Source of the DNA: Solirubrobacteraceae bacterium | Lineage (GTDB): Bacteria > Actinomycetota > Thermoleophilia > Solirubrobacterales > Solirubrobacteraceae | Assembly (NCBI GenBank): GCA_049697735.1 | Contig: JBAVWI010000020.1 | Coordinates: forward strand, 7,174-71,173 | DNA length: 64,000 bases | Reading direction: 5' to 3' | Part shown: positions 1-64,000 of the stretch, in pieces | Numbering within the stretch: position 1 is the stretch's first letter | How the letters are laid out: every line of letters starts with the position of its first letter | The notes under the pieces: model-generated | Databases searched by the model: none | Told to the model about the DNA's origin: nothing | Seen by the model: only the letters and a program-made list of their open reading frames with translations | Translations under genes and position numbers: made by a program

Positions 1-568
1 GGAAGCGCTCGATGAACACGCGGCTGTCGCCGAACCCGGCTTGGGCTTCACGGCGCGCCGAGGCGAGCGCCGCGGGCAGCTGCGCCCGAGCCGGGACTAC
101 GCGCATGCCGCGCCCGCCCCCACCGCCGGCGGCCTTGACCAGCAGGGGGTAGGGGGCGTTGCGCTTGGCGGCCGCCTCCTCACTGAAGCTCGGCACCACC
201 GGCACCCCGGCCTCCTCGGCAGCGGCCTTGGCGCGGAGCTTGTCGCCCATCAGCTCGCTGGCTTCGGGAGGTGGACCGACGAAGACGACACCGGCTGCCT
301 GGCAGGCACGGCCCAGGTCTGGGTTCTCAGACAAGAAGCCGTAGCCGGGGTGGAGGGCGACGGCGCCGGTGCGCGTACACGCGTCCACGATCTCGTCGAT
401 CGCGAGGTAGGAGGAAACGGCGACCGCGGTGCCCGCCTCGCGTACGTGCAGCGCTGTGCGGTCGCCCGGCGTGTGGACGGCCACTGACCCGAGGCCGAGC
501 CGGTCAAGCGTCCTGATCACGCGGCGCGCGATCTCGCCCCGGTTGGCAATCAGCACGCGCTCGGGCAT
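1..568 (-). CDS. acyl-CoA (methylcrotonyl/propionyl-type) carboxylase alpha subunit, biotin carboxylase N-terminal part; gene runs off the window start
   Basis: Own reverse-strand translation from ATG 568-566 reads MPERVLIANRGEIARRVIRTL...HPGYGFLSENPDL...LLVKAAGGGGGRGMRVV, which is the biotin-carboxylase ATP-grasp signature. ATGA overlap with the stop of the upstream HMG-CoA lyase gene. Absent from the ORF track because it is open-ended. Confidence 0.85.
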   Translation of the reverse strand, partial: MPERVLIANRGEIARRVIRTLDRLGLGSVAVHTPGDRTALHVREAGTAVAVSSYLAIDEIVDACTRTGAVALHPGYGFLSENPDLGRACQAAGVVFVGPPPEASELMGDKLRAKAAAEEAGVPVVPSFSEEAAAKRNAPYPLLVKAAGGGGGRGMRVVPARAQLPAALASARREAQAGFGDSRVFIERF

Positions 569-1497
569 CAGCGGTGCCAGTCGACCGGGCCGGCGATAAT
601 TGTGTGGCTGCCCAGCTCGCGGCCGAGGTGCTTCTGCACGGTGCGTGAGCACGCGATCAGAGCCGTGAGATCGATGCCGGTCTGCACGCCGCTCTCGTGA
701 AGCATCGAGACGACGTCCTCGGTGGCGACGTTTCCGGTGGCGCCGGGTGGTACCGGGCATCCCCCCAGTTCCCCGAAGCTGGACTCAAACGAGTCCACCC
801 CTACTTCGAGGGCGGCGAAGACATTGGCCAGGCCCTGGCCACGGGTGTTGTGGAAATGGGCCGTCAACTCGATCCCCGGCAGGGCTCTCCGCGCGGCCGC
901 GAAGAAGCTCTGGACCTGGCGGGGGTTGGCCATTCCGGTGGTGTCCCCAAAGCCGATCTCATGCGCTCCCGCAGCGGCCAGCCGGCCCGCGATCTCGAAC
1001 ACGCGCTCGGGCTCCACGTGGCCCTCGTAGGGACAGCCGAAGGCGACGCTGATCACAGCTTCGCAGCGCAGTCCGGCTTCCCGGGCGCGGGGTAGCACCC
1101 GTTCCAGGGCAGCCAGTGACTCCGGCACCGAGCGGTTGACGTTCTTTCGGTTGTGGCTCTCGGTGGCCGACATGAAGACGTTGATCTCGTCAAAGTGCGA
1201 GCGCAGGGGGAGCGCGTTCTCGAGGCCGCGCTCGTTGGGGATCAGAACTCCGCGGCTGACCTCGGGCGGAATGTCGATGGCCGCCAGAACCTCGGGGGCG
1301 TCGGCGAGCTGGGGAATCACGTCCGCCCGCACGAAGCTGGTGATCTCCAGCCGGCGCAGACCGGTCCGGGCGAGCGCGTTGATCAGCTCTACCTTGACCT
1401 CGGTGGGGATGATCTCGGGTTCGTTCTGAAACCCGTCGCGGGGGCCGACCTCGCGGATCCGCGCCGTCCGGATCGGGGTCTCAATGCCCGCGGCCAC
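568..1497 (-). CDS. hydroxymethylglutaryl-CoA lyase
   Basis: 309-aa ORF with HMGL-like motifs VGPRDGFQNE, GDTTGMANP and HFHNTRGQGLANV. Sits between an acyl-CoA dehydrogenase and a carboxylase gene. Confidence 0.9.
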   Translation of the reverse strand: MAAGIETPIRTARIREVGPRDGFQNEPEIIPTEVKVELINALARTGLRRLEITSFVRADVIPQLADAPEVLAAIDIPPEVSRGVLIPNERGLENALPLRSHFDEINVFMSATESHNRKNVNRSVPESLAALERVLPRAREAGLRCEAVISVAFGCPYEGHVEPERVFEIAGRLAAAGAHEIGFGDTTGMANPRQVQSFFAAARRALPGIELTAHFHNTRGQGLANVFAALEVGVDSFESSFGELGGCPVPPGATGNVATEDVVSMLHESGVQTGIDLTALIACSRTVQKHLGRELGSHTIIAGPVDWHR

Positions 1498-1504
1498 TTG
1501 GTCC

Positions 1505-2665
1505 TCAGGCGCCGAGCCCGCGGGCGATCACCATCTGCTGGACTTCGTCGGTCCCTTCACCGATGGTGAGGATCTTCGCGTCGCGGTAGAAGCGACACAC
1601 CGGGTACTCCTCGATGTACCCGTAGCCACCGTGGATCTGGACGGCCTCCTCGGCCGCTCGAACGGCCAGCCGGCCGGTCTTGAGCTTGGCCTGGGCGGCC
1701 GTGAGTCCGAACGGCTCACCCTCGTCCTTGAGCCAGGCCGACTTGTACGTGAGCAGGCGGGCGGCCTCGATCTCGGTGGCCAGATCGGCGAGCTTGGCCT
1801 GGATGGTCTGGAACTTCGAGATCGGACGGCCGAAGGCGCGCCGCTCTCGGGCGTAGGCGAGGGCTTGGTCGAGGGCGCCCTGGGCGAGCCCGACGCCCAT
1901 CGCCGCCACGCCGATGCGTCCGATGTCGAGCACGTGCAGAAACTGCCGGAAGCCGTCTCCTCGACCGCCCAGCAGGTTGTCCTCGGGCACCCGGCAGTCG
2001 GTGAAGCTCAGCGGGCGGGTGTCGGAGGCGTTCCAGCCCATCTTGCGGTACGGCTCGGCCTGCTCATAGCCCGGGGTACCGTTGGGGATGACGAAGTTGG
2101 AGATCTCCGGCCCCCCGCCTTGACCGGCTGTGTCCCCGGTGCGGGCCGTGATGCTGACCACCCCCGAGATGTCGGTGCCCGCATTGGTGATGAACTGCTT
2201 GGCGCCGTTGATGATCCACTCTCCGTCGCTCAAATCGGCCCGCGTCTTGGTGTTGCCGGCGTCTGATCCCGCCTCGGGCTCGGTGAGACCGAAGGCACCC
2301 AGGACCTGTCCGGCGCACAGCTGCGGCAGCCACTGCGCCTTCTGCTCCTCAGTCCCGAACAGGTAGATCGGCTGGGTCCCGAGCGATGTATGGGCGCAGA
2401 GCGTGATGGCCACGCTCGAATCCACCCGGGTCAGTTCCTCGACCGCGATCGCGTACTGAAGGGTGCTGCCGCCGGCACCCCCGACCGATTCCGGGAACGG
2501 GATCCCCATCCACCCCAGATCGGCCATCTTGGCGACGATCTCGTAGGGGAAGGACTTGGTTCGGTCGAGCTCCCCGGCGACGGGGGCGATCTCGGCCTCG
2601 GCGAACTCTCGAACCGTGCGCTGGAGCAGCGCTGTGTCGTCATCGAGGGAAAAGTGCACGGCCAC
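1505..2665 (-). CDS. acyl-CoA dehydrogenase (isovaleryl-CoA dehydrogenase-like by context)
   Basis: 386-aa ORF with GLTEPEAGSD and a C-terminal IHGGYGYIEEYPVCRFYRDAKILTIGEGTDEVQ acyl-CoA dehydrogenase signature. Confidence 0.9.
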   Translation of the reverse strand: MAVHFSLDDDTALLQRTVREFAEAEIAPVAGELDRTKSFPYEIVAKMADLGWMGIPFPESVGGAGGSTLQYAIAVEELTRVDSSVAITLCAHTSLGTQPIYLFGTEEQKAQWLPQLCAGQVLGAFGLTEPEAGSDAGNTKTRADLSDGEWIINGAKQFITNAGTDISGVVSITARTGDTAGQGGGPEISNFVIPNGTPGYEQAEPYRKMGWNASDTRPLSFTDCRVPEDNLLGGRGDGFRQFLHVLDIGRIGVAAMGVGLAQGALDQALAYARERRAFGRPISKFQTIQAKLADLATEIEAARLLTYKSAWLKDEGEPFGLTAAQAKLKTGRLAVRAAEEAVQIHGGYGYIEEYPVCRFYRDAKILTIGEGTDEVQQMVIARGLGA

Positions 2666-2691
2666 ACATTACCGAACTTTCGTGCGGATTT

Positions 2692-2705
2692 CGAATAGCT
2701 ATTCG
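2692..2705. promoter_or_regulatory. perfect 14-bp palindrome CGAATAGCTATTCG in the TetR/acyl-CoA dehydrogenase divergent gap (candidate TetR operator)
   Basis: Read directly from the sequence. It lies in the only AT-richer stretch of the 73-bp gap 2666-2738 and is flanked by a direct CGGATT repeat (2685-2690, 2704-2709). Confidence 0.45.
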
Positions 2706-2738
2706 GATTAAGCGAGCTCAGCAGTTAGGATTTACCCC

Positions 2739-3338
2739 GTGCCAGCGCGACCCACACGTCCCGCCCTCCAGCAGCGCTACGACCGCCGGCGCCAGGAAAT
2801 GATCTTCGCCGCCGCCCGGGAGTTCGCCGACCGCGGCTATGACCAGACCACGATGCAGGACCTGGCCAGCTCCCTGGGCCTGGCCACCGGTGCTCTCTAC
2901 CACTACTTCGGCAGCAAGGAGCACCTGCTGATCTGCATCTGCGACGAGTTGATGGAGCCACTGCTCACCCGTGCCCGTGAGCTCGTGCTCGACGACGCGT
3001 CGCCCCGCGACTCACTGCGCTCGCTGGTGCGACTGTGGGTGGCCAACGTGATCGAGCATCGCGATCACATGCGCGTCTTCCAGCAGGAGCGGCACACGAT
3101 CGAGTCGGGTTCGCAATGGCGCGGCATCCGCGAGAGCCGCAAGGCCTTCGAGCGCCTGATCGAGCACGCCCTCGAAGAGGCCGGCGCCACCGGCCCGGGC
3201 CGGATGTCGACCCGGCTGGCTCTAGTGGCCCTGCTCGGCATGGTCAACCACACCGCCCAGTGGTACCGCCCTCGCGGCCGCTTCAGCGCCGAGGAGATCG
3301 CCGACGGCTACCTCTCGCTGCTGCTCTGCGAACCCTGA
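2739..3338 (+). CDS. TetR/AcrR family transcriptional regulator
   Basis: 199-aa ORF with a GTG start. The N-terminal HTH FAAAREFADRGYDQTTMQDLASSLGLATGALYHYFGSKEHL is typical of TetR. Divergent from the catabolic operon. Confidence 0.9.
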   Translation: MPARPTRPALQQRYDRRRQEMIFAAAREFADRGYDQTTMQDLASSLGLATGALYHYFGSKEHLLICICDELMEPLLTRARELVLDDASPRDSLRSLVRLWVANVIEHRDHMRVFQQERHTIESGSQWRGIRESRKAFERLIEHALEEAGATGPGRMSTRLALVALLGMVNHTAQWYRPRGRFSAEEIADGYLSLLLCEP

Positions 3339-3387
3339 CGCGCCCTCGCCCGGGCCGATCCGCTGGGGTCTAAACTCGGCCCGCGAA

Positions 3388-3460
3388 GGGGCCATAGCTC
3401 AGTTGGGAGAGCGCCTGCTTTGCAAGCAGGAGGTCGCCGGTTCGATCCCGGCTGGCTCCA
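3388..3460 (+). tRNA. tRNA-Ala (anticodon TGC)
   Basis: 73-nt cloverleaf folded by hand. Acceptor GGGGCCA/TGGCTCC contains the G3:U70 Ala identity pair; anticodon arm is CCTGC-TTTGCAA-GCAGG; T-arm is GCCGG-TTCGATC-CCGGC; discriminator is A. CCA is not encoded. Confidence 0.93.
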
Positions 3461-3607
3461 CTTCACGGACTCCCTGCAAATCGGACGGTTTTGTGCGGCG
3501 TCGTCGACGGGGAACTGGAACGAATTTACGGAGGAGGGGGCGTGGCGGGGGCATCAGGTCGACCCCCCGGACCGTACGACCCGATTCGTCTATGAAAACA
3601 CTGAGGG

Positions 3608-3997
3608 CTACGGGGGCGCGGCTGAGAGACCCGGTTTCGTGATCGCGCGGGACTGAGTGCCGCCGTTCTCGGCGGCGGCTGAGGCGGCCCGGCGGATGCT
3701 CGCATCCGCCTTGGCGCGTCTCTCGGCGTCGTCTCGGAGATGCGCGTCGTGCCACGAAAGCGCAACTGGGGCGAGAGGTTCGTCGGTCCGATACTCGATG
3801 GCGGGCGCTAGACCGAGACGGTGTCGTCGGGTGTCTCTGTAGACCCGGTTGCCGGGAATCATTTCGGACGGTCTGTATGCGAATCGGTGGCGCCAGCAGC
3901 CTCTCGAGACATCGTGCGCGCGGGCGTGCTCGGGCCGGGGTTCGGCCTGTGACACGTCGGCGATCGGTGTCGCCGCTTCGGCGCTCTGATCGCTCAC
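3608..3997 (-). CDS. hypothetical protein (weak call)
   Basis: 129-aa ORF in an otherwise empty 560-bp stretch. Third-position GC by eye is moderately high. No recognisable motif. Confidence 0.25.
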   Translation of the reverse strand: MSDQSAEAATPIADVSQAEPRPEHARAHDVSRGCWRHRFAYRPSEMIPGNRVYRDTRRHRLGLAPAIEYRTDEPLAPVALSWHDAHLRDDAERRAKADASIRRAASAAAENGGTQSRAITKPGLSAAPP

Positions 3998-4018
3998 GAC
4001 ATCGGGGTGGAGCCCGTC

Positions 4019-4459
4019 CTACTCGCTCGCGCGGATGGCGCGTTCGAGTCGTGCGAACGCGTTCGGGACGCCGCGCCCGTGTTCCTCGCGCAGCTCCGCG
4101 GTGGGGAAGCCGGACTGGACGATGGTCATGAGCGTACGGCCGTCCTCTTCCTCGAATGTGACCTCGACGGAGAAGTCGAAGCTTGGCCGGTCGGGAACGT
4201 GCTCGGTCGTCGCGAGCACGAGTCGTCGCGGGCGGTCGACGATCTCGAAGACGCTGCGGTGGTGGTAGAGGTGGTCCGGCGAGGGGCCGAACGTGACCGT
4301 CCACAGGCCGCCCACTCGGAGGTCGCACTCGGAGCGGACGATCCAGCCTGGGTCGTCGGTGCCGTAGAAGGCCTCCTGCCCGCCCTTCGAGGTGAATGCC
4401 TCGTAGACGACGTCGGGCGGCGCGTCGATCACGCGCGCAAGTCTTAATTCGTCGGTCAT
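4019..4459 (-). CDS. SRPBCC / AHSA1 (Aha1-like START fold) domain protein
   Basis: Start trimmed to MTDELRLARVIDAPPDVVYEAFT...; typical AHSA1-type sequence. ATGA start/stop overlap with the upstream ArsR gene. Confidence 0.8.
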   Translation of the reverse strand: MTDELRLARVIDAPPDVVYEAFTSKGGQEAFYGTDDPGWIVRSECDLRVGGLWTVTFGPSPDHLYHHRSVFEIVDRPRRLVLATTEHVPDRPSFDFSVEVTFEEEDGRTLMTIVQSGFPTAELREEHGRGVPNAFARLERAIRASE

Positions 4460-4791
4460 CGGTGCTCTTCGACGTATGCGCCGAACCGGTCCAGCCGGCG
4501 TTCCCATTCGCGCCGGTAGCTGTCGATCCAGCTTGTCGCGTCCTTTAGTTGCGCTGGGCCGAGCCGGCACTCGCGCGCGCGGCCAACCTTCTCGGTGATG
4601 ACGAGGTCGACGGTCTCGAGGATGCCGACGTGCTTCTTGAGGCCATTGAGCGTCAGGCCGAACGGCTCGGCGAGCTCGCCGATCGTCGCCGGTCCACGCG
4701 CGAGCCGTTCGAGGATGCTGCGGCGCGTCGGGTCCGACAGCGCGAAAAACGTTCGATCCAATGTCTGGCTATGCTGCACCGATTGGTGCAT
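4456..4791 (-). CDS. ArsR/SmtB family transcriptional regulator
   Basis: FFALSDPTRRSILERLARGPATIGELAEPFGLTLNGLKKHVGILE winged-HTH. Start trimmed from a 238-aa shadow-extended ORF to ATG 4791. A perfect TATAAT (4795-4790, minus strand) overlaps that ATG, so GTG 4779 is an alternative leaderless-type start. Confidence 0.85.
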   Translation of the reverse strand: MHQSVQHSQTLDRTFFALSDPTRRSILERLARGPATIGELAEPFGLTLNGLKKHVGILETVDLVITEKVGRARECRLGPAQLKDATSWIDSYRREWERRLDRFGAYVEEHR

Positions 4792-4809
4792 TATACCGCG
4801 AGGGAGGAC

Positions 4810-5004
4810 ATGACTTCGATCAAGCCCACAGCCACGCCAGACGGTCCGTACCGCCTCGACGGCCAGGTCACGATCTTCGACCGCGAGGGACAGCCGATCC
4901 CCGATCGCGGCGCGCCCGTCTTCCTGTGCCGCTGCGGCCGCTCGGGCGATAAGCCGTTCTGTGATGGCTCGCACGGCCGCACCGGGTGGAAGGAGGACGC
5001 GTGA
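4810..5004 (+). CDS. CDGSH iron-sulfur domain protein
   Basis: 64 aa with CRCGRSGDKPFCDGSH, which matches the CDGSH 2Fe-2S motif. AGGGAGGA ribosome-binding site lies just upstream of ATG 4810. Confidence 0.85.
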   Translation: MTSIKPTATPDGPYRLDGQVTIFDREGQPIPDRGAPVFLCRCGRSGDKPFCDGSHGRTGWKEDA

Positions 5005-5585
5005 GCGGCGAGCCGGCGCAGCGCCGGCTGATTCTGTACATGTCGATGTCGCTCGACGGCTTTGCCGCTCGCCGCGACGGGACGATGGACTGGCTGGGCG
5101 AGAGGCAACCGCACGGCGCCCATCGTCAGCGAGTGGTGGCCGAGCTGCTCGGCCAGACCGGGATGCTCGCACTCGGTCGCCGCGGCGGGGCGCAAATGGC
5201 GCAGGCGTGGCCGGGCTCGATCAGTCCGACCGGCGAGCTCATGAACGCGCTGCCGAAGGTTGTGTTCTCGAGCACGCTCACCGAGCTCGACTGGAGCAAC
5301 GCGCGGGTCAGCGGTCGGCCGGTGGAAGAGGAGATCCCGGAGCTCAAGGCCGAGCCCGGCAAGGACATCGTCGTCTTCGGCGGCGTGAGCTTCGCCCGCT
5401 CACTCGCGGCCCACGGCCTGATCGACGAGTACCGGATCAACGTCCAACCGGTCGCGCTCGGCGACGGCCTGCCGCTGCTGGGAGGGCTGCCCGAGCCCCA
5501 GCCGCTCGAGCTGGTCGCCAGCACCGCCTGGGCCGACGGCCCCATCACCCAGACCTACGTACCGCGCCCGGAGAGGACGAACTGA
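5001..5585 (+). CDS. dihydrofolate reductase-like (RibD C-terminal domain) family protein
   Basis: LILYMSMSLDGFAARRDG...IVVFGGVSFARSLAAHGLIDEYRINVQPVALGDG. GTG 5001 overlaps the CDGSH stop (GTGA) and follows GGAAGGAGGA. Confidence 0.8.
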   Translation: MSGEPAQRRLILYMSMSLDGFAARRDGTMDWLGERQPHGAHRQRVVAELLGQTGMLALGRRGGAQMAQAWPGSISPTGELMNALPKVVFSSTLTELDWSNARVSGRPVEEEIPELKAEPGKDIVVFGGVSFARSLAAHGLIDEYRINVQPVALGDGLPLLGGLPEPQPLELVASTAWADGPITQTYVPRPERTN

Positions 5586-6160
5586 TGACCCGCGTAATCT
5601 GCGACATGTCGATGTCGCTCGACGGCTACGTCACCGGCCCGAACGACAGCCGCGAGAACCCGTTCGGCGATGGCGCCGAGATGCTGCACGACTGGATCTT
5701 CGACGCAGCGACCGACGAGGACCGGGCCGTCCTGCAGGACGTGCGCGACGGCGTCGGCGCGATCGTGATGGGTCGCACGTCGTTTGACAAGAACGAGGGC
5801 GATGGCGGCTGGGACGACGGCGGCCCCCTCGGCGATACCCCCTGCTTCGTAGTCACGCATCGCGCGCCGGAAAGATCCCATCCGTCGATCTACACGTTCG
5901 TCACCGACGGCGTGGCCACCGCGATCGAGCAGGCCAAGCAGACAGCGGGCAAGAAGAAGGTCAGCCTGTTCGGGGCGACCGTCATGCAGCAGGCGCTCCC
6001 GCTTGGCGTGGTCGACGAGATCCGCGTGCACGTGATCCCCGTTCTGCTCGGCGGCGGCACGCCGCTGTTCTCGACCCTGGACTCGACGATCAGCCTTGAA
6101 CGGACCCAGGTGGTGGCGACCCCGGCCGCGACCCACCTGCGATTCCGCGTGGTGCACTAA
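5585..6160 (+). CDS. dihydrofolate reductase-like (RibD C-terminal domain) family protein
   Basis: MTRVICDMSMSLDGYVTGPND...VDEIRVHVIPVLLGGGTPLF. ATG 5585 overlaps the previous stop (TGATG). The listed 399-aa ORF is an Arg-rich artefactual N-terminal extension. Confidence 0.8.
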   Translation: MTRVICDMSMSLDGYVTGPNDSRENPFGDGAEMLHDWIFDAATDEDRAVLQDVRDGVGAIVMGRTSFDKNEGDGGWDDGGPLGDTPCFVVTHRAPERSHPSIYTFVTDGVATAIEQAKQTAGKKKVSLFGATVMQQALPLGVVDEIRVHVIPVLLGGGTPLFSTLDSTISLERTQVVATPAATHLRFRVVH

Positions 6161-6258
6161 CAGGCCGAAACGAGCGACGCTAGCCGAAGAGTGGCTCGGA
6201 CCGAACAACGCGTGCCGTCCGCAAGGCTGCACTTCCGCGACGGACTGAGGTCCGGCCG

Positions 6259-6860
6259 TTGGCTTCGGCGACGATCGAGCGGATGCGAGCGGCGAGTTCG
6301 CCGCGCGACGCGACGCTGATCAGCGTCCTGGCGTACGCCGGGCTCAGGTCCGGTGAGGCGCTGGCGCTCCAATGGCGCGACGTCCGCGAGCAGACGATCC
6401 TCGTCGAGCGCGCGATATCGCTTGGCGAGGAGAAGGACACGAAGACGGCCGCTCACCGGACGGTGCGTGTCCTGCAGCCGCTCGCCGTAGACCTCCGCGA
6501 GTGGCGGCTGCGGAGCGGCCGACCGGGCGAGAACACGCTGATCTTCCCGTCGGAGGCCGGGACGCCCTGGACGCTCGCCGCGTACCAGTCGTGGCGCCGA
6601 CGGGCGTTCAGCGCGCGATCGAGGCGGCGGGGCTGGAGCACGGTCGTCCGTACGACCTCAGGCACTCGTTTGCGTCGCTTCTACTCCACGAGGGACGCTC
6701 GGTGATCTACGTCGCTCGCCAGCTCGGCCACGACGCGCGGCTCACCCTCAGCACCTATGGCCACGTGATGGACGAGTTTGAGGATATGCCGCGCCTCGAC
6801 GCGCAGACGGTGATCGCCGACGCAAGAGCGGCCCTGCCCGCGGCCGCATCCTCGAGCTGA
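6259..6860 (+). pseudogene. tyrosine recombinase/integrase remnant (catalytic domain only, frameshifted)
   Basis: One frame reads ...LISVLAYAGLRSGEALALQWRDV...TLIFPSEAGTPWTLAAYQSWRRRAF. It then continues in a second frame as ...QRAIEAAGLEHGRPYDLRHSFASLLLHEGRSVIYVARQLGHDARLTLSTYGHVMDE (R...HxxR...Y catalytic residues). The frame switch is near 6600. No N-terminal core-binding domain is visible upstream. Confidence 0.75.
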
Positions 6861-6950
6861 TGCAGCCGGGCAAGCGGGGCCGGCCTGTTCCCGCCGCCCC
6901 AAGTCACGAACGCCGAGGGGGCACCAGTTTGTCTCGGGCCGTCTTTTCGT

Positions 6951-7076
6951 GTCCTCCCGTGGCCAACAGAAATGCAAGCATTTGCAGGCATTTACGTGAC
7001 ACTGCGAGACACGAGTGGACAAACTGATCTGCTTTGCAAGCAGGAGGTCGCCGGTTCGATCCCGGCTGGCTCCACT
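6951..7076 (+). repeat. islet right-end repeat plus att copy 2 (48-bp tRNA-Ala 3' segment at 7029-7076)
   Basis: 7029-7076 is identical to 3415-3462. 6951-7028 is near-identical to 9283-9359. Confidence 0.85.
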
Positions 7077-7479
7077 ACGCGAAATACCTGCAAATCTGAT
7101 GGTTTCCTACGACGTCGTTGACGGGAAAGTGAAACGAAATCACGGAGGAGGGGGCATGGCGGGGGCATCAGGTCGACACCTGGACCGTCCGGCAACTGAG
7201 AGCGGGTGTTCGTCCGGCTTCTCCTATTAGCCCAAAGCAGCGGTGTGTGCCGGCGTCCGAACACTGCTGGTTCGGGCCCGTGGCGCTAGCTCACTCCCGG
7301 TCCGCTGGCTAGCACTGGCCGTGATTTCGCCCGGTGTGGAGCTCTAGCCCTTGTCGACGGGACCTTCGCTGTGCGGCGACCGGCTCACACGGCCTGCCAG
7401 CGACGGCTGAATGGCGGGCCCGGGCGCGAGGGAGCGGGAATGTTGCGGCAAGACGCTCGCCACGCGATAATGATGTTGC

Positions 7480-9228
7480 GTGACATCGCCGCTCCGTCGC
7501 TGGCTGAGCCCCGCGCTCGCGGGTGCGGGGCTGGTGGCCGCCGCCAGGGAGGCGCGCCGATCGGCGCGCCTCGTAGACCAGCAGGCGCGGCTGATCGAGG
7601 AGCAGGCGGCGCTGCGCCGCGTTGCCACACTCGTCGCCACGGGGGCGGCGCCGGAGGACGCATTTGCGGGAGTAGCGAACGAGCTGCGGCGGCTGTTTGC
7701 GGTCGAACTGGTGAACGTGTGCCGCTATGAGCCCGACGGGACGTTCACCGTTGCTGCCGGGACCGGCGCTCCTCCCGTTGGCAGCCGCTGGCCCCTTGTC
7801 GGCAAGAACGTCACCACGCTGGTGTTCGAGACCGGCCGTTCGGTCCGCCTGGACAGCTATGCCGGCGCCACCGGCCCCGTGGCTGACGAGATGCACCAGT
7901 CCGGCATCCGCAAGCAGGGCATGCGCTCGGCGGTCGGCGCGCCGGTCATCGTCGACGGCAAGCTGTGGGGCATGTTAGGCATCGGCACGACCCTGGAGCA
8001 GCCTTTGCCGCTGGATACCGAGGCGCGGCTGGCCTCGTTCATAGAGCTGGTGACGACGGCGATCGCCAACGCCGAGAGTCGGACGGGGCTCGCTCGGCTG
8101 GCCGAGGAGCAGGCAGCGTTGCGGCGTGTAGCGACGCTGGTGGCACGAGGGGTACCGGCGGGGGAAGTGTTCCGAGCGGTCATCGAAGAGGTCGGACGGC
8201 TGCTTTCCGCGGATTTCGCGCACCTGGGCCGCTATGAGGCCAACGATACGGTTACTCGCCTCGCCGGCTTCGGCCGGACCGAGGAGATCTTGGCGGCCGG
8301 AACCCAGTTCAAGCTTGGGGGGAAGAACGTCATGACGCTCGTGTTCGAGACGGGTCGTTCGGCCCGCATCGACGACTATGGCGATGCCTTGAGGGATTTC
8401 GGCGACATCGCCCGAAAGGGGGGCGTAACCTCGTCGGTCGGCACGCCAATCATCGTCGAGGGCCACCTGTGGGGGCTTGGAGTCGTCGCCGCCCGCGAGG
8501 CGCTGCCGCCGGACACGGAGGAGCGACTCGCAGCTTTCACGGAGCTGGTGGCGATGGCGATCGCCAACGCCGAGAGCCGGGCCGCGCTGGCCGCGTCGCG
8601 GGCGCGGATCGTTGCTGCCGCGGATGAGAGTCGGCGGCGGATCGAGCGCGATCTGCACGACGGTGCACAGCAACGCTTGGTCCACACCGTGATCGCCCTC
8701 AAGCTCATGCTGCGGGCGCTGGACAACGGTGACGCCGACGCCCGGGAACTGGCGGCTGAGGCGCTGCGGCACGCCGAGCAGGCGAACGCCGAGCTGCGCG
8801 AGCTGGCGCACGGGATCCTTCCCGCCGCCCTGACCAGCGACGGCCTGCGCGGCGGGCTCCGGGCGCTCCTGGCGCGCATCCCGCTGCCCGTCACCGCGCA
8901 GGTCTCGGTCCAGCGGCTGCCCGCGAGCGTGGAGGCCACCGCCTACTTCCTCGTGAGCGAGGCGCTCACCAACGTCCTCAAACACGCGCGCGCCGATCAC
9001 GCCATCGTCACCGTTCAAGCCGAGGACGGACGGCTCCGAGTGGAGATCCGCGACGACGGGATCGGGGGCGCCGACCCCAAGGGGGGGTCCGGACTCATCG
9101 GGCTTAGCGACCGGGTCCACGCACTCGGCGGGACGCTGCAGCTCACCAGCCCGGCCGGCAGCGGCACCACCCTGCTCATCCAGCTTCCACTCGAAGAACC
9201 AATGGGCAATCGGGCTGCGCAGCGATGA
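7480..9228 (+). CDS. sensor histidine kinase with two GAF domains, a HisKA_3-type dimerisation domain and HATPase_c
   Basis: 582 aa. EEQAALRRVATLVA appears twice, each preceding a GAF-like block. This is followed by RRRIERDLHDGAQQRLV (H-box of NarL-type kinases) and an ATPase domain (EALTNVLKHA...DDGIGGA...GSGLIGL). Confidence 0.88.
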   Translation: MTSPLRRWLSPALAGAGLVAAAREARRSARLVDQQARLIEEQAALRRVATLVATGAAPEDAFAGVANELRRLFAVELVNVCRYEPDGTFTVAAGTGAPPVGSRWPLVGKNVTTLVFETGRSVRLDSYAGATGPVADEMHQSGIRKQGMRSAVGAPVIVDGKLWGMLGIGTTLEQPLPLDTEARLASFIELVTTAIANAESRTGLARLAEEQAALRRVATLVARGVPAGEVFRAVIEEVGRLLSADFAHLGRYEANDTVTRLAGFGRTEEILAAGTQFKLGGKNVMTLVFETGRSARIDDYGDALRDFGDIARKGGVTSSVGTPIIVEGHLWGLGVVAAREALPPDTEERLAAFTELVAMAIANAESRAALAASRARIVAAADESRRRIERDLHDGAQQRLVHTVIALKLMLRALDNGDADARELAAEALRHAEQANAELRELAHGILPAALTSDGLRGGLRALLARIPLPVTAQVSVQRLPASVEATAYFLVSEALTNVLKHARADHAIVTVQAEDGRLRVEIRDDGIGGADPKGGSGLIGLSDRVHALGGTLQLTSPAGSGTTLLIQLPLEEPMGNRAAQR

Positions 9229-9282
9229 GCAATCTGCATAGTGCAAGCCTGACTTGCCAGTACAGGCGGGGGCTCCTTTCAT

Positions 9283-9407
9283 GTCCTCCCGTGGCCAACA
9301 GAAAGCCAGCATTTGCAGGTATTTACGCGACACCACGAGACACGAGTGGACAAACTGATCTGCTTTGCAAGCAGGAGGTCGCCGGTTCGATCCCGGCTGG
9401 CTCCACT
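9283..9407 (+). repeat. islet right-end repeat plus att copy 3 (48-bp tRNA-Ala 3' segment at 9360-9407)
   Basis: 9360-9407 is identical to 3415-3462 and 7029-7076. The sequence downstream of 9407 is unrelated to either islet left end, so this is the chromosomal flank. Confidence 0.85.
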
Positions 9408-9484
9408 GTAGGAAGTGCTGCACATACCTCACTTTTCGCCTATGGGGACCAACAGACGAGAAGATCGACGAGAGGAGCGGCGCG

Positions 9485-10081
9485 ATGAGAAGGCTGAATT
9501 TAGTGGAGTTCCTGACGCTCGACGGGGTCATGCAGAGCTTCGGCGGTCCCGACGAGGATCGCGAGGGCGGCTTCGACCACGGCGGCTGGGGCGCACCGTA
9601 CGCGACCGCGGAGATCGCGGAACGAGCTGGCGCCGGCATGGGCGGGACCACCGCGTACCTGTTCGGCCGCAAGACCTACGAGCACATGGCGGCGCACTGG
9701 CCAAACGAACCCGACGAGAACACGATCGCACGACATCTCAATGCGACGCCGAAATACGTCGTCACCAGAACCTTGACTAGTCTCGATTGGGCCGGATCGC
9801 AGATCCTGCACGGCGATATCGTCGAATCGGTCAACGACCTCAAGTCCCACGGCGACGGCTTCATCACGGTCCTCGGAAGCGGCGAGCTAGCACAGACACT
9901 GATCGAGCACGGCCTGATCGATGACTACCGGCTGTTCGTGCACCCGCTGGTACTCGGGACGGGCAAGCGACTTTTCCGCGAGACCCCGCATCCACTACCG
10001 ATGCGCTTGGTCGAATGTGCCCCCACCAGCACCGGCATCCTGATGCTCAGTTACGAGGTCGCCGACTCGGCGCACCCTTAA
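9485..10081 (+). CDS. dihydrofolate reductase-like (RibD C-terminal domain) family protein
   Basis: MRRLNLVEFLTLDGVMQSFGGPDED...ITVLGSGELAQTLIEHGLIDDYRLFVHPLVLGTGKRLF. Start trimmed; the listed ORF start lies inside att copy 3. Confidence 0.8.
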   Translation: MRRLNLVEFLTLDGVMQSFGGPDEDREGGFDHGGWGAPYATAEIAERAGAGMGGTTAYLFGRKTYEHMAAHWPNEPDENTIARHLNATPKYVVTRTLTSLDWAGSQILHGDIVESVNDLKSHGDGFITVLGSGELAQTLIEHGLIDDYRLFVHPLVLGTGKRLFRETPHPLPMRLVECAPTSTGILMLSYEVADSAHP

Positions 10082-10332
10082 CCGCCGCTCCCGACCGCCG
10101 CAGCGTGGGCCGCGCATGAGCCGGCCTCGCAGTCGCGTGAATCAAGCCTCGGCGGTCTCGAATTTCCCGCGAAAGAAGCATCGCTACGACGACTATCCGG
10201 TCCCTGCTGTCCACCGGACCAACGCGACGATCCGACGATGCAGGAGGAAACGGGCGGATAGCCCGTAGGAACGGCCACATACGGGTCGGGCAGTTCAGGT
10301 ATCGGCACGCAGGGTCGATACCCCGAGACGTT

Positions 10333-12006
10333 TTGGACCGCCTAGCCATGAGCCAAACCACAACGGATCTCCAATCCGATGGCCAATCACGCGCGCCGCG
10401 CGTGAGCTCGGACCTATCCAGCTCGGCGGGCGCGGCCCCGGCCCGGAGACGGCGCGGGTCAAGTGACACGATGAAGACGAGGCGTGAGCACGCCCCGAGG
10501 AAAACTCGGGCCCGGACGGCGGGGGCCCGTAGCCACCCGGCGCGTCGCACAAGAAGGACGGCAAAGGCTTTGCGTCCAGGTCCGGCGACGCGCATCGGCG
10601 TCGCCACGGACCTGATCAGCGCCAGCCCGAAAATGGTCCCTCCTTCGCTTGAGCAGGTCCTCGAGACGGCAGTCGAGAGGGCCCCGCGTCCGCGCGCTCC
10701 TGCACACCGTCGCTTTTATGTGCCGCTCCGCTTTCGCGCGCTCAGCACGATGCTGCTGGGGATCGTCTGGGTGGGGTTCTCGCTGTGGCTCTCCCGGACT
10801 TGGATCCAGACCCTTGGGCACGACATCACCCTGCCGCTGGCGGTGATCGTCATCACCGGAATTGCGCTCATCCCCGGCTACCTGAACATCCAGCTGATCA
10901 GCGCGATCCTCATTGATCGGCCGCGGCCACTGACTTTCGAGGGCGTTTTCCCGGCCATCACCCTGATGGTGGCCGCCTACAACGAGGAGCTGGCCATTGC
11001 CGAGACGCTTGATTACGTGCTCCGCACCGATTATCCCGGCGAGTTCGAGATCGTCGTCGCCGACGATGGTTCGACGGATCGGACACGGGACATCGTGGCC
11101 GAGTACGTCGAGCGTCACCCGTCGGTACGCCTGGTTGCGGCCCCGCACGCCGGGAAGGCGAGGACCCTGAACTACGCCCTGCGGACCATCGAGACACCGC
11201 TGTTGGCCACGATCGACGCCGACACTCTGCTCATGCCGTACTCGTTGCGTCGTGCCGTGTCCCGGATGCTCGTCTCACCGCCGGATACGGTGGCCGTAGC
11301 GGGTGCCGTGCTGGTCCGAAACTCCCGCGAGAACATTCTCACCCGGGCCCAGGAGTGGGACTACTTCCTGGGCATCGCCTCGGTTAAGCGCGCCCAGGGG
11401 CTGCTGCAGGGAACGCTCGTCGCCCAGGGTGCTTTCAGCGTCTATGACACCACCGCTCTGAAACTGATCGACGGCTGGCCGGACCGGATCGGCGAGGACA
11501 TCGTGCTCACCTGGCGCCTGCTGCTCCAGGGCGGCCGTAGCGTGTTTGAGCCCACTGCGGTGGCCTTCACCGAGGTCCCTGCCGGCTGGCGGGCCTTCGC
11601 CCGTCAGCGCCGGCGCTGGGCACGGGGCATGATCGAGGGGCTGCGCGACCATGGCGTCGGTCTCCTGCGCCACCGCAGGCTCTACTCGCACTCGGTGGCC
11701 AGCAACTTCCTGTTCCCGTTCCTCGACGCCTGCTTCACGCTGGCCTTTATTCCCGGCGTCGTGCTCGCCGGCTTCGGTGACTTTGTCCTCGTCGGGCCCA
11801 TGACCCTGCTCGTCATGCCCCTCAACGTAGTGCTCGGCAGCATTATGTTTTTCCACCAGAGGCGAGTGTTCCGGAGCATCAAGCTGAAGGTGCGCAAGAA
11901 CAAGCGCGGTCTCCTGTTTTACTTCTTCTGCTACCAGTTCGTGTCATCGCCGATCTCGCTCGGCGGCTACGTCCTCGAGGGGTTGCACACCCGCAAGAAG
12001 TGGTAA
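10333..12006 (+). CDS. family-2 glycosyltransferase, processive polysaccharide synthase type (PgaC/IcaA/cellulose-synthase-like)
   Basis: Core ITLMVAAYNEE...IVVADDGSTDRT...IDADT...GEDIVLTW...QRRRWARG (D, DxD, ED, QxxRW), flanked by transmembrane segments. The first ~100 aa are Arg/Ser/Ala-rich with no similarity, so the true start may be ATG 10633. Confidence 0.85.
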   Translation: MDRLAMSQTTTDLQSDGQSRAPRVSSDLSSSAGAAPARRRRGSSDTMKTRREHAPRKTRARTAGARSHPARRTRRTAKALRPGPATRIGVATDLISASPKMVPPSLEQVLETAVERAPRPRAPAHRRFYVPLRFRALSTMLLGIVWVGFSLWLSRTWIQTLGHDITLPLAVIVITGIALIPGYLNIQLISAILIDRPRPLTFEGVFPAITLMVAAYNEELAIAETLDYVLRTDYPGEFEIVVADDGSTDRTRDIVAEYVERHPSVRLVAAPHAGKARTLNYALRTIETPLLATIDADTLLMPYSLRRAVSRMLVSPPDTVAVAGAVLVRNSRENILTRAQEWDYFLGIASVKRAQGLLQGTLVAQGAFSVYDTTALKLIDGWPDRIGEDIVLTWRLLLQGGRSVFEPTAVAFTEVPAGWRAFARQRRRWARGMIEGLRDHGVGLLRHRRLYSHSVASNFLFPFLDACFTLAFIPGVVLAGFGDFVLVGPMTLLVMPLNVVLGSIMFFHQRRVFRSIKLKVRKNKRGLLFYFFCYQFVSSPISLGGYVLEGLHTRKKW

Positions 12007-12064
12007 CGGGCCGGGCCACCCGGAGCATTTCCAAGACCCGAAAGCGGTGACCCCCGCACCCGAG

Positions 12065-12091
12065 GGCGCGAGGGGTGCCATCCCTCGCGCC
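12065..12091. terminator. GC-rich hairpin between convergent genes (candidate bidirectional terminator)
   Basis: GGCGCGAGGG-gtgccat-CCCTCGCGCC: perfect 10-bp stem with a 7-nt loop, between the GT2 stop (12006) and the stop of the minus-strand gene (12105). No U-tract. Confidence 0.45.
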
Positions 12092-12104
12092 TCCCTGGTG
12101 GCGG

Positions 12105-12464
12105 CTATTCGGCGGGCTCGAGGAATCCGGTCACCGACCTCAGGCGACCGTCGTCAGCGATGGTGGCGAAGTCAACGCCGATCGCGACAGGCGGGTTGCC
12201 GTCGATCCCCAGCGACCAGGTAAACCGCACGCGGTCGTGATGAGCGTCAGGCGCGGCGACGAGCGTGACGCGGTGGCCCGGGAACTGTTGCTGAGCGCCG
12301 CCGATCATCGCGTTGATGGCCTCGACCCCTTCGCCGCTCATCAGCGGGTCCAGGTAGGTGGCGTCATCGGTCAGTGTTTGCGCGATGATCGCGCGACGCC
12401 GGTCGGGGTCGCTTTCGTTCCACATCTCGATGTAGCTGTCGACGACCGCTGTGCTGTCAAGCAT
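12105..12464 (-). CDS. SnoaL-like / NTF2-fold protein
   Basis: 119 aa. VVDSYIEMWNESDPDRRRAIIAQTLTDDATYLDPL is a typical NTF2-like opening. Confidence 0.7.
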   Translation of the reverse strand: MLDSTAVVDSYIEMWNESDPDRRRAIIAQTLTDDATYLDPLMSGEGVEAINAMIGGAQQQFPGHRVTLVAAPDAHHDRVRFTWSLGIDGNPPVAIGVDFATIADDGRLRSVTGFLEPAE

Positions 12465-12524
12465 CTGCCTTCTCCTTGTGGGGGTGAGTGGACGCCGAGC
12501 AGCGTCTCAGCCCCAGCTGGCCAC

Positions 12525-12580
12525 GTCGATTACCCGCGAGGTAGCGCGCCACAGGGTTGATTACCCGGGCGGTAATCGAC
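12525..12580. promoter_or_regulatory. three GATTACC-type repeats upstream of the MFS gene (candidate operator set)
   Basis: GTCGATTACC at 12525-12534; GATTACC-cgggc-GGTAATC inverted repeat at 12559-12577; GGTAATCGAC at 12571-12580 is the exact reverse complement of the first 10-mer. Confidence 0.35.
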
Positions 12581-12610
12581 ACGCCCCGGACGGGTCGCCA
12601 GTCTGGCGCC

Positions 12611-14059
12611 ATGACTACACACCAGAACACTCCACGCTTTTCGTTGTCCCCGGTCGCGACTCTGCGACGGGCTTGTTCAGCCCGTTGGCTGGCGTTACCG
12701 GTTCTGCTCGCCGGCACGTTCATGGTCGTGCTGGACTTCTTTATCGTCAACGTCGCACTGCCCTCGATGCAGGCTGACCTGCATGCCAGCGCCGGAGCGA
12801 TCCAGTGGGTTGTGGCCGGTTATGCGCTCACCTCGGCGGTGTTCTTGATCACGGCCGCGAGACTGGGTGACCGGATCGGGCGCCGGCGGGCCTTCTCGCT
12901 CGGACTCGGATTGTTCACCGCCGCTTCGGCGGCGTGCGGGGTAGCTGCGAATCCAACCGTCCTCGTCGTATCGCGACTGATACAGGGCGCGGCCGCAGCG
13001 CTCTTGATGCCCAACGTGCTGTCAATCATCGGGGTCACCTTCACCGGACCCGATCGCGCCCGTGCGCTGGGCGCCTATGGCCTGGTCATGGGCCTGGCGG
13101 CAGTGGGCGGGCAGCTGATCGGCGGAAGCCTCGTGCAACTGGACATCGCCGGTCTGGGCTGGCGCAGCTGCTTTCTGATCAACATCCCCGTCGGCCTGCT
13201 GGCCTTGGCGCTCGCCCCCGGCCTCGTCCCCGAGTCTCGCGGTGAGCAGAACCAGCGGCTTGACCTGGGGGGCACCGTTCTGGTGACTGCGGCGGTGTCG
13301 GCGGTCGTCCTGCCCCTGGTGCAGGGTCGTCAGCAGGGCTGGCCCGTCTGGACGTGGGTGTCACTTGGCGCAGCGCCGGTCCTCCTGGTCGGCTTCCTTC
13401 TCCACCAGCGGCGTCTCAACCGTGGCGGGCGTTCACCGCTGCTTGACCTGACGCTGTTTCGCGAGCGCTCGTTCAGCGCCGGGCTGATCACCCAGCTGGT
13501 GTTCTGGTGCGGGCAGGCGTCTTTCTTTTTGGTGCTGGCCCTCTACCTGCAGCAGGGTCGTGGGCTGAGCCCGCTCACCGCCGGTCTCGTGTTCACGATT
13601 CTCGCGGCCGCCTACGTGGTGACGTCGGCCCGAGCACCGGCACTTACCGAGCGGCACGGGCGACGGCTGCTGGGCGTCGGCGCGCTCGTGCTCGCCGCCG
13701 GACACGGCCTGTTGCTGGCCGCGGTCGCCGACGTGGGCGTCGGGGGATCGATCGCGCCACTGGCGCCCGGGCTGGCGCTGGTCGGGGCCGGGATGGGACT
13801 GCTGATCGTCCCGCTGACCACGATCATCATGGCCGGGATGCGGCCCGAGCAGGCGGGCGCTGCCTCAGGGGCGTTGGCGACGATGCAGAATCTCGGCGGC
13901 GCGCTCGGTGTCGCGATCACCGGCGCGATTTTCTTCGGCGCCCTGCACGCCGGCTACGCTCACGCCTTCGAGCTCAGCCTGATCGAGCTCGCCGTGCTCC
14001 TGCTCGGCGTGGCGCTTCTCACCCGCCTGCTCCCGGCACGCGGAGCGACCCCTCGCTAG
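12611..14059 (+). CDS. MFS transporter, DHA2 (EmrB/QacA, 14-TMS) drug:H+ antiporter type
   Basis: LDFFIVNVALPSMQADL and LGDRIGRRRAF motifs, about 14 hydrophobic segments. Start trimmed to ATG 12611. Confidence 0.88.
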   Translation: MTTHQNTPRFSLSPVATLRRACSARWLALPVLLAGTFMVVLDFFIVNVALPSMQADLHASAGAIQWVVAGYALTSAVFLITAARLGDRIGRRRAFSLGLGLFTAASAACGVAANPTVLVVSRLIQGAAAALLMPNVLSIIGVTFTGPDRARALGAYGLVMGLAAVGGQLIGGSLVQLDIAGLGWRSCFLINIPVGLLALALAPGLVPESRGEQNQRLDLGGTVLVTAAVSAVVLPLVQGRQQGWPVWTWVSLGAAPVLLVGFLLHQRRLNRGGRSPLLDLTLFRERSFSAGLITQLVFWCGQASFFLVLALYLQQGRGLSPLTAGLVFTILAAAYVVTSARAPALTERHGRRLLGVGALVLAAGHGLLLAAVADVGVGGSIAPLAPGLALVGAGMGLLIVPLTTIIMAGMRPEQAGAASGALATMQNLGGALGVAITGAIFFGALHAGYAHAFELSLIELAVLLLGVALLTRLLPARGATPR

Positions 14060-14079
14060 CCACCCCGCGACGGACGCTA

Positions 14080-14113
14080 GGCAGCCCGCGCCGGGAAACC
14101 GTCGCGGGCTGCC
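14080..14113 (+). terminator. long GC hairpin after the MFS gene (candidate intrinsic terminator)
   Basis: GGCAGCCCGCG...CGCGGGCTGCC 11-bp stem, plus an inner CGG/CCG stem around a GAAA loop, 21 nt after the stop. No clear U-tract. Confidence 0.5.
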
Positions 14114-14177
14114 CGTCTGCTCGTCACTACCTGGCAGGTAATTGCGCAAGCCACTTCGGCCGCGTTAGCTTGCAGCG

Positions 14178-15008
14178 ATGTCGACCACCGCTTTCTCCAA
14201 TTCCCCGGCCGGGCCGCGCCCGATCGGTGAGCTGCTTCGCTCCTGGCGACAGCGCCGCAGCCTCAGCCAACTCGAACTCGCACTCGACGCCGCCGTCTCC
14301 GCTCGTCACGTCAGTTTCCTTGAGACCGGACGCGCCCGGCCCAGCCGCGAGATGGTCATGCATCTCGCCGAGCACCTCGAGGTCCCCCTGCGTGAGCGCA
14401 ATGGCCTGATGCTGGCCGCCGGCTACGCGCCGCTCTACGCCGAGCGCGAGCTCGACAGCGACCAGATGACACCGGTGCGCCAGGCCCTGGACCGCTTCCT
14501 GCGCGCCCACGAGCCCTACCCGGCCCTGGTCGTTGATCGCCATCACAACCTGCTCGCCGCCAACGACGCGCTGATGATGCTCACTGATGGTGTCGCACCC
14601 GAGTTGCTCGAGCCGCCCGCCAACGCGCTGCGCGTCGCGCTTCACCCGCAGGGCATGGCTCCGCGGATACTGAACCTCGGGGAGTGGAGTGCCCATCTCC
14701 TCGGACGGCTGCGCCGCGAGACGCGGATCACCGGCGACACGGAGCTCCAAAGCCTCTACGACGAGCTGGCCGGCTACCCCGGCGTCGAGCTCGAAGCGCC
14801 GCAGGACGCAAGCCTCGCGGCGGAGATCGTCGTGCCGCTCCGCTTGCGTAGCGACGACGGTGAGGAGCTTGCCTTCTTTAGCACCATCGCCACGTTCGGG
14901 ACGGCGGTCGACATCACTCTGGCCGAGCTGGCCATCGAAGCGTTCTACCCCGCCAACGCGAGCACGGCAGGGCGACTGCTGCGCGACATCGCTGTCGATA
15001 TTCCGTAG
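14178..15008 (+). CDS. XRE-family HTH regulator with MmyB-like C-terminal domain
   Basis: IGELLRSWRQRRSLSQLELALDAAVSARHVSFLETGRARPS is an HTH_3/31-type motif. TAGCTT (14166-14171) ends 6 nt before the ATG and no Shine-Dalgarno sequence is present. Confidence 0.8.
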   Translation: MSTTAFSNSPAGPRPIGELLRSWRQRRSLSQLELALDAAVSARHVSFLETGRARPSREMVMHLAEHLEVPLRERNGLMLAAGYAPLYAERELDSDQMTPVRQALDRFLRAHEPYPALVVDRHHNLLAANDALMMLTDGVAPELLEPPANALRVALHPQGMAPRILNLGEWSAHLLGRLRRETRITGDTELQSLYDELAGYPGVELEAPQDASLAAEIVVPLRLRSDDGEELAFFSTIATFGTAVDITLAELAIEAFYPANASTAGRLLRDIAVDIP

Positions 15009-15057
15009 CCCCTAGGATGCCGCGTCGCGGTCGACGTGCGCAGATTTCCGGTCGACA

Positions 15058-15957
15058 TCAAAACTGTTGCCTCGTGCGCCTGGCTGGCCTTCTCCCGACG
15101 GCCTTGAAAAACGTGTAGCAGAACGCACCGTCGGGATGAGTCGTCCGGCACAGGGCGTCGACGCCGGCGTCAAAGCTCGCCGGGTCGGTCAGACCCTGCC
15201 GGATCGCCAGTTCGCGGATGCCCTTGATCATCGGGATGAACGTGTTTGTCGTAAAGCCGTTGACGAGCTCTGGTCGGCTGGCGTCGGTGTATACGACGCG
15301 AGCTGAGACATGCACCGTCTCGAATCCCGCGGCGACCATCAACGGGTAGACCTGCCGCCCAATCAGGGCGTTGCCTCCGGACTCCGCTTGGAGGTCGATC
15401 TGGCACTGGATCGCGTCACGGGCAGCCGCGCTGTCAGGGTGAAAGAAGGCTGAGCCGTGGTCGCCTTCGATGACCGTAATCGTGCCTCCCGGCCGGAGCA
15501 CCTTGCCAAGGGCGGCCAGAGCTTCAGCGGGCCGGTTTACGTGCTCGAGCACAAAGCACGCAAAGATGTGGTCGAAGGTCTCGGGTCCGAAGCCAAGCGC
15601 GAAGATGTCGCCCTGACAGAATTCCACGTTGGTCACCCCGAGCCGACCGGCTCGCCGCTTGGCCTCGGCGACCGACTCGGCGGACACATCGACCGAGATG
15701 AATCGGGCCGCCGGGCTTCGTCTGGCGAGCGTCACCGTCTGGGCCCCGACGCCGCATCCGGCCTCCAGCACTGTGCTGTCGGCAGCGTAGGCAGTATCTC
15801 CGTGCAGAAGGTCGATGAGCGTCCCGGCCTGATCCTCCAGCCGCTCGCGCTCGCGCTCGTGATAGCCGTGGACGTAGTGCTCGCCATGCTTGACGGGCTT
15901 CAACGGGCCGCCAACTCCAGCGGCGGGGGGCCGTCGGGGTTGAGAGCAGCCGGTCAA
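15058..15957 (-). CDS. class I SAM-dependent methyltransferase
   Basis: VLEAGCGVGAQT (motif I), DHIFACFVLEHV, LRPGGTITV. The start is uncertain: the listed start is a TTG overlapping the upstream stop. Confidence 0.8.
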   Translation of the reverse strand: MTGCSQPRRPPAAGVGGPLKPVKHGEHYVHGYHERERERLEDQAGTLIDLLHGDTAYAADSTVLEAGCGVGAQTVTLARRSPAARFISVDVSAESVAEAKRRAGRLGVTNVEFCQGDIFALGFGPETFDHIFACFVLEHVNRPAEALAALGKVLRPGGTITVIEGDHGSAFFHPDSAAARDAIQCQIDLQAESGGNALIGRQVYPLMVAAGFETVHVSARVVYTDASRPELVNGFTTNTFIPMIKGIRELAIRQGLTDPASFDAGVDALCRTTHPDGAFCYTFFKAVGRRPARRTRQQF

Positions 15958-16385
15958 GACGGTGTCGCGGCTTTTCGCTTCATCGATCGCGTCTGGCCCG
16001 GGTCCGGGCGCGCCTCACTTGCGGCTTCCCGTCGATCAGACGCGGCGAGTCCTCGCTCGTAGTTCGTACGCAGCAGCGCCAGTACTTCGAACACAGCCCG
16101 GTCGCGGTCGAGCGCGATCGTCACCCACCCTGAGTCCGGACGCCAGCGATGCTCGCGGGCGGCGCCGGCAGCAACCAGACGATCGCGCAGCGCCCGCGGG
16201 AGCGGCAGGTCGGCGATTCGATCGCCGTGGAGATGCCCGAGCTCGCGGCGGTGCAGGTAGAAGGCAGTTGCACCGAAGCGACCGCGTTCTGTGTGTACCC
16301 CGGACCAGCTGAGCACCTCGGTGAGGATGCGCCGGCTGGGGACCAGGTTGGTGTGGCGAGGGATCATCTGCTGTCTCATGTCCAT
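15954..16385 (-). CDS. small 'luciferase-family'/DUF5519-like protein
   Basis: LSWSGVHTERGRFGATAFYLHRRELGHLHGDRIADLPLP matches my memory of that family. Start trimmed to ATG 16385 (or 16379). Confidence 0.55.
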   Translation of the reverse strand: MDMRQQMIPRHTNLVPSRRILTEVLSWSGVHTERGRFGATAFYLHRRELGHLHGDRIADLPLPRALRDRLVAAGAAREHRWRPDSGWVTIALDRDRAVFEVLALLRTNYERGLAASDRREAASEARPDPGQTRSMKRKAATPS

Positions 16386-16532
16386 GCTCTTTCTCGAAGG
16401 TGCCGTCTGCTTGCTCGACGTAACGGCGACCAGGGATGTGACATTGGCGGGCCGGCGCACGCGTGGCCCCCCAAAAATGTTGGACGCAGCGATGGGTTCT
16501 CACGTTCTTCGCGCCCCACACGTTGAAGTGTC

Positions 16533-17192
16533 ATGAACAACCCGACTCTGCGGCTCTATGACTACGCCGCGTCCTGCAACTGCTACAAAGTCCGACTGCT
16601 CCTGGCGCATCTGGCACGCCCGTATGAGCGCGTCTCGGTCGACATCTTCAGCGGAGAGACACTCACCGACGCGTACGCGCGTATCAACCCGATGCGCACC
16701 ACACCGGTCCTGGAGACTGGCGAGGGCCGCCGTCTCGCTGAGTCCGCGGCGATCCTCGTGTATCTCGCGCGCGGCACGAAATATCTGCCAGACGACACGT
16801 TGGAGCTCGCGGACGTCATTCGTTGGCTTATCTACGAGCAAACCGACGTGATCCCGATGATCGGCGGACTGCGCTTCCGGCTCTTAACCGGCCGGCTGAC
16901 TCGTGAAGATCCGGAGGCGGTACGTCGCTTCAAATCCGGCGAGGAGATCCTCGCCTTGCTCGACGGGCACCTCGCCAAGCACGAGTTCTTTGTCTCCGAG
17001 CGCTACACGATTGCCGACGTTGCCCTCTATGGCTACCTCCACGTTGCCGCCGACGCCGGGTTCATCGTGCAGCCCTATCCCCATCTGCTCGCGTGGCTGC
17101 AACGCGTCACGCGCCAACCCGGTTACATCAACGACCTCGCGCCGTACGGCGAGAACGCCGCGCCTGGCGCCGGGCGGTCCGTCTACGACTGA
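16533..17192 (+). CDS. glutathione S-transferase family protein
   Basis: 219 aa. LRLYDYAASCNCYKVRLLLA...NPMRTTPVLE...LAESAAILVYLA thioredoxin-like N-domain, plus a helical C-domain. Confidence 0.85.
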   Translation: MNNPTLRLYDYAASCNCYKVRLLLAHLARPYERVSVDIFSGETLTDAYARINPMRTTPVLETGEGRRLAESAAILVYLARGTKYLPDDTLELADVIRWLIYEQTDVIPMIGGLRFRLLTGRLTREDPEAVRRFKSGEEILALLDGHLAKHEFFVSERYTIADVALYGYLHVAADAGFIVQPYPHLLAWLQRVTRQPGYINDLAPYGENAAPGAGRSVYD

Positions 17193-17213
17193 GTCCGCGT
17201 TCTCGCCGCGGAC
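17193..17213. terminator. short hairpin between convergent GST and ArsR genes
   Basis: GTCCGCG-ttctcgc-CGCGGAC: 7-bp stem directly after the GST stop. Confidence 0.3.
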
Positions 17214-17276
17214 CTTCGCCGACTGGTGCAAGCGCCACGCCCGCGCGTTAAGGGAGCCGGCCCCCCGCGTGCCCGG

Positions 17277-17594
17277 CTACGGCAGCGCATGAGACCAGGT
17301 TGCGGACCACGCGGTCACCTCACCCAGCGGATCAGGCGTCAGCTCATAGATTCGCCGGCCGCCCTGCTCGGTGTACGTCACGATCGACGCGCGCCGCAGC
17401 ACCGCGAGGTGCTCGGAGACCGTGGATTGGCAGCTCGCGAACGATGCCGCAATCTCCCCCGCCGTGTGGGGGCGCTGCACGAGCAGATCGATGATCCCTC
17501 GACGCGTCGGGTCTGCGATCGCGCGAAAGACGTCATCGGAAGCAGCCGGGCGCGCCACGGCCACAATGATAGGTTTTCGTCGAAACCCGAACAT
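17277..17594 (-). CDS. ArsR/SmtB family transcriptional regulator
   Basis: VFRAIADPTRRGIIDLLVQRPHTAGEIAASFASCQSTVSEHLAVLRRA. Start set to ATG 17594 (the listed start is TTG 17603). Confidence 0.85.
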   Translation of the reverse strand: MFGFRRKPIIVAVARPAASDDVFRAIADPTRRGIIDLLVQRPHTAGEIAASFASCQSTVSEHLAVLRRASIVTYTEQGGRRIYELTPDPLGEVTAWSATWSHALP

Positions 17595-17605
17595 GAGGAG
17601 CAAGC

Positions 17606-17983
17606 ATGCAACGCGTCACCGTCGTATCCGTGCCCGTGGGCGACCAAGCCGCCGCAAGGCGCTTCTACGTTGAACAGCTGGGCTTCGACCTGCTCGCCGA
17701 AGCAACGTTCGGCGACGACTTGCACTGGATGCAGGTCGGCCCCCCGGACAGCCAAGCCTCACTCACGCTCGTGACCTGGTTTGACGAAATGCCAGCTGGC
17801 TCGTTGCGCGGTCTGGTCATCGAGTCCGACGACCTCGAACACGACTACGTGGAGATGGTCTCCCGCGGCGTCTCGTTCCTCGCCCCGCCGTCGCCGCAGC
17901 CCGGCGGCACGTTCGCCACGTTCGTCGATCCCGACGGCAACCAGATCAGCCTTCGGCAAGCCGACAGCCCCACCAACGTCTAG
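17606..17983 (+). CDS. VOC (glyoxalase/bleomycin-resistance/dioxygenase) family protein
   Basis: 125 aa. VPVGDQAAARRFYVEQLGFDL...FVDPDGNQISL. GAGGAG ribosome-binding site upstream. Divergent from the ArsR gene with an 11-bp gap. Confidence 0.85.
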   Translation: MQRVTVVSVPVGDQAAARRFYVEQLGFDLLAEATFGDDLHWMQVGPPDSQASLTLVTWFDEMPAGSLRGLVIESDDLEHDYVEMVSRGVSFLAPPSPQPGGTFATFVDPDGNQISLRQADSPTNV

Positions 17984-18322
17984 GTTCAGTCGGGTCCTAA
18001 GACTGTCGCCGGCCGACCCGCGAAGCAAACGATGCGCCCCGTCTGGCTAGCCATCCCTGGTGCGCTAAAGACGTCACGTTCAGGGCCTTTGGAGCGTCAT
18101 ACAAGGTGCGAGCGCTTGCGGTCGGAGCGCTCCGTAAGACCATTGACCAGTCAAAGTTACGGCCCGGACATGCCACCATCGCTCACCGAGACGGACTCCA
18201 TCGGTCAACGTCGGCGGATCTTACGGACGGTTCGGCTGGTCCGGCGGGGCGTCTGACCGGCGTCGCGCACTGACCGCACGGGGGCGCGGGGGCCCAGGCC
18301 GATCCGGCTGAGGCGGCGGGTC

Positions 18323-19141
18323 GTGGGAGCCGTCGTGCTCGCCACGGCGACCGTCACCCTGCTTTTGGCCGTGCCGCCATTGCGCGGAGTCGCTCACCAG
18401 ATATCGGGGATGAACCCTGGCTGGATCGCCGCTGCCATGGTCCTCGAGGTCGCGTCGTGCGCGGCCTATGTGGTGATTTTTCGTCTGTTCTTCGCGGAGG
18501 TGCCTGCTGGGCTTGCCCGCCGGCTCGCATGGGCCGAGGAGGCGTCTGGCGCCCTGCTGCCGACTGGTGGCCTCGGAGCTCTCGCGGTCGGCGGCTGGCT
18601 CTTGCGCCAGGCGGGAATGTCGACCCGGCGAGTCGTCGAAAGCTCCAGTGCCCTGTTCTTTCTGACCAGCGGGATGAATGTCGCTGCGCTTGTCGTCGGC
18701 GGTGCCGTGGGCTACCTCGGTTTTGACATCGCCGCGCTCGGACCACTGTTCGCCGCCACCGGCGATGCGATCCCGGTCGACACGCTCGTCTTGGGCTACG
18801 TGATTGGCTACATCGCCAATGTGCTTCCCGTACCGGGCGGCTTCGGGGTGCTGGAGGGAGGTCTGGCCGGAATGTTGATCGCCTACGGGGCTCCCCCCAC
18901 CCGGGGCGCCGCCGCGGTCGTCGTCTACCACGCGATCGCGTTCTGGATCCCAAGCCTGGGTGGCCTAGTCGGCTATGCGCTCCTCCTTCGCCGCGAGGCG
19001 CGCGAGACGCACCTTCAGACGCCGCGCCGGGACAGCTCAACCCCGCGATCCTGCCTCCCGCCGAGGCATCGCAGACATGAGGTCACCGGAGAACCGAGGC
19101 AAGGGCCGCGAACCGCTGTCGGCGGGACCCGCGGTCGCTAG
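18323..19141 (+). CDS. lysylphosphatidylglycerol-synthase-TM-like (UPF0104 flippase-like) membrane protein
   Basis: Multi-pass membrane protein with YVIGYIANVLPVPGGFGVLEGGLAGML, typical of that family. GTG start. An upstream ORF (18032-18256) lies in the same frame, separated by a single TGA. Confidence 0.65.
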   Translation: MGAVVLATATVTLLLAVPPLRGVAHQISGMNPGWIAAAMVLEVASCAAYVVIFRLFFAEVPAGLARRLAWAEEASGALLPTGGLGALAVGGWLLRQAGMSTRRVVESSSALFFLTSGMNVAALVVGGAVGYLGFDIAALGPLFAATGDAIPVDTLVLGYVIGYIANVLPVPGGFGVLEGGLAGMLIAYGAPPTRGAAAVVVYHAIAFWIPSLGGLVGYALLLRREARETHLQTPRRDSSTPRSCLPPRHRRHEVTGEPRQGPRTAVGGTRGR

Positions 19142-19425
19142 CGCTCACTGCTCGACGGCCAGCCTCGAGCCTCGATCAGCTCCACGATCGTCTCGCGCCG
19201 CAGGCCATCGAGTTCCATGGCCTCTATGGCTTGGCTGGTGGCCCGGACCTCGTGCCAAGCCGCAACGTCCGGGACCTCAGCGATCAGGCCGACCCGGTTA
19301 GAGCCCCCGGGATCTCTAAACGGCCGTGCCGTGATCCCGAGCGGCGTGAAGAGCTCGTCACGCCGAGGTGACGAGAGCCAGAGCTCGACGTCCTCGACCT
19401 CATGGATGATGAGCAGCGTTGCCAT
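19138..19425 (-). CDS. hypothetical protein
   Basis: 95-aa ORF with good codon bias by eye. It lies downstream of, and on the same strand as, the sigma-factor gene. No recognised motif. Confidence 0.4.
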   Translation of the reverse strand: MATLLIIHEVEDVELWLSSPRRDELFTPLGITARPFRDPGGSNRVGLIAEVPDVAAWHEVRATSQAIEAMELDGLRRETIVELIEARGWPSSSER

Positions 19426-19455
19426 GGTCCTCCGTTTCGGCGGTCGGCGTGACGG

Positions 19456-20409
19456 TCAGGGGTGCCGTGGGCCGGCGAGGTTCGCGGGGGGAGCTGATCC
19501 TGCGAGCTCGCTCCGATCTGGGCACTCGAGCGTTCCGAGTTTCTCGGGATTGCGGACGATGTCGATCTCGGTGATCAGGCCTCGGTCGAGCGTGAACGAG
19601 ACCACGCTCGGAGTGCCGCGGATGTCGAGCAGCAGACCAGGAGCCCCGTTGACGTACAGCGGCGAGAATCTCAGTCGCTCCCCGAAGTGGCCGGCCATCG
19701 CTGTGAAGATCCTCGCGACGCGCTCGGCCCCGGTGAGCACCTTGCGCGCCGCGGAGACCAGCCCGCCGCCGTCGCTGCGGAACGTCACCGCGGGATCGAG
19801 CAGCTCGACCAGGGACGCGATGTCGCCGTTCTGTGTCGCTTCGAGGAAGGCTTGGACGACCTTGTGTTGCTCTTCGGGTGCCGCCGGGCAGCGGGGCCGG
19901 CGGGCCTCGACCGCGCGTCGCGCGCGGGACGCGATCTGACGGGTCGCCGCTGGGGTCCGACCGACCACTCGCGCGACCTCCGAGAATGAGTAGCCAAACA
20001 CGTCGTGCAGCAGAAACGCGCTGCGTTCCGCCGGGGAGAGCGACTCGAGGATGACCATCAGCGCCATGCTCACGGAGTCGTCGAGCTCGACCCGGCCTGC
20101 TGGATCGGCGCCTTCAGCGGGTTGTTGGACGAGCGGCTCGGGGAGCCACGGGCCGACGTAACGCTCCCGTCGGCTGCGGGCTGAAGTGAGTACGTCGAGC
20201 GAGAGCCGGGCGACGACCGTGGTCATCCACGCCCGCAGGTCGCGAATTTCTTTGCCGTCCACGCTGACCAGTCGCAGCCACGCCTCCTGCACCACGTCCT
20301 CAGCCTCGGTGAGACTTCCGAGGTGACTGTAGGCGACCCGCAACAGGTACGGCCGCAGACGCTCAAACTCGCCCGACACCGCCTCGTCGACGGTCTCTTG
20401 CATCATCAC
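19456..20409 (-). CDS. ECF41-type (SigJ-like) RNA polymerase sigma factor with SnoaL-like C-terminal extension
   Basis: 317 aa. Sigma2 (EDVVQEAWLRL) and sigma4 regions are present, with the group motifs WLPEP (GPWLPEPL), DGGG (RSDGGGLV) and NPEKL near the C-terminus. Start overlaps the stop of the upstream CMD gene. Confidence 0.85.
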   Translation of the reverse strand: MMMQETVDEAVSGEFERLRPYLLRVAYSHLGSLTEAEDVVQEAWLRLVSVDGKEIRDLRAWMTTVVARLSLDVLTSARSRRERYVGPWLPEPLVQQPAEGADPAGRVELDDSVSMALMVILESLSPAERSAFLLHDVFGYSFSEVARVVGRTPAATRQIASRARRAVEARRPRCPAAPEEQHKVVQAFLEATQNGDIASLVELLDPAVTFRSDGGGLVSAARKVLTGAERVARIFTAMAGHFGERLRFSPLYVNGAPGLLLDIRGTPSVVSFTLDRGLITEIDIVRNPEKLGTLECPDRSELAGSAPPANLAGPRHP

Positions 20410-20888
20410 TGGACCGTAGCCTCCAATAGTTGACCCGGCTGATAATGACCGGGCTCCATGCGCGCCGCGATCGCCAAGCGGTTCCAGGCGTTGATCGCCG
20501 CGATCGCGAACACGAGCTGTCCCAGTTCTTCATCTGCGAACTGTCCGCTTGCCCGCTCCCATACCGCGTCGGGCACCTGATCTTCCACAATCAAGGTCAT
20601 TGCCTCGGCCAGCTCAAGCGCGGCGCGCTCGCGATCGCTGTAAAGGGGACTCTCGCGCCAAGCGTCCAACGAGTACAACCGCTCCTCGGTATTGCCGGCC
20701 GCGCGGGCGTCCTTCCAATGCATGTCAAGGCAGAACGCACACCGGTTGATCTGCGAGGCGCGAAGCTTCACAAGCTCTCGCAACTCGCCGGGAAGCTCAA
20801 TTGATGTCTCCAGCCTGAACATCGCGGCGTACGACCTCGGTGCCAGCTTTGAGAGTTGCAGTCGTCCGGCCGGAATCGGGCTGCTCAT
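20406..20888 (-). CDS. carboxymuconolactone decarboxylase / AhpD-like family protein
   Basis: LRASQINRCAFCLDMHWKDA (CxxC of AhpD-like CMD proteins). AAGGAG ribosome-binding site. Co-oriented with, and overlapping, the sigma-factor gene. Confidence 0.85.
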   Translation of the reverse strand: MSSPIPAGRLQLSKLAPRSYAAMFRLETSIELPGELRELVKLRASQINRCAFCLDMHWKDARAAGNTEERLYSLDAWRESPLYSDRERAALELAEAMTLIVEDQVPDAVWERASGQFADEELGQLVFAIAAINAWNRLAIAARMEPGHYQPGQLLEATVQ

Positions 20889-20919
20889 ATTCAGTGCTCC
20901 TTTTGCCTATTTGATGTGA

Positions 20920-20946
20920 GACGAGACAGGCGGCCAGAATGTGACG
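20920..20946 (-). promoter_or_regulatory. ECF41-type promoter CGTCACA-N16-CGTC upstream of the CMD-sigma operon
   Basis: Read on the minus strand: CGTCACA (20946-20940), 16-nt spacer, CGTC (20923-20920), 31 nt before ATG 20888. This matches the remembered ECF41 consensus TGTCACA-N16-CGTC with one mismatch. Confidence 0.6.
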
Positions 20947-20998
20947 TCGAGCCTTGGCGCGATCCGAACTCCGGTGGTCACGCTCGCCCTCGTATCGC

Positions 20999-21430
20999 TC
21001 AAACGGGTTGCGCGGTCTCGCATCTCGTCTTGAGGCCCTCGGCTTCCATCTGCACGTACTGTTTGGTTCGGCCTCCGGCGAGCAGCGCGACTGCCGCAGC
21101 AAATGGTCCGGATTGATGGATGCCGAGGGTGACCGCGGTGCGATTGCCAGCGGTCGACCGGACGTGATGGGTACCGAGCGTGGTGATCCCGGGACTCGAG
21201 CTTCGCCACGAGAACGACTTGCCCGGATCGAACTCCGTGACCTCCCAGATGAGGGCTGGCATCCGGGGTTGGCGAACCCGGACCGTCTTACCCGTGGCCA
21301 GTTCACCGCCGTCCAGCTTGGTGACCTCGCGCATCGATCCCGTCCACTTGGGCCAGCGCTCCACGTCCACCAGAGTCGCCCACACTCGCTCTGGCGGGGC
21401 CGCAATCTCGAACGTCATCTCGTAGTTCAA
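20999..21430 (-). CDS. SRPBCC (polyketide cyclase/dehydrase-like) family protein
   Basis: 143 aa. FEIAAPPERVWATLVDVERWPKWTGSM is a typical SRPBCC opening. Confidence 0.75.
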   Translation of the reverse strand: MNYEMTFEIAAPPERVWATLVDVERWPKWTGSMREVTKLDGGELATGKTVRVRQPRMPALIWEVTEFDPGKSFSWRSSSPGITTLGTHHVRSTAGNRTAVTLGIHQSGPFAAAVALLAGGRTKQYVQMEAEGLKTRCETAQPV

Positions 21431-21489
21431 AACGCCTCCTAGTGTCCGAGCGTGCTCAGGGGATCGTCGCCTTCGAGGGCGTGGTGCGC

Positions 21490-21966
21490 CTAAACCTCGT
21501 TGACGCCTGCAGTGACGGTGGCTCTCGCTGGTGGCATGGAAATCACGCCGAGCTGTCGCACCTGCGCGAGGACGTCGACGATCCCCCAGGTCTCAACGAT
21601 TCGCCCATCAACGAAACGGACGAGGAAAACCTCGTTGTAGGTGACTGACCTCCCGGTTGGTTGGACACCCATGTATTCGCCCTGGTGGGTGCCGGTGACG
21701 GACTGGCGGCTGACGACCTTGTCGCCCTCCTCGATTAGATCATCGATGGTGATGTGAAGGTCGGGGAAGGCTCGATGCAGCCTGGCGAACACCTCCTTCA
21801 GTAGCTGTGCCCCGGTTGCTTGAATCGGCAACGGCGTGTGGATCAGCGCGGCGGGCTCGACGAGCTCGTCGATGGTGTTCGAGATGAGCGTTGCGTCGCC
21901 GCTGTTCATGGCGTCCTGAAAACGTCTGACCGCTGCCTTGTTGCTTGTTTGCTGGGCTGTTGACAT
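21490..21966 (-). CDS. SnoaL-like ester cyclase family protein
   Basis: NKAAVRRFQDAMNSGD...VTGTHQGEYMGVQPTGRSVTYNEVFLVRFVDGRIVETWG. Start trimmed to MSTAQQ. Confidence 0.75.
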   Translation of the reverse strand: MSTAQQTSNKAAVRRFQDAMNSGDATLISNTIDELVEPAALIHTPLPIQATGAQLLKEVFARLHRAFPDLHITIDDLIEEGDKVVSRQSVTGTHQGEYMGVQPTGRSVTYNEVFLVRFVDGRIVETWGIVDVLAQVRQLGVISMPPARATVTAGVNEV

Positions 21967-22057
21967 TTGCTTCTCTCTGGTCGATGTGGATGCTCGGATG
22001 GTTACGAGCAATCGAACCGCCCGCGAACCGCTGCGTGTCCGGCAGGCGCGTCGGAGT

Positions 22058-22978
22058 TCATTTCGCCTTCTTCACTAGTGCTCCGAGGTCGCCGACTGGC
22101 CCGAGGTGGGCGAGCTTGTCGGGGTTGACGATCGAGTTGATGCTCGTGATCTGGCCGCTGGCGATCTCGAGCGCGACGACGGCGATCAGCCGTTCTTGTG
22201 CGTCGAGGTAGAGCGCTCCCGGCCCGCCGTTGACTTCGACGCCGCGCCACGACACCCACGGACGGCTCGTGTTTTGGCGGGTTGAGTAGTCGATCAGGGT
22301 GCGCGCGACACGGCTGCGGCCGCGCAGCACGCGCGCGAGGGCCGGCGCCTTGCCGCCACCGTCGCCGGTCATCGTCACGTCGGCAGCCAGCAGCGCCTCA
22401 AGCCCGGTGAGATCGCCTTGCTCGGCGGCGTCAAAGAAGCGTTGTGCGAGGTCGTCGCGCTGCTCGCGGGTGGTTTGAAAGCGCGGGCGGCGCTCCTCGA
22501 CGTGGCGTCTAGCGCGGGTCGCGAGCTGGCGCACGTTGTCCTCGCGCTTTCCGACGATCGTCGCGATCTCCGCGTACCCGTAATCAAACACGTCGTGAAG
22601 CAGCAGCACGGCGCGTTGCTCGGGCGAGAGGCTTTCCAGTAGCACCAGCATGGCCAGCGACAGCGAGTCGGCCGTCTCGGCGTGCCGGGCGGGATCATCC
22701 TCACCGTCGGTGAGGATCGGCTCGGGCAGCCACTCACCGACGTAGCGTTCGCGGCGCACGCGCGCTCGGCGTAGCTCGTTGATCGCCAGCCGGGTGGTGA
22801 TCGTGGCAACGAACGCTCGTGGCGACGCGAGCTGCTCGCCGGCCTGGAGCGCCTGATGGACCCGCAGCAGCGCTTCCTGGACCACGTCCTCGGCCTCAGA
22901 AACGCTGCCCAGCATCCGATACGCGATCGCGAACGCGACCGGCCGCAGCTCGTCAAGCAGTCGCTCGCGATCAGTCAT
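22058..22978 (-). CDS. ECF41-type (SigJ-like) sigma factor with SnoaL-like C-terminal extension
   Basis: AEDVVQEALLRV, WLPEP (GEWLPEPIL), DGGGK (TGDGGGKAP) and NPDKL (IVNPDKLAHL). Start ATG 22978 overlaps the stop of the epimerase gene (ATGA). Confidence 0.88.
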   Translation of the reverse strand: MTDRERLLDELRPVAFAIAYRMLGSVSEAEDVVQEALLRVHQALQAGEQLASPRAFVATITTRLAINELRRARVRRERYVGEWLPEPILTDGEDDPARHAETADSLSLAMLVLLESLSPEQRAVLLLHDVFDYGYAEIATIVGKREDNVRQLATRARRHVEERRPRFQTTREQRDDLAQRFFDAAEQGDLTGLEALLAADVTMTGDGGGKAPALARVLRGRSRVARTLIDYSTRQNTSRPWVSWRGVEVNGGPGALYLDAQERLIAVVALEIASGQITSINSIVNPDKLAHLGPVGDLGALVKKAK

Positions 22979-23910
22979 GGCGCTACGAAACCCTGCCGCC
23001 AGCTCGAGTGCGCAGGTATCCACGCCAGCTCTCGCTTAGCCTTGGCGTTCGACGCGCCGCGGACGTCGGTCATCATCACCACGCCGGCCTCCCCGGCGAA
23101 CAGCCGCCCAATGAACCGCGGGACGCGCGTCGGCCGCTTGGCGCCGAGCTCCTGAGCCAGCGCCGGCAGCCACTCGGAAACTGGCGCGGGATCATCGTCG
23201 ACCACGTTGTAGACACCGCGACTGCCGTGCGCGATCGCCGCCACGGTCGCCTCGGCCGCGTCGGCGACGTGGATGAAAGACCACACGCCGCCACCGTCGC
23301 CAACCAGCGGGAACCTGCGCCTGCGGACCAACTCGAACTGGTCCTCGCCTGGCGCCATCGACGTGCCCGGCCCGTAGAAGACCCCGTAGCGCAGCACGAT
23401 CCCCTCGGTCCACTCCGCCCCTAGAACGGCCTTCTCGAGATGACCGATCGCGGCCAACGTCTCGCGCATCTCGCGCGCGGGTGACCGGTCGAGCGGATCC
23501 TCCTCGCTCTTCACTGGCCCGCCGGTGCGCGCATAAGCGCCGTAGCTGCCGATCCCTTGGGCCACGAACCGCCGTACCCCAATCGCATGTCCGGCGGAGA
23601 GCAGATGATCGGTCGCCTCGGTCCGCAGACGGTTGGTCAGCGCGAAACCGCGATCAAAGTGGCGCATGTCGATCGCACCAATCGCTGTCAGGTGATGGAC
23701 GATCACGTCCGGCCGCGACCGCGCCACGGCCTCGGCTACCTGATCGGGATCGAGCGCGTCCGCGACCACCGGGACAGCGCCCAGTTCGGAAAGCATCGAC
23801 TGCTTTGAAGCGCGGCGCGTCATCCCGTGAACCTCATGACCCGCTGCAACCAGACGCGGCACCAACTGCCTTCCAATCGCTCCTGTCGAGCCTGCCACAA
23901 ACACTCTCAT
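22975..23910 (-). CDS. NAD(P)-dependent epimerase/dehydratase (atypical SDR) family protein
   Basis: MRVFVAGSTGAIGRQLVPRLVAAGHEVHGMTR Rossmann opening. Start set to ATG 23910 with an AGGAG 6 nt upstream (the listed start is TTG 23916). Confidence 0.85.
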   Translation of the reverse strand: MRVFVAGSTGAIGRQLVPRLVAAGHEVHGMTRRASKQSMLSELGAVPVVADALDPDQVAEAVARSRPDVIVHHLTAIGAIDMRHFDRGFALTNRLRTEATDHLLSAGHAIGVRRFVAQGIGSYGAYARTGGPVKSEEDPLDRSPAREMRETLAAIGHLEKAVLGAEWTEGIVLRYGVFYGPGTSMAPGEDQFELVRRRRFPLVGDGGGVWSFIHVADAAEATVAAIAHGSRGVYNVVDDDPAPVSEWLPALAQELGAKRPTRVPRFIGRLFAGEAGVVMMTDVRGASNAKAKRELAWIPAHSSWRQGFVAP

Positions 23911-23947
23911 CGTCAACTCCTAGACCGAGGACCACCCGCACCCATGA

Positions 23948-23974
23948 GACGCGACAGCGTCCCCGGTTGTGACA
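23948..23974 (-). promoter_or_regulatory. ECF41-type promoter TGTCACA-N16-CGTC upstream of the epimerase-sigma operon
   Basis: Minus strand: TGTCACA (23974-23968), exactly 16 nt, CGTC (23951-23948), about 37 nt before ATG 23910. Perfect match to the remembered consensus. Confidence 0.7.
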
Positions 23975-24107
23975 GCTCCCAGGGGCAAGCGTGATCCTGA
24001 TCACCCTCCATCTGTACCTCGTGGCAAAGCTTGGGACGACTGCGCCCCCGTGGACGCGCGTCGACGACCGTCCGGATGTTGACGTGTCGCGCGAGATCTG
24101 ACCGGCC

Positions 24108-24134
24108 GGTCACATCCGGAGCGTCTCGTCCGTC
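24108..24134 (+). promoter_or_regulatory. ECF41-type promoter GGTCACA-N16-CGTC upstream of the third sigma gene
   Basis: GGTCACA (24108-24114), 16-nt spacer, CGTC (24131-24134), 36 nt before GTG 24171. A GGAGGA ribosome-binding site lies in between. Confidence 0.6.
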
Positions 24135-24170
24135 ATCGTCTCCAGAGCGTTCAAACGGAGGACCGAAACC

Positions 24171-25052
24171 GTGAATGACAAGCGTTGGCAGGAAGAACAG
24201 TTCGAGCTACAGCGTCCGCGCCTGCGCGCGGTCGCCTACCGGATGCTCGGATCGGTAACCGAGGCCGAGGACGCGGTCCAAGAGGCCTGGCTGCGACTGC
24301 ACGGCACAAGCGACGGAGCGATCGAGAATCTATCGGCCTGGCTGACCACAGTCGTCGGGCGCGTGTGCATCGACACCCTGCGAGCGCGTCAAACCAGACG
24401 CGAAGAGTTCCCGGGCGAATGGTCGCCCGAGCCGATCGTCAGCACCGACCAGAATCTCGACCCCGAACAGGAGGCGCTGCTGGCCGACTCGGTGGGGTTG
24501 GCGCTGCTGGTAGTGCTCGAGACGCTGACTCCGCCTGAGCGTCTGGCTTTCGTGTTGCACGACATGTTCGCGATGCCGTTTGACGAGATCGCTCCGATCG
24601 TGGAGCGCTCGCCGGAAGCGGCCCGGCAGCTGGCCAGTCGAGCCCGTCGCCGCGTTCGGGGCGCCACCCCAAGCCCGAACACCGATGTCAGCGGGCAGCG
24701 AGAGATCGTCGCCGCATTCCTAGCGGCTTCGCGAGCTGGAGACTTCGACGCTCTGCTCGCGGTGCTCGACCCGGACGTCGTGTTCCGCGCCGACGCCGGG
24801 AAGCTCACAGAGCTCGTCCGGCCACAGATACGCGGTGCCGTCGAAGTCGCGCGCTACAGCGCCTCCCAAGGCCCGCGCTTCGCGACCCTCTGCCACCCAG
24901 CGCTGGTCAACGGGGCCGGCGGACTCGTGATCCAGACCAAGCGCGGGCCGATCGGAGCCGTCGGCTTCACCGTCACTGGTGGCCGAATCGCCACCATTGA
25001 CCTGATCCTCGACCCGGAGAAGCTCGGCGCGATCGATGCCGATCGCGTGTAG
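24171..25052 (+). CDS. ECF sigma factor related to the ECF41/SigJ group (more divergent C-terminal extension)
   Basis: 293 aa. AEDAVQEAWLRL, WSPEP (GEWSPEPIV), a C-terminal SnoaL-like part with DAGK instead of DGGGK, and DPEKL. Confidence 0.8.
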   Translation: MNDKRWQEEQFELQRPRLRAVAYRMLGSVTEAEDAVQEAWLRLHGTSDGAIENLSAWLTTVVGRVCIDTLRARQTRREEFPGEWSPEPIVSTDQNLDPEQEALLADSVGLALLVVLETLTPPERLAFVLHDMFAMPFDEIAPIVERSPEAARQLASRARRRVRGATPSPNTDVSGQREIVAAFLAASRAGDFDALLAVLDPDVVFRADAGKLTELVRPQIRGAVEVARYSASQGPRFATLCHPALVNGAGGLVIQTKRGPIGAVGFTVTGGRIATIDLILDPEKLGAIDADRV

Positions 25053-25180
25053 GCACTGGCCGTCGCGCCTGTCGCGGCCGCCGGGCCCGGGTTAGTGGAA
25101 AGGCGCCTCAGGGAGTCGACGAGATTCTGGCCGGGAAGCGCCAAGCAGATCGGCTTCACGGCCCGGCTCATATTCCGGAG

Positions 25181-25540
25181 TCAAAGGATCCGGGGTTCGG
25201 CGGTCATCTTCCCCCCGGCGTCGCCGGTATTGACGGTATCCCTCGGCTCGATAAGCAAGACCTCCGCCCCCTCGCGAGCGTCAGGACAATGTTCGACGCC
25301 CTTTGGCACCACGAAGATCTCACCGGGATCAAGCTCGACGTCTCGATCTCGAAGGTGGATCGTGAGGTGCCCATTGACCACCAAGAGAAAGTCATCAGTT
25401 TCAGCATGCTGATGCCAGACAAACGGGCCTCTTACCTTGACGACTTGCAGCTTGTAGTCGTTGAGGTAGCCCACGACGCCGGGCTCGTAGGGCTGCTGCA
25501 ACATGGCGAGCTTGGCCGCTAGGTTGATCTTCTTGTTCAC
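25181..25540 (-). CDS. cupin domain protein
   Basis: 119 aa from GTG 25540 (GAGGGGGA ribosome-binding site). Contains FVWHQHAETDDFLLVVNGHLTIHL...GEIFVVPKGVEHCP (cupin motifs 1 and 2). The listed 209-aa ORF is over-extended. Confidence 0.8.
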   Translation of the reverse strand: MNKKINLAAKLAMLQQPYEPGVVGYLNDYKLQVVKVRGPFVWHQHAETDDFLLVVNGHLTIHLRDRDVELDPGEIFVVPKGVEHCPDAREGAEVLLIEPRDTVNTGDAGGKMTAEPRIL

Positions 25541-25587
25541 GGGGATCCCCCTCGATTGCCCTCCATGCTGTCCGGCGCGGGTCGCGA

Positions 25588-26214
25588 TCAGAACCCAACG
25601 GCCGCACGGATGAGGACGACGTGGATGCGGCCAGGATCCTCTTGGTGGATCTCGAGGATCTTGCCGACGCGGCTGTTGGTTCCGTAGGCCTCGAGGGTGC
25701 GGGCGTCCTCGAGCTTGAGGCTGTGCTGGTAAATCCGTTCGTGGGCCGCATCGAGGTCTCGGACGAGCTTCTGAGCACCGACGACGAAGATGACATTGGC
25801 CGCGCCCCACGCGTAGGAGACGAGCTGGCTCCCTAACGCAGACGCGACGACGAGCGTTCCGTCGCGCGTGATCGCATGGACGCTGCCGAGGGCGAAATCG
25901 GGCTGGCCCATGATCGCCTTGATCTCGAGTAGCTGGGTTGCGCGGTCGAGCGCCAGCACCTTCGTACGCGCCGAGTCATACCGCCCGCCGTTATCGATCG
26001 CCTGCGCGATCCCGGTCTCCTCCAGCGTCACCGAGGGATTGGTCATGACCGAGGAGCCTTCTGGGATGCGGGCGAGGACCGCGCGGCGCGCTGCGTCCAG
26101 GTCGTCGACGACGTCGACGCTGAACCCATGCTCGTCCATGCCGGCGACCGTCTCCGCGAGGGTCTCGTCGTCGGGCAGTGCGGCGAAGCGGTCTGGTGCA
26201 GAGTTCGTGGTCAT
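25588..26214 (-). CDS. LUD (lactate-utilisation LutB/C-like, DUF162) domain protein
   Basis: 208 aa from ATG 26214 (AGGGAG ribosome-binding site). ...GSVHAITRDGTLVVASALGSQLVSYAWGAANVIFVVGAQKLV... resembles LUD-domain proteins. Confidence 0.6.
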   Translation of the reverse strand: MTTNSAPDRFAALPDDETLAETVAGMDEHGFSVDVVDDLDAARRAVLARIPEGSSVMTNPSVTLEETGIAQAIDNGGRYDSARTKVLALDRATQLLEIKAIMGQPDFALGSVHAITRDGTLVVASALGSQLVSYAWGAANVIFVVGAQKLVRDLDAAHERIYQHSLKLEDARTLEAYGTNSRVGKILEIHQEDPGRIHVVLIRAAVGF

Positions 26215-26318
26215 CAGTGGCTCCCTATACGTGGTCATGGCTTGCGATCTTCTCCCGGGCGTTGAGAAAAGATCTTCACCGCACAAGACAAGGCCGCAGC
26301 CCCACATGTGACACGCCG

Positions 26319-28847
26319 CTAGGCCAGGATCTCGACGTACCCGTCCGTTCCATGCACGCGGATCCGCTGCCCATCCCGGATCAGCTGGGTAGCTTGCTCG
26401 ACCCCGACGACGGCCGGCAAGCCGTACTCCCGCGCGATCACCGCGCCGTGGGTCATCAGGCCCCCCACCTCCGTCACCAGGCCTTCGATCGCGAGGAACA
26501 GGGGCGTCCAGCTGGGGTCCGTGTAGGTGGTGACAAGGATGTCGCCGGCTTCGATGTCGGCCTGTGATACGTCGAGGATGACGCGGGCCCGCCCCTCGAT
26601 GGTCCCGGCCGAGACGGGTAGGCCCACCAGCGCGCCGGCCGGCAAATCGGCGCGTCGGTAGGAGCCGGCGATGACCTCGCCGTCTGAGGTGAGCACGCGG
26701 GGCGGCGTGAGCGCTTGGTAGGACCTGAACGCGTCCTTGCGCTGACGAATCAGCTGCTGGTCCAGCCGGCGGGTGCTCACGACGTCGTGGAGCTCCTGGA
26801 AGGTGAGGTAGAAGATGTCTTCCTCGTCACGAAGCACGTCTGCCTGCACGAGGCGCTCGGCTTCTTCCAGCAACGCCTGCTTGTAGACGAAGTAGCGGCT
26901 GACGATGCCGTACTTCGGGTACTCGCGGTACCCGATGAAGGTCCGGAGCCGGTCGATCATCCCCTTGGCCTGTTCGGCCTTCCTCCCTCCGTCTGCCAAG
27001 GGCCGCAGGCGCTCCAGCAGCTCTTGTTCCTTGCTCCGGGCCGCTTGCCGCCCTTGTTCGAGGCGCCGCTTGGCCTCGCCGGGCGTGAAGTTCCTGATGT
27101 TGTCGAGGATGACGGGCACGAGCGTGGTGGGGCGCTCGCTCCATCGTGGCCTGGTGATGTCGATCTCGCCGGCGCAGCGCATGCCGTACTTGTCGAGGTA
27201 GGCCCGGATGGCGTCCCGGGCTTCCCGGCCGCCCGCGAGCGTGGGCAGTTCGTCCAGGAAGCTCTCATCGTCGACGTGCTGCAGGAAAGCCACCACGTTC
27301 GGATGCGGGCGGATCACGTCCGCGACGTCCAGCAGGGCCAGCCCCATCTCCGACGTGACGTTGCCGGGGGCGGACTGCGTGAGTGTGTCGGCCGCGTTCT
27401 TCTCGCCCAGCCACTCCCGCAACTTGTCGTTAAGCCACCAAGTGGCCTCCATCCCCGCCATGATCGCCTGAGTGCTGAGCGGATCACTGAGGACTCGCTT
27501 GTGCTCCTTGAAGGCCTCCAGCAGAAAGTCGAACAGCGCAGGTCCGGATTTCGTCTGGATGTCGTCCTTCAAGGCGGCGATGGAAGCCTGGCTGCGCTCG
27601 ACCAGCTCGGTGACGATGGCCGGATCGGTGTCGATCTGAGCGGGCGCGCCTCCCACGGGCGGGCCGCCGGGGCGAGCGGGATCCACATCCGGGAGCGAGG
27701 GGAGGAAGTCGCCGCGTTCGAGGATGGTCTGCAGCGCGTCCCCGATCAGCGGATCGCCTCTCCCCATGACCTCTAGGAGACCTTCCCGAGTCGTCGGCGA
27801 AGCCAGTCGTTGGGTGACGTCGACGAACAGCCTGCCACCGGCCTCGTGCATCGGCACCATCGCCGTGAGCTGCCACACGGAGACCCCCAGGGGCCTCATC
27901 GCCTCGGTCATCATCTGCACATGACCGACTGAGACGTACACGTGGTTCTCTCGGTCGGCGGCCTCGGGGATCGGGAACAACGTCGTGATCGGCCGACTCT
28001 GGACGATCCAGAAGTCGCCCTCGGCCAGACACCATTCGATGTCCTGCGGGCAGCCGAAATGCGCTTCGATCCGCCGGCCGAGCTGCACGAGCCGCACGAC
28101 CTGCGCGTCCGTGAGCGCCGGCTGTTGTTGCCGCGCCGACACGACAACCTCGCCGTCTCGCACCGAGAAGGTGTCCGCGTTCACGAGGCCGGAGACAAGC
28201 GCCTCACCGAGGCCGAGGCTCGCTTCCACCGAGGCAACCTTCCGGCTGGAGGTGACGGGGTCGGCCGTGAACAGGATCCCGGCAGCCCGCGGGACGACCA
28301 TCTGCTGCACGACCACGGCCATCTGAACCGTGCCGAGGCCGAAACCGTTGCGTAGGCGGTAGGTCACGGCCCGCTCGCTGAACAGCGAGGCCCAGCACCG
28401 GCTCACGTGCTGGAGGACGGCCCCCGGGCCCACGACGTTCAGGTAGGAGTCGTACTGGCCAGCGAAGGATGCGCTCGGCAGGTCCTCCGCCGTCGCGCTC
28501 GATCGAACGGCGCAGGCCGCCTGCTCGCCGAGCCGGGCCAGCGCACGCGTAATCGCCAATGCCACATCGTCAGGGATCGCGATCCCCTCAACGGCCCGAC
28601 GGATCTCCGCGCTCAGCGCGCGGATCGCCTCCCCATCTTCCGGCTTCAGGCGCGACAGACGATCGAGCCGCTCGTCGATCGACGGCGCTTGCGCCAGGAT
28701 CCGCTGGAAGGCGTCCGTCGTCACGCAGAAGCCAGCCGGCACACGGATGCGTTCGATCCGCGAAAGCTCCCCCAGGTGCGCGCCCTTGCCCCCAACGACC
28801 GCAACCTGGGTGTGGTCGATCTCCTCGAAGTCCAACACGTAGCCCAT
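26319..28847 (-). CDS. PEP-synthase-like phosphotransferase, rifampicin phosphotransferase (RPH) architecture
   Basis: 842 aa from ATG 28847 (GGAGGTGA ribosome-binding site). N-terminal PPDK_N-type ATP-grasp (VGGKGAHLGEL...VRSSATAEDLPSASFAGQ), a long middle region, and a C-terminal swivel domain (TTYTDPSWTPLF...TEVGGLMTHGAVIAREYGLPAVVGV). Confidence 0.8.
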   Translation of the reverse strand: MGYVLDFEEIDHTQVAVVGGKGAHLGELSRIERIRVPAGFCVTTDAFQRILAQAPSIDERLDRLSRLKPEDGEAIRALSAEIRRAVEGIAIPDDVALAITRALARLGEQAACAVRSSATAEDLPSASFAGQYDSYLNVVGPGAVLQHVSRCWASLFSERAVTYRLRNGFGLGTVQMAVVVQQMVVPRAAGILFTADPVTSSRKVASVEASLGLGEALVSGLVNADTFSVRDGEVVVSARQQQPALTDAQVVRLVQLGRRIEAHFGCPQDIEWCLAEGDFWIVQSRPITTLFPIPEAADRENHVYVSVGHVQMMTEAMRPLGVSVWQLTAMVPMHEAGGRLFVDVTQRLASPTTREGLLEVMGRGDPLIGDALQTILERGDFLPSLPDVDPARPGGPPVGGAPAQIDTDPAIVTELVERSQASIAALKDDIQTKSGPALFDFLLEAFKEHKRVLSDPLSTQAIMAGMEATWWLNDKLREWLGEKNAADTLTQSAPGNVTSEMGLALLDVADVIRPHPNVVAFLQHVDDESFLDELPTLAGGREARDAIRAYLDKYGMRCAGEIDITRPRWSERPTTLVPVILDNIRNFTPGEAKRRLEQGRQAARSKEQELLERLRPLADGGRKAEQAKGMIDRLRTFIGYREYPKYGIVSRYFVYKQALLEEAERLVQADVLRDEEDIFYLTFQELHDVVSTRRLDQQLIRQRKDAFRSYQALTPPRVLTSDGEVIAGSYRRADLPAGALVGLPVSAGTIEGRARVILDVSQADIEAGDILVTTYTDPSWTPLFLAIEGLVTEVGGLMTHGAVIAREYGLPAVVGVEQATQLIRDGQRIRVHGTDGYVEILA

Positions 28848-28967
28848 CCGCTCACCTCCCTCGGAGTCGACCTGGTCAACTCCGCTCCTGTTCATTGGTT
28901 CCAGCCTGGGGCGGGCGATTATGGGGCACGAATCTCGGCCTCATGAGAGGCCCCGGCCTGGTATAAA

Positions 28968-29813
28968 TTGGAAGCGGAGAGGTGTGGGGAGCGGGTGGAG
29001 CTGTCACGTACGTTTACCTGGCGGGATCGCTCCGTCGCGTGGCAGCGCATCGGGTCAGGACCGGCAGTGGTCATGTGTCACGGCACACCATGGTCTTCCG
29101 CGGTGTGGGTGCCCTTCGCCGAGGCCCTCAGCTGCGACTTCTCAGTGCATCTGTGGGACATGCCTGGTTACGGACAGTCCTCGAAGCAGGCGGACCATGC
29201 GGTCGATCTCGGGACGCAGGCCGAGCTGCTGAGCGATCTTCTGCGGCATTGGGACCTCGCGGCGCCGCACGTCGTCGCCCACGACTACGGCGGCGCGGTA
29301 TCTCTGCGTGCGCATTTGCTCCACGGCGCTAGCTATAGCTCCTTGGCGCTGGTCGACGTGGTGGCCCTGCGGCCGTGGGGGTCGGACTACTTCCGACTCG
29401 TTGGGCAGAATGCGGACGTCTTTGCCGCACAACCTCCCGCCATCCACAGAGGGGCGCTCGAGGCGTATATCGCGGGCGCCAGCCATCGCGGTCTGACGGC
29501 GCAGCAGATGGACATCCTGACGTCGCCGTGGCTCTCCAGTGAAGGCCAGCGCGCGTTCTATCGACAGATCGCAGCTGCGGATGAGCGCTTCACCGACGAG
29601 ATCCAGAACCGCTACTCCGAGCTGGACCTTCCGGTGAAGATCATCTGGGGTCGCCAGGACAGCTGGATCCCGCCCGACAGGGCCATCGGACTGAAGCAGA
29701 TGATTCCTGGAGCGGAGCTTGAGCTGGTCGACGGGGCAGGGCATCTGATCCACTACGACGCTCCCGTAAAACTGGCCATCGCCCTGCAACGGTGGCTCAC
29801 GAGCGTCAGGTAG
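28968..29813 (+). CDS. alpha/beta hydrolase (Asp-nucleophile epoxide-hydrolase/dehalogenase-like subgroup)
   Basis: VVMCHGTPWSSAVW...VVAHDYGGAV (Asp at the nucleophile elbow)...GAGHLIHYDAP. Start uncertain (TTG 28968 or GTG 28995). TGGTATAAAT lies at 28959-28968. Confidence 0.8.
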   Translation: MEAERCGERVELSRTFTWRDRSVAWQRIGSGPAVVMCHGTPWSSAVWVPFAEALSCDFSVHLWDMPGYGQSSKQADHAVDLGTQAELLSDLLRHWDLAAPHVVAHDYGGAVSLRAHLLHGASYSSLALVDVVALRPWGSDYFRLVGQNADVFAAQPPAIHRGALEAYIAGASHRGLTAQQMDILTSPWLSSEGQRAFYRQIAAADERFTDEIQNRYSELDLPVKIIWGRQDSWIPPDRAIGLKQMIPGAELELVDGAGHLIHYDAPVKLAIALQRWLTSVR

Positions 29814-29901
29814 ACGATCCGAGCGGATCGCCTCCGCGGGAGCGAGCCAGGCATGGCGCTCCGACGTCCTAGCTCGGCGCGGCGGGCTTGACATCATCCA
29901 T

Positions 29902-29921
29902 CCGTTAGTGCAGACTAACGG
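29902..29921. promoter_or_regulatory. inverted repeat CCGTTAGT-gcag-ACTAACGG directly upstream of the ArsR gene (candidate ArsR operator)
   Basis: 8-bp perfect arms with a 4-nt spacer, ending 6 nt before GTG 29928. TTGACA lies at 29888-29893. Confidence 0.5.
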
Positions 29922-29927
29922 TTAGTC

Positions 29928-30224
29928 GTGACTGACGGACTTTCAGCCCTGGGTGATCCCACCCGACGCGCGATCTTCGAGCGCCTGGCCGAACGGCCGT
30001 CAGCGGTCGGTGAGCTCGCCGAGCTGCTGCCGGTGAGCCGGCCGGCGGTCTCCCAACATCTGAAGGTGCTCAAGGAGGCCGGGCTCGTCTCCGACCGCGC
30101 CGAGGGAACCCGCCGGATCTATCAGCTCGACCCCGCCGGGGTGGACGCTCTACGCGCCTACCTCGACACATTCTGGAAACGATCCCTGGCCGCTTTTCAG
30201 GCGGCCGCAAAGGAGGAAGCATGA
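29928..30224 (+). CDS. ArsR/SmtB family transcriptional regulator
   Basis: LSALGDPTRRAIFERLAERPSAVGELAELLPVSRPAVSQHLKVLKEAGLV. Confidence 0.88.
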   Translation: MTDGLSALGDPTRRAIFERLAERPSAVGELAELLPVSRPAVSQHLKVLKEAGLVSDRAEGTRRIYQLDPAGVDALRAYLDTFWKRSLAAFQAAAKEEA

Positions 30225-30706
30225 CTGCCGCAATCGCAGGAACTTCGGTACAGAGGTCGACCGTCGTCGAGGCGCCCATCGAGCACGCCTTCAAGGTCTT
30301 CACCGAGGACATGGCAGCGTGGTGGGACCCCCAGCACCATCTGGTCGACGGCTTCAAGGAGATGGTGGTCGAGCTGCGCGTCGGGGGCCGGATCGTCGAC
30401 CACGCCCACGACGGCTCCACGTGCGCGTGGTCGCGCGTGCTGGCCTACGAGCCGCCCGAGCGGTTCGTGTTCAGCTGGGACATCAACCTCGCCTGGCAGG
30501 TCGAGAGCGACCCCGAGCGCGCCAGCGAGATCGAGGTCCGCTTCTTCAGCGAGGGCCCACGCCGCACGCGCGTCGAGCTCGAGCACAAGCATCTCGATCG
30601 CCACGGCGACGGCTGGGAGGCAATGCGCGACGCCGTCGGCTCCGCCAACGGCTGGGATCTCACACCCTATGCGGAGGTCGCGACGTCCACAGCCGCCACC
30701 CACTGA
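30221..30706 (+). CDS. SRPBCC / AHSA1 domain protein
   Basis: 161 aa. VVEAPIEHAFKVFTEDMAAWW...RFVFSW...EIEVRF. ATGA overlap with the ArsR stop. Same module as 4019-4791. Confidence 0.8.
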   Translation: MTAAIAGTSVQRSTVVEAPIEHAFKVFTEDMAAWWDPQHHLVDGFKEMVVELRVGGRIVDHAHDGSTCAWSRVLAYEPPERFVFSWDINLAWQVESDPERASEIEVRFFSEGPRRTRVELEHKHLDRHGDGWEAMRDAVGSANGWDLTPYAEVATSTAATH

Positions 30707-30765
30707 ACGAGTGCGACGCCGCGAGGCAACCGCAGGACGCGGGCCTAGGCGTAATGTGAGGGTCC

Positions 30766-31467
30766 GTGAGCTACCTTGAGCGCATCGTTGCCTCGCGGCT
30801 GGTTGCCTGCACGTGGGAGCAGGCCGCGCCGAGCGGGCGGGAGCAGCGCGTCGTTCCGGACGGGTGCGTGGATCTGATCTGGTCCGGGGAGCGCTTGAGC
30901 GTTGCCGGCCCCGACACGAGGGCACGGATCGTGAAGCTCGCGCCGGGGTCGCGGCTGGTGGGTGCGAGGGTGCGCCCCGGCGCCGCGGGAGCGGTCCTGG
31001 GTCTGCCCGTCTCGGAGTTGCGAGACGTTTCAGCGGATGCCGCCGAAGTGCTCGGAAGGGACGTGGTCGCGGCGCTGCTGGAGGAGCTGCAGGCGGGATC
31101 GAACCCACACGCGCTGCTGCTTCGGGCGCTGGAGCTGCGTGGGGTGCGTGGCATAGATCCGCTGGTGAGCGCCGCGGTGTCAGCGCTCGGGCGCCCGTCG
31201 GCCCGGGTCGACGGGGTCGCTGATCAGCTGGGGGTGAGCTCACGCCAGCTCCAGCGACGCGTCGGCGATGCCGTGGGCTACGGGCCGAAGGTGCTCCAAC
31301 GCGTGCTGCGGTTCCGGCGGTTGCAGGCGCTTCCCGACGGGCCACTGGTCGAGCTCGCGCTGGACGCGGGGTATGCCGACCAGGCGCACATGACTGCCGA
31401 GGTCACCCGACTGGCCGGGATGCCACCCGTCCGATTTCTCAAAGACCGCTCGCCGACCGCCGCGTAG
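30766..31467 (+). CDS. AraC-family transcriptional regulator (DUF6597-type N-domain plus HTH_18)
   Basis: C-terminal LGVSSRQLQRRVGDAVGYGPKVLQRVLRFRRL...LALDAGYADQAHMTAEVTRLAGMPP. GTG start. TAATGT (30752-30757) lies 8 nt upstream. Confidence 0.75.
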   Translation: MSYLERIVASRLVACTWEQAAPSGREQRVVPDGCVDLIWSGERLSVAGPDTRARIVKLAPGSRLVGARVRPGAAGAVLGLPVSELRDVSADAAEVLGRDVVAALLEELQAGSNPHALLLRALELRGVRGIDPLVSAAVSALGRPSARVDGVADQLGVSSRQLQRRVGDAVGYGPKVLQRVLRFRRLQALPDGPLVELALDAGYADQAHMTAEVTRLAGMPPVRFLKDRSPTAA

Positions 31468-31477
31468 TTTGTGATGC

Positions 31478-32374
31478 ATGCCAATCGATCGGTCTGCTGC
31501 TGAGAACTTCATCTGGTCCGTAGCCCGGCTGGTGGACCGCCAGCGCTATGGGCTTCTGTTCGCCGACGGGACCGCGGAAGCGGTCGTTGAGGCGCTGCGC
31601 GGTTACCGGAACCCTGACGGCGGCTTCGGGCACGCGCTCGAACCCGACCTCCGCTGCCCTAGCAGCCAGCCCGCGCCGACGCTGTACGCGCTCGAGATGC
31701 TGCACGAGGCGGGTGCGGCCGACGGCGAGCTCGCTCGCGGCGCGAGAGCCTGGATCGGGTCGATCGCCGAGCCCGACGGTGGCATTCCGATGGTCCTACC
31801 CGGCTTCGAGGGCTACCCACACTCACCGTGGATGGCCCCCGTGCCGGGGTCGTTCCTGACGCTCGCCTTCGCGGCGGCTTTCCACGCGGACGGCGTGCGT
31901 GATGACGCGTGGCTTGCCCGCGCCACCGAATGGTGCTGGCAGGCGATCGAAACCAGTGAGCAGCCAGGCGGCTATTGGCTGGCGTTCGCCTGTCGGTTCC
32001 TTGACGCAGTTCCCGATCGCGATCGCGCAAGCGCCGCGATCGACTCCCTGGCTACCCGGATCGACGTTTCGGCGTTCACGCCGTCAGGCGGCGTGGAGGG
32101 AGAAACACTCCGTCCTCTCGATATCTCGCCCCGCCCAGGCAGCCGGTCGCGCAAGCTGTTCAGCGAAGAACAGGTCGAGGCTCACCTCGATGCCGTCGAG
32201 GCCGAGCAACAGCCCGACGGTGGCTGGATGTTCGACTGGCTCGCCTGGTCCCCGGCCCAGACCAACGACTGGCGCGGCACGGTCACGATCCGCGCGCTCA
32301 CCTGGCTACACGACAACGGCCGCTTTACGGACTCCCTGGGTCAACCTGCCTCGGGTGCGGCCCGCCGTCGGTAG
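31478..32374 (+). CDS. prenyltransferase/terpene-cyclase-like alpha/alpha-toroid repeat protein (function unknown)
   Basis: Repeated xPDGGF/W motifs (RNPDGGFGH, EPDGGIPM, QQPDGGWMFDW), typical of squalene-cyclase/prenyltransferase repeats. Confidence 0.5.
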   Translation: MPIDRSAAENFIWSVARLVDRQRYGLLFADGTAEAVVEALRGYRNPDGGFGHALEPDLRCPSSQPAPTLYALEMLHEAGAADGELARGARAWIGSIAEPDGGIPMVLPGFEGYPHSPWMAPVPGSFLTLAFAAAFHADGVRDDAWLARATEWCWQAIETSEQPGGYWLAFACRFLDAVPDRDRASAAIDSLATRIDVSAFTPSGGVEGETLRPLDISPRPGSRSRKLFSEEQVEAHLDAVEAEQQPDGGWMFDWLAWSPAQTNDWRGTVTIRALTWLHDNGRFTDSLGQPASGAARRR

Positions 32375-32395
32375 GACTGCGTTTGGAGCCCAGCA

Positions 32396-32809
32396 ATGAA
32401 GATCGATTTTCTCTCAACCATCGCCGTGATCGCCCCCGATCCTCCCCTCAGCCGTCGCCTGTACGTAGACACACTGGGCCTGCCACTCCAGAGCGGCCCC
32501 GGCGAGGAGTACTTCCACAGCGAGCAGCTCCCGGGCTGCAAGCACTTCGGCGTCTGGCCCCTGCACGAGGCCGCACAGGCATGCTTCGACAGGCCGAGCT
32601 GGCCGAGCGATCGACCGGTCCCGCAGGTCAGCCTCGAATTCGACGTCAGCGACGCCGAGGCAGTCCAGGCGGCCGCGGACGAGCTCGCCGCGGCCGGCTA
32701 CGAGATCCTGCACCCCGCTCGCGAGGAGCCATGGGGACAGACAGTCACCCGCCTGCAATCACCCGAGGGATTCATCGTCGGGGTCAGCTACACGCCCGCC
32801 CTGCACTAA
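32396..32809 (+). CDS. VOC (glyoxalase-like) family protein
   Basis: 137 aa. RRLYVDTLGLPL...EEPWGQTVTRLQSPEGFIVGVSYTP. Confidence 0.7.
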   Translation: MKIDFLSTIAVIAPDPPLSRRLYVDTLGLPLQSGPGEEYFHSEQLPGCKHFGVWPLHEAAQACFDRPSWPSDRPVPQVSLEFDVSDAEAVQAAADELAAAGYEILHPAREEPWGQTVTRLQSPEGFIVGVSYTPALH

Positions 32810-32958
32810 CTAACGGCCGACTGACCGAGCGCGTCAGGGCTCGGCAGGTCTCCATTCGTGGGGCGCGGAGTCGGGTGATTTGGTTGGGCTAGAAATGAGC
32901 CTGGCGGGTGGTTGACGCTGGCAGTCGGTCCCCGCAGCCGCGTGGCTAGGATCGTTAT

Positions 32959-33786
32959 ATGGCTAACAAGACATGGTTCATAACCGGTACTTCGCGCGGC
33001 TTCGGCCGCGAGTGGACGAAGGCGGCCCTGGAGCGCGGGGACCGCGTCGCCGCCACCGCGCGTGACGCAAGCACGCTTGACGACCTAAAGGCGGAGCACG
33101 GCGACGCGCTGCTGCCGCTGACCCTGGATGTCACCAACCGAGAGGCGGCGTTTGGCGCCGTCAAACAGGCCCACGAGCATTTCGGTCGGCTGGACATCGT
33201 CGTCAACAACGCGGGCTACGGCCACTTCGGAATGGTGGAAGAGATCTCAGAGCAGGAGGCTCGGGCCCAGATCGAGACCAACCTCTTCGGCGCGCTGTGG
33301 GTGACGCAAGCTGCGCTTCCGTTCCTGCGTGAGCAAGGCAGCGGCCACATCATCCAGGTGTCGTCGATCGGGGGCATCTCGGCGTTCCCGAGTGTCGGCA
33401 TCTATCACGCCTCCAAGTGGGGTCTGGAGGGGATCAGTCAGGCGCTGGCCCAGGAGGTCAAGGAGTTCGGGATCAACGTCACGCTGGTCGAGCCCGGCGG
33501 ATTTTCGACCGACTGGAGTGGTCCTTCGTCCAAGCGCTCGGAGCCCAACCCCGTCTACGACGCAATCCGAGAGCGCCAGCAGCAGCGGCGCGCCAGCAAC
33601 GCGCCGGGTGACCCGACCGCCTCGGCCGCGGCGATCATGCGCGTCGTCGACGCCGATCCCCCGCCGCTGCGGGTGTTCTTCGGCACCGCACCGCTGGGTA
33701 TCGCCGAGACCGATTACGAGGGCCGCCTCGCGACATGGCGCGAGTGGCAGCCGGTGGCTGAGCTGGCTCAGGGAGACGCCCAGTAG
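32959..33786 (+). CDS. short-chain dehydrogenase/reductase (classical SDR)
   Basis: TWFITGTSRGFG (TGxxxGxG), NNAG, and S...YHASK catalytic residues. No Shine-Dalgarno sequence. TAGGAT (32947-32952) ends 6 nt before the ATG. Confidence 0.9.
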   Translation: MANKTWFITGTSRGFGREWTKAALERGDRVAATARDASTLDDLKAEHGDALLPLTLDVTNREAAFGAVKQAHEHFGRLDIVVNNAGYGHFGMVEEISEQEARAQIETNLFGALWVTQAALPFLREQGSGHIIQVSSIGGISAFPSVGIYHASKWGLEGISQALAQEVKEFGINVTLVEPGGFSTDWSGPSSKRSEPNPVYDAIRERQQQRRASNAPGDPTASAAAIMRVVDADPPPLRVFFGTAPLGIAETDYEGRLATWREWQPVAELAQGDAQ

Positions 33787-33860
33787 CTGCGCTGCCGCGC
33801 TGACCTGTACCGCCCGGCGCACGCGCTCCGTGATGACGGCGGCGGGCGTAGAGTCCGCGC

Positions 33861-34160
33861 ATGCCCACCTTCGTCCTTCGCCTCATCGCCCCGCGTCCGA
33901 ACTTCGCCCTGACTCTGACCGAGTCAGAGCGGGAGATAATGAACGCCCACGCCGCCCACTGGCAGCCGTATCTCGAGCGTGGTGACATGGTCGTGTTCGG
34001 CCCAGTGCTTACCGACGAGGACTCCTACGGCCTCGCGGTTGTCGACACGAACGACGAGCAGGCGCTGCGCGAGTTCGCGGCCCAAGACCCGGTCGTGACG
34101 ACCGGAACTGCGGCCTTCGAGCTCGGGCGGCTGGCCGCGGGTCATGTTCGCGGGTCCTGA
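33861..34160 (+). CDS. YciI-like family protein
   Basis: 99 aa. HAAHWQPYLERGDMVVFGPVLTDEDSYGLAVVDTNDEQALREFAAQDPVV. Confidence 0.7.
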   Translation: MPTFVLRLIAPRPNFALTLTESEREIMNAHAAHWQPYLERGDMVVFGPVLTDEDSYGLAVVDTNDEQALREFAAQDPVVTTGTAAFELGRLAAGHVRGS

Positions 34161-34222
34161 CTCGTTCGCGAGTCCTGACTCTTTGGGTAGCGCCTGAATA
34201 CGGAGTTCCGCCAGGCAGGCGC

Positions 34223-36367
34223 TCACGGCGAGATCAGCGGGCCAACCGCTGCGGGTCGGCTGGCCGTCTGTGCCAGCTGGAGCCTGGCCGAGGCCACGCG
34301 GTCGAGGGTCACGGCGATGCGGCTCGCGCCAAGGTCGCGCGCGACTCTCAAGTCGTCAGCGTCAAGGCTGGGGACGAGTGCCCAGCGTGCCGGCGGTGAA
34401 TCGATCCCCGGCGCTGGTCGCTGCTCCACGGCCCAAGCGACCATCGCCCCTTCAGGGATTTCGGCGGAGCCCGGTGAGGCCTCCGCGATGACCGGGGTGC
34501 CCGCACCGGCCGCGAGCACCAGCTCGTGAGCCGGGGCGACCTGGGCGGCGGGCACGATCAGATGGGTGAGCCACGCGGGCTGCTGGCGAAGCTGGGTGGC
34601 CAGCCCCGCCATCCACCCCCGATCCGCAGCGCGGGAGAGGTCCAGGGCGGCAACCCAGCCCGCGACGCTCAACTCGCGCCTAACGGACCGGGACGTACCC
34701 ACGCTGGCTGGCCGTGGGGTGTCGGCGTCGGGGAGGGCGTGCGCGGGGCTCAGCTGGAGGATCACGCCGTCGGCACCGGAGGCTGGGGCGAGGTCGATCT
34801 CCGCTACGGAGGTAACCAGGGCGTCGACGGCCAGGTCGCGCAGTTGGTCGGCCCATTCCAGCAGCTCATCGAGGCCCTCCGGTTGACGCGGGGAGAGGAC
34901 CGGGACTGGGCCCAGGATGACCAGTCCGCCATCCCCGTCCACCGAGAGCACGTCGCCCTCGTTGACCGTGACTGCGCCGATGCGAAGGTAACGTCCGAAC
35001 TCGCTGATCTCGATCTCCTCGGCCCCGCAGACGCAGCAGCGTCCGAGCCCACGGGTTACCACGGCGGCATGGCTCGTCTTGCCTCCGCGGGTGGTCAGCA
35101 GGGCCTCCGCGGCGAGGATGCCGTCGAAGTCCTCGGGACGCGTCTCCCGCCGGGCCAAGATCACCGCCTCACCGGCCTCTCGCCGCCCGATCGCGGCGCG
35201 GCTGTCGAAAACCACGGGGCCGGTGACCAGTCCGGGCGAGGCCCCGATGCCGGTGGTCAGCACCCGGTGAGGATCGAGCCGATCGAGATCCAGATGCGGG
35301 CGAAGCTCATCCTCCAGCGCCCGGGCGTCGACGCGGGCGATCGCCTCGGACGCGTCGATCACGCCATCGCGGGCGAGCTCGAAGGCGATACGGACTGCGG
35401 CAGGCGCCGAGCGTTGGCCGATTCGAGTCTGGAGGATCCACAGCTCGCCTCGCTCGACGGTGAACTCGATCTCGCACATATCGCGGTAGTGGGCCTCGAT
35501 CGCCCGGGCGGTCGCGGTCAGCTCGGCGTGCGCGTCCGGAACCAGCCGGGACATCTCCCCGAGATCGGCGGCATTGTGGGTTCCGGCCACGATGTCCTCC
35601 CCTTGGGCGTCGGCAAGGTAGTCGCCGAACAGCTCGGGCGCCCCGGTCGACGGATTCCTGGTGAAGAGGACACCAGTCCCTGACCGCGGTCCCGCGTTGC
35701 CGAACACCATGGCCTGGACGACCACCGCCGTGCCCGTGTCGGCGAGCTTGCGAAACCGGCGATAGGCCCGGGCCCGAGGACTGTTCCAGCTCTCGATAAC
35801 GGCGGCCACGGACTGCCTGAGCTGTACCCAGGGGTCGTCGGGAAACGGCTCGCCAGTGGCCTTCGCGTAGGCCTCGAGCCGCACGGCGACTGTCTGCTCA
35901 GGATCATCGGACGCCTGAAGCTGCTCGGTCGAGAGTCCCCGGACCGTGGTCCCGAAGCTATGGATGAGGCGCGCGTAGCAGTCCTGGGCCAGGGAGGGGC
36001 TGCCGAACTGACGCGCCAGGCCGGCCACGGTGGTCGGTCCGACGCCGACGTTGAGGATCGTGTCCATCATTCCGGGCATCGAAGTCGGCGCGCCGGAGCG
36101 GACGCTGACCAGCAGGGGCTGCTGGGGGTCGCCGAAAGCTCGCCCCAGCACCGCACCGACCCCGGTCAGGGCGAATCTGATCTCATCCATGAGCCCGCCG
36201 GGAATCTCACCGCTCGCGGCGTAGGCACGTGAGGCGGCGGTGGTGACCACGAAGCCGGGAGGCACCGCGACCCCGAGCCTGGTCAGCTCGCCGAGGTGGG
36301 CTCCCTTCCCGCCCAGCAGCGCGGTGGCCTCGCGGCCCCCCTCGTGGAAGCCGACTACGTAGCCCAT
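34223..36367 (-). CDS. pyruvate,phosphate dikinase-like protein: intact ATP-grasp and phosphohistidine swivel domains, truncated/degenerate C-terminal domain
   Basis: 714 aa from ATG 36367. PPDK signatures run up to the swivel His: LLGGKGAHLGEL, LLVSVRSGAPTSMPGMMDTILNVG, RNPSTGAPELFGDYLADAQGEDIVAG, DMCEIEFTVERGELWILQTR, TTRGGKTSHAAVVTRGLGRCCV. After LDELLEWADQLRDLAV only ~215 aa remain, and I see no CRTEHMF-type motif. Confidence 0.8.
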   Translation of the reverse strand: MGYVVGFHEGGREATALLGGKGAHLGELTRLGVAVPPGFVVTTAASRAYAASGEIPGGLMDEIRFALTGVGAVLGRAFGDPQQPLLVSVRSGAPTSMPGMMDTILNVGVGPTTVAGLARQFGSPSLAQDCYARLIHSFGTTVRGLSTEQLQASDDPEQTVAVRLEAYAKATGEPFPDDPWVQLRQSVAAVIESWNSPRARAYRRFRKLADTGTAVVVQAMVFGNAGPRSGTGVLFTRNPSTGAPELFGDYLADAQGEDIVAGTHNAADLGEMSRLVPDAHAELTATARAIEAHYRDMCEIEFTVERGELWILQTRIGQRSAPAAVRIAFELARDGVIDASEAIARVDARALEDELRPHLDLDRLDPHRVLTTGIGASPGLVTGPVVFDSRAAIGRREAGEAVILARRETRPEDFDGILAAEALLTTRGGKTSHAAVVTRGLGRCCVCGAEEIEISEFGRYLRIGAVTVNEGDVLSVDGDGGLVILGPVPVLSPRQPEGLDELLEWADQLRDLAVDALVTSVAEIDLAPASGADGVILQLSPAHALPDADTPRPASVGTSRSVRRELSVAGWVAALDLSRAADRGWMAGLATQLRQQPAWLTHLIVPAAQVAPAHELVLAAGAGTPVIAEASPGSAEIPEGAMVAWAVEQRPAPGIDSPPARWALVPSLDADDLRVARDLGASRIAVTLDRVASARLQLAQTASRPAAVGPLISP

Positions 36368-36419
36368 AGGGGGCAAGTGTGACCGCAAACCAAGCCCGAC
36401 ACAGAACCTAGCCTACCAC

Positions 36420-36431
36420 CCAACCGGTTGG
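36420..36431. promoter_or_regulatory. operator-like palindrome CCAACCGGTTGG (site 1)
   Basis: Perfect 12-bp palindrome in the divergent gap between the PPDK-like gene and hyuA. Flanks are CCTACCAC...TAGG. Confidence 0.6.
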
Positions 36432-36511
36432 TAGGGAGCCTCGGAACCAGCCTGCAGCTACGGTTCCGGCTTGAGTTGACATGGAAGATCACCGCCTCTA
36501 GGATGAGCCTC

Positions 36512-36523
36512 CCAACTGGTTGG
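36512..36523. promoter_or_regulatory. operator-like palindrome CCAACTGGTTGG (site 2)
   Basis: Same gap, about 75 nt before GTG 36599. Followed by TTGGG. Confidence 0.6.
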
Positions 36524-36598
36524 TTGGGACTCGAGTGAGAGGGATTAGGCACGCGCTCTCGTAGGGCCTGCCGCTGACCCGAAGGGAGCTGGTTAAGC

Positions 36599-38704
36599 GT
36601 GAGCTACATCTGCGGCATCGATGTCGGCGGGACGTTCACGGACTGCGTGGTGGTCGGCGCAGACGGCACGGTGACGGTGGCGAAGTCCTCGTCGACTCCG
36701 GGGGACTTCTCGCGAGGCATTTTTGACGTGCTCGGCGTCGCCGCCGGGCAGCTCGGCCTCGAGGAGAGCGAGTTTTTGGGAAGCATCACGGCCCTGTTTC
36801 ACGGCACGACGGTGGCCACCAACGCGATGGTGGAGCGCAAGGGCGTCGACTCGGCGATGTTGGTCACCCGAGGTCACCGCGATGTCCTCAGCATCATGCG
36901 AGGCGCTGGCCGCACCGCAGGGCTCGCGCCTGAGCAATACCTGCAGGTCTCGGTGGCCAACAAGCCGGCGCCGATCGTGCCGCGCAAGCGGATCGGTGAG
37001 ATTGCCGAACGAGTCGACGCCAAGGGTCAGGTGGTGGTCGAGCTCGACGAGGAGTCGGCGCGAGCGACGGTGCGCCACCTGCTCGGGCTCGGAGTACGGA
37101 GCATCGGCGTCTGCCTATTGTGGTCCTTTCAGAACGCGGGCCACGAGGAACGCCTCAAGGAGATCATCCTCGAAGAGGCCGGCGGTGACACGTACGTCAC
37201 GCTGTCCTCGGAGCTGATCCCCAAGTGGGGGGAGTACGAGCGAGCCGTCGGGACGGCCATCAATGGCTACATCGGGCCGCTCGTGCGCGATTACCTCTCG
37301 GATCTCCGCGAGCGTGGCACCGAGCTGGGGATGAACGGCCGAATCCTCATCATGCAGGCCAGTGGAGGCCTGGCCGAGGCGGCACGCATTGTCGACGTGG
37401 CGGTTCAGACCATCGGCTCCGGCCCGGTGGCTGGGGTCACCGGCTCTAGCCGGTTCGGGGACGAGATGGGAACGCCGAACGTGATCTGCACCGACATGGG
37501 CGGTACCACGTTTGACGTCGGGCTGGTCGTCGACGGGCGGCCGGTCCGCCGAGCGTCGAGCATCGTCAGCCAGTATGAGTACGCCCTGCCCCAGGTCGAC
37601 GTGCGGTCGGTCGGCGCCGGGGGCGGGAGCATCGCCTGGATCGATTCCGTGTCCAAAGCCCTGCGTGTCGGTCCCCAGAGCGCGGGCGCCGCACCGGGGC
37701 CGGCCGCCTACGGACAGGGTGGCCTCGAGCCGACCGTCACCGACGCCGACCTGATCCTCGGCTACATCGACCCCAACAGCTTCCTGGGCGGCAACATGAA
37801 GCTCGATCGTCAACTGGCCGAGGCGGCCCTGGACCGGGTCGCCGAGCCTCTCGGCCTCGGCCGGTCGGAGCTGGCGGCCGGGATTGTGCAGATCGTCGAG
37901 ACTCAGATGGCCGAGCTGATCCGCCAGATGACAGTGCAGAGCGGGTATGACCCGCGCGACTTCGTCGTCTATGCCTACGGTGGTGCCGGCCCCACCCACG
38001 GGGTCGGCTACGCGGCCGAACTCGGTGCGCGCTCGGTGGTGGTTCCCCTGCTCGATCTGGGGGCGGTCTGGTCGGCCTTCGGGGTGGCGGCCAGCGACCT
38101 GGTCGAGCTTGTGGAGTCAACCGACATCATGCGCCAGCCGTTCGATCTCGAGCGGCTGAACAACTCGCTGAGCGGGTTGGAGAGCACCGCGCGCGAGCGG
38201 CTGGTGTCCCAGGGGGTGGCCGCCGAGGACGTCGAGGTGACCCGTCGGGCGTTCCTGCGCTACACGGCCCAGATCCACGAGGTCGATGTCCTGGTCGGGT
38301 CCGGCCCGGTGGACGAAGCTTCGGCGGCACAGCTGGTGGCGGAGTTTCAGGAGCGCTACGAGCAGCTGTTCGGCAAGGGCTCAGGGTTCGCCGGGGCCGG
38401 CATCGAGCTGGTCAGCGTCAGCGCCGAGGGTCGCGGACGCCTTGAGTCCCAGCGCCAGGTCGCCGAGCACGTGACGCACCGGGCCACCGGTACCGGGCAG
38501 ACAAGAGAGCTCGCGGCCCGGGAGGTCTACTGGCCGCGAGAAGGAGTGCGCATGACCACCAGCGTGTTCGACGGTGCATCACTTCGCCCCGGGGACCAGA
38601 TGTCAGGCCCCGCAATCGCCGAGCTTCCGCACACGACGATCGTCATCCCGCCCGGCTACACGGCCGTGATCGACGAATTCGGCGATTGCGTGATCGAGCT
38701 CTGA
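36599..38704 (+). CDS. hydantoinase A / oxoprolinase / acetone-carboxylase-beta family ATPase subunit
   Basis: 701 aa. MSYICGIDVGGTFTD, TTVATNAMVERKG, MGGTTFDVGLV, GPQSAGAAPGPAAYGQGG, and other actin-fold hydantoinase_A signatures. Confidence 0.9.
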   Translation: MSYICGIDVGGTFTDCVVVGADGTVTVAKSSSTPGDFSRGIFDVLGVAAGQLGLEESEFLGSITALFHGTTVATNAMVERKGVDSAMLVTRGHRDVLSIMRGAGRTAGLAPEQYLQVSVANKPAPIVPRKRIGEIAERVDAKGQVVVELDEESARATVRHLLGLGVRSIGVCLLWSFQNAGHEERLKEIILEEAGGDTYVTLSSELIPKWGEYERAVGTAINGYIGPLVRDYLSDLRERGTELGMNGRILIMQASGGLAEAARIVDVAVQTIGSGPVAGVTGSSRFGDEMGTPNVICTDMGGTTFDVGLVVDGRPVRRASSIVSQYEYALPQVDVRSVGAGGGSIAWIDSVSKALRVGPQSAGAAPGPAAYGQGGLEPTVTDADLILGYIDPNSFLGGNMKLDRQLAEAALDRVAEPLGLGRSELAAGIVQIVETQMAELIRQMTVQSGYDPRDFVVYAYGGAGPTHGVGYAAELGARSVVVPLLDLGAVWSAFGVAASDLVELVESTDIMRQPFDLERLNNSLSGLESTARERLVSQGVAAEDVEVTRRAFLRYTAQIHEVDVLVGSGPVDEASAAQLVAEFQERYEQLFGKGSGFAGAGIELVSVSAEGRGRLESQRQVAEHVTHRATGTGQTRELAAREVYWPREGVRMTTSVFDGASLRPGDQMSGPAIAELPHTTIVIPPGYTAVIDEFGDCVIEL

Positions 38705-38728
38705 GCGCCGAGACCAACCAGGAGAGAC

Positions 38729-41062
38729 ATGGCCACACTTGAGAACAACGTAATCGCCGAGAACTGGAACGAGGCCAGCGACGGTTACCTGGCGCCGCAA
38801 CGGATCAGCACCACGGCACCCCTGCACACGGAGTCCAAGCTCGATATTGACCCCATCTCCTATGAGGTCATCCGTCACGCGCTCTGGAACATCAACATCG
38901 AGCACGGCGAGACGATCCTCAAGGTTTCCGGATCGCCGATCGCGCTCTACTCGCATGACTTCAACCCGGCGATCACCGCCGAGGACGGAGAGCTCGTGTA
39001 CTTCGGGCAGTACGTGCAGCATCTCTGCGCGGGTGCGCCGGCCGGAGTGAAGTGGACGCTCGAGTACCGCGATGTCAACCCCGGCATTGCCGACGGCGAC
39101 ATCTTCCTGACCAACGATCCGTGGATCTCCTGTAACCATCAGCAGGACATCGTTCTGCTCAAGCCAGTCTTCTGGGAGGGAGCGATCTTCGCCTGGGTGA
39201 CGAGCACGCTGCACCACTACGACCTGGGCGGGACGACGCCAGGGAGCTTCTGCCCCGATGCCAAGGACATCTACTACGAGCCGTCCCCAATCCCGCCGAT
39301 CAAGATCGTCGAGGGCAACGTCATCAGGATCGACGTCGAGGACATGGTCCTGCGCAAGTCCCGGCTGCCCGACCTGGTCAAGCTCGATCTACACGCGATG
39401 ATCGCGGGCTGCAACGTCGCCGAGCGGCGCATGCACGGGTTGTGCGAGAAGTACGAACCCGCGGTCGTCAAGGGGGCAATGAAGAAGATCAGTGACAACT
39501 CCGAGCAGGTCTTCCTGGCTCGGCTTCGCGATATCCCGGACGGCGTCTGGCGCGACCGCACCTACCTGGAGATGGCCCTGCCTGGCGACCGCGAGATCTA
39601 CAAGTTCGAGCTCTCGGTGACCAAGGAAGGTGACACGCTGACCTTCCGCAACGAGGGCACCGATCCCCAGTACGGCGCGATCAACAGCACTATCGTGGGC
39701 TTCCGCGGCTCGATCATGACCGGCCTGATCGGCGCCTTCCTCCACGATCAGCTGTTCGCTTACGGCGGCCCCATGCGCCACATCAAGTTCGAGCCGACGC
39801 CGGGCACGCTGACGTGCGCCCGCTATCCCGCCGCCGTCACCTGTGCCCCGAACACCGGCATGCTTGTCGTACTCTCGCAGGCCAACGCGGTGATCTCCAA
39901 GATGATCTCCTGCTCGGCTAACGAGGCGGATCGCCGCGAAGCGACAGCGAAGTTCGGCGGCAGCCAGTTCCCGATTCTCTCGCTGGCCGGGACCGACCAG
40001 TGGGGTGGCCAGTTCGCCACCGTGCTGTTGGACCCGATGATGTCCGGGATCGGCGCCTTCAGCCACCGCGATGGCGTCTCCACCGGCGGGTACCCATTTG
40101 ACCCCAAGGCGATCGCCCCCAATGTCGAGTTCAACGAACAGTTCTTTCCCATCCTCTACCTCCATCGGACCGAGCTGGCGGACTCGGCCGGACCCGGTCG
40201 CTTCCGGGGCGGCGCCAGCGCTTCGTGGGCGGTGGTCCCCCATGGGACCGAGGAGATCAACCTGGCCACCTCCGCCTCGGGCGTGTGGGTGCCGACCGGC
40301 AACGGCATGTGGGGTGGCGGTACCGCCACCACCAACCGCTTCCGTATCAAGTCGAACACGGACCTCGAGGAGCGCTTCGCGGCCCGCGAGGTCCCGCAGT
40401 TCGACGAGCTGGCGGGCGACACGCGTTACATCGAGCCCAAGGAGACGGGAACCGTCCAGCATCGCGGTGACGTGCTCGAGATCCAGTATCCGGCCGCCGG
40501 CGGATGGGGCGATCCGTTTGAACGTGAGCCGAGCCGGGTTGCGGCCGACGTCGAGGAAGGATTCGTGAGCGTGGAGGGCGCGCGCCGCGACTATGGCGTG
40601 GTGGTGACCGACGACGGCGACGAGGTGAGCGTGGATGCAACCGAGACCGAGCGGGTCCGGTTGGCGGAGACCGATCGCCGGCGCAGGGAAGCGCGGCCCG
40701 CGGTGCCCAGTGAGAACACACGGGTCCCCCGCGGCTCGGGTCGGATGGGACTCGGCGACGCGGTCACCTTGGAGCTCGCCGACGGACACGCCACCTTCCG
40801 CTGCGCGCACTGTGACGCTGAGCTGGGGGTCGACCCGCCTGACTACAAGACGGGCGCCGTGGTCATGGATCGTCCGCTGACCGAGCGCGTTCCCGGCTTT
40901 GTGCCCGGCGACAGCGAAGCCGCCAATCAGCTCGTACATCGCGAGCACTACTGCCCGTCCTGCCTGGTCAGACTCGACGCCGAGGTGGTCCGACAGGACG
41001 AGGCTTCGCTCGTCGACGTCGAGATCTGGGCTCCGCCGGCCTCGATCTGGGAGCAGGCTTGA
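38729..41062 (+). CDS. hydantoinase B / oxoprolinase / acetone-carboxylase-alpha family subunit with C-terminal four-Cys (zinc-ribbon-like) extension
   Basis: 777 aa. DPISYEVIRHALWNI, DGDIFLTNDPW...HQQDI, GPGRFRGG, GGWGDPFEREPSRVAADVEEGFVSVEGARRDYGVV. A ~110-aa tail follows, with CAHC (from 40802) and YCPSC (Cys from 40952). Confidence 0.88.
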   Translation: MATLENNVIAENWNEASDGYLAPQRISTTAPLHTESKLDIDPISYEVIRHALWNINIEHGETILKVSGSPIALYSHDFNPAITAEDGELVYFGQYVQHLCAGAPAGVKWTLEYRDVNPGIADGDIFLTNDPWISCNHQQDIVLLKPVFWEGAIFAWVTSTLHHYDLGGTTPGSFCPDAKDIYYEPSPIPPIKIVEGNVIRIDVEDMVLRKSRLPDLVKLDLHAMIAGCNVAERRMHGLCEKYEPAVVKGAMKKISDNSEQVFLARLRDIPDGVWRDRTYLEMALPGDREIYKFELSVTKEGDTLTFRNEGTDPQYGAINSTIVGFRGSIMTGLIGAFLHDQLFAYGGPMRHIKFEPTPGTLTCARYPAAVTCAPNTGMLVVLSQANAVISKMISCSANEADRREATAKFGGSQFPILSLAGTDQWGGQFATVLLDPMMSGIGAFSHRDGVSTGGYPFDPKAIAPNVEFNEQFFPILYLHRTELADSAGPGRFRGGASASWAVVPHGTEEINLATSASGVWVPTGNGMWGGGTATTNRFRIKSNTDLEERFAAREVPQFDELAGDTRYIEPKETGTVQHRGDVLEIQYPAAGGWGDPFEREPSRVAADVEEGFVSVEGARRDYGVVVTDDGDEVSVDATETERVRLAETDRRRREARPAVPSENTRVPRGSGRMGLGDAVTLELADGHATFRCAHCDAELGVDPPDYKTGAVVMDRPLTERVPGFVPGDSEAANQLVHREHYCPSCLVRLDAEVVRQDEASLVDVEIWAPPASIWEQA

Positions 41063-41073
41063 GCGCCTCTCCG

Positions 41074-41406
41074 ATGAGCATCGTTGGACGCGGCACGTTG
41101 GTGTCCGGCGATGGGTTCGAGGGTCGCCTCGTTCGCGCCGACGACGTTGACGCCGTACTCGATCTCCTCGGCCAGGACCTGGGCGAGGCGGTTCTGCTCA
41201 CTGACCAGGCTTCGGCGACAGCGGTGGCACCGCTGTTGACCAGCCTGGCCGGCGTGGTCTGCACCCAGGGTGGTCACACCGCCCACCTGGCGATCGTCTC
41301 GCGGGCCCTGGGCCTGCCGTGTCTGATGGGGGCCATCTTTGAAGCCGAGGCGCAGCCCGGGGCGCGAGTTCGGGTCACCGATGACGGGGCGGTCCACTCC
41401 GGATGA
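41074..41406 (+). CDS. free-standing PEP-utilizer mobile ('swivel') phosphohistidine domain protein
   Basis: 110 aa (115 if TTG 41059, which overlaps the hyuB stop). GRLVRADDVD...AVLLTDQASATAVAPLLTSLAGVVCTQGGHTAHLAIVSRALGLPCLMGA aligns by eye with the GGxT(S/A)HAAI(V/L)xRxxGxP swivel motif, including the His. Confidence 0.75.
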   Translation: MSIVGRGTLVSGDGFEGRLVRADDVDAVLDLLGQDLGEAVLLTDQASATAVAPLLTSLAGVVCTQGGHTAHLAIVSRALGLPCLMGAIFEAEAQPGARVRVTDDGAVHSG

Positions 41407-42539
41407 GGGCGCTGCTGGATCCACAGGCTGTCATCGCGCGCTTTGGAGCGGACCTGTCCGGAACGATCCGGCGGGAGCGACGCACGGCGATGAAGTCTCC
41501 GCTGTTCGATCTTCCCGGACGCTCCTCGCTCGGGTTCGCGGTCACCTATGCGGTGGCTCCCGAGTTCATCGAGCGCCTCGAGACCGAGCTGACCGGGGCC
41601 GAGGCCGGCGCCCTGATGCGAGAGCCGCTGTCGCGTCCTTACTTCCTGCAACTTTTCATTCTCGTCGAGGGATACCTAGCCGGCCGCGAGCAGATCCTGC
41701 TTGACACCGGCGGAGCGTTTCGGACCCCGGCGGAGGCCGGTAGTGATCGGGAACGGACCGCGCGTGTGGTCTCGTGGTTCGCCGAGGCTTGCGAGGCCTA
41801 TCGCCAGGATGGGGAGCTGTTCCCCGGTGACGATGTACTTGGCCAGCCGGTGCTCTCCGAGCCGCAGCTCCAGAGTCTGCTTGAGGCGTCGGCGGTCGCG
41901 GCCTCGGACGCCGAGCGCGTGCGCAAGGCATTCGGACAATTGGAGCTGTATGCCATCACGCTGCACGGGGAGCAGCGCGACGGCATCTTTGACCACGGTC
42001 CCTACCGGGACAAGGTCCGCACCCTGGCCGTCCACGAGGTCAACGATCTCGACAACGACTATCTGCCATGGGCTGACGCGGAGACTCAGCTCGGCGTCGA
42101 TGCGGTCGGTGTTGTGCGGGCTTACCCCCCGGCGGTGGCGATGCGCTTTGACCTGTTCGGGACCATGAGTCCGGACCCGGTCACGGCCACCGGCCGGGAT
42201 CTCGCGCTGTGCAAACGCGACCGGGACGGTCTCGCGCCGCTAGACCTCAACGAGCTCGAAGCCCTGGCCGAGCGCGCGCAGCTGGCCACCACGATCCTGT
42301 ATCGCCGGTTCGCGGGCTGGGATCCCGCCTACCGCATCCGGTACGGGGCCGGTCAATTCCTCAACCATCTCGTGCCCTTTGCCCGCCTGGCGAGTAGCCC
42401 CGGACTCGAGTCCTGGCTTACTGCAGCCGGCGACGCGGCCGCCGAGGCTGAGATGCCCCGGCTTCAGCCTGGACAGCCGCGATCGATCTGGTCTCATTTC
42501 GCCACCACCGATCGCATCTTTACGCCGGTGGCCGAGTGA
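41403..42539 (+). CDS. hypothetical protein, no recognised domain
   Basis: 378-aa ORF. ATGA overlap with the swivel-domain stop, and its own stop overlaps the next start (TGATG). Good coding bias by eye. Confidence 0.6.
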   Translation: MRALLDPQAVIARFGADLSGTIRRERRTAMKSPLFDLPGRSSLGFAVTYAVAPEFIERLETELTGAEAGALMREPLSRPYFLQLFILVEGYLAGREQILLDTGGAFRTPAEAGSDRERTARVVSWFAEACEAYRQDGELFPGDDVLGQPVLSEPQLQSLLEASAVAASDAERVRKAFGQLELYAITLHGEQRDGIFDHGPYRDKVRTLAVHEVNDLDNDYLPWADAETQLGVDAVGVVRAYPPAVAMRFDLFGTMSPDPVTATGRDLALCKRDRDGLAPLDLNELEALAERAQLATTILYRRFAGWDPAYRIRYGAGQFLNHLVPFARLASSPGLESWLTAAGDAAAEAEMPRLQPGQPRSIWSHFATTDRIFTPVAE

Positions 42540-44629
42540 TGTCAGCGGCCACGGTCGAGTCCACCGCGGGCCTGCGCGCGCTACTCGAGCCTGGCGGCGT
42601 GGTCGTCATCGGGGCGTCAAACCGCGAGAGTAACCTGGGACTGCGCTTTACCCGGGGGCTCCAGCGCCACGGCTATGCGGGACCGGTTTCGGTGGTCAAC
42701 CGGCGCGCCGAGCCCGTTGACGGCATCCCGGGATACGAGTCACTGGAGCAGGTGCCGGGTACCGTCGACTTGGCGGTGATCGCGGTGAACGCGGGTGCGG
42801 TCGCCGAGGCCATCGATGCCTGCGGGGCGCGCGGGATTCGCGCCGCGATCGTCTTCACCTCCGGGTTCGGGGAAGTCGGCGGCGAGGGGATGATTCGCCA
42901 ACGGGAGATCGCCGCCCGAGCCCGGGTGGCCGGGGTCCGTCTGATGGGGCCGAACTGTGTGGGTTTTGTCAACGTTCCCAAACGCGTGTGCGCGATCGCC
43001 TCGGGCTTTGCCTTTCGCTCCGAGCTGCTTGCCGGGAGCTTGTCGGTCATCACCCAGAGCGGGGGCGTGGCCGGCCTGATCGGCGAGCGGGCGCAGGACG
43101 TCGGCATCGGGCTGTCGCACGTCATCTCGACCGGTAATGAGGCCGACGTCACCGCCGGAGAGCTGGTCGACTACCTCGTGGCCGAGGGGTCCACCCGGTC
43201 GCTGGCCTTGTACCTCGAGGCCGTCCGTGAGCCCCAGCGGCTCGGCGAGGCGCTCGTCCGGGCTCGGACGGCGGGCATCGGGGTGGCCATCTTCAAGGCC
43301 GGGGCGGGTGAGCGCACGGCGGCTGCCGCGGCTGCGCATACCGGGTCGGTGGTCGGTGATGACGCCGGCTTCGAGGCCTTCTGCCGGCAGGTCGGGGCTG
43401 TGCGGGTGCACGACCTTGACCATCTCTTTCTGGTCGCGCCGGTGATCGCTGCCCTGGACACTGCTGGGTCTCGGGTTGGGGTGCTGTCGATCTCCGGCGG
43501 GGCCGCGGTGGCCGTCGCCGACGCCTGTGAGCGCTGCGGCTTGGAGCTGCCGCCACTCTCCGAGGTAACCCAAGCGGGCGTTGGCGAGATGGTGCCGGGT
43601 TTTGCCTCCCGGCAGAACCCGGTCGACATCAGCGGGACCTTTGTCGTCGACATGCCCCAGTTCCAGCGCTCGTTGGAGATCCTCACCGGTGCCCCTGAAT
43701 TCGATGCCGTCGTCCTCGTCCAGACCGTCCATCCCGAGTCATTGGCGAATCGAGTCGCCGAGGTCATCATCGGCGGGGCCGACCCGACTCGGACCTCGAT
43801 CATGTGGGCGGCCGGGAACCAGACGCGCGCCGCCCGGCGCCGACTGCGCGAGGCCGGCTTCGGCGTTAGCGAAAGCCCGACAGCGTGCGCCATGGCCGTA
43901 GCCGCCGCCACCACGTCGCGGCGGCTCGAACCACCCGCCCTTGCTTGGCCCGAGTCTGGTGGCGCTACACCCGGGTGCGCCTCCGAGGCCCTCGAGTTGC
44001 TGGCCGCCCATTCAGTCCCGGTGGCACCGATGGAAGTCGTGACCACTGCCGCTGAGGCGAGCGCAGCGGCCGAGCGGTTGGGCTTTCCCGTTGTCGCCAA
44101 GGCTGATTTGAGCTCACTGGCGCACAAGAGCGAGCACGGTGGGGTCAAGCTCGGATTACGAGACGGCCGCGCGGTGCAAGCCGCCTTCGCCGAGCTCGAC
44201 GCTCGAGGCCTGGCCGGGGACGGAGTGCTGGTTCAGAAGGCGGTTTTGGGTAGCCGGGAACTCCTGGTTACAGCGGTTGTCGATCCCGTGTTCGGCCTCG
44301 CCCTGGCAGTCGGCTTCGGTGGGGTCCTGACCGAGGCCATCGGCCGGGGTGCGCTGCTGCTCCCGCCGCTCACCCCCAGCGGTCTTGCCGCGGCGCTGGA
44401 CAGTGCCGGGCTGACTCGCCTCGTGGGGTCATTCCGAGGGGCGGCGGCGATCGATCTCGGCCAGTTGCTGGCCCTCGGCGGGGGGCTGCTCGAGGCAGCC
44501 GCCCAGCTTGGCGGCCTGCGCCATCTGGAGCTCAACCCGGTGATCGTGGGCGATGACGGAAGCGTGTGCGCGGTCGATGCGCTGATCGATACCAACGTCG
44601 AAATGAGGCCCGATGCTCCAAGCGGTTGA
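42539..44629 (+). CDS. ADP-forming acyl-CoA synthetase (fused CoA-binding / succinyl-CoA-synthetase-like / ATP-grasp; acetate--CoA ligase ADP-forming family)
   Basis: VVVIGASNRESNLG, VNRRAEPVDGIPGY, DLAVIAV, MGPNCVGFVN, AAAAHTGSVVGDD (phosphohistidine loop), plus a C-terminal ATP-grasp (GFPVVAKADL...GGVKLGL). Confidence 0.85.
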   Translation: MSAATVESTAGLRALLEPGGVVVIGASNRESNLGLRFTRGLQRHGYAGPVSVVNRRAEPVDGIPGYESLEQVPGTVDLAVIAVNAGAVAEAIDACGARGIRAAIVFTSGFGEVGGEGMIRQREIAARARVAGVRLMGPNCVGFVNVPKRVCAIASGFAFRSELLAGSLSVITQSGGVAGLIGERAQDVGIGLSHVISTGNEADVTAGELVDYLVAEGSTRSLALYLEAVREPQRLGEALVRARTAGIGVAIFKAGAGERTAAAAAAHTGSVVGDDAGFEAFCRQVGAVRVHDLDHLFLVAPVIAALDTAGSRVGVLSISGGAAVAVADACERCGLELPPLSEVTQAGVGEMVPGFASRQNPVDISGTFVVDMPQFQRSLEILTGAPEFDAVVLVQTVHPESLANRVAEVIIGGADPTRTSIMWAAGNQTRAARRRLREAGFGVSESPTACAMAVAAATTSRRLEPPALAWPESGGATPGCASEALELLAAHSVPVAPMEVVTTAAEASAAAERLGFPVVAKADLSSLAHKSEHGGVKLGLRDGRAVQAAFAELDARGLAGDGVLVQKAVLGSRELLVTAVVDPVFGLALAVGFGGVLTEAIGRGALLLPPLTPSGLAAALDSAGLTRLVGSFRGAAAIDLGQLLALGGGLLEAAAQLGGLRHLELNPVIVGDDGSVCAVDALIDTNVEMRPDAPSG

Positions 44630-45656
44630 CGATTACCCCTTTCATCAGAGTGCCCAGACGTTTGACACTCCGACGACAGACGATGTGCGGTGGTTTGACC
44701 GGTACTGGTTCATGACCGGGGACGTCGAGCAGCGGGTGTGTGTCATCACCGGCATCGGCACCTATCCCAACGCGCGCCGGATCGACGCTTACGCGATGGT
44801 TGGTGACGGCGAGCACCAGTGGAACTTGCGCGTAGGCCGCGAGCGCAGCCGGGACCCGCTTGATCTCAGTAGCCACGGGCTGCGCTTTGAGCTGGCCGAC
44901 GCGATGAGCAAATGGCGCCTGGACTGTGATGGCCTCGACGAGTTCGGCTTCAGCCTCGAGTTCGATCAGCGCTACCCGCCGAACAACCTGCCGGCCCTGT
45001 TCGTGGAGCGGGCTGGTCAGGTGATCATGGAGATGGGCCACTTTGCCCAGGGCGGTGGAATGCGTGGAGATCTCCGCCTCGGGGAGCGCAAGTTCCGCGT
45101 CGATGGCTGGCCATCGCAGCGAGATCACTCGTGGGGTCGCCGACCGCCGTCGGGCAAGGTCCGCAGCGGCATCCACGTCTGGCTGCCGGCCCAGGTCGGC
45201 GATCGAGAGATCTGGCTGTGGTTTCGCGAGAACGCGAGCGGCGAGCGCAAGGGCCTGGAGGGCCTCGTGCGCTCGCGCGACGGACACTCGTGGGTGATCG
45301 AGGACGTCGAGCATGACATCGAGGTCAAGGAAGAGGTCGCCCCACACCGGCAGCTGGTTCGAGCCCGGCTCGACCTACGTTTGAGCGACGGGCAGCGGCT
45401 TCATGTGGAGGTCGAGCCCCTAGTCCCGATCTTCATCGCCGGCGGTGGTTACGTGGACGGTGCCGAGGCTCAGGGAACCTTCGAGGGCCAGAAGGTGCAG
45501 CGCTGGTCTATCGCTGACAATGGACGCGCGGAGATCCCCAACACGATCATCGATCACTTCTCCCGGGTCACGGTTGACGGGGAGCCCGGTCAGGGCGTAT
45601 TCGAGCTCTCGCTGGGCCGATACGAGCCGCTCGGCCTGGGCGACCTGCCGGGGTAG
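44613..45656 (+). CDS. conserved hypothetical protein (paralogue of 58459-59496)
   Basis: 347 aa. Shares MxxxxDDYxFHQ and VDGWPSQRDHSWG with the other copy (IDGVPGHRDRSWG). Overlaps the upstream gene by 17 nt. Confidence 0.7.
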   Translation: MLQAVDDYPFHQSAQTFDTPTTDDVRWFDRYWFMTGDVEQRVCVITGIGTYPNARRIDAYAMVGDGEHQWNLRVGRERSRDPLDLSSHGLRFELADAMSKWRLDCDGLDEFGFSLEFDQRYPPNNLPALFVERAGQVIMEMGHFAQGGGMRGDLRLGERKFRVDGWPSQRDHSWGRRPPSGKVRSGIHVWLPAQVGDREIWLWFRENASGERKGLEGLVRSRDGHSWVIEDVEHDIEVKEEVAPHRQLVRARLDLRLSDGQRLHVEVEPLVPIFIAGGGYVDGAEAQGTFEGQKVQRWSIADNGRAEIPNTIIDHFSRVTVDGEPGQGVFELSLGRYEPLGLGDLPG

Positions 45657-45664
45657 TCAGGGCC

Positions 45665-46258
45665 ATGGCACCGACCCTGGAAGCGGAATTCCGCGTTCTG
45701 CACTCTCTTCGCATCAAGGGGGCAGCGTCCGCCGACGCGGTAGCGCGCTTGGCGGGCGACGCCGAGGTAACCGATGAGCTCGCCGTGCTGGAGCAGGAGG
45801 GGTGGGTCCTACGCCGCTCCACCACCTCGACTCTGGTCTTCGCCCTGACCGCGAGTGGACGTGAACGTCATGGCCAGCTATTGGCCGGCGAGGGCGATGA
45901 TTCAAGCCGGGCGGTTCTCGCTGCCGCCTATGACGGCGCCTTCCGGCCGCTGAACCGGACCTTCAAGGCCCTGTGCCTACGCTGGCAGCAGGCCGACGAG
46001 CACTTCGAACTCCTCGAAGAGGTCATCAGCACTCATGACCAGATCGATGCCTTCCTGGCCGACGCTGCTGAGCAGCGGCTGCGCTTCAGCGTCTACCGCG
46101 TGCGGCTGGACGCACTGGTCGAGCGGGTCCAGGACGGCGACACGGAAGCCTACGTGGCCCCGCTTGGTGAGTCCTACCACAACGCCTGGTTTGAGCTCCA
46201 TGAGGACCTGATCATCACCCTCGGACGCAGCCGGGCCGAAGAGGAGAACGCGGCGTGA
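45665..46258 (+). CDS. hypothetical protein with possible N-terminal winged-helix region
   Basis: 197 aa. LHSLRIKGAASADAVARLAGDAEVTDELAVLEQEGWVLRR...ALTASGRERHGQLL looks MarR/wHTH-like. The remainder is helical and unassigned. Confidence 0.5.
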   Translation: MAPTLEAEFRVLHSLRIKGAASADAVARLAGDAEVTDELAVLEQEGWVLRRSTTSTLVFALTASGRERHGQLLAGEGDDSSRAVLAAAYDGAFRPLNRTFKALCLRWQQADEHFELLEEVISTHDQIDAFLADAAEQRLRFSVYRVRLDALVERVQDGDTEAYVAPLGESYHNAWFELHEDLIITLGRSRAEEENAA

Positions 46259-46304
46259 ACGTGTGGTGACGACTCCCGCGCGAGGAACCTCTTGTGCTAA
46301 GCTA

Positions 46305-46320
46305 CCAAACGGTCGGTTGG
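46305..46320. promoter_or_regulatory. operator-like site, wide-spaced variant CCAAA-CGGTCG-GTTGG (site 3)
   Basis: In the 123-bp gap upstream of the VOC-FAD-CoAT-TetR operon. Embedded in CTACCAAACGGTCGGTTGGGTAAC. Confidence 0.45.
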
Positions 46321-46381
46321 GTAACGAAAGTACAGTCCACCTCCTGTTACCGGGTGTGCGGGGAAACGGAGCGCAAAAGAA

Positions 46382-46906
46382 ATGGCCATAACCAAGTTCG
46401 ATCACATCGCCCTCATCGTCGATGATCTCGATGCTTCGCTCATGCACTTTCGCCAGATCTTCGACTTCGAGGACAGCGAGATGATCTATGAGCGCGACTA
46501 CAACGACGTCAACCCCGAGACCGGGGCGAGTGACGTCATGCACACGGCGCTGTTCCCGGTCGGGGAGGTCTACTTCGAGCTCATCGAGCCGGTGAGCGAC
46601 GGTCCGATGAAGAAGTTCCTCGAGCGTACCGGCGGCGGTATCCACCACATCGGGATTACCAGTGATGACCTCCGCGAGGAGTGGAAACGGCACGCCAGCG
46701 CCGACGTGGGCGTGGTTGGTGACAAGCCGCGTGTCGATCAGTTCCATGTCTCCTACTGGTTCCTGCACCCGAAGAACAACCACCGCGTGCTGTTTGAGGT
46801 CGACGCCGCCTGGGCCAAGACCAGCGTCTCTGACATGACGCCGATCGAGCCGACCCCCGACTGGGATTCCGAGCTCGAGCTGACCAGCAGCAGCGCCGAG
46901 GGATGA
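46382..46906 (+). CDS. VOC family protein, methylmalonyl-CoA-epimerase-like
   Basis: 174 aa. FDHIALIVDDLDASLMHF...YFELIEPVSDGPMKKFLERTGGGIHHIGI. Confidence 0.75.
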   Translation: MAITKFDHIALIVDDLDASLMHFRQIFDFEDSEMIYERDYNDVNPETGASDVMHTALFPVGEVYFELIEPVSDGPMKKFLERTGGGIHHIGITSDDLREEWKRHASADVGVVGDKPRVDQFHVSYWFLHPKNNHRVLFEVDAAWAKTSVSDMTPIEPTPDWDSELELTSSSAEG

Positions 46907-48237
46907 CCGTCCTCGCCCACACTGACCACGATGCGGTGGTCGTCGGCGGGGGTGTCGGGGGTCTGGCGGCCGCTGCCGAGCTCGTGCTGGCCGGTCGGCG
47001 TCCGCTCCTTCTCGAGCAGTCAGATCGTCTCGGGGGTCGCTTCTCGACCATTGAGAAGGACGGCTACCGGCTGCCGACCGGGGCGGTGGCGATCGAGACT
47101 GCAGGTCCGTTTTATGAGATGTTCGGCCGGCTCGGAATCGACGCCGACCTTCGCGTGCCCGACCCGCCCGTGATGATCCATGTCCGGGGCCGCAACCTCC
47201 AGCCGGGCGCCGCGGTCTGGAAGCACATGATGAAGCGAGTGACCAAGGCGGCCGGCGCGGTCGCCGAGGGGCTTAGCAAGGCGCGCTCCGGGAGTGACGA
47301 GGGTTCCGAGACGCTCGAGCACTGGGTGCTTCAGTACACCAAGAGCAAGACTCTGCTGAGCCTGTTTCAGTCGCTGGCTGCCTCGATCTTCACGGTTAAC
47401 GCCGATGAGCTTCCGGCGAGTGCCTTCTTCCGACTGCTGCGTGAAACCGGGGGCTACAAGAGCTTCGGTTACGCGCCGCGAGGAAATCGAGAACTCGCCG
47501 ACGCCATCGGGGAGGCGATTGTCGAGCGTGGTGGCGAGGTCCGTCTGTCCACGTGTGTCGAGGCGGTGAGGATGGCCGAGGGACAAGCCGACGCGGTCTT
47601 GGCTCGGGGTCCCGGCGGTCAGGCGGAGTGGCTCCCGACCCGTGCCGTGATCTCCAACGCCGGGCCCCGGGCGACGGCCCGGCTCTTTGCCGAGACGCCG
47701 GCGGCCGATGACTTCGCGCGCCGGGTCAGCGACGTCGCCCCGAGCTCGATGCTGGCCCTGGCCTTCTCGACTCAGGAGCCGGTGGTCGAGCCGCCCGGGA
47801 TCTGGGCCTTCACCGACACGCAGCGGATGTGCAACCTGGCCAATCTCACCGCTACGTGTCCCGAGCTGGCCCCCGAGGGCCGCAGTCTCTACGAGGCCTA
47901 CTCGGTGCCCCGGCCTTCGGTCGGCGGCAACTTCGACGTCGAGCAGGAGCGCAAATTGCTCGAGCAGGATCTGCTCAAGTTCGTGCCCGGGTTTGCCGGA
48001 GCCGAAACCGTTCTCTTCAAGGTCATGCGCGGGGATGTGCCCGCCCAGCAGTGTCGTCCTGGGTATGACCCGGACATCGTTACCCCAGTGGGAAACGTGC
48101 TCGACGTCGGCGATGGGGTCAAGCCCTATGGTTGGATCGGAACCACGGCCTGCGCGGAGACCGCTCGCCGCGCCGTAGAGCAGCTCCTATCTGGGGCTCT
48201 GGCCAGTCCGTCTGGCGTTGAGCGGGTCGTAGCATGA
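46903..48237 (+). CDS. FAD/NAD(P)-dependent oxidoreductase (phytoene-desaturase/amine-oxidase fold)
   Basis: DAVVVGGGVGGLAAAAELVLAGRRPLLLEQSDRLGGR dinucleotide-binding motif. 444 aa. Confidence 0.8.
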   Translation: MTVLAHTDHDAVVVGGGVGGLAAAAELVLAGRRPLLLEQSDRLGGRFSTIEKDGYRLPTGAVAIETAGPFYEMFGRLGIDADLRVPDPPVMIHVRGRNLQPGAAVWKHMMKRVTKAAGAVAEGLSKARSGSDEGSETLEHWVLQYTKSKTLLSLFQSLAASIFTVNADELPASAFFRLLRETGGYKSFGYAPRGNRELADAIGEAIVERGGEVRLSTCVEAVRMAEGQADAVLARGPGGQAEWLPTRAVISNAGPRATARLFAETPAADDFARRVSDVAPSSMLALAFSTQEPVVEPPGIWAFTDTQRMCNLANLTATCPELAPEGRSLYEAYSVPRPSVGGNFDVEQERKLLEQDLLKFVPGFAGAETVLFKVMRGDVPAQQCRPGYDPDIVTPVGNVLDVGDGVKPYGWIGTTACAETARRAVEQLLSGALASPSGVERVVA

Positions 48238-49175
48238 GTGGCCGTCGGACCGTCCTGACCACGGCCGCCGCGGCTGTTGAGCAGATCCCACCAGGCGCGA
48301 CGATTGGCTTCGGCGGTCTCATGAACACGTGTCATTCGATGCCCGTGGTCCGGGAGATCATCCGCCGCGGGGTCGGCGACCTGCACGTGGTTGGGATTGC
48401 CTCGGGACTCGAGGTGGACATGCTGATCGCCGCGGGGCTCGTCCGGCGGGTCTCAACCCCAACCGTGTCCGCGGAGACCGTGCAGGCGATCGCGCCCGCG
48501 TTTCGCCGCGCCGCGGAGGCGGGCGAAATCGTCGTTTGGGACTGTGACGAGGGAATGATCTACGCCGCGCTTCAGGCCGCGGCGCAGCGCGTCTCGTTCG
48601 CGCCGTGGCCGGTGGGAATGGGCTCGTCCTATCCCGAGGTCAACGACGGCATGGAGATCATCGAGTCGCCCTATACCGGTAAGCCGGTGGTCGCCATCAA
48701 GGCGATCCCCATCGACTTCGGATTCGTGCACGCCGCCTGCTCGGATCCCTACGGGAACGTACAGGTGATCGGCGGAGGGTTCGGGGACCGGGCCGTGGCT
48801 CGCGCCTCGCGCGAGGTGTTCTGCACCGTGGATCGAATCATCCCCAACCACGAGGTGAGGCGAAATCCGTTGGCCACCTCACTCCCCGGCATGGATGCAG
48901 TCGTCCATGCGCCATTCGGATCGCATCCGTTCGCATCTCCCGGTCACTACGTCAACGACGTGCCGTTCATGCGCGAATACCTGGCGGCGGCCGACCGCTG
49001 GCTGCGTGCCGATGACCGCGGTCCGCTCGACGCCTGGTTCGACGCGTGGGTGCGCGCAGTCCCGACGCACTGGGATTACCTCGATAAGCTCGGGCCCGAA
49101 CGTCTGTGGTCGCTCGAGGAGGGCTTGCACTACGACGATCTGGCTATCCCCGCGCTCGAGGAGACGATTGCATGA
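48234..49175 (+). CDS. CoA-transferase-like subunit A (glutaconate-CoA-transferase/IpdA-like), pair 1
   Basis: IPPGATIGFGGLMNTCHSMPVVREIIRRGVGDLHVVG...DCDEGMIYAALQAAA...DFGFVHAACSDPYGNVQV. Confidence 0.8.
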   Translation: MSGRRTVLTTAAAAVEQIPPGATIGFGGLMNTCHSMPVVREIIRRGVGDLHVVGIASGLEVDMLIAAGLVRRVSTPTVSAETVQAIAPAFRRAAEAGEIVVWDCDEGMIYAALQAAAQRVSFAPWPVGMGSSYPEVNDGMEIIESPYTGKPVVAIKAIPIDFGFVHAACSDPYGNVQVIGGGFGDRAVARASREVFCTVDRIIPNHEVRRNPLATSLPGMDAVVHAPFGSHPFASPGHYVNDVPFMREYLAAADRWLRADDRGPLDAWFDAWVRAVPTHWDYLDKLGPERLWSLEEGLHYDDLAIPALEETIA

Positions 49176-49966
49176 GCGAGGATTCCTACTACGTCGACGA
49201 GCTCCGCGCTTGTCTGCTCTCCCGTGAATTTGAGGATGGCGAGCGCGTCTTCCTCGGAGCCAACGTCAACATAGGCCGGGGAGCCCTCCTGCTCGCCCAT
49301 CTGCTCAGGGGTCCCAACATGCGCGTCATGCTCGGGCTGTCGTGGACGAACCTCAGCGACCACCGAGAGGTCGGGCTGCACCCGGACTCAACCGACTTTC
49401 GCGACGCCCGCTGGGCCGAGGCTTACGTAAGCCTGGACACCATGATCAACAGCTACCGCTTCTTCTCGACGACCTTCGTGATCAGCGCGCTGCAGGTCGA
49501 CGGCTTTGGCAACTCCAATCTGATCGGCCTGGGCGACGACCACCGCCGGCCGCGGCTGCGAGGTCCGGGGGCGATCGGGTCGGTCAGCTCGACGGCCTAC
49601 TGTGACCGGTTCTACATCACGCCTCCGCGCCACACCCAGGACATCTTCGTGCAGCGGTGCGACTTCGTCTCCTCGGTCGGCTGGGGTTCCGGCGGTGCCG
49701 ACGCCCGCGACAAGCTGGGCCTCCCCGGCGGCGGACCCAAGCTCTGCGTCACCCCGATCTGCGTGATGGATTTCGAGGAGGAGACCAAGGCCATGCGCTT
49801 GCGTTCGGTGCATCCGGGGCATTCCGTCGAGGAGGTGGTCGACAATACGGGCTTCGAGTTGATAATCCCCGATGAGGTGCCGGATACTGTGCCCCCCCAA
49901 CCGGATGAGCTCCAACTGTTACGCAACGTGATTGATCTCCAGGGCCTACTGCGCCAGGCTGCCTGA
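49172..49966 (+). CDS. CoA-transferase-like subunit B (IpdB-like), pair 1
   Basis: 264 aa from ATG 49172 (ATGA overlap). VDELRACLLSREFEDGERVFLGANV...ISALQVDGFGNSNLIGLG...VTPICVMDFEE...LRSVHPG. No SENG motif seen. Confidence 0.78.
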   Translation: MSEDSYYVDELRACLLSREFEDGERVFLGANVNIGRGALLLAHLLRGPNMRVMLGLSWTNLSDHREVGLHPDSTDFRDARWAEAYVSLDTMINSYRFFSTTFVISALQVDGFGNSNLIGLGDDHRRPRLRGPGAIGSVSSTAYCDRFYITPPRHTQDIFVQRCDFVSSVGWGSGGADARDKLGLPGGGPKLCVTPICVMDFEEETKAMRLRSVHPGHSVEEVVDNTGFELIIPDEVPDTVPPQPDELQLLRNVIDLQGLLRQAA

Positions 49967-49968
49967 CC

Positions 49969-50616
49969 TTGGCCAGCGCGGCGTCAAAGGGCAAGCCTGC
50001 CGCCAGGCGGCCGATGTCGCCCCGCCGCCGGGAGGTTCTCGATGAGGCCGCCCGGCTTTTTCACGAGCGGGGTTACATGGGTACGAGCATGGACGACATC
50101 GCCGATGCCGTCGGTCTAACCAAGGGCACGCTCTATCACCACTTCCCGAGCAAGGCGGTGATTCTCGGGGAGATCTACGAAGAGGCGGTCAGCTTCGTAC
50201 TCGCGCACATGTCAGAGCTCGAGCAGCAGGGATCGGCGACCGCCGCGGTGCGCTCCATAGTCAGGGCGATCGTCGAGCTGATCGGCGAGCATCGCTATCA
50301 CGTCACGGTCTTCTACCAGGAGATGCGCTGGATCGGCGAGTGGCTTCCGGCCAAGGACGCCCGGGCCATTCGCAAGCAGATCCGGGAGTACATCGACAGC
50401 GTGGAGAGGGTGATCCAGCGCGGCATCGACGAGGGGGACTTCCGGCCCACCGACGCTTCGGTGGCCGCCTATGCACTGATCGGCATGGCCTCCTGGACGT
50501 ATCAGTGGTTTGAGCCGAGCCGACGTCTGTCGGCCGAGGCGGTCAGCGAGCTGCTGTCGCAAACCTTCCTGGAGGGGCTCGTCGTCCCGGCCGGACGCGG
50601 TCCGGCCAAGGGCTGA
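49969..50616 (+). CDS. TetR/AcrR family transcriptional regulator (candidate regulator of the supercluster)
   Basis: VLDEAARLFHERGYMGTSMDDIADAVGLTKGTLYHHFPSKAVIL. Starts 2 nt after the preceding stop, so it is co-transcribed. Start may be ATG 50014. Confidence 0.88.
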   Translation: MASAASKGKPAARRPMSPRRREVLDEAARLFHERGYMGTSMDDIADAVGLTKGTLYHHFPSKAVILGEIYEEAVSFVLAHMSELEQQGSATAAVRSIVRAIVELIGEHRYHVTVFYQEMRWIGEWLPAKDARAIRKQIREYIDSVERVIQRGIDEGDFRPTDASVAAYALIGMASWTYQWFEPSRRLSAEAVSELLSQTFLEGLVVPAGRGPAKG

Positions 50617-50624
50617 GCCGCCGC

Positions 50625-51227
50625 CTAATCGGCCTGCGTGTCGGCGCTGTTCTCGCGCCAGATGCGATATCGGCAGCGCGGCGCGCCGTCTCCCATCCAG
50701 GTGAGCCGGTCGGCACCGAGGTCTTCGTCGACGGTCTTGGCGATCTGGTCCGCCCACTGTCGGCAGCCCCGCTCACACAGTCCGTCAGTGATCGGGATTC
50801 CGGCGAACCTCGGCTTCTGCAGGGCATTGCCAAAGGCACAGTTGACGTCCAGCTCGGCCCCGTCGGGGGTCTCGCTGAGCACGGCGACGTCAGACCCCTC
50901 GGCCTGGAACTCGGCCTGCATGACCTGAGAGACCAGAGCCGCGCCCTCGCCGGGGAGCGAGAACCGGCGGCGGTAGGCCTCGGCCAGCATCGGGGTCGCC
51001 TCATCGGCGACCTCGGCGGCGATCCGGTTGGCAGCGTCCCACCCGTACAGCTCGCCGATTCGGCGGTAGACGGCGAAGTACTGGTGCTTAAAGACGTTGT
51101 GGAGCACCGCGTAGCGCTCCTCGAGGGGAAGCTCGACCGTCGAGGGGCCTTCGAGGTCGATGATCGGGAAGCGCTGGGGCGCTTGATCGGGTGGGGTCGG
51201 AGACGATTCAGGTGACATGAGGCCCAT
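50625..51227 (-). CDS. L-2-amino-thiazoline-4-carboxylate-hydrolase-like (ATC_hydrolase family) protein
   Basis: 200 aa. Helical N-part and C-terminal Cys-containing ...DGLCERGC...GDGAPRCRYRI, resembling the family's C-terminal RCDFRF-type motif (from memory). Confidence 0.45.
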   Translation of the reverse strand: MGLMSPESSPTPPDQAPQRFPIIDLEGPSTVELPLEERYAVLHNVFKHQYFAVYRRIGELYGWDAANRIAAEVADEATPMLAEAYRRRFSLPGEGAALVSQVMQAEFQAEGSDVAVLSETPDGAELDVNCAFGNALQKPRFAGIPITDGLCERGCRQWADQIAKTVDEDLGADRLTWMGDGAPRCRYRIWRENSADTQAD

Positions 51228-51236
51228 TGTAACCTA

Positions 51237-51248
51237 CCAACTGGTTGG
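51237..51248. promoter_or_regulatory. operator-like palindrome CCAACTGGTTGG (site 4)
   Basis: Fills the centre of the 24-bp gap between divergent start codons 51227 (-) and 51252 (+). Context is AACCTACCAACTGGTTGGTTGATG. Confidence 0.6.
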
Positions 51249-51251
51249 TTG

Positions 51252-52349
51252 ATGAGATACGATTGCCTCGTGCAACATCTTCGCCTCGGTCTCAATCTGG
51301 CTATGACCCACTGGGACAGCGGGCCCGAGCCCAACGTCGGACTCGCGCAAACCGCCGAGCGGCTGGGATTCGATTCGGTCTGGACCGAGGAGGCCTACGG
51401 CTCGGATGCGGTATCGCCGTTGGCCTGGGTGGCGGCGCTGACCCAACGCATCGCGGTTGGCTCGGCGGTGTGGCAGATTCCTGCCCGGACGCCCGCGATG
51501 GCGGCGATGACGGCGGCCACGCTGGACAAGCTGTCGGGCGGACGCCTGCGCGTGGGACTCGGCGTCTCGGGGCCTCAGGTGGTGGAGGGCTGGCACGGCC
51601 AGCCGTTTGCCCGGCCGGTGACGCGCACGCGAGAATACGTGGACATCATGCGCCTCATCCTGGCGCGGGAGGAGCCGGTCAGCTATCACGGCCGTGAGTA
51701 CGAGCTCCCCTACAGCGGCGACGCCGGGCTCGGCCTCGGACGGCCGCTCAAGCTGATCCTCCATCCGGAACGGAGGATCCCGTTCTACCTCGGTGCCTTG
51801 GGCCCCAGGAACATCGCCCTTACGGCCGAGATCGCCGATGGTTGGCTGCCGATCTTCTACGCCCCGCGGTGTGCCGAGGACGTGTTCGGTGAGTCACTGG
51901 CCGAGGGTTTCGCGCGCGCGGGGGAGGACAAGGCCCCGGGGCGCGGCTTCGACGTCGCACCGGTGGTGTCAGTGGTCGTCGATGACGATCCGGCGGTCGC
52001 CAGGCTCCCGGTCAAGCGCCGGATCGCGCTCTACATAGGCGGCATGGGGGCGGCCAACAAGAACTTCTCCAACCAGTTGATCCGGCGTTTCGGGTACGCC
52101 GAAGCCGCCGAGGAAATCCAGGCCCGCTTCCTCAGCGGTGACCGCGATGGCGCGGTACAGGCCGTTCCCGACGAGCTCATCGACGACGTGGCTCTGTGCG
52201 GCCCGCCCGCTCGCATCGCCGCGCTGCTGGAGGCCTGGCGAGCCAGCGACGTGACCACGCTGATCCTGGACACCGATGACGTCAACGCGATGCAGGCCAT
52301 GGCCGATCTGGTCCGGTCACCGGTAGCCACGCCTTCCGAGACGGCGTGA
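51252..52349 (+). CDS. LLM-class (luciferase-like) F420-dependent oxidoreductase
   Basis: LRLGLNLAM...AERLGFDSVWTEEAYGSDAVSPLAW...LSGGRLRVGLGVSGPQVVEGWHG. Start ATG 51252 (TTG 51249 also possible). Confidence 0.85.
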   Translation: MRYDCLVQHLRLGLNLAMTHWDSGPEPNVGLAQTAERLGFDSVWTEEAYGSDAVSPLAWVAALTQRIAVGSAVWQIPARTPAMAAMTAATLDKLSGGRLRVGLGVSGPQVVEGWHGQPFARPVTRTREYVDIMRLILAREEPVSYHGREYELPYSGDAGLGLGRPLKLILHPERRIPFYLGALGPRNIALTAEIADGWLPIFYAPRCAEDVFGESLAEGFARAGEDKAPGRGFDVAPVVSVVVDDDPAVARLPVKRRIALYIGGMGAANKNFSNQLIRRFGYAEAAEEIQARFLSGDRDGAVQAVPDELIDDVALCGPPARIAALLEAWRASDVTTLILDTDDVNAMQAMADLVRSPVATPSETA

Positions 52350-53185
52350 GCTCGGCCAAGGTCATCGATCTCGACGCGGCCGCTGCGCTGGTTCCCGACG
52401 GTGCCCGCATCGCCTTCGGCGGTGGCGGCGCGGCGATGCGGCGCCCGATGGACTTTGCCCGCGCGCTGGCCCGGCGAAAAGCGACCGGCCTACACGTGCT
52501 CCACATGCTCGGCGGTCTCGAGACCGATCTCCTGATCGGCGCCGGCTGCGTGACGGCTACGAGCTGCGCCTACGTTGGGCTGCTCGAGCACGGGCAGGCG
52601 CCCAACTTCCAGCGCGCCGCTCGCGAGCGGATGCTGCAGGTCAACGAGTACAGCGAGTTCATGTACATCGCATCTCTGCGGGCGGCGGACATGGGCCTGC
52701 CCTTCATCCCCTGGAAGACCCCGTGGGGCTCGGACATGATCGCGAGTCTCGGTCTCCGCAAAGTCGTCAACCCGTACACCGGCGACGCGCTGCTCGCCGT
52801 GCCGGCCGCCCAGATCGACGTGGCCGTGATCCAGGTCCGGCGAGCGGACGCCGACGGCTACGTCGAGATGCCCGTCGAGCCCGATCTCATCTGGGATTAC
52901 GACACGCTCGTCGCTCGGGTCGCCGCGACCACGATCGTCTGCGCCGAGGAGATCGGTCCGGTCAGCGATCCCGCCCGCGTGGCCCTCATCGGCCGCGAGG
53001 TCACCTGGGTGGTCAGCGCTCCCGGCGGCGCGTGGCCGACCGGCCTGCATCCCCTCTACCAGCCCGACATCACGCATCTGGTCACCCAGTACCTGCCCGC
53101 CGCGCTTGCCGGCTCTGACCAGTTCGGGGAGTACCTCTCCAGGATCGAGGATGGCTCGAGGGCACTGCTTGGATCCGATGGCTGA
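52346..53185 (+). CDS. CoA-transferase-like subunit A, pair 2
   Basis: VPDGARIAFGGGGAAMRRPMDFARALARRKATGLHVLH...EFMYIASLRAAD...DVAVIQVRRADADGYV. GTG overlaps the LLM stop (GTGA). Confidence 0.75.
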   Translation: MSSAKVIDLDAAAALVPDGARIAFGGGGAAMRRPMDFARALARRKATGLHVLHMLGGLETDLLIGAGCVTATSCAYVGLLEHGQAPNFQRAARERMLQVNEYSEFMYIASLRAADMGLPFIPWKTPWGSDMIASLGLRKVVNPYTGDALLAVPAAQIDVAVIQVRRADADGYVEMPVEPDLIWDYDTLVARVAATTIVCAEEIGPVSDPARVALIGREVTWVVSAPGGAWPTGLHPLYQPDITHLVTQYLPAALAGSDQFGEYLSRIEDGSRALLGSDG

Positions 53186-54032
53186 ACTCGAGTACAGCGT
53201 CGACGAGCTCATGTGCGTACTGATGGCGCGCGAGATCCGCGACGGCGAGTGGGTGAACCACGGCGCGGTGGTGCCGCTGGCCGGCGCCGCGCTGATGCTC
53301 GCCAAGCAGACCCACGCGCCGAACCTCGACTTCTTCTACCTGGGGACCGTGTTCAACTCGATCAGCCCTGCCGAGCCCAACCTTGCGCGTCTGATGACCG
53401 AACCCGAGCTCGCCTACCGGTCCTCGCGCGCCCTGATCTCCCATCAGGACATCCTCAACTTCACCCTCCGCGGCAACTGCAGCTTTCAGTTCCTGCGCCC
53501 GATCCAGATCGACGGCGAGGGCAGCGTCAACGTAAGCCTGATCGGCTCGCCCTCGGCACCGCGCTACCGCTTCCATGGCATCGCCGTGGCGGACGCGATG
53601 ATCCTGGTCAAGCGGGTCTGCCTGTACGTGACCGAACACGATCCTCGGGTGCTGGTGGATAAGCTGGGCTTCCGCACCGGCGCCGGCCATGTCCAAGCCG
53701 ACTGCTGGCGCCGGCCCCTCGGTGCGCCCGGAGGTGGTCCCGTCTCGGTGGTCACGCCGCTGTGTGTGTTCGATTTCGAAACCGACGACGGGCGGGCGCG
53801 GCTGCGCTCGGTCCATCCCGGCGTCACGGTCGAGCACGTGATCGAGAAGACCGGGTTTGGCTTTCCCGTATCCGACCAAGTGCCCGAGTCCGAGGCTCCC
53901 ACGGCCGACGAGCTTCGGGTCCTGCGCGAGGTCGTGGATCCGATGGAGACACGCAAGATGGAGTTCAAGCAGTGGCGCGCGGCTGTTCAGGCGCGCTTGA
54001 ACCAGGCCGGCGCAGATGCCCACTCGCGCTGA
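53178..54032 (+). CDS. CoA-transferase-like subunit B, pair 2
   Basis: 284 aa from ATG 53178. VDELMCVLMAREIRDGEWVNHGAV...LRPIQIDGEGSVNVSLIG...VTPLCVFDFET...LRSVHPG. No SENG motif. Confidence 0.72.
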   Translation: MAELEYSVDELMCVLMAREIRDGEWVNHGAVVPLAGAALMLAKQTHAPNLDFFYLGTVFNSISPAEPNLARLMTEPELAYRSSRALISHQDILNFTLRGNCSFQFLRPIQIDGEGSVNVSLIGSPSAPRYRFHGIAVADAMILVKRVCLYVTEHDPRVLVDKLGFRTGAGHVQADCWRRPLGAPGGGPVSVVTPLCVFDFETDDGRARLRSVHPGVTVEHVIEKTGFGFPVSDQVPESEAPTADELRVLREVVDPMETRKMEFKQWRAAVQARLNQAGADAHSR

Positions 54033-54909
54033 CCTGGTCCTCGACGAGGAGGCTGCGCTGGACTTCCTCAAGGACGGCATGACTGTGGCCATCGGCGGCT
54101 TCAACACCGCGGCTCATCCGATGATCCTGGTTCGCGGCATCGTCCGTCGTGGCCTGCGCCGCCTGCGGGTAATCGGTGGGACCATCGCCGGGCTCGAGCT
54201 GGATCTGCTGATTGGGGCCGGCTGCGTGGATGAAGTCGTCACCTCCTCGGTCACCGGAGAGGCGCTGGCGGCGATCGGCCCGTTCTTTCGCGCTGCCGCC
54301 GAGCAGGGTGCGGTGCGGGTCTGGGAGAGCGACGAGGGGATTCTCTACGCCGGGTTGCGGGCTGCCGGGCAGGGACTTCCGTTCTTGCCCTGGAAGGCTG
54401 GGGTCGGGTCCTCGCTACCCGAGGTCAACCCTGACCTGAAGGTGTTTGAGGATCCGATCGGCGGCGAGCTGCTGCTGGCCGTCCCGGCCCTCAAACCCGA
54501 TGTGGCCATCATCCACGTCGCCCGCGCAGACCACCACGGCCTCGGCCAGCACATCGGCTCCGGCTTCGGAGACCGGCTTCTACACCGCGCCGCTGACCGC
54601 ACGATCATCACCACCGAGAAGGTGGTGCCCAACGAGACCATCCGCGCTGCGCCCGAGCTGACTTCGATCCCCTATGGCGACGCCGTGGTCCGCGCGCCCT
54701 GGGGTGCCCACCCGTTCTCGAGTCCGGGCCACTACCTCGTCGACGAGCTCCACCTGGAGGAGTACCTGCAGGCTGCGGGCGCCTCGCGCCGTGGCGATCA
54801 AGCCCCCTTTCAGACTTACCTGGAGCGCTACATCACCGGTCCGGCCTCCCACGCGGACTACCTGGAGGCCGTGGGGATCAAGCGCCTGCTCGAGTTGGAG
54901 GAGTGGTGA
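54016..54909 (+). CDS. CoA-transferase-like subunit A, pair 3
   Basis: LKDGMTVAIGGFNTAAHPMILVRGIVRRGLRRLRVIG...ESDEGILYAGLRAAG...DVAIIHVARADHHG. Confidence 0.78.
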   Translation: MPTRADLVLDEEAALDFLKDGMTVAIGGFNTAAHPMILVRGIVRRGLRRLRVIGGTIAGLELDLLIGAGCVDEVVTSSVTGEALAAIGPFFRAAAEQGAVRVWESDEGILYAGLRAAGQGLPFLPWKAGVGSSLPEVNPDLKVFEDPIGGELLLAVPALKPDVAIIHVARADHHGLGQHIGSGFGDRLLHRAADRTIITTEKVVPNETIRAAPELTSIPYGDAVVRAPWGAHPFSSPGHYLVDELHLEEYLQAAGASRRGDQAPFQTYLERYITGPASHADYLEAVGIKRLLELEEW

Positions 54910-55703
54910 GCCCACCGGATGAGGCCTTCAGCCGCGACGAGCTGCTCGCCGCCTACGTGGCCGGCCAGATCGAGAACGGCGACCGCCTCTTCGTCGGCGC
55001 CAACCTGCCGGTCCCACGGGCCGGCAATCTGCTCGCTCACCTCACCCACGGACCCGACATCAAGGTTTCCGTGGGGATGGTGAGCACCAACCTGCTCAAC
55101 GAGCCGATCCTCGAGCCGTTGAAGTTCTCCACCGACTATCGCATGGCCCGCTTCGCCGAGGCGGTTGTGGTCCACAACGACATCTTCGACGCTCCGCGCA
55201 AGGTCTCCGACCTGTTTTTCGTGGGCGGAATCCAGATCGACCGCTACGGCAATACGAACCTGATCGGGTTGGGCGAGGACTACGCACGGCTGCGCTTTCG
55301 CGGGCCCGGCACACTCGGCACCGCGTCAATGGCCTACTACGCCAAGCGCTATTACATCTACGCCCAGCAGCACTCCCCGCGCGTCTTCGTCGAGCGATGC
55401 GACTTTGTGTCCGTGTTCGGCCATGGCGAGGGCGCGGATCACCGGGCGCGGCTGGGCCTTGATCGCTTCAATCGCGGCCCGACCTCGGTCATCACCCCGC
55501 TGGCCATCCTCGACTTCGAGACGCCCGACCATCGCATGCGGATCCAGAGCGTTCATCCGGGAGTCAGCGTCGATGACGTGCATGCCGCCACCGGGTTCGA
55601 GCTCGAAGTCCCGCCGGATGTTGCGGTCACGCCGGAGCCGACCGCGGAGCAGATCGCGCTGCTGCGCGAGCGCATCGACGTGGAGGGTCTCCTGCGCAGG
55701 TAA
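54903..55703 (+). CDS. CoA-transferase-like subunit B (IpdB-like), pair 3
   Basis: RDELLAAYVAGQIENGDRLFVGANL...VGGIQIDRYGNTNLIGLG...ITPLAILDFETPDHRMRIQSVHPG. No SENG motif at the expected position. Confidence 0.78.
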   Translation: MVSPPDEAFSRDELLAAYVAGQIENGDRLFVGANLPVPRAGNLLAHLTHGPDIKVSVGMVSTNLLNEPILEPLKFSTDYRMARFAEAVVVHNDIFDAPRKVSDLFFVGGIQIDRYGNTNLIGLGEDYARLRFRGPGTLGTASMAYYAKRYYIYAQQHSPRVFVERCDFVSVFGHGEGADHRARLGLDRFNRGPTSVITPLAILDFETPDHRMRIQSVHPGVSVDDVHAATGFELEVPPDVAVTPEPTAEQIALLRERIDVEGLLRR

Positions 55704-55793
55704 GGATGCGGCGGTCCGGCGGGTGGCGGCCATCCCCGAGGTTCTCGGGCCGCCCGCTTGCACGGCGCCGGAACCCATGGTATGTTTCCTCAA

Positions 55794-55805
55794 CCATCCG
55801 GTTGG
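55794..55805. promoter_or_regulatory. operator-like site CCATC-CG-GTTGG (site 5, one mismatch)
   Basis: Context is TCAACCATCCGGTTGGTTGGGAGGG, 20 nt before ATG 55825 of the ABC permease. It shares the GGTTGGTTG right arm with sites 2, 4, 6 and 7. Confidence 0.5.
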
Positions 55806-55824
55806 TTGGGAGGGAAGAGGAGAG

Positions 55825-56901
55825 ATGGAATCTTCTGGAGAGCAGACGGTGGGCCTGGACCCGCAGCCGGCCGGATTGGCTGGCGGCGGAGCCCCGACGG
55901 CGGCCGCGCCTTCGCCGCCTCCACGGACCGACGACCGGCTCCCCGGGGAGAGCCCCTGGCGCCGGCGCGTCACTCGGCTCGGCGATCGCTACGGGGTCAT
56001 TCTCACCTTCATCGCGATCATCGTCGTGTTCTCGATCCTGGACCCGTCGGGCTTCCCGACCTGGCGCAACCTCCAGACGATCCTAACCCAGACCGGGACG
56101 GTGATTCTGCTGGCCATCGGGCTCACCTTTGTGCTCGCGGCCGGAGAGTTCGACCTCTCGTTCCCCTACGCGTTCGGACTGGTCAGCGGTGTACTGGTGA
56201 TCGCCTTGACCAAGTGGCACATGGGCACGTTCGAGGCGGTGGCGATCGGTCTGGCGTGTGGTGTGCTCACCGGAGTCATCAACGGGTTGCTGGTCGCCAC
56301 CCGGCGGGCCTCGTCCTTCATCCTGACCCTTGCCGCCGGCTCGGCCTACACCGGTCTCATGTACGCCGTTGCCGGTCAGGCGCCGATCATCAACGGCATT
56401 CCCAACAACTACGTCAACATCGCCAACCGGTCGGTCCTCGGCTTTAGCACTGTGGTCGTGCTGGCGCTGGTCACGGCGATCCTCGCCGCGGTGGTCCTCC
56501 GGGCCACGGTCTTCGGCCGCCACGTCCAGGCCACCGGCTCCAACGCCGAGGCGTCGGCCATCGCCGGCGTCCGCGTCAACCGTGTCCGGATCGGCGCCTT
56601 CGCCGTGTTGGGGTTGTTCGTTGCCGCGGCGGCGATCATCGATACCTCGACCTCGGCTGCCTTCTATCCGAGCGCCGGACAGGGCTACTTCTTGCCGCCT
56701 TTCGTCGCCGCCTTCGTAGGCACGTCCGTCCTGGGCCGGGGGCGGTTCAATGTGCTCGGGACGGTCATCGGTGCTTTGTTCATCGACACCCTCCAGGTCG
56801 GTCTGATCCAGCAGAACGCGCCCTCCTGGGTGATCTACGTGGTGCAGGGAGTCGTGCTGGCCATGGCGGTCATGGTCACTGCCCAGAAGCGCCGTACCTG
56901 A
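55825..56901 (+). CDS. ABC transporter permease, CUT2 (ribose/xylose-type) family
   Basis: 358 aa from ATG 55825 (GGGAGGGAAGAGGAG ribosome-binding site). Multi-pass membrane protein: ...LLAIGLTFVLAAGEFDLSFPY...GFSTVVVLALV... The listed 498-aa ORF overlaps the preceding gene. Confidence 0.82.
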   Translation: MESSGEQTVGLDPQPAGLAGGGAPTAAAPSPPPRTDDRLPGESPWRRRVTRLGDRYGVILTFIAIIVVFSILDPSGFPTWRNLQTILTQTGTVILLAIGLTFVLAAGEFDLSFPYAFGLVSGVLVIALTKWHMGTFEAVAIGLACGVLTGVINGLLVATRRASSFILTLAAGSAYTGLMYAVAGQAPIINGIPNNYVNIANRSVLGFSTVVVLALVTAILAAVVLRATVFGRHVQATGSNAEASAIAGVRVNRVRIGAFAVLGLFVAAAAIIDTSTSAAFYPSAGQGYFLPPFVAAFVGTSVLGRGRFNVLGTVIGALFIDTLQVGLIQQNAPSWVIYVVQGVVLAMAVMVTAQKRRT

Positions 56902-56917
56902 GCGACTGCAGAGGGCT

Positions 56918-58453
56918 GTGACCGCTACACCCACCGCCTCGAGCGACCCCGGATCTGCCGACACGCCTGGGCGCGTTCCCGTGCTGAGCACGGTGGGCGT
57001 GTTTAAGAGCTACGACGAGGTCCAGGCGCTGCGCGGGGTGGACTTCTCCCTCTACCCCGGCGAGGTCGTCGGCCTGGTGGGTGCCAACGGAGCCGGAAAG
57101 TCGACGCTGATCAGGATCCTGACCGGACTCGTCGCGCCCGATGCCGGCGAGGTGATGGCCGAAGGCACACCGATGCGACCGACCATCCAGGCAGCTCGGG
57201 CCGCGGGCGTCACCGCCGTGCATCAGGAGCTCAATCTGGTGCCCGCTGCGACCGTGGCCGAGAACGTCTTGCTCTGGAATCTGCCCCGCCGGGCCGGAAT
57301 GGTCAGCCGCAGGGAGATGCGCCGCCGGGCCGGCGAGGTGGTGGCCCAGCTCGGCGTCGAGCTTCCGCTCGACATGCCGGCGGCGGAGCTCACCGCGGTC
57401 CAGCAGCGACTCGTGATGGTGGCGGCCGCGCTCTCCCAGAATGCCAAGGTGCTGATCCTCGATGAGCCGACCGCGTCGCTTCCCGCAGACGAGGCCCAGC
57501 ACGTGCTCAAGGTGGCACGGGAGCTGCGTCGCCTAGGCAAGTCGGTCGTGTTCGTCTCGCACCGTCTCGACGAGGTCGTGGCGGTGGTCGACCGTGCCGT
57601 GGTCATGCGCGACGGGCGCGTGGTCCGAGAGCTCGCGCCGGGTGAGGTCGACATCGAGACGATGATGGAGCTGATCGGAGCCAAACGGGTGGCCGCGCTC
57701 GATCGCCGGCTCAGACATCCGATCAGCAACCGCACCGAAGTCATTCTCTCCGCCCGCGGCGTATACGGAAGCCGCGTCCGCGAGCTCGAACTCGACGTCC
57801 GCGGAGGTGAGATCCTCGGCGTCGCCGGTCTGGTCGGAGCCGGCCGCAGCGAGCTCCTGCGCCTGCTGGCCGGAGTGCAGCGCCACCGAGCGGGCGAGCT
57901 CCTCCTACGAGGCAAGTCGTGGAGTCGCGACGCAGCTCGGGGCGAGGTCGGATATGTGGGGGAGCGGCGTGGTGACCATCTCTTTGCCGACTTCGACGTG
58001 AGTTCGAACGTCAGCCTGCCCAGCCTGGGGCGCTTCAAGCATTGGCGCTGCCTACTGGACGCAAAGCAGGAGCACAACTCGGTGGCCGATGTCCTCGGGC
58101 GAACCGGCGTCAAGGGGGGCCCACGTGACACGATGGGATCCCTCTCGGGAGGCAACAAGCAGAAGGTCCTCCTCGCGCGCTGGTTGCTGGTCGAGTCCAA
58201 GGTCCTGATCCTGGACGAGCCGACCGCCGGGGTCGATGTCGGGGCTCGGGCTGAATTGCACGCTCTGCTGCGAGAGATCGCCGATGCCGGCGGAGCCGTC
58301 GTGGTGGCGATCTCCGACCCCAAGGAGCTCCTTGCGCTGTGTAACCGGGTGATCGTCCTCAGAGAAGGTCGGCTCACCTTGGATACGGTGGCGCCGTTTC
58401 ACGAGGGCGAGATCCTGGCCGCGTCGTACGCTGATCTCTCGGTCACGGCCTGA
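56918..58453 (+). CDS. sugar-type ABC transporter ATP-binding protein (duplicated ATPase, RbsA-like)
   Basis: 511 aa. Walker A GANGAGKST, a second cassette LSGGNKQKVLLARWL / ILDEPTAGVD, and a first-cassette signature degenerated to AVQQRLVMV. Confidence 0.85.
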   Translation: MTATPTASSDPGSADTPGRVPVLSTVGVFKSYDEVQALRGVDFSLYPGEVVGLVGANGAGKSTLIRILTGLVAPDAGEVMAEGTPMRPTIQAARAAGVTAVHQELNLVPAATVAENVLLWNLPRRAGMVSRREMRRRAGEVVAQLGVELPLDMPAAELTAVQQRLVMVAAALSQNAKVLILDEPTASLPADEAQHVLKVARELRRLGKSVVFVSHRLDEVVAVVDRAVVMRDGRVVRELAPGEVDIETMMELIGAKRVAALDRRLRHPISNRTEVILSARGVYGSRVRELELDVRGGEILGVAGLVGAGRSELLRLLAGVQRHRAGELLLRGKSWSRDAARGEVGYVGERRGDHLFADFDVSSNVSLPSLGRFKHWRCLLDAKQEHNSVADVLGRTGVKGGPRDTMGSLSGGNKQKVLLARWLLVESKVLILDEPTAGVDVGARAELHALLREIADAGGAVVVAISDPKELLALCNRVIVLREGRLTLDTVAPFHEGEILAASYADLSVTA

Positions 58454-58458
58454 CCGCC

Positions 58459-59496
58459 GTGTTCGTCGAGACCGACGATTACTTCGCCCACCAGCTCGTG
58501 GAGACCCACGAGCGTGTCCTCCTCAATGATCCGAGCTGGGCGGAGCGCGTGTTCTTCACCGTGTCTCATCCCGACCGCTTCGCCCTCGACGTCGGCCTCT
58601 CCATGTACCCCAACAACGACACCGTCGAGGCCTACGCGGTCGGTCTTCTCCCCGGCGGTCGTCAGTTCTCGATGCGGGCCGCGCGCGACCTGTCCGCCGG
58701 ACGGCGCCTGTTCGCCGGGCCCATCGAGCTCGAAGTGCTCGAGCCGCAGCGCCGCTGGCGGCTGCTCTGCGCCGCCAATCCGAGCGGCATCGAGTTCGAT
58801 TTGGAGTACGTGGCCCGGGCCGCGCCGTACGAGACGAGGATGCCGACCCTGCATCGGCGCGGACGGCTGATGTACGACAACGTGATCGCCTTCCAACCGG
58901 CGCGTTACCACGGTGAGGTGACCCTGGACGGCACGCGGATTGCCATCGATGGGGTCCCCGGCCACCGCGACCGTAGCTGGGGCGTGCGGGCCAGCGGCGA
59001 GGGGCGGATGAGACGAGGACTTGTCACCACGGTGTTCGCCGAGTTCGACGAGTTCTCGATTCTGGCCATGATGTATGAGCGCTTCAACGGCACCCCGGTC
59101 AAGTACGCCGGCGTGGTCAACCACGATGGGGGAGACGGGGTGGCGATCGAGCGCTTTGAACACGACCTGGTCTTCGATCACGATTCCCGGCAGCTGCAAG
59201 AGGCGCGCTTCTCCTTTGGCGACGCCCAGGGACGGACCTGGAAGGTCGAGGCGCAGCCCCGCATGCGCCTTCATCTGGCGGGTGGCGGCTACACCTCCGA
59301 CGAGCACCGGCGCGGTCAGCTCGGAGTCCCCTTCTGGACTGAGCGCTGGAACGTCGACGATCCAACTCAGTTGCGCAAGATCGACCAGCTGAATGACAAC
59401 ATCAGTCACCTGCGCTGCGGAGCTCTGACAGGTCACGGCGTGGTCGAGACCTTGCTCGGCGAGCACGATCGGTATCGCGTTGCTCCCGCTGAATGA
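58459..59496 (+). CDS. conserved hypothetical protein (paralogue of 44613-45656)
   Basis: 345 aa. MFVETDDYFAHQLVETHE... and IDGVPGHRDRSWGVR parallel the other copy. Confidence 0.7.
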   Translation: MFVETDDYFAHQLVETHERVLLNDPSWAERVFFTVSHPDRFALDVGLSMYPNNDTVEAYAVGLLPGGRQFSMRAARDLSAGRRLFAGPIELEVLEPQRRWRLLCAANPSGIEFDLEYVARAAPYETRMPTLHRRGRLMYDNVIAFQPARYHGEVTLDGTRIAIDGVPGHRDRSWGVRASGEGRMRRGLVTTVFAEFDEFSILAMMYERFNGTPVKYAGVVNHDGGDGVAIERFEHDLVFDHDSRQLQEARFSFGDAQGRTWKVEAQPRMRLHLAGGGYTSDEHRRGQLGVPFWTERWNVDDPTQLRKIDQLNDNISHLRCGALTGHGVVETLLGEHDRYRVAPAE

Positions 59497-60433
59497 CGAG
59501 CCCTACCTGGAGATAGCGCTCGGAGCGGCGGCCCGCCGGTTGGGGGTGCCACGCGGGGTGCTGACGGCGCGCGCCCTCAGCCGTGGGGTCACACACGAGA
59601 CGCTGCTCGTCCTCCGGGAATCGGAGCCGGTGGCTGTGTTCCGGCTGGCGCCCCCGCGCCTCGAGATCCTGCCCAGGCATACGCCGAGCGAGGAAGGCGT
59701 CCTACTGCAGCGACTCGGCAAGACGCCACTGCCGGTGCCCGAGGTCCTGATCAGTGATCCAGACGGGCGAGAGCTGGGGCGCCCCGGCCTGCTGCTCAGC
59801 TATGCGCCTGGTGAGAGCACCCTGACCTGGGAAAGCCTTCGCGCGCGCTGCGGCCCGGGCATCGCCGAGCATACGCTCGATCTGCTCTGCCAGATGCACG
59901 CGGTCCCGACCGACGGGTGGCCCGACGCGGCGGCCGCCGACAGCCACGCACAGCGTGATCTCGATGGCGCCCGAGCGCTGGCGGCGCGGGCCGGAGCCTC
60001 GGCGCCGGCCGAGCTCATGTCCGCACTGGCCAGTCTCGAGTTGGCTGCGCCCGCGCCCAGCGGACCGGCCTGCATCGTTCACGGCGACTACCGACCCGCC
60101 AACCTCATGGCCAGAGACGGCCAGATCACCGGCATCCTGGATTGGGAGATGACGACAACCGGAGATCCCGCCTGCGATCTGGGCATCGCGTCCATGCAGC
60201 CATGGGGGACTTGGTGGGAAGACGAGGAGTTGCTGAGCCGGTACGCGGCCGGGAGCGCGACCGAGGTTCCTGTGGTCGCCTTGCTCTGGTGGCGCTGCCT
60301 CGGTTACGCGAAGGTAGTGGCATTTCTGGCCGCCCGCGTCCGCGATGGCTGGGGCGGCGGTCCGGGGCTGCGCAAATGGGTGGACGGCATGGCCGACGAG
60401 CGCTCCGCCTGGCAGCTGGCACTCCGCGGCTGA
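59480..60433 (+). CDS. phosphotransferase (aminoglycoside-phosphotransferase/choline-kinase fold) family protein
   Basis: IVHGDYRPANLMARDGQITGILDWEMTTTGDP (catalytic HxDxxxxN and DWE motifs). Confidence 0.82.
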   Translation: MLPLNDEPYLEIALGAAARRLGVPRGVLTARALSRGVTHETLLVLRESEPVAVFRLAPPRLEILPRHTPSEEGVLLQRLGKTPLPVPEVLISDPDGRELGRPGLLLSYAPGESTLTWESLRARCGPGIAEHTLDLLCQMHAVPTDGWPDAAAADSHAQRDLDGARALAARAGASAPAELMSALASLELAAPAPSGPACIVHGDYRPANLMARDGQITGILDWEMTTTGDPACDLGIASMQPWGTWWEDEELLSRYAAGSATEVPVVALLWWRCLGYAKVVAFLAARVRDGWGGGPGLRKWVDGMADERSAWQLALRG

Positions 60434-60460
60434 CCGGCTCGCGATTCGTCCCGACGTAAA

Positions 60461-60490
60461 GAGGGCCGCCGGCTTGCGCCGACGGCCCTC
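60461..60490. terminator. GC hairpin between convergent genes (candidate bidirectional terminator)
   Basis: GAGGGCCGCCGGC-ttgc-GCCGACGGCCCTC: 13-bp stem with one mismatch, preceded by TAAA. Lies between stop 60433 (+) and stop 60523 (-). Confidence 0.55.
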
Positions 60491-60522
60491 GGTGGGCTGC
60501 TCTGCCTATCGACGCAGGAGTG

Positions 60523-61629
60523 TCAAGGCCCGAACTGGCCCTGCGCCCACTTCGCGGCAAACGGAGCTTCGTTCTTGGCGATCGGGAAGAGGAGGGTTCC
60601 CGGCGGGGGCGCATTCTTGGTTGTCACGACCTCGTAGTGCATCGGCTCGGCGACGAGCGGGTTCGGGTTGATGGCCTTATGTGCGGCCAGCTTGCCGGCC
60701 AGCGTGTCCATCGCGACCAGAGCCGTGTGATCGAAGTTGTCCTCGACCAGTGCCCGCACCCCGGTGGTGTTGTCACGGAGCAGGCTGACATTCTGGGGTC
60801 CGGCGAACCAGCTGTAAAGCTTGACCTTGCCGTTGAGGTGGGCCTGCTTGAGCGCAGTCACGGTCGGTCCGATCATGTAGTCGTAAACCAGCCAGATCGC
60901 CTTGATGTTGGGGTGCTTGGCGATGATGTCAGCGGCTATCTGCTGGGTCCCCTTGATCGGATTGGCCAGGTCTCCGTCAGCTTGGGCGACGATCTTCACG
61001 CCCGTGCCCTTCAATACCGCGTCGCGGGCCTGAGAGCGCTGGATGCCCGAGGACAGCTGGGAGATGTTGATCGCGGCGATGTCGCCGCTCCCGCCGAGAT
61101 CCTTGACCATGTACTGCGTGAGCAGCTTGCTCATCAGCGCCTCGTCCTCAGTGATTGTTGCTGCGTAAAGCGGCGAGGACGGAACCCCTCCGCCGATCAC
61201 GATGGCCGGGATGTTGGCCTGCTTGGCCGCCAGCAGCGCCGGGCGGATCAAATTCGCGTCGGTCGAGCCGACGACGATCCCGCTGATGCCCTGGTTGACC
61301 TCGTTGGTCAGCGTTTGGTTGAGCAGGCTGATGTTGCCCTGGGCGTTGGTGTACTTCAGAGTCCAGCCGAGCTGCTTGGCCGCCCACTGCATGGCCTGCA
61401 CGTTGCGGTTGGTCACCTCGTCGACGGCCGCCGGCTCTCCGTAGGCGATCGTGAAGTGCCCGGAACTGACCTTCTTGCTGGCACTGCTGCTGCTGGCGCC
61501 GCTGGCGCCTGACCCGCTACTGCTCGAGCTGTTGCTGCTGCTTCCACAGGCGCCGACCAAAATGGCGACGACTGCGCACAGGGCAGCAACGACCAACAGC
61601 CGGGTACTGCTGCGAAGGCTGTTTCGCAC
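60523..61629 (-). CDS. ABC transporter substrate-binding lipoprotein, CUT2 (periplasmic-binding-protein type I sugar-binding) family
   Basis: Start set to GTG 61629 behind AAAGGAGAGAGAGG. Signal peptide LLVVAALCAVVAILVGAC is followed by a Ser/Gly-rich linker, then a Peripla_BP-like body (IVVGSTDANLIRPALLAAKQANIPAIVIGGG). Confidence 0.82.
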   Translation of the reverse strand: MRNSLRSSTRLLVVAALCAVVAILVGACGSSSNSSSSSGSGASGASSSSASKKVSSGHFTIAYGEPAAVDEVTNRNVQAMQWAAKQLGWTLKYTNAQGNISLLNQTLTNEVNQGISGIVVGSTDANLIRPALLAAKQANIPAIVIGGGVPSSPLYAATITEDEALMSKLLTQYMVKDLGGSGDIAAINISQLSSGIQRSQARDAVLKGTGVKIVAQADGDLANPIKGTQQIAADIIAKHPNIKAIWLVYDYMIGPTVTALKQAHLNGKVKLYSWFAGPQNVSLLRDNTTGVRALVEDNFDHTALVAMDTLAGKLAAHKAINPNPLVAEPMHYEVVTTKNAPPPGTLLFPIAKNEAPFAAKWAQGQFGP

Positions 61630-61682
61630 CCTCTCTCTCCTTTGTCCCGGGCCCGTTCGGACCAATTCCGAAGTCGACCCAA

Positions 61683-61698
61683 CCAACTCGTCGGTTGG
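61683..61698. promoter_or_regulatory. operator-like site, wide-spaced variant CCAAC-TCGTCG-GTTGG (site 6)
   Basis: In the divergent gap between the SBP gene and hyuA2. The spacer resembles that of the site at 46305. Confidence 0.45.
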
Positions 61699-61730
61699 GA
61701 ACGTACCAGCAGTTGACCGCGATTGCTAGA

Positions 61731-61742
61731 CCAACTGGTTGG
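61731..61742. promoter_or_regulatory. operator-like palindrome CCAACTGGTTGG (site 7)
   Basis: Same gap. Context is AGACCAACTGGTTGGTTGAG. Confidence 0.6.
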
Positions 61743-61786
61743 TTGAGAGTTGCGAAGTCATTGAGGGTAGGCTAATGTCGCACCAG

Positions 61787-61798
61787 CCGACCGGTTGG
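61787..61798. promoter_or_regulatory. operator-like site CCGAC-CG-GTTGG (site 8, one mismatch)
   Basis: Same gap, 56 nt before ATG 61854. Followed by TTGGTG. Confidence 0.5.
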
Positions 61799-61853
61799 TT
61801 GGTGAATTTTGGACGGACGGACAGACGGACTTCGAGGGTTGGAAAGGAGGGCG

Positions 61854-64000
61854 ATGCCCGGATATCGCATTGGTGTCGACATGGGCGGCACCTTCACCGA
61901 CGCGTTCATGCTCAGCGACGACGGCATCGCGTACGTGGCCAAGGTCGACACGCAATCACGCGACCTGCTCGGCACCACGGCCAACAGCCTCACGGCGCTT
62001 GCCGACCAGCTGGACCTGGAGGTCACCGACCTCCTTCCGCAGGTCCGCCAGTTCATGCTCGGCACCACTCTGACCACCAACCTGCTGGTCACCATGAGCG
62101 GCGTCCCGGCCGGGCTGATTACCACCCGAGGTCACCGCGACATCCTCCAGATTGCTGGTGGCGCCCAGGGTAAGATCGCCGGCCTCACTGACGACGACAT
62201 ACGCCACTCTGGCGCCCTTGACAAGCCGGCCCCGCTGGTCTCCAAGGAGCGAATCTTCGAAGTCGACGAGCGCGTGGACTACAAGGGCGACGTCCTGGTC
62301 GCCCTGGCCGAGAGGCAGGTCCGGGACGCTGTCGAGGAGCTTCGCGACGCTGGCGTCCTCGCCCTGGCGGTCGGCTTTTTGTGGTCGTTCAAGAATCCGG
62401 CCCACGAACTGCGGGCGGCCGAGATCGCGGCCGAGGTGGCTCCGGACATCGACATCACCTGCTCGCATCGGCTGGTGTCGCGCCTTGGCGAGTACCTGCG
62501 CTTCTCCTCGGCGGCCATCAACGCATACTGCGCACCGGTGCTGCGGCGCTATCTCGAGGAGCAGACCGCGTGGCTTCGCGAGCGCGGGCTGCGCAGCGAT
62601 CCGCTGATCATGCAGGCCTCCGGCGGGGTGATTCCCGCCGCCGACGCGGCCGATACGTCGCTCTACACGATCGACTCAGGGCCTGTAGCCGGCGTGGTAG
62701 GGGCGGCGGAGCTGGCGGCCAAGGAGGGTGGGCGCAGTGTCATCTGTACCGATATGGGGGGGACGACCTTCGACGTCGGGCTGGTTCACAAGGGCCGTGC
62801 GGTCACCGCCGGGGCCGGCGTGGCGGTTCGCTATCCGTTCTTCGGCCAGATCGTCGACGTGTCTTCGATCGGTAGCGGTGGCGGCTCGATCGCCTGGGTG
62901 GACGAGGTGGCCGGGGTGCTCAAGGTCGGTCCGCAAAGCGCCGGGGCCCATCCGGGTCCGGCCTGTTACGGCCGGGGCGGCACCAACCCGACGGTTACGG
63001 ACGCCAACGTCGTGCTCGGCTACATCAATCCGGCCGCCTTCCTGGGCGGCACGATGGGCCTCGACCAGGATGCCGCCGAGCGCGTCATCGCCGAACGGGT
63101 CGCCCGTCCCCTTGGCATGACCGTGGTGGAAGCCGCCCAGGCGATCTACCGGATCACCAACAGCCACATGGCCGACTTCCTGCGCAAGAAGACGATCGAG
63201 AACGGGTATGACCCGCGGACCTTCGACCTGTTCGCCTACGGCGGCGCGGGACCGGTCCACGCGTCGGCCTTCGCCCGGGAGCTCGGCGTGGCCCACGTGA
63301 TAGTCCCGCTCGGGAACGTCGCCTCGGTCTATTCCGCACTGGGCGTCCTTACCTCCGACATCCGGCATGTCTTCGAGCGAACCGAGCCCGCCTTTGCGCC
63401 TTTTGACGGCCAGAGGCTCGAGGAGGTGTTCGCAGAGCTGACCACCGAGGCAACTGCCCGGCTGCGCGCCGACGGGATGGCTGACCAGGACATCGAGCTG
63501 CGCTACTCGGTGGACATGCGCTACGCCGGTCAGATCTACGACGTAGAGGTCTCCCTCGACGGTCCGGTCGATGACGACGCCGGAGCGACAGCCCTGCTCG
63601 ACATCTTTGACGCTCGCTATGACGAGCTGTTCGGAGTGGGGGCAGGGTTCCGCGAGGCCGGGGTCGAGCTTTTGATGCTGCGGGTGACCGGGATCGGTCA
63701 CATCGAGGCCGTCTCGCTGGACCGGATCGGCACGGCCGGCGGGGGGGAACCCAAGACGGCGGCCAACGGATCCCGACTGGTGACCTGGGACGAGCGCGGT
63801 CCCCAGGACACCGAGACGTACGACGGCGAGGCGCTCGGCGCCGGGGCGGCCATCCAAGGCCCCGCCGTGGTCGAGCTCGCCCACACCAGTGTGGTCCTCC
63901 ATCCTGGTGACCGGGCGCAATGGCGCTCAGGCGGAACGATCGAGATCGAGGTCGGCGGGGCCGACCCCCAACCCAGCCGGCCGCTCGCCGACGCGACGAC
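61854..64000 (+). CDS. second hydantoinase A / oxoprolinase family subunit (3' end beyond window)
   Basis: Own translation from ATG 61854 (GGAAAGGAGG ribosome-binding site): MPGYRIGVDMGGTFTD...TTRGHRDILQ...CTDMGGTTFDVGLV...GPQSAGAHPGPACYGRGG. Open to the window end, so not in the ORF track. The 414-aa minus-strand ORF 62676-63920 is its shadow. Confidence 0.88.
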   Translation, partial: MPGYRIGVDMGGTFTDAFMLSDDGIAYVAKVDTQSRDLLGTTANSLTALADQLDLEVTDLLPQVRQFMLGTTLTTNLLVTMSGVPAGLITTRGHRDILQIAGGAQGKIAGLTDDDIRHSGALDKPAPLVSKERIFEVDERVDYKGDVLVALAERQVRDAVEELRDAGVLALAVGFLWSFKNPAHELRAAEIAAEVAPDIDITCSHRLVSRLGEYLRFSSAAINAYCAPVLRRYLEEQTAWLRERGLRSDPLIMQASGGVIPAADAADTSLYTIDSGPVAGVVGAAELAAKEGGRSVICTDMGGTTFDVGLVHKGRAVTAGAGVAVRYPFFGQIVDVSSIGSGGGSIAWVDEVAGVLKVGPQSAGAHPGPACYGRGGTNPTVTDANVVLGYINPAAFLGGTMGLDQDAAERVIAERVARPLGMTVVEAAQAIYRITNSHMADFLRKKTIENGYDPRTFDLFAYGGAGPVHASAFARELGVAHVIVPLGNVASVYSALGVLTSDIRHVFERTEPAFAPFDGQRLEEVFAELTTEATARLRADGMADQDIELRYSVDMRYAGQIYDVEVSLDGPVDDDAGATALLDIFDARYDELFGVGAGFREAGVELLMLRVTGIGHIEAVSLDRIGTAGGGEPKTAANGSRLVTWDERGPQDTETYDGEALGAGAAIQGPAVVELAHTSVVLHPGDRAQWRSGGTIEIEVGGADPQPSRPLADAT

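Follow-up and report, generated by a model that had tools for sequence, protein, structure and literature searches.

A PPDK-derived ATP-grasp and swivel-histidine protein with an apparently collapsed PEP/pyruvate barrel, encoded beside a hydantoinase operon in a Solirubrobacteraceae bacterium

It was only in 2026 that truncated PPDKs came to be known as histidine autokinases (PMC13400623). VadK (Rv1127c) of Mycobacterium tuberculosis is such a PPDK-derived His autokinase (Pascoe et al., EMBO Rep 2026, PMC13400623): it autophosphorylates on His422 with ATP and Mg, does not act as a PPDK and is required for virulence. It interacts with methylcitrate-cycle enzymes, a regulatory role has been proposed for it, and Rv1126c co-purifies with it (PMC13400623).

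Related chemistry is performed by HpeHI, PpsAB and CreHI, which are two-component dikinases, and by RPH, a single-chain rifampin phosphotransferase (Dexter et al., JBC 2025, PMC12167813). In these enzymes an ATP-grasp domain charges a swivel His, and the latter delivers the phosphate at a separate substrate-binding domain (PMC12167813).

Here we describe a PPDK-like gene in a window of Solirubrobacteraceae DNA (the whole stretch analysed, 64,000 nucleotides). The gene and the parts of its product are the following:

34223..36367, minus strand: PPDK-like coding sequence (ATG at 36367, 714 aa; coordinates include the stop codon)
35348..36367, minus strand: ATP-grasp nucleotide-binding domain, aa 1-340 (PF01326; AF2 pLDDT >90)
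34907..35272, minus strand: swivel phospho-histidine domain, aa 366-487 (PF00391; match to PDB 2fm4)
34748..34900, minus strand: linker helix and first beta-alpha-beta of the former barrel, aa 490-540 (from hhalign; confident in AF2)
34364..34747, minus strand: degenerate tail interior, aa 541-668 (Ala/Pro-rich, without detectable homology)
34259..34363, minus strand: terminal beta-alpha element, aa 669-703 (homologue of the strand and helix that close the PPDK barrel)

The longest form of the open reading frame begins at an alternative TTG start (36388) and would give 721 aa. All motifs named in the initial annotation are present in the 714-aa protein: SVRSGAPTSMPGMMDTILNVG at aa 88-108, DAQGEDIVAG at 253-262, GGKTSHAAVV at 428-437 and LDELLEWADQLRDLAV...GADGVILQ at 499-538.

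The first two domains are intact, as that annotation had held. Pfam recognises PPDK_N (PF01326, 139 bits) and PEP-utilizers (PF00391, 64.5 bits) in the protein, and nothing else. In an alignment of 94 PPDK-family sequences, K21, R90, E301, Q313 and R315 stand in invariant or nearly invariant columns; T431, S432 and H433 of the swivel motif GGKTSH433AAVV are invariant, the codon of H433 lying at 35069-35071. Over aa 3-537 the protein is 40-43% identical to PPDK (EC 2.7.9.1; C. symbiosum 1KBL, maize 1VBG), with which it shares the nucleotide-site residues, the TSH motif and the fold of the first two domains (TM 0.71 to 1kbl, normalised by query length). The structural superposition suggested earlier gave the same picture: these two domains match 1kbl, and only about 563 columns of the model were aligned by Foldseek. 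HpeI (9goj) is a weak match in both sequence and fold.

Alignments with solved PPDKs end at residue 537. Pfam finds no match to PEP-utilizers_C (PF02896) even at E<=1, and with 577 bits the protein fails the PPDK equivalog TIGR01828 (cutoff 843.45), on which a bona fide PPDK used as control (P0046) scores 1447.8 bits. An HMM of the PPDK C-domain likewise fails to score the tails of this group, giving 11 bits on the protein described here. In global mode, hhalign of tail and barrel produced a meaningless stretched alignment, and local mode was informative. It placed the first ~50 aa of the tail on barrel positions 2-51 (E 7.5e-8) and the last ~34 aa (DLRVARDLGASRIAVTLDRVASARLQLAQTA) on positions 337-370, the final beta-alpha (E 2e-4). 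This second match contradicts the initial annotation, which had seen no later barrel motifs. Of its description of the barrel as truncated and degenerate, the latter part stands and the former does not: the interior is eroded and both ends are kept. Since the end of the tail still matches the end of the barrel, the domain appears to have collapsed internally instead of being cut off at its C-terminus.

Judged by these alignments, the 225-aa tail is a TIM-barrel remnant that retains the linker helix, the first beta-alpha-beta and the last beta-alpha. Compared with PPDK, the part of the barrel that follows the shared first strands is down from ~340 to ~175 residues, and ~130 interior residues stand in for ~285. 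The AF2 model is of high confidence at aa 1-543 and 660-707 and of low confidence in the stretch that separates them; pLDDT drops below 50 at aa 544-582, 609-642 and 646-653, and about half of the tail lies below this value. Taking alignment and model together, the catalytic interior of the barrel is best described as deleted or drifted into a largely disordered, Ala/Pro-rich stretch.

The catalytic residues of the PPDK barrel, which we take to be Arg561, Arg617, Glu745, Asn768, Asp769 and Cys831 (C. symbiosum numbering), are absent here or unalignable. The position of Arg561 is occupied by Leu539, and it is not Arg in any of four relatives either; the remaining residues fall in the unalignable interior. 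As aa 541-714 contain neither Cys nor Asn, no residue is available for C831 or N768. Together with the missing PF02896 match, this supports the earlier prediction that the protein cannot use pyruvate or PEP.

Among relatives the tail interior is only ~28-38% identical and carries large indels, and low-identity contigs aligned to it gave short spurious matches only. No matches were found with aa 490-714 as query against 5.8e9 proteins, nor with aa 541-714 by phmmer against 1.84e9 representatives. GC3 is nevertheless coding-like throughout the tail. The terminal beta-alpha element is kept in all tail-bearing relatives and seven of its nine strain substitutions are at third codon positions; it is demonstrably under purifying selection. 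Given that its ends are conserved, the tail is not wholly functionless.

The initial annotation had left room for a mis-set stop or a missed frameshift, and neither was found. Soil-metagenome contigs from two independent runs show 0 differences and 0 gaps against the gene; one contig of run X1 covers it entirely, and contigs of run X2 cover most of it, most of the tail included. A convergent YCII gene (33861-34160) begins 62 nt beyond the stop, and the tail-bearing architecture is common to four relatives. These three observations rule out a frameshift or an assembly error. Nor does the downstream DNA hide a barrel: scanned in six frames with the PPDK C-domain profile, the whole window yielded only an 11-bit, sub-threshold match, which is the PPDK-like ORF itself.

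In a neighbour-joining tree of aa 3-488, computed without Rv1127c (VadK) itself, the protein and the other tail-bearing forms lie inside a clade of forms of 470-507 aa. It is 54-61% identical to the short forms and 39-44% to full-length PPDKs. Across the relatives, the number of residues after the swivel His forms a graded series (430, 281, 220, 147, 124, 78). The reading frame runs to the conserved terminal beta-alpha in five diverged lineages, and PPDK-like forms from Rhodococcus and M. avium have mini-tails. A tail-less form of 507 aa is found in an orthologous operon context at locus L006, indicating that the interior of the tail is dispensable. Another relative (L012, 92-98% identical) is cut at aa 454, so its sequence covers no tail. 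The first strand of the TIM barrel and its last strand-helix persist longest, and the series offers a clear example of a catalytic domain being taken apart with the remainder of a multidomain enzyme put to new use.

The search for orthologues proposed in the initial annotation returned both tail-bearing and short relatives, with conserved gene context. The model NF004531 (PRK05878) does not discriminate between them and PPDK: our protein scores 481.6 against a cutoff of 456 and the M. avium plasmid form 867.6, and a genuine PPDK also passes (569.7). Two plasmid matches were rejected as candidates for short forms: the one from Streptomyces (L095) was shown to be a full-length PPDK, and the one from Embleya (L096) appears to be, as inferred from tblastn only. 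A scan of metagenome contigs with the clade alignment, whose peptides are generic to PPDK, recovered 80 ordinary PPDK loci and no operon genes.

How should the tail be interpreted? A genuine PPDK, its barrel misread through a frameshift or assembly error or else unusual and still converting pyruvate/PEP, would explain why the start and the end of the barrel are recognisable. It is largely refuted, and we give it next to no credence: two independent samples agree without a difference or an indel, the architecture recurs in four relatives, a convergent gene lies 62 nt past the stop, no frame of the window holds a barrel, R561 is Leu, C831 and N768 have no Cys or Asn counterpart, and ~155 residues are missing. 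The degenerate C-terminal domain and the failed PPDK equivalog cutoff could also mark a decaying PPDK relic without present function. We consider this very improbable, because the catalytic residues of the N-terminal and swivel domains are all conserved, synteny is held among relatives only 50-59% identical, and 20 of the 26 strain-level differences in the N-terminal part of the gene are at third codon positions. Finally, the tail might be no vestige but a neo-functionalised domain binding an essential ligand or partner, for instance as a platform for dimerisation or for docking of the swivel or of unk197 (see below). Maintenance of the frame to the terminal beta-alpha in five lineages, the mini-tails of Rhodococcus and M. 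avium, purifying selection on the terminal element and the coding-like GC3 all speak in favour of such a role. Against it stand the tail-less orthologue in the same operon context, an interior with only about 28-38% identity and large indels, the pLDDT below 50 over about half of the tail and the absence of homologues among 5.8e9 and 1.84e9 proteins; on balance we find it improbable.

Divergently from the PPDK-like gene runs an operon, followed in the same direction by a regulator gene:

36416..36437, no strand: operator-like palindrome CCACCCAACCGGTTGGTAGGGA in the divergent promoter
36508..36529, no strand: second palindrome copy, CCTCCCAACTGGTTGGTTGGGA, at a distance of 92 nt from the other
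36599..41062, plus strand: Hydantoinase_A (701 aa) and Hydantoinase_B (777 aa) pair, divergent from the PPDK-like gene
41059..41406, plus strand: stand-alone swivel (PEP-utilizers) protein, 115 aa (110 aa if started at ATG 41074)
41403..42539, plus strand: unk378, a 378-aa protein of no recognised family, its start overlapping the stop of the swivel protein
42536..44629, plus strand: NDP-forming acyl-CoA synthetase with CoA-binding, succinyl-CoA-ligase-like and ATP-grasp_5 domains
44613..45656, plus strand: DUF7065/DUF7064 protein (Rv3169 family), member of the module
45665..46258, plus strand: unk197, a 197-aa partner with the C-terminal motif SYHNAWFELHED
49969..50616, plus strand: TetR-family regulator (TetR_N and TetR_C_24, by domain matches)

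The operator-containing promoter described in the initial annotation is indeed common to the PPDK-like gene and the hydantoinase operon, and it is conserved in relatives: the palindrome core CCAACNGGTTGG is kept upstream of the PPDK-like gene at five loci (L002, L003, L004, L009, L012). The TetR-family protein is a candidate binder of the palindromes, and the same TetR type is present at loci L010 and L011. The hydantoinase pair is nearest to subunits of caprolactamase and acetophenone carboxylase, with all scores below the cutoffs, and we assign it neither lactamase nor carboxylase function.

The stand-alone swivel protein carries the motif GGHTAH76LAIVSRALGLPC and is found in the same position at seven loci (L001, L003, L005, L006, L007, L008, L012). 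In 11 of the 12 contexts examined, a swivel-domain protein or PEP-utilizers gene is encoded no more than 10 kb from the PPDK-like gene; the short form at L011 has no swivel gene within this distance. Conversely, the swivel/unk378 pair also occurs with no PPDK-like gene within 10 kb, at L008 and in R. opacus (L098), and in the latter an NDP-forming acyl-CoA synthetase could be the donor. For unk378 there are 35 homologues among 5.8e9 proteins; its AF2 model, built on an alignment of database homologues, reaches a pLDDT of 94.6, and neither its sequence nor its fold matches any PDB entry. A sequence search of the PDB gave no match for unk197. Its homologues, annotated in some records as MarR-like, adjoin, overlap or are fused with PPDK-like or swivel genes (L009-L011, L093, L094, L097, L098).

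The PPDK-like gene is thus accompanied by a conserved module made up of the stand-alone swivel protein, unk378, unk197 and the DUF7065/7064 protein. The five-gene module recurs on plasmid pR8L1 of Rhodococcus sp. 008, and the module is also carried by plasmids of cultured Rhodococcus and Mycobacterium, where it is found beside different pathways; R. opacus B4 (pROB02) and R. pyridinivorans P23 (pA) are among the cultured carriers. In Rhodococcus, single polypeptides fuse the swivel with an unk378-like part (577 aa) or with both unk378-like and unk197-like parts (793 aa). On M. avium pP7a, a PPDK-like gene of 542 aa overlaps a hypothetical gene of 201 aa, in an arrangement that mirrors Rv1127c-Rv1126c.

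Like VadK, the protein combines a PPDK-derived ATP-grasp domain and swivel His with the lack of a working PEP/pyruvate domain, and it groups with the 470-507-aa forms of VadK architecture in the tree, from which the VadK sequence itself is absent. An operonic partner of ~200 aa is found in relatives, and unk197 is comparable to Rv1126c in its arrangement. Unlike VadK, which has 490 aa and ends after the swivel, it keeps a 225-aa vestige of the barrel. Its context differs as well: a hydantoinase/CoA-ligase island with the swivel protein and unk378 instead of methylcitrate-cycle genes; none of prpC/prpD type turned up among the scanned ORFs of the 64-kb window.

We now propose, with a probability of roughly 55%, that the protein is a VadK-type descendant of PPDK that has lost the PEP/pyruvate site and passes an ATP-driven phosphoryl group from His433 on within the module. 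It is likely the ATP-driven phosphodonor of a multi-protein phosphotransfer system, with the following autophosphorylation, acceptor and pathway inferred from its domains and neighbours. ATP, with Mg, would phosphorylate His433, from where the phosphoryl group could not pass to pyruvate. It would go to the module of the divergent operon, most likely to His76 of the swivel protein, a plausible candidate for acceptor and carrier; alternatively, the ATP-grasp domain may charge the swivel protein directly in trans, as in PpsAB and HpeHI. The translationally coupled unk378 would bind the next recipient, a substrate or a protein, with the participation of unk197 and the DUF7065/7064 protein. The scheme agrees with the initial annotation, which had proposed probable autophosphorylation of the His from ATP and another protein or a small molecule as possible acceptor; the swivel protein adds a concrete candidate. 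The module would then serve a TetR-type-regulated catabolic island that comprises a hydantoinase-type ATP-dependent enzyme, a CoA ligase, transferases, a monooxygenase and an ABC transporter.

No precedent is known to us for phosphoryl transfer from the His of one swivel domain to that of another, which counts against the relay. Transfer from a swivel His to a small separate carrier does occur in the PTS, where the PEP-utilizers swivel His of Enzyme I hands its phosphate to HPr. There are no PTS components in the window, and the scheme proposed here departs from the PTS in that the donor would be ATP, not PEP, and the small carrier consists of a swivel (PF00391) domain in place of an HPr fold. 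As for M. tuberculosis VadK, it is proposed to regulate enzymes by interaction and not to feed a small-molecule dikinase, which also counts against a relay.

More tentatively, the PPDK-like protein, the swivel protein, unk378, unk197 and the DUF7065/7064 protein might together form an undescribed multi-component ATP-dependent phosphotransfer enzyme, the barrel being replaced in trans; we regard this as less likely than not. Here unk378 would be a new substrate-binding protein with its own carrier domain, taking the place of the TIM barrel. If so, the enzyme, encoded on actinobacterial catabolic islands and plasmids, would phosphorylate a catabolic intermediate, and VadK/Rv1126c of M. tuberculosis would derive from such a system by reduction. 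HpeHI, PpsAB and CreHI are similar in their split polypeptides and in their location in catabolic gene clusters, some adjoining carboxylases. By contrast, the ATP-grasp protein described here is PPDK-derived and has its own swivel domain, the fold of unk378 matches neither the RIF-binding domain nor RPH nor any other PDB entry, and there are additional partners (unk197, DUF7065/7064). By analogy, the system may work like the two-component dikinases, yet it is not a member of them.

The phosphoryl group might also not be destined for a small molecule at all. A purely regulatory, VadK-like kinase would autophosphorylate and control enzymes of the adjacent pathway, namely the hydantoinase-type enzyme and the CoA ligase, by binding or by protein phosphorylation. 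Such a model has been put forward for Mtb VadK, which interacts with methylcitrate-cycle enzymes (PMC13400623), and it suits a PPDK-like gene placed divergent from the operon and not inside it, as well as the MarR-like annotation of some unk197 homologues. The fusion of swivel, unk378 and unk197 in single Rhodococcus polypeptides, however, has the appearance of a carrier-domain enzyme (cf. HpeH, RPH) and not of a regulator, and the module moves with different pathways on catabolic plasmids; we hold regulation alone to be rather unlikely. Under phosphotransfer within the module, the partner set (free swivel-His domain, unk378, unk197) provides concrete, testable candidates for the destination of the phosphate. 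Several carriers of the module are cultured Rhodococcus and Mycobacterium strains, so that such tests are feasible.

The PPDK-like gene (34223-36367, minus strand) encodes a 714-residue protein whose nucleotide and His sites are intact. The signature motifs quoted in the initial annotation were found at residues 88-108, 253-262, 428-437 and 499-538. The barrel is dead and partly eroded, as that annotation had suspected. Pfam assigns PPDK_N and PEP-utilizers (the phospho-His swivel) only, with no match to PEP-utilizers_C even at E ≤ 1. With 577 bits, the protein falls short of the 843-bit cutoff of the PPDK equivalog TIGR01828 (a genuine PPDK reaches 1448), and alignments with all solved PPDKs stop at query residue 535-537. 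Superposed on C. symbiosum PPDK, the AlphaFold2 model (mean pLDDT 84.5) matches across about 563 columns only. In the alignment, the position of catalytic Arg561 is taken by Leu539 and is non-Arg in all relatives.

This absence is no artefact. A frameshift or assembly error is ruled out by contigs of two independent soil-metagenome runs, which equal the gene with 0 differences and 0 indels (in X1 the full gene lies on one contig, in X2 most of it is covered), by a convergent YCII gene starting 62 nt past the stop, by a six-frame scan of the entire window with the PPDK C-domain profile, which returned nothing beyond a sub-threshold match to the ORF itself, and by four relatives of the same architecture (646-694 aa). 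Some mid-length PPDK-like entries are artefacts, and the database 'PPDK' P0076 (736 aa) is a warning: it lacks a barrel match because it is frameshifted, with a Pro/Arg/Ser-rich nonsense frame after GAEGIGL.

Profile-profile comparison of five tails (the residues after the swivel domain) with 51 real PPDK barrels gave two local matches in the correct order. The first 50 residues correspond to barrel positions 2-51 (E 7.5e-8) and the last 34 to positions 337-370 of 384 (E 2e-4), ending in ...RVASARLQLAQ versus ...RVPLARLAAAQ in PPDK. The tail thus keeps the linker helix, the first beta-alpha-beta and the final strand-helix. Of the truncation originally proposed, the loss of the interior stands, about 130 residues replacing an expected ~285; a C-terminal cut does not, since the last 34 residues match the barrel end. 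AlphaFold is confident at residues 490-543 and 660-707, with pLDDT below 50 at 544-582, 609-642 and 646-653. Cys, Asn, Lys, Phe and Tyr are all absent from residues 541-714 (Ala 22%, Pro 10%); as sequence, the tail has no homologue among 5.8e9 proteins, nor among 1.84e9. It is nevertheless coding-like (in-frame GC3 0.82). Of the 9 substitutions that a variant strain contig shows in the terminal element, 7 fall at third positions, and a +1/-1 indel pair restores the frame within two codons; at least the tail end is therefore under purifying selection. The retained barrel ends probably provide a structural base or an interface and have no part in catalysis.

The protein belongs to a short-form clade. 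In a neighbour-joining tree built on residues 3-488, it and the other tail-bearing forms nest among 470-507-aa proteins, separate from full-length PPDKs; its identity is 54-61% to short forms and 39-44% to full-length PPDKs. Tail-bearing forms are dispersed within the clade, where the tail was probably lost repeatedly. The related locus L006 has a 507-aa orthologue without tail in an unchanged operon context, so the tail interior is dispensable. Counting residues after the swivel His yields a graded series.

Residues after the swivel His
PPDK: 430-441
Window protein: 281
Metagenomic relatives: 266, 263, 257, 220
Rhodococcus plasmid form: 147
M. avium plasmid form: 124
Short forms: 78-85

In both plasmid mini-tails the linker/first-strand and last-strand-helix motifs can still be recognised.

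The gene shares a divergent promoter with a hydantoinase operon, as first noted; the promoter spans 231 bp, and a 22-nt palindromic element occurs in it twice.

Operon genes in order
1-2: Hydantoinase_A, then Hydantoinase_B
3: 41059-41406 (+), stand-alone swivel protein, 115 aa, conserved His (GGHTAH76)
4: 41403-42539 (+), 378-aa protein (unk378), start overlapping the swivel stop
5: NDP-forming acyl-CoA synthetase
6: DUF7065/7064 (Rv3169-family) protein
7: 45665-46258 (+), 197-aa protein (unk197)
8: glyoxalase-type epimerase-like protein
9: amine-oxidase-type flavoprotein
Last: CoA-transferases

This order is kept in L001, L003 and L006, whose PPDK-like proteins share only about 50-55% identity with the window protein, in L005, whose contig is without the PPDK-like gene region, and in L012, a 92-98% identical strain; the short-form loci L009 and L010 carry subsets. 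The Hydantoinase A/B pair is as distant from caprolactamase as from acetophenone carboxylase. Hydantoinase_B (38729-41062, +) is long (777 aa), and its C-terminal extension of ~180 residues, with two CxxC pairs (FRCAHCD ... HYCPSCL), are reminiscent of a zinc-ribbon.

Conserved synteny and domain fusions in cultured bacteria tie the swivel protein, unk378 and unk197 to each other and to PPDK-like genes. In Rhodococcus sp. 008, pR8L1 carries a short PPDK (527 aa) in one operon with homologues of unk378 (383 aa) and unk197 (198 aa), alongside a PEP-utilizing enzyme of 122 aa and a DUF7065 protein of 362 aa. R. pyridinivorans P23 pA (L093; NZ_CP113799.1, 370529-386076) has three PEP-utilizing/unk378-like pairs or fusions, and on it a swivel domain and an unk378-like domain are joined in a 577-aa protein; next comes a 579-aa PPDK-like gene with mini-tail, which an unk197-like gene overlaps, directly followed by biotin carboxyl carrier, biotin carboxylase and carboxyltransferase genes: a dikinase-plus-carboxylase layout, as in the Hpe pathway. 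In R. opacus B4 pROB02, swivel, unk378-like and unk197-like parts are fused into one protein of 793 aa, whose gene has an NDP-forming CoA ligase gene and a DUF7064-like gene as neighbours. The unk378 family is rare: among 5.8e9 proteins it has 35 members, each annotated as hypothetical. A swivel-His domain always accompanies it, either coupled or fused, and its conserved motif is HGEQRDGxFDHGPY. Unk378 matches nothing in Pfam or NCBIfam, and its very high-confidence AlphaFold2 model (pLDDT 94.6, pTM 0.93) no PDB fold (best E 0.08, TM ≤ 0.15).

We infer that the window protein autophosphorylates on His433. It would then be the ATP-dependent phosphodonor of the module, passing phosphate to His76 of the free swivel protein; alternatively, the free swivel protein would be charged directly in trans, as in PpsAB/HpeHI (PMC12167813). 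On either route the phosphate would then move on at unk378. This scheme has weak points: L008 and R. opacus (L098) have the swivel/unk378 pair but no PPDK-like gene close by, and we know of no precedent for swivel-to-swivel phosphate transfer. The main rival is the regulatory model proposed for VadK (Rv1127c of M. tuberculosis), a characterised member of the short, barrel-less architecture, which has no PPDK flux and autophosphorylates with ATP and Mg on the equivalent His (PMC13400623). Neither protein has a working barrel, but VadK has none at all, whereas ours keeps 281 residues past the His. The NF004531 score (481.6, cutoff 456) is not diagnostic, because genuine PPDK also passes. In M. 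avium pP7a, a 542-aa PPDK-like gene overlaps a 201-aa unk197 homologue, the arrangement reported for Rv1127c and Rv1126c, the operonic partner that co-purifies with it (PMC13400623). The protein class has been known since 2026; within the literature searched, the vestigial-barrel intermediates, the graded series of barrel loss and the conserved partner module, with its free swivel domain and protein of unmatched predicted fold, are not described.

The palindrome core CCAACNGGTTGG has 16 strand-matches in the window at ≤1 mismatch (0.7 expected), and five relatives have it directly upstream of their PPDK-like gene. Its sites, several promoter-like, stretch across 36-62 kb.

Palindrome sites (CCAACNGGTTGG)
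36420, 36512, 51237, 52069, 55794, 56423, 61731, 61787, 62077

This recurrence suggests a single regulon over the whole catabolic island, with the TetR (TetR_C_24) gene at 49969-50616, of a type seen in related loci, as the obvious candidate regulator. Four successive CoA-transferase gene pairs (48234-55703) are split by this gene and a luciferase-like monooxygenase (51249-52349), and are followed by a sugar-type ABC transporter and an APH-family kinase (56918-61686); in L002, L010 and L011, too, the PPDK-like gene is found together with genes of these kinds.

A second PPDK_N/PEP-utilizers protein (26319-28895, minus strand, 858 aa) scores 1518 bits against the rifamycin-inactivating phosphotransferase equivalog (cutoff 999) and is therefore likely a rifamycin resistance gene. 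Unrelated to the PPDK-like finding, a stretch of less than 6 kb holds three genes for ECF-type sigma factors (19456-20409, 22058-23023 and 24171-25052), the third fused to a SnoaL-like domain.

Follow-up and report, generated by a model that had tools for sequence, protein, structure and literature searches.

Within a 64-kb stretch of Solirubrobacteraceae DNA (the window), a short palindrome recurs in the gaps between the genes of a catabolic island, which raises the question of whether these copies are the operators of one regulator and, if so, which protein binds them. The initial annotation had listed four perfect 12-mers, and exact matches to CCAACNNGTTGG were indeed found at 36420, 36512, 51237 and 61731. 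In 100 dinucleotide-preserving shuffles the mean number of exact copies was 0.06, equal to the expectation of about 0.06 per 64 kb that had been estimated by eye, and none of the shuffles reached four. Allowing up to one mismatch, the window contained 12 cores against 1.3 expected. Seven of these are intergenic (the four perfect copies and those at 55794, 61683 and 61787), while the five located inside genes (29393, 36819, 52069, 56423 and 62077) are without the flanking arms and stay under 10 bits when scored with a 22-bp matrix. The right arm GGTTGGTTG, described earlier as common to five sites, was found as such, together with one intragenic copy at 21655 that has no left arm.

The copies at 46305 and 61683, which had been set apart as wide-spaced, do exist; rather than forming a separate class, they share the register of the other sites, with a 12-mer core carrying two mismatches and one mismatch, respectively, and a conserved outer arm. 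The stretch from 61678 to 61699, which reads CCCAACCAAC TC GTCGGTTGGG, exemplifies this common register. With the 22-bp matrix, the eight sites score 24.6–32.4 bits, and every other 22-mer of the 64 kb reaches at most 11.2 bits, which is also the maximum within positions 1–36000. According to the ORF coordinates, non-coding DNA makes up about 0.9 of the 25.5 kb between 36.4 and 61.9 kb (~3.5%), and all eight sites fall within this share, as had been claimed. The sole sizeable gap of that interval without a site lies between the APH and SBP genes (60434–60522); it is convergent, and no promoter is expected there.

The 12-mer is a real core, but what had been described as a core with variants and an asymmetric arm is better seen as the centre of a single palindrome of 18–22 bp, with the consensus cCC(t/a)ACCAAyCGGTTGGTTGrg. 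It is built from tandem CAAC/GTTG repeats, two per arm. The element appears asymmetric because its upstream outer arm serves as the −10 hexamer (TAnnCT-ACCAA) in several promoters.

The sites are distributed over a ~27-kb catabolic gene set, which by our sequence-based prediction is organized in seven to eight transcription units under repressor control. The first predicted regulated unit (34223–36388, minus strand) encodes a PPDK-like kinase with a PPDK_N and a PEP-utilizers mobile domain, for which Pfam reported no PEP/pyruvate-binding domain. The second (36599–46258, plus strand) comprises hyuA1-hyuB1, which are caprolactamase/acetophenone-carboxylase-like, followed by a PEP-mobile protein, unk378, an NDP-forming acyl-CoA synthetase, an Rv3169-family protein and a winged-helix protein (45665–46258). 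Two sites occupy the divergent gap between these units. Read on the minus strand, site 1 (36415–36436, ACCACCCAACCGGTTGGTAGGG) ends 4 nt ahead of a −10-like TAGGTT (36405–36410), a position that makes the PPDK-like gene its probable target. Site 2 (36507–36528, GCCTCCCAACTGGTTGGTTGGG) spans the region in which transcription of the hyuA1 operon would start, beginning 3 bp past the −10 of TTGACA-17-TAGGAT (36476–36504), the one strong sigma-70-like promoter.

Site 3 (46300–46321, AGCTACCAAACGGTCGGTTGGG) precedes the predicted unit 46382–50616 (plus strand), which encodes a VOC protein, an FAD amine-oxidase-like protein, CoA-transferase pair 1 and, as its last gene, a TetR-family regulator; the first 4 nt of the site are shared with a −10-like TAAGCT (46298–46303). 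Site 4 (51232–51253, ACCTACCAACTGGTTGGTTGAT) lies at the 21-bp divergent gap between unk200 and the LLM gene and ends 4 nt ahead of a −10-like TACGAT (51258–51263). From this arrangement, the LLM gene may start at GTG 51270 and be expressed from a leaderless mRNA. The corresponding unit (51249–55703, plus strand) is predicted to encode an F420-dependent LLM oxidoreductase of the Rv3520c family and CoA-transferase pairs 2 and 3. On the other side of the gap, unk200 (50625–51227, minus strand), a 200-aa protein of unknown function, forms a possible further regulated unit for which we identified no promoter of its own; the label "ATC hydrolase" that it had been given was not significant (Pfam E=0.13).

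Site 5 (55789–55810, CTCAACCATCCGGTTGGTTGGG) is flanked on one side by a −10-like TATGTT (55781–55786) and on the other by the ribosome-binding site for the ABC permease gene, the first of a predicted unit (55825–60433, plus strand) that continues with an ABC ATPase, an Rv3169-family protein and an APH-family kinase. The remaining three sites lie between the last two predicted units, namely the gene of a sugar-type substrate-binding lipoprotein (SBP; 60523–61629, minus strand) and hyuA2 (61854–64000, plus strand), whose true end lies at ~64010, past the window. With GTG 61629 as the SBP start codon, this gap measures 224 bp. Site 6 (61678–61699, CCCAACCAACTCGTCGGTTGGG) covers the SBP start-site region, directly after a −10-like TACGTT (61700–61705) on the minus strand, and site 8 (61782–61803, ACCAGCCGACCGGTTGGTTGGT) covers that of hyuA2, 3–8 nt 3′ of a −10-like TAGGCT/TAATGT (61768–61778). 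Site 7 (61726–61747, CTAGACCAACTGGTTGGTTGAG), in the centre of the gap, would overlap the −35 region of each of the two divergent promoters. Beyond the end of the window, hyuA2 is followed by a second large gene of at least 619 aa, for which there is no Pfam record.

The distance between palindrome and promoter is constrained. TAnnnT hexamers cluster at offsets −2 (11 occurrences) and +26 (10 occurrences) from the 22-mer, against a chance rate of ~0.16 per offset as estimated from base composition. The sites thus take two fixed registers relative to the −10-like hexamer, covering either the −10 and +1 or the −35 and spacer, and each gap in which a promoter is expected, including that of the tetR operon itself, carries in silico a palindrome phased with a −10. 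This two-register phasing of predicted promoters is the geometry of a repressor.

We also considered whether the palindromes could act as RNA, as 5′-UTR hairpins governing stability, translation or attenuation. Several sites are located 3′ of their predicted −10 and would be part of the transcript, and as RNA the sites form hairpins with folding energies between −8 and −15 kcal/mol (z-scores −1.7 to −3.1). However, such folding is common to any palindrome, the LLM-type and PPDK sites lie 5′ of the −10 and thus outside the sense transcript, and no Rfam family was found in the gaps. Moreover, it is the sequence that is kept and not the pairing, as changes at position pairs 8/15, 10/13 and 4/19 affect one partner and are not compensated in the other. 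We therefore regard a function in RNA as very unlikely.

Phylogenetic footprinting, proposed with the initial annotation, gave a positive result. A matrix trained on the window sites alone and applied at a threshold of at least 17 bits found 26 matches in nine further loci (164 kb in total), all with a TetR orthologue of 52–61% identity, compared with ~0.03 expected from Markov-1 simulations. Reversed sequences gave no match, nor did a high-GC control (a 69%-GC locus), where the maximum was 5.1 bits. The comparison took in 64 kb from the source organism (66 kb when L037 is counted) and, for every related locus, ±10 kb. Including a 95%-identical locus (L034), 26 of the 27 related-locus sites are in called intergenic gaps according to the gene tables. 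Most occupy orthologous places upstream of the VOC, LLM and ABC permease genes, with diverged flanks, although such orthologous sites are not phylogenetically independent. Site 3 is kept at an equal position in eight orthologous loci and site 5 in four; in the gap alignments the sole invariant block was the motif, together with the adjoining −10 upstream of VOC.

These data also bear on the idea that the palindromes are small repeats or mobile-element remnants (REP/MITE-like), or an artefact of chance or composition. Short palindromes that are nearly identical recur between genes, and intragenic one-mismatch cores are in slight excess (five, against ~1.3 expected for the whole window). The likeness between copies nevertheless stops at ~22 bp, orthologous positions and −10 phasing persist across TetR orthologues of 52–61% identity, and chance is ruled out by the shuffles and simulations. 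A repeat or chance origin is thus extremely unlikely, and the view that the motif serves as operator in a local regulon, conserved at orthologous operon starts and phased with predicted promoters, has stood up to the comparison.

Two candidate binders had been named, the TetR protein and the winged-helix protein, and the comparative data favour the former. In three loci with a rearranged or otherwise different context (L001, L027 and L031), both the TetR and the motif are retained, with two to three strong sites each, and one of the L031 sites occupies the gap immediately 5′ of tetR. Sites adjoin tetR in five loci in all (also L029 and L033). Eighteen loci with TetR homologues of at most 31% identity gave no motif match.

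The winged-helix protein, 197 aa long and encoded at the end of the hyuA1 operon, would be the binder if the TetR had its target elsewhere. At the N terminus, its AF2 model (pLDDT 93.7) shows a winged helix-turn-helix like that of MarR-family regulators, and its mycobacterial homologues are annotated as MarR. The gene is immediately 5′ of site 3 in eight syntenic loci and co-occurs in 8 of 11 loci. On the other hand, L001, L027 and L031 have no homologue within ±10 kb, which is not the same as absence from the genome. Foldseek matches were weak (E at least 7e-3, over ~70 residues only), there is no link between its residues and half-sites of the GGT type, and the annotation of some homologues refers to PPDK, so that its role may instead be accessory to the kinase system. 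We consider it unlikely that the motif belongs to this protein.

Alternatively, the regulator may be encoded elsewhere, as a TetR paralogue or a member of another family, leaving the island TetR as a passenger or a second layer. The view of each genome was confined to 64 kb for the source and ±10 kb per related locus, and in L035 a site of 27 bits stands 9 kb away from a TetR homologue with no more than 40% identity, so that the motif may be common to related TetRs. Against this, all 10 non-redundant related loci that bear the motif encode a TetR orthologue with 52% identity or more despite changes in gene order, sites adjoin tetR in the five loci named above, and the DNA-reading residues of the TetR fit the motif. 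A regulator outside the island therefore seems improbable to us, and the island TetR most likely is the binder of the motif.

The tetR gene had been placed at 49969; a start at 50014 is more likely, giving a protein of 200 aa (50014–50616, plus strand) identical to the deposited one. Its N-terminal helix-turn-helix matches TetR_N (PF00440, E=4.9e-19, residues 24–68 of the long ORF) and its C-terminal domain TetR_C_24 (PF17932, E=7e-23), with full-length matches to solved TetR-family regulators. The closest of these are 3dcf, 3vpr (E=2.9e-25), AibR (5k7f, E=1e-22) and KstR2 (4w97, E=7.5e-19). Lys37 and Tyr41 in TKGTLYHHFPSK align with the GGT-reading Lys and Tyr of AibR in TKAGLYHHIQNK and are invariant in 26 orthologues; by homology with AibR they would read the GGT triplets. 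Co-occurrence with the motif and these AibR-type residues both support the TetR as the likely binder.

The operator itself agrees with this assignment. Across 35 sites, G16 and G17 are kept in all, and T14, T18, G12 and G13 in 32–34; all four triplets (ACC, ACC, GGT and GGT) are conserved over 18 bp. An intact AibR-type ACC-N4-GGT is present in 32 of the 35 sites, 22 in register A and 11 in register B, one of them in both, so that the protein and its proposed operator both show features of the AibR/PfmR-like subgroup. The two registers overlap with an offset of 4 bp, an arrangement that may point to two dimers per operator; most single sites are perfect in only one of them. The best-conserved triplets are the outer pair (ACC at 5–7 and GGT at 16–18), whose N8 spacing is not that of AibR, and the exact binding register is therefore uncertain.

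Taken together, we think it probable that a single repressor, most likely the island TetR, uses all eight sites as operators and acts on seven to eight units. As the sites cover −10 to ~+12 or the −35 and spacer, the bound repressor would exclude RNA polymerase. With tetR last in an operon preceded by site 3, the proposed autoregulation is supported and would be negative. An acyl-CoA pathway intermediate would probably be the inducer that releases the repressor, because KstR2, AibR and PaaR answer to CoA thioesters and because genes for CoA transferases and CoA ligases abound in the island (three CoA-transferase pairs and an acyl-CoA synthetase). The repressor is thus probably acyl-CoA-responsive, both effector and direction of control being argued by analogy. 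Its release would switch on the HyuAB ketone-carboxylase/lactamase-like enzymes, the PPDK-like kinase, the acyl-CoA synthetase, the CoA-transferases, the F420 oxidoreductase and the ABC importer.

A more elaborate picture is less likely than not, and we put it forward tentatively. In it, two cooperating TetR dimers would occupy the overlapping ACC-N4-GGT sites, possibly with the winged-helix protein as a second regulator; the island would encode a conserved, undescribed catabolic pathway of Thermoleophilia-type Actinomycetota, leading from an ATP-dependent HyuAB ketone carboxylase/lactamase and the PPDK-like kinase to 3-oxoacid CoA-transferases; and a wider operator family with N2- and N6-spaced CCAAC/GTTGG (L035, L036 and L003) would extend into steroid-like clusters and Chloroflexota.

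Among known systems, the resemblance to KstR/KstR2 noted earlier holds in style and, for KstR2, goes further than had been stated, as the motif shares the 14-bp frame of the published KstR2 motif AnCAAGnnCTTGnT, whose real sites are (T/A)ACCAAGnnCTTG, for example CTACCAAGCACTTGCT or CAACCAAGCGCTTGCT. The island core, (T/A)ACCAACnnGTTGGT, has the same palindromic frame and N2 spacer and agrees in five of six half-site bases. The innermost base is swapped, however, with AAC|GTT here and AAG|CTT in KstR2, and the outer repeat (CAAC-CAAC) is conserved in the island operator. Frame and flanks agree, but the AAC-nn-GTT core at 35 sites, in place of AAG-nn-CTT, rules out the KstR2 operator. Both systems have a repressor of the TetR_N and TetR_C_24 type, few sites around the regulator gene, mainly in divergent gaps, and a small local regulon with many CoA-transferase-type and acyl-CoA enzymes. 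They differ in the recognition helix (Lys37 here, Ser in KstR2) and in the host, Solirubrobacteraceae and not Mycobacteriales, the KstR2 system being that of the lower cholesterol pathway of Mycobacterium and Rhodococcus. Orthology to KstR or KstR2 was rejected: the NCBIfam KstR model gave 26 bits, its cut-off being 280, and a match at KstR2 level was absent; the best named NCBIfam matches were likewise far under their cut-offs. Regulons of the KstR/KstR2 kind consist of genes for steroid ring degradation, among them ipdAB, fadD3, echA20 and fadE30-33. In the 64-kb window we saw no steroid-ring genes, nor KshA, Hsa, an acyl-CoA dehydrogenase or a thiolase; the window does contain the Rv3520c-family LLM and CoA_trans pairs, the family of IpdAB. 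The effectors of KstR and KstR2 are CoA thioesters.

AibR of Myxococcus xanthus (5k7f/5k7z), an isovaleryl-CoA-dependent TetR regulator, binds an 18-bp palindrome, ACCTACCGGTCGGTAGGT, and in its DNA complex Lys47 reads the GG and Tyr51 the T of GGT. In addition to the full-length match, the contacts named for AibR (Ser35, Met36, Thr46, Lys47, Tyr51, His53 and Lys57) are all identical in the aligned TetR, and many island sites contain an ACCGGT(C/T)GGT core. The AibR operator has a single ACC-N4-GGT pair, whereas two overlap here. AibR needs its bound effector to bind DNA, a co-repressor logic for a biosynthetic operon, and ligand release of the island TetR can therefore not be assumed from homology; for a catabolic island the opposite logic would be expected.

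The structure 3vpr, labelled "TetR family" by the structure search, we take to be PfmR; its recognition helix is LSKAALYHHFGSK. In Thermus thermophilus, PfmR (TTHB023) binds TACCGACCGNTNGGTN or a REPSA-derived CTGACCG-type 16-mer, and PaaR (TTHA0973) binds AACnAACGTTnGTT, with phenylacetyl-CoA as its reported effector. PaaR sites have tandem AAC repeats at a 4-bp pitch, as in the island operator, and both proteins use promoter sites, at times two per promoter or in bidirectional promoters. Half-site sequence, spacing, phylum and pathways (fatty acid and phenylacetate) differ, and their regulons are scattered over the genome, whereas the sites studied here lie in one island. Operators of the QacR type, and likewise that of CprB, are TetR operators bound by two dimers. 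The long footprint (18–22 bp) and the two overlapping dimer-sized sites predicted here resemble that type, though the 4-bp offset may or may not fit two dimers sterically. As far as their sequences tell, the operators of AibR, KstR2, PaaR and PfmR are all of the same style as the island motif, which most likely represents a genuine, previously undescribed operator and regulon of a KstR2/AibR/PfmR-like TetR repressor from an uncultured Solirubrobacteraceae lineage (MAG): a solid but ordinary sort of bacterial gene switch.

The island, a catabolic gene set of ~27 kb at about 36.4-61.9 kb, carries a conserved TetR-type operator regulon, and the interpretation given in the initial annotation was essentially right. 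Gene calls combined with Pfam and NCBIfam annotation place a PPDK-like kinase on the minus strand, followed by hyuA1, hyuB1, a PEP-mobile protein, unk378, an NDP-forming acyl-CoA synthetase, a Rv3169-family protein and a 197-aa winged-helix protein. VOC, a FAD oxidase, CoA-transferase pair 1 and TetR come next, then unk200 on the minus strand, the F420-dependent LLM with CoA-transferase pairs 2 and 3, and a set comprising the ABC permease, the ABC ATPase, a second Rv3169-family protein and an APH kinase. The SBP, on the minus strand, and hyuA2 close the map. The true start of TetR is most likely Met16 of the open reading frame counted from the most upstream TTG, giving a protein of 200 aa.

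The region 34223-64000 is syntenic in at least eight Solirubrobacterales-like Actinomycetota MAG or metagenome contigs, including L002, L023, L025, L029, L032, L033 and L034. The shared content comprises two HyuA/HyuB sets, the PPDK-like kinase, the PEP-mobile protein, unk378, the NDP-forming acyl-CoA synthetase, three CoA_trans A/B pairs, the Rv3520c-family F420 LLM, VOC, the FAD oxidase, a CUT2-type ABC importer, and APH + Rv3169-family pairs. The island is a conserved catabolic pathway, and our guess is that a ketone or lactam is first carboxylated or opened, and that 3-oxoacid CoA-transferases then activate it. The two Rv3169-family (DUF7064) proteins, in the 58459-60433 and 44613-45656 regions, are paralogous, and one of them is paired with the APH-family kinase. 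Mycobacterium tuberculosis Rv3168/Rv3169 is presumably a similar pair.

Four perfect copies of CCAACNNGTTGG are present in the 64-kb window (36420, 36512, 51237 and 61731). By chance 0.06 are expected, and none of 100 dinucleotide-preserving shuffles reached four, which bears out the earlier claim that this number lies beyond chance. The nonamer GGTTGGTTG, described previously as common to five sites, was found in all five by search, with one unrelated intragenic copy at 21655. According to the gene calls, all eight sites indeed fall in non-coding gaps of the island, where the non-coding share of the 36.4-61.9 kb interval amounts to ~0.9 kb (3.5%). Among the sizeable gaps, just the convergent one between APH and SBP has no site. 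No motif site was found at 1-36 kb of the window, and the ~1.9 kb of DNA beyond the window end, recovered via SBP on a 13.6-kb Logan contig, contained no further gap. Upstream of the island, an AraC-type regulator (DUF6597 + HTH_18) is encoded at 30766-31467, with the motif absent nearby. A tRNA gene at 3388-3460 is the sole Rfam match in the window.

Allowing up to one mismatch to the core, the whole window contains 12 matches (7 intergenic, 5 intragenic) against 1.3 expected. The intragenic one-mismatch 12-mers (29393, 36819, 52069, 56423 and 62077) exceed on their own the ~1.3 expected for the whole window. They lack the outer arms and score below 10 bits with the extended matrix; that at 56423 includes the AibR core ACCGGTCGGT. 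A codon or composition effect probably lies behind them, although they could conceivably act as weak internal sites.

When the alignment of the eight sites was extended by 5 bp to either side, the two copies described as wide-spaced fell into a common register with the others, as exemplified by the site at 61678-61699, CCCAACCAAC-TC-GTCGGTTGGG. We therefore rejected CCAAM-N6-GTTGG as a separate class, and the distinct spacing variant proposed earlier was not borne out. Together with 27 sites from related loci (n=35), the window sites yielded the consensus cCC(t/a)ACCAAyCGGTTGGTTGrg. The element is an 18-bp palindrome with the halves CAACCAAC-C and G-GTTGGTTG. The initially described pattern CCAAC-NN-GTTGG is real as a core, but its NN is mostly CG or TG and a longer palindrome surrounds it. 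No variation occurs at G16, G17 and C7, while C3, A5, T18 and G20, further out, carry 1.1-1.7 bits; conservation peaks in the GGT/ACC triplets. At VOC-type promoters, the upstream outer arm is also the -10 hexamer (TAAGCT-ACCAAAC, TAACCT-ACCAAC; TACTCT-ACCAATC in relatives), which accounts for the apparent asymmetry of the sites.

The window is part of an 84.5-kb contig of a Solirubrobacteraceae MAG. TetR relatives with 52-95% identity were found in metagenomes and two MAGs, and ten non-redundant loci were compared. A position weight matrix built solely from the eight window sites gave two to four matches at or above the threshold of 17 bits in each of them. Nine loci (TetR 52-61% identity, 164 kb) contained 26 such matches, against a mean of 0.03 in Markov-1 simulations and 0 in the reversed loci. 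High-GC controls reached at most 11.2 bits (window 1-36000) and 5.1 bits (a 69%-GC locus), and 18 loci with TetR homologues of at most 31% identity gave no matrix match. A profile search of genome contigs with the TetR alignment returned two close relatives only; its remaining 20 loci, with identities of 34% or less, were used as negative controls. With shuffle and simulation expectations far below the observed counts, a chance origin of the motif copies is excluded.

Compared with the gene tables, all but one of the matches lie in called intergenic gaps, and the majority are orthologously placed 5' of VOC, LLM and the ABC permease. In alignments of these gaps the motif is the sole invariant block, joined 5' of VOC by an equally invariant adjoining -10. 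The phylogenetic footprinting suggested in the initial annotation was thus positive. An origin from REP/MITE-type repeats or mobile elements is excluded, since similarity ends at 22 bp and the sites occupy orthologous positions.

Related palindromes were also seen near more distant TetR homologues. Locus L036 (TetR homologue of 39% identity) has intergenic CCAAC-N6-GTTGG-type palindromes at 390, 1740, 7594 and 9719, e.g. CCCAACTATACGGTTGG, in a steroid-like cluster with a KshA-type Rieske protein, two P450s, a thiolase and two further APH + DUF7064 pairs. These palindromes point to a related family of operators whose spacer is wider. In L035, a 27-bit match at 18950-18971, CTCGACCAACCGGTCGGTAGAG, lies 5' of an acyl-CoA dehydrogenase beside glycine-reductase genes, with a TetR homologue of 40% identity 9 kb away, so that the motif may be common to more distant TetR paralogues. 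Finally, L003, from an Ardenticatena (Chloroflexota) MAG, carries a variant palindrome, ACCAAACAATCGTTTGATTGGT, at 6055-6080, ~30 bp 5' of a TetR homologue of 34% identity, suggesting autoregulation via a related operator beyond Actinomycetota.

A simple sigma-70 scan detected a single canonical sigma-70-like promoter, TTGACA-17-TAGGAT (36476-36504), with site 2 (36507) beginning 3 bp past its end, and no promoter in the ABC or SBP/hyuA2 gaps. The phasing argument is therefore built on TAnnnT hexamers only. Over the 35 sites these cluster at two offsets, where ~0.16 per offset would be expected by chance as estimated from base composition. At offset -2 (VOC type, n=11), the operator's first bases overlap the -10, and it spans about -9 to +12. 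At offset +26 (LLM type, n=10), the operator ends 4 nt 5' of the -10, spanning the spacer and the -35; the LLM type also includes the PPDK site at 36415 when this is read on the minus strand. Site 6 (61678) lies immediately 3' of TACGTT on the minus strand, where it would cover the start site of SBP. Site 7 (61726) is located between the two divergent promoters, and site 8 (61782) follows TAGGCT/TAATGT, 5' of hyuA2. This placement is repressor geometry. The phasing is best read as an architecture conserved through sequence divergence, orthologous sites being non-independent observations.

The LLM start in annotation style (TTG 51249 or ATG 51252) falls within site 4 (51232), which is followed by a conserved -10-like TACGAT at 51258-51263. 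An in-frame GTG at 51270 lies 7 nt past TACGAT, and the LLM mRNA may therefore be leaderless. The arrangement of site, 4 nt and TAnnnT recurs in eight orthologous loci.

The palindromes might alternatively act as RNA hairpins. However, half of the sites lie upstream of the -10, their variation shows no compensation, their folding energies are only modestly better than those of shuffles and Rfam detected no RNA family in the gaps, making such a role unlikely.

Two candidate binders are encoded in the island, TetR (50014-50616; TetR_N + TetR_C_24) and the winged-helix protein (45665-46258). TetR is found in every motif-bearing locus, and its closest solved relatives are 3dcf, 3vpr, AibR (E=1e-22) and KstR2 (E=7.5e-19). 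In the AibR-DNA complex, Lys47 (to GG) and Tyr51 (to T) are the sole residues with base-specific contacts, which they make to a GGT triplet. Lys37 and Tyr41 of the island TetR align with these residues (TKGTLYHHFPSK vs TKAGLYHHIQNK) and are invariant in 26 orthologues. The unit ACC-N4-GGT occurs in 32 of the 35 sites, and the whole palindrome has two such units, shifted by 4 bp against each other, which suggests that two dimers may bind per operator (CAACCAACCGGTTGGTTG), as in QacR. The winged-helix protein is the rival candidate; its confident model (pLDDT 93.7) combines a MarR-like wHTH at the N-terminus with a novel helical domain. However, its homologue is absent within ±10 kb in L001, L027 and L031, loci of rearranged or different gene content that nevertheless retain two to three strong sites, in L031 one directly 5' of tetR. 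Judged from sequence, the island TetR is thus quite probably the protein that binds the motif, in line with the family named initially.

The winged-helix protein belongs to no Pfam or NCBIfam family, and the motif SYHxxWFELHE in its long helical domain is invariant. In Mycobacterium, homologues of ~204 aa carry the annotation MarR, and some JGI homologues that of 'pyruvate, orthophosphate dikinase'. The protein could be a second regulator, or else an accessory to the PPDK-like kinase. We rejected unk200 (50625-51227) as a regulator, as it has no DNA-binding domain and is missing from many motif-bearing loci.

A TetR repressor whose palindromic operators surround its own catabolic cluster is textbook, and unsurprising as a kind of system. 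Here, eight operators and seven to eight transcription units amount to a ready-made definition of the regulon and delimit, in functional terms, a conserved 27-kb-plus catabolic island in Solirubrobacteraceae, an uncultured soil lineage. KstR, KstR2, AibR and PaaR sense CoA thioesters and the regulon includes three CoA-transferase pairs and an acyl-CoA synthetase; the effector would therefore most likely be an acyl-CoA intermediate. It may release the repressor from DNA, as for KstR2, or promote its binding, as for AibR. Once found, the effector would point to the island's substrate, and the pair could serve as a biosensor part.

Our literature search for the motif strings returned no paper containing them. 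The island TetR is an orthologue of none of KstR2, AibR, PaaR and PfmR, and the best named NCBIfam models score far below their cut-offs. Its sequence features nevertheless resemble those of KstR2/AibR/PfmR-type acyl-CoA-responsive repressors, which would place it among regulators whose palindromic operators surround the catabolic cluster that encodes them. The contacted triplets of the AibR operator, ACCTACCGGTCGGTAGGT, form the same ACC-N4-GGT unit as in the island sites. PaaR of Thermus prefers AACnAACGTTnGTT, with a 4-bp tandem AAC repeat as here, and the preferred sequence of PfmR is TACCGACCGNTNGGTN. The KstR2 motif, AnCAAGnnCTTGnT, with actual sites CTACCAAGCACTTGCT or CAACCAAGCGCTTGCT, shares the 14-bp frame of the island's (T/A)ACCAACnnGTTGGT, which makes the KstR/KstR2 analogy drawn at the outset apt. 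The two differ in the innermost base pair of each half-site, which is swapped (island AAC/GTT, KstR2 AAG/CTT), and in the recognition helix, where KstR2 has Ser and the island TetR has Lys, a data point on how half-site base and helix residue separate KstR2-like TetR specificities.

Follow-up and report, generated by a model that had tools for sequence, protein, structure and literature searches.

The window, by which we mean the whole stretch of 64,000 nucleotides analyzed here from a Solirubrobacteraceae MAG, carries on its plus strand an operon that encodes a HyuA-type (ASKHA) ATP-binding subunit (36599..38704), a HyuB-type metal subunit (38729..41062), a free-standing phosphohistidine swivel carrier (41059 or 41074 to 41406), an unannotated protein of 378 aa that we call X (41403..42539), an ADP-forming acyl-CoA synthetase (ACS; 42536..44629) and an Rv3169-family (DUF7064/DUF7065) homologue of 25-phosphosteroid lyase (44613..45656). 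Reading frames overlap by 4 nt at hyuB/swivel (with the TTG start at 41059), swivel/X and X/ACS, and by 17 nt between ACS and the next gene. Directly 3' of the lyase homologue on the same strand lies a gene for a 197-aa protein with no assigned function (45665..46258), which found no match in Pfam or PDB and is kept in the window's clade (46–50% identity in L006 and L007 by tblastn). A VadK-type truncated PPDK is encoded divergently on the minus strand (34223..36388). All ORFs named in the original prediction were found at matching coordinates, and the ORF check and Pfam search bore out hyuA, hyuB, the swivel-only ORF with its catalytic His and the divergent truncated PPDK; the ORFs at 41403–42539 (378 aa) and 44613–45656, which prove to be key partners, had been passed over.

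The sole Pfam match of the small ORF was PF00391 (PEP-utilizers, 42.6 bits versus a cut-off of 23.1), and its catalytic His is the second His in GGHTAH (His76 or His71 in TTG or ATG numbering, respectively). Starting at TTG 41059 the protein has 115 aa, and starting at ATG 41074 it has 110; the 115-aa form is preferred because GGGAG lies 5–6 nt upstream of the TTG and because hyuB and swivel also overlap by 4 nt in L006 and L007. The His is invariant in 51/51 distinct small swivel homologues, inside GGxT[SA]H[LV]AIV[AS]R, which agrees with the original reading of the ORF as nothing but a PEP-utilizer domain with its phospho-carrier His. In structural superposition, the AF2 model of the 110-aa form (pLDDT 94.3) matches the pyruvate kinase C-terminal domain and the His domains of both RPH and PPDK (TMq 0.73–0.84). 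Its small size, and nothing else, would suggest that the ORF is the dead remnant of a decayed larger PEP-utilizing gene. We give this virtually no chance, and conservation already refutes it: the protein database holds 37 homologues of 98–125 aa, the His and its flanking motif do not vary, the model is that of a complete, confident domain, and synteny is kept down to 31–40% identity of the neighboring X. The ORF therefore encodes a conserved, intact phospho-carrier.

Co-occurrence was counted in 22 non-redundant related loci with enough flank, which are phylogenetically related, so that all counts given below overstate the number of independent events. Swivel and X occur together in 22/22, and natural fusions place the swivel N-terminal to X (P0157, P0221 and P0229); it is thus X, and not HyuB as first proposed, that is the constant partner of the swivel. 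X had no match in Pfam or NCBIfam, no PDB profile match and, using its AF2 model (pLDDT 94.6), no PDB fold match in Foldseek. The family is rare, with about 250 representative clusters among 1.84 billion. Its conserved motif H188-G-E-Q-R-D-G194 is accompanied by E212, D215, N218, H322 and several conserved Arg residues, of which HGEQRDG, E212, D215 and Arg residues are invariant. Of 29 tandem X'X pairs, all preserve H188, Q191, D193, D215, N218 and H322 in the downstream copy, while the upstream copy has lost the motif residues and retained scaffold residues. Judged by these invariant polar residues and the degenerate paralogue X', X looks catalytic.

HyuA matched Hydant_A_N, Hydantoinase_A and Hydant_A_C (E 4.5e-84). 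Its phosphate and adenosine motifs, identified in the translated sequence and checked against D11/D295 of CapA (PMC8453981), are intact (DVGGTFTD, DMGGTTFD and GGAGP), and its PDB matches include Apc (5L9W_B, 390 bits), N-methylhydantoinase (387) and CapA (361). HyuB matched Hydantoinase_B (E 5.8e-96), and alignment to 6YRA_B equates its metal tetrad D77, H137, D140 and H162 with CapB D41/H99/D102/H124. Fused to its C-terminus (about 40650–41062) is a gamma-subunit-like Zn ribbon (CxxC...CPxC), with a weak Acetone_carb_G match below the cut-off (E 1.4e-3), whose four Cys fall in alignment columns with at least 90% conservation among the C-termini of 26 HyuB proteins from loci with X. A four-Cys gamma subunit is peculiar to Acx/Apc, hydantoinases having none (PMC5214803), and the fused gamma would mark HyuB as belonging to the ketone carboxylases. 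HyuAB with its fused gamma resembles the self-sufficient acetone carboxylase layout: AcxABC/Apc likewise combine HyuA- and HyuB-type subunits with a four-Cys gamma and conserved ATP and metal sites, and the acxABC order A-B-gamma is the order seen here. The locus differs in that gamma is fused to HyuB and that there is no alpha' or epsilon subunit; by score, moreover, caprolactamase and N-methylhydantoinase are as close to HyuAB as Apc is. In the literature searched we found no description of a phosphohistidine module linked to any Acx/Apc-type member.

HyuA was present in 17/22 related loci and HyuB in 16/22, in at least five different gene orders, and hyuB and the swivel gene are direct neighbors in two distinct arrangement classes. 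The proposed link between swivel and HyuAB holds in so far as it is kept across deep divergence and several gene orders, but not as an obligate one, as swivel and X occur without HyuAB in 5/22 loci. These patterns raise the possibility that swivel and X form an accessory kinase module of HyuAB-gamma, which would make it a phosphohistidine-assisted ketone carboxylase and refine the original model. A ketone carboxylase has to carry out two phosphorylations, one turning the ketone into an enol phosphate and the other turning bicarbonate into carboxyphosphate; Apc meets this need with a second HyuA paralogue (alpha'), whereas with the single HyuA-type subunit here the second phosphoryl group would come from ATP or PEP via swivel and X. 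Such a role would fit the HyuAB counts, the carboxylase-specific gamma, the inferred near isoenergetic transfer from PEP to an enol phosphate, and the translational coupling of hyuB and swivel, which are also direct neighbors in X'-X-HyuA-HyuB-swivel loci. A CoA ligase, CoA transferase or ACS is found in almost every locus, which would suit a beta-keto-acid product and supports the CoA activation originally suggested. However, acetone carboxylase has the same layout and draws both phosphorylations from one ATP in one subunit (PMC5214803), the HyuA ATP site and HyuB metal site are intact, some loci lack HyuAB, and the lyase homologue, linked more tightly to X than HyuAB is, would have no role. 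We consider this explanation rather unlikely. The specific relay onto a HyuAB-bound substrate that had been envisaged is likewise a possible but less likely reading, as nothing about the complete ATP and metal sites demands it.

The candidate phosphate donors differ between lineages. The truncated PPDK of the window consists of an ATP-grasp domain, its own swivel domain (GGKTSH, His440) and a C-terminal tail of ~180 aa. It matched PPDK_N (2.3e-40), PEP-utilizers (7e-18) and NCBIfam PRK05878 (482 bits versus a cut-off of 456), but the Pfam search found no PEP-utilizers_C (PF02896), and it aligns with PPDK structures over residues 10–544 only. The last ~180 residues have no Pfam match or detectable PEP/pyruvate domain, for which reason its earlier description as having a degenerate acceptor domain is fair. 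The gene is kept divergently 5' of hyuA in L005, L006/L009 and L007. Elsewhere, a stand-alone PEP-binding domain, closest to the PEP synthase C-terminus, follows the swivel in 16/22 loci and is absent from the window's clade; across swivels, PEP-utilizers_C lies directly 3' of 36/49. PPDK_N (3/22) and PEP-utilizers_C (16/22) never occur together, PPDK_N being found only where PEP-utilizers_C is absent, and in L001, L003 and L044 neither donor was found within 10 kb. VadK-type truncated PPDKs autophosphorylate on His with ATP/Mg (PMC13400623), and from its sequence the divergent protein is a plausible ATP-dependent donor. This agrees with the original suggestion, which is supported because the window's clade has the truncated PPDK where most related loci have the PEP-binding domain.

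VadK itself (Rv1127c, Mycobacterium tuberculosis) belongs to the same NCBIfam family, PRK05878, and like the window's protein has ATP-grasp and His domains without a functional PEP/pyruvate domain. It is reported as a methylcitrate cycle regulator with no defined phospho-acceptor, whereas the window's gene is divergently paired with the hyuAB-swivel-X operon and its product has the extra ~180-aa tail. The description of VadK as a regulatory kinase interacting with methylcitrate-cycle enzymes (PMC13400623), together with a small stand-alone swivel that recalls PTS-type relays, would be in keeping with a regulatory phosphorelay, in which a VadK-like histidine kinase, swivel and X tune HyuAB, ACS or other enzymes and no metabolite is phosphorylated. 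We regard this as very improbable: most loci have a PEP-binding domain instead of a VadK-type protein, X combines enzyme-like invariant polar residues with a degenerate paralogue, the genes lie within catabolic operons with overlapping reading frames, and swivel-X fusions look like RPH-type enzymes.

The lyase homologue scored 221.5 bits against NCBIfam Rv3169_fam (cut-off 150) and matched 25-PSL structures (PDB 9FZN/9G2I/9G4C) over its full length (E 1.3e-23). Missed in the original prediction, its family is almost as constant as X, being present in 21/22 loci and usually directly adjoining X'/X; PSL-X'-X is the tightest gene triple, and subgroups of the family are homologous by hhalign (98–99%). 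The operon's PSL has no APH partner. A canonical APH-kinase/PSL pair lies elsewhere in the window (58459–60433). The ACS comprises CoA_binding, Succ_CoA_lig and ATP-grasp_5 domains, and we take its loop AHTGSVVG (His268) to be the phosphohistidine loop of the ACD family.

Taken together, the domain identities, motif conservation, gene linkage, fusions and donor replacement suggest that swivel, X, donor and lyase look like a hitherto undescribed modular kinase system, often found with a hydantoinase/ketone-carboxylase-type enzyme; we found no comparable system in the literature searched. As to which way phosphate is transferred, what kind of substrate is involved and how kinase and lyase are coupled, we infer a scheme to which we assign about an even chance. 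Swivel carrier and X would act as one enzyme. The carrier would be loaded from ATP by the divergent truncated PPDK in the window's clade and from PEP, in most other lineages, by the PEP-synthase-type domain encoded right after the swivel, making the donor module interchangeable between lineages. With either donor, X is the only site left for the carrier to visit, and the phosphoryl group would pass to the X active site and on to a pathway-specific small molecule, for which a hindered alcohol or enol of a hydrophobic compound is the likeliest candidate. The placing of the acceptor site in X is an argument by elimination, because X offers no recognizable nucleotide-, metal- or substrate-binding fold for comparison. 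The lyase homologue would then remove the phosphate, for a net ATP- or PEP-driven dehydration, and HyuAB-gamma and ACS would handle carbonyl and acid intermediates of the same catabolic pathway.

The analogy is with the 25-HSK/25-PSL pair of Sterolibacterium denitrificans, in which a kinase step is followed by phosphate elimination and whose surroundings also match (acyl-CoA synthetase, luciferase-like and phytoene-desaturase-like proteins). There, however, 25-HSK is an APH-family kinase converting ATP to ADP (PMC8449060), whereas here swivel/X takes that place, no APH gene accompanies the lyase, and the organism is a Solirubrobacteraceae MAG. In phosphoryl potential the 25-phosphoester equals or exceeds ATP (the APH-type kinase has a Keq of 0.34; PMC8449060), and a PEP or dikinase drive would therefore be chemically sensible. 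Besides the three loci with neither donor within 10 kb, further points weigh against this kinase-lyase scheme: the linkage to HyuAB (16–17/22) nearly equals that to the lyase, and the scheme gives no mechanism for it; the truncated PPDK owns a swivel, which leaves the need for a second, free-standing one unexplained; and X need not feed the lyase, because type III loci hold both an APH/PSL pair and swivel/X.

Phosphate could also flow in reverse for energy conservation, from a high-energy phospho-intermediate (an enol phosphate, tertiary phosphoester or acyl phosphate, e.g., from HyuA, an APH-type kinase or ACS) through X and swivel to pyruvate, giving PEP, or to AMP, giving ATP via the truncated PPDK. 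PEP formation is the normal direction of PEP synthase, to which the PEP-binding domain is closest, the order X'-X-swivel-PEPC mirrors the PEP synthase domains with X replacing the donor-binding domain, ADP phosphorylation by tertiary phosphoesters is possible (PMC8449060), and in types III and IV X lies next to ACS enzymes that use acyl-phosphate chemistry. Yet with a dedicated phosphate-eliminating lyase adjoining X, the phosphate would seem to be given up as a leaving group instead of being regained, the thermodynamic gain after ATP-consuming activation would be small, and a search for precedent found none, which makes reverse flow improbable.

For the kinase-lyase scheme, precedent is provided by PpsAB (phenylphosphate synthase), CreHI and HpeHI, split swivel dikinases of catabolism with two components (PMC12167813). 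In these, in the single-chain rifampin phosphotransferase RPH and presumably here, a swivel His shuttles phosphate from an ATP-grasp module to a separate small-molecule site; as here, the three dikinases are split polypeptides encoded in catabolic clusters, and in the Hpe pathway a kinase of this sort works alongside ketone carboxylation (PMC12167813). All four carry the swivel as a fusion with an RPH-type substrate-binding domain and have ATP-grasp as the donor, whereas here the swivel is a separate ~110-aa protein and the donor in related loci can be a PEP-binding domain. Foldseek matched X to neither RPH nor the rest of the PDB, while the swivel model found RPH readily. PEP synthase, PPDK and PTS enzyme I share the swivel fold and GGxTSH motif, and their other domains recur as the PEP synthase-type PEP/pyruvate domain of related loci and the PPDK-type ATP-grasp of the window, in which no PEP-binding domain was found. 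Unlike in those enzymes, the three domains here are on separate polypeptides, ATP-grasp and PEP domains are never paired in any locus, and every locus also has X as a third, unrelated module.

The divergent promoter region between the truncated PPDK gene and hyuA contains a palindromic box twice, as CCCAACCGGTTGGTAGGGA and as CCCAACTGGTTGGTTGGGA, at a spacing of 92 nt (36416..36529, unstranded), and both are probably operator sites. The window has 4 sites with their core, CCAACNGGTTGG, versus 0.02 expected by chance.

The open reading frames of the original prediction were all recovered at their positions in this Solirubrobacteraceae MAG, and profile searches defined the domains that they encode. 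HyuA (36599–38704, +) carries Hydant_A_N, Hydantoinase_A and Hydant_A_C, and HyuB (38729–41062, +) has a weak C-terminal match to Acetone_carb_G (both Pfam). The following small protein (41059/41074–41406, +), hereafter the swivel, has the PEP-utilizer mobile domain as its sole match (PF00391, E = 4.5e-11; 42.6 bits, where the cut-off is 23.1), and is followed by a 378-aa protein (41403–42539, +), hereafter X, with no Pfam or NCBIfam match. Downstream are a protein with the architecture of an ADP-forming acyl-CoA synthetase (42536–44629, +) and a DUF7064/DUF7065 protein (44613–45656, +; NCBIfam Rv3169_fam, 221.5 bits with the cut-off at 150). A truncated PPDK (34223–36388, −) has PPDK_N and PEP-utilizers domains without PEP-utilizers_C, and scores 482 bits, above the cut-off of 456, with NCBIfam PRK05878, the profile of the short 'pyruvate, phosphate dikinase' family. 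From hyuB through the swivel, X and the synthetase to the Rv3169-family gene, successive genes overlap by 4, 4, 4 and 17 nt, where the first overlap presupposes that the swivel starts at TTG 41059; this codon has GGGAG 5–6 nt upstream, and the 4-nt overlap is mirrored in two distant relatives. Nearly all related loci encode a CoA ligase, CoA transferase or ADP-forming synthetase, which fits the expectation if an acid product is thioesterified. The proteins of the system are small and soluble-looking. Directly 3' of the Rv3169-family gene, a 197-aa protein (45665–46258, +) matched neither a family nor a structure; it is kept at 46–50% identity in the related metagenome loci L006 and L007.

The swivel had been predicted to consist of nothing but a PEP-utilizer domain with its catalytic histidine, and this was borne out by family assignment, conservation and fold. 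Its histidine motif, GGHTAHLAIVSR, agrees with the pattern GGxT[SC]H...R that defines swivel domains (PMC12167813). Among 51 distinct homologues from the collected loci the His, both preceding Gly and the following Arg are invariant (51/51), within GGxT[SA]H[LV]AIV[AS]R, and the 37 homologues in the protein database are all 98–125 aa long with PF00391 alone. The AF2 model (pLDDT 94.3) superposes over its full length on the His domains of RPH (TMq 0.76) and PPDK (0.73) and scores 0.81–0.84 against the related pyruvate kinase C-terminal domain (Foldseek). The idea that the small ORF is a remnant of a decayed gene was rejected because of this conservation and the whole-length match of a complete, confident model. 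On sequence and modelled fold, the small ORF is a real and complete swivel carrier, with phosphorylation predicted on its histidine.

To define the genomic context of this carrier, we used 77 metagenome loci found with an X profile together with loci found by exact look-up, and mapped cluster proteins with tblastn. Already in the first neighbourhoods of swivel homologues, HyuAB was absent and a Pfam-less protein of ~390 aa lay nearby; these proteins are 34–38% identical to X. Taking the 22 non-redundant loci (including the window) in which X is flanked by 6 kb or more on either side, a small swivel gene is present in 22/22 and a DUF7064/65 (lyase-family) gene in 21/22, while HyuA and HyuB occur in 17 and 16, a stand-alone PEP-utilizers_C domain in 16 and PPDK_N in 3. 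Three natural fusions (P0157, P0221 and P0229) also join an N-terminal swivel, including its His, to X. The constant presence of the swivel in X loci and the fusions mark X, which had been overlooked, and not HyuB, as the fixed partner of the swivel. The GC content of the loci ranges from 0.53 to 0.73, and the few taxonomic labels available are Solirubrobacterales or Actinomycetes. A scan of a genome collection with patterns from a close alignment (A1), which were too narrow, gave at least 3 loci.

The X family comprises 250 clusters among 1.84 billion representative proteins (exhaustive HMMER search). X yielded nothing usable against Pfam, NCBIfam or PDB sequences, either as a single sequence or as a profile, and its AF2 model (pLDDT 94.6, pTM 0.93) matched no PDB fold, RPH included, in a Foldseek search (best E 0.099, TM about 0.1). 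This negative result is meaningful because RPH and PPDK came up readily for the swivel from the same library, and X is therefore not assignable to the ATP-grasp, RPH substrate-domain or TIM-barrel classes. The polar residues that are invariant in X make up an enzyme-like set: H188-G-E-Q-R-D-G194, E212, D215 and a number of Arg. In many loci X stands downstream of a tandem paralogue, X'. The downstream copy keeps H188, Q191, D193, D215, N218 and H322 in 29/29 pairs; in the upstream copy these six residues are replaced, mostly by N, A, V, G, E or L, and scaffold residues are kept. This pattern suggests a catalytic subunit with a degenerate partner, that is, a catalytic/pseudo-subunit heterodimer. 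X' copies at L017:8778-9968 and L001:10366-11535 have lost HGEQRDG, D215 and H322. The window clade has a single X, of the catalytic type, and no X' copy. The motif is also degenerate in distant family members such as P0166 (728 aa) and P0229 (777 aa, with its N-terminal swivel), which have a common C-terminal extension of ~250 aa ending ...H(T)VW.E.HED...REA; this extension has no Pfam match.

We found two kinds of module that could load the swivel histidine. In L017, a 322-aa stand-alone PEP-utilizers_C domain is encoded right after the swivel (E = 7.5e-67) and most resembles the PEP synthase C-terminal domain (336 bits), and such a domain lies directly 3' of the swivel in 36 of the 49 swivel genes with enough downstream sequence. 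PEP-utilizers_C (PF02896) was not found by tblastn anywhere in the 64-kb window, where a truncated PPDK is encoded divergently upstream of hyuA, as it is in L005, L006/L009 and L007 (X identity 46–95%). The PPDK_N ATP-grasp, divergent in the window and carrying its own swivel, is missing from most related loci, where the PEP-binding domain is found instead; the two domains never occur together in one locus, and three of the related loci have neither donor within 10 kb. The truncated PPDK can be aligned to solved PPDKs over residues 10–544 only and has, beside its ATP-grasp, a swivel with GGKTSH and His440. It shares the PRK05878 profile, the ATP-grasp and His domains and the lack of a PEP/pyruvate domain with VadK, a truncated PPDK of M. 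tuberculosis that autophosphorylates on its swivel His with ATP/Mg (PMC13400623). From these distributions we read a probable non-orthologous replacement of the donor module, with PEP used in most lineages and ATP in the window clade. This reading supports the original suggestion of the divergent PPDK-like protein as candidate donor, which was a reasonable one. Our main argument follows from this exchange: a carrier that has either donor finds X as its sole other site, and X would therefore be the pathway-specific phosphotransfer site. No family matched the last ~180 residues of the truncated PPDK (34223–34770, −), an Ala/Pro-rich tail that could be what is left of a PEP/pyruvate domain, or be unrelated to one; the window protein exceeds its relatives in L006 and L007, of 507 and 485 aa respectively, by about 215–235 aa. 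The window also encodes a second swivel enzyme, unrelated to the operon, an 858-aa single-chain protein (26319–28895, −) with PPDK_N at its N-terminus and a swivel at its extreme C-terminus, the architecture of an RPH/PEP-synthase-like small-molecule dikinase.

HyuAB itself appears intact. By comparison of the translation with the Cap enzyme sites, HyuA keeps the ASKHA phosphate/adenosine motifs of CapA (DVGGTFTD, DMGGTTFD and GGAGP), and HyuB retains the metal site, an Asp-His-Asp-His set at D77, H137, D140 and H162 (aligned with CapB D41, H99, D102 and H124). The C-terminal ~140 residues of HyuB contain CxxC...CPxC, with each Cys column at least 90% conserved among 26 HyuB from X-associated loci, and match Acetone_carb_G weakly in the window (1.4e-3) and at 9.4e-6 in L017. 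Acetone and acetophenone carboxylases share a conserved four-Cys gamma subunit that hydantoinases lack (PMC5214803); the window enzyme therefore has an acxA-acxB-acxC layout with B and C fused (HyuAB-gamma). Sequence scores do not separate the carboxylase from the lactamase branch for HyuAB. The operon has a single HyuA-type gene, as do related loci, and HyuAB differs from Apc in having neither a second HyuA paralogue (alpha') nor an epsilon subunit, neither of which was found. The main rival to our reading is a hybrid carboxylase in which the swivel/X phosphohistidine relay feeds ketone carboxylation by HyuAB-gamma. The linkage of HyuAB with swivel/X, which persists through at least five gene orders and across loci with GC contents of 0.53 to 0.73, speaks for such a coupling; against it, the acetone carboxylase layout is self-sufficient, with both phosphorylations coming from one ATP (PMC5214803), and phosphohistidine input is therefore not forced. 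What stands of the original prediction is that a phosphohistidine relay is conserved and linked to HyuAB; nothing in the evidence calls for transfer onto a substrate bound by HyuAB.

The alternative that we prefer, in which X makes a small-molecule phosphate, draws on the Rv3169-family gene of the operon. Its product (44613–45656) matches structures of 25-phosphosteroid lyase (25-PSL; PDB 9FZN, 9G2I and 9G4C) with E = 1.3e-23, and residues 2–333 align with 5–352 of 9FZN_A, indicating full-length homology. The type I DUF7064/65 protein of L017 has no direct match to 25-PSL; distant DUF7064/65 proteins are homologous to the window-type lyase by profile-profile comparison (98–99%). Lyase homologue, X' and X form the tightest gene triple across arrangements. 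Apc-epsilon, being of similar size, was considered as a possible relative of the lyase homologue, and the idea was dropped. In Sterolibacterium, the APH-family kinase 25-HSK and 25-PSL jointly dehydrate a tertiary alcohol, via a 25-phosphoester whose transfer potential is at least that of ATP (kinase equilibrium constant 0.34) (PMC8449060). A second lyase homologue in the window (58459–59496, +) has 26% identity to the first and matches 25-PSL (PDB 9FZN) with E = 4.4e-19; its gene shares 17 nt with that of an APH-family phosphotransferase (59480–60433, +). By sequence the two (58459–60433) form a kinase/lyase pair of the canonical kind, as in Rv3168/Rv3169 or 25-HSK/25-PSL. The lyase homologue of the hyuAB operon is without an APH partner, and its neighbours are the swivel and X. 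Swivel/X with its donor is, by analogy, a candidate kinase for this lyase homologue, and driving the reaction with PEP or a dikinase would be fitting for a phosphoester of unusually high energy.

HyuAB and APH kinases were also considered as exclusive alternatives, with APH genes in 0/17 HyuA loci and 5/5 HyuAB-less loci; this was rejected, as the five loci represent two clades and L074 has both. In HyuAB-less loci of the form 'swivel-(PEP domain)-X'-X-ACS-ACS', two His_Phos_1 (histidine-phosphatase-superfamily) genes lie directly upstream of the swivel (L089:7455-8746, L001:8683-9972, L033 and L036), which hints that a phosphorylated product is hydrolysed in these loci.

Beyond domain identity, conservation and linkage, we infer the whole of the following model. 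The truncated PPDK (with ATP) or the stand-alone PEP domain (with PEP) would load the swivel His, which would pass the phosphoryl group to X, where a small-molecule phosphate would be formed. The lyase homologue would then eliminate phosphate from the product of X, and HyuAB-gamma and the CoA-activating enzyme would act in the same catabolic pathway, on a hydrophobic substrate. A more ambitious version takes X as an unrecognised catalytic domain with a PDB-unmatched fold, served by a free carrier, making this a fourth kind of swivel enzyme with lineage-swapped PEP-binding and ATP-grasp donors, and in its strongest form has these proteins operate as one machine with HyuAB-gamma through PEP/dikinase chemistry; we regard it as speculative and rather improbable. 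If the strongest form were true, the product could be an enol phosphate or tertiary phosphoester whose energy puts it beyond the reach of ordinary ATP/ADP kinases, and the chemistry phosphohistidine-assisted ketone carboxylation or dehydration. This reading, if true, would also give VadK-type truncated PPDKs their first defined phospho-acceptor.

Swivel-histidine enzymes, including PPDK, PEP synthase, enzyme I, RPH and phenylphosphate synthase, are textbook cases of catalysis by domain motion. Of the known systems, the split dikinases PpsAB, CreHI and HpeHI and the single-chain RPH (PMC12167813) resemble that of the window most closely. The window system differs from them in its free-standing carrier, where the swivel is not fused to an RPH-type substrate domain, in an acceptor domain unrelated to that substrate domain, and in its interchangeable donors. 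We found no description, in the searchable literature (many subscription papers lie outside it), of the system itself or of a link between hydantoinase or acetone carboxylase and phosphohistidine, PEP-utilizing enzymes, phenylphosphate synthase or PPDK. The system would add a fully split swivel enzyme, an acceptor domain with a PDB-unmatched fold and natural swapping of PEP and ATP donors. It bears on how ketone carboxylases and hydantoinase-type enzymes obtain or partition phosphorylations, on how very high-energy phosphoesters for phosphate-eliminating lyases arise outside APH-type kinases, and on the phosphate acceptor of truncated PPDKs, among them VadK, a virulence factor of M. tuberculosis.

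Several other features of the window were observed. The palindrome CCAACNGGTTGG occurs at 36420–36431, 36512–36523, 51237–51248 and 61731–61742 (four sites against 0.02 expected by chance). The first two sites fall in the promoter region between the divergent PPDK-like and hyuA genes, the third directly precedes the luciferase-like gene at 51249, and the last lies near 61731. Of the related loci that were fetched, the near-identical L005 alone contains the motif, which is probably an operator common to these sites and perhaps recognised by the product of the TetR gene at 49969–50616. Three consecutive pairs of CoA-transferase subunit genes lie downstream of the operon (48234–49966, 52346–54032 and 54016–55703), the first of which is syntenic in L006 and L007 together with the luciferase-like oxidoreductase (51249–52349). 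Clustered upstream of the region are three ECF-type sigma factors (19456–20409; 22058–23023, −; 24171–25052, +), each with a fused C-terminal SnoaL-like domain.
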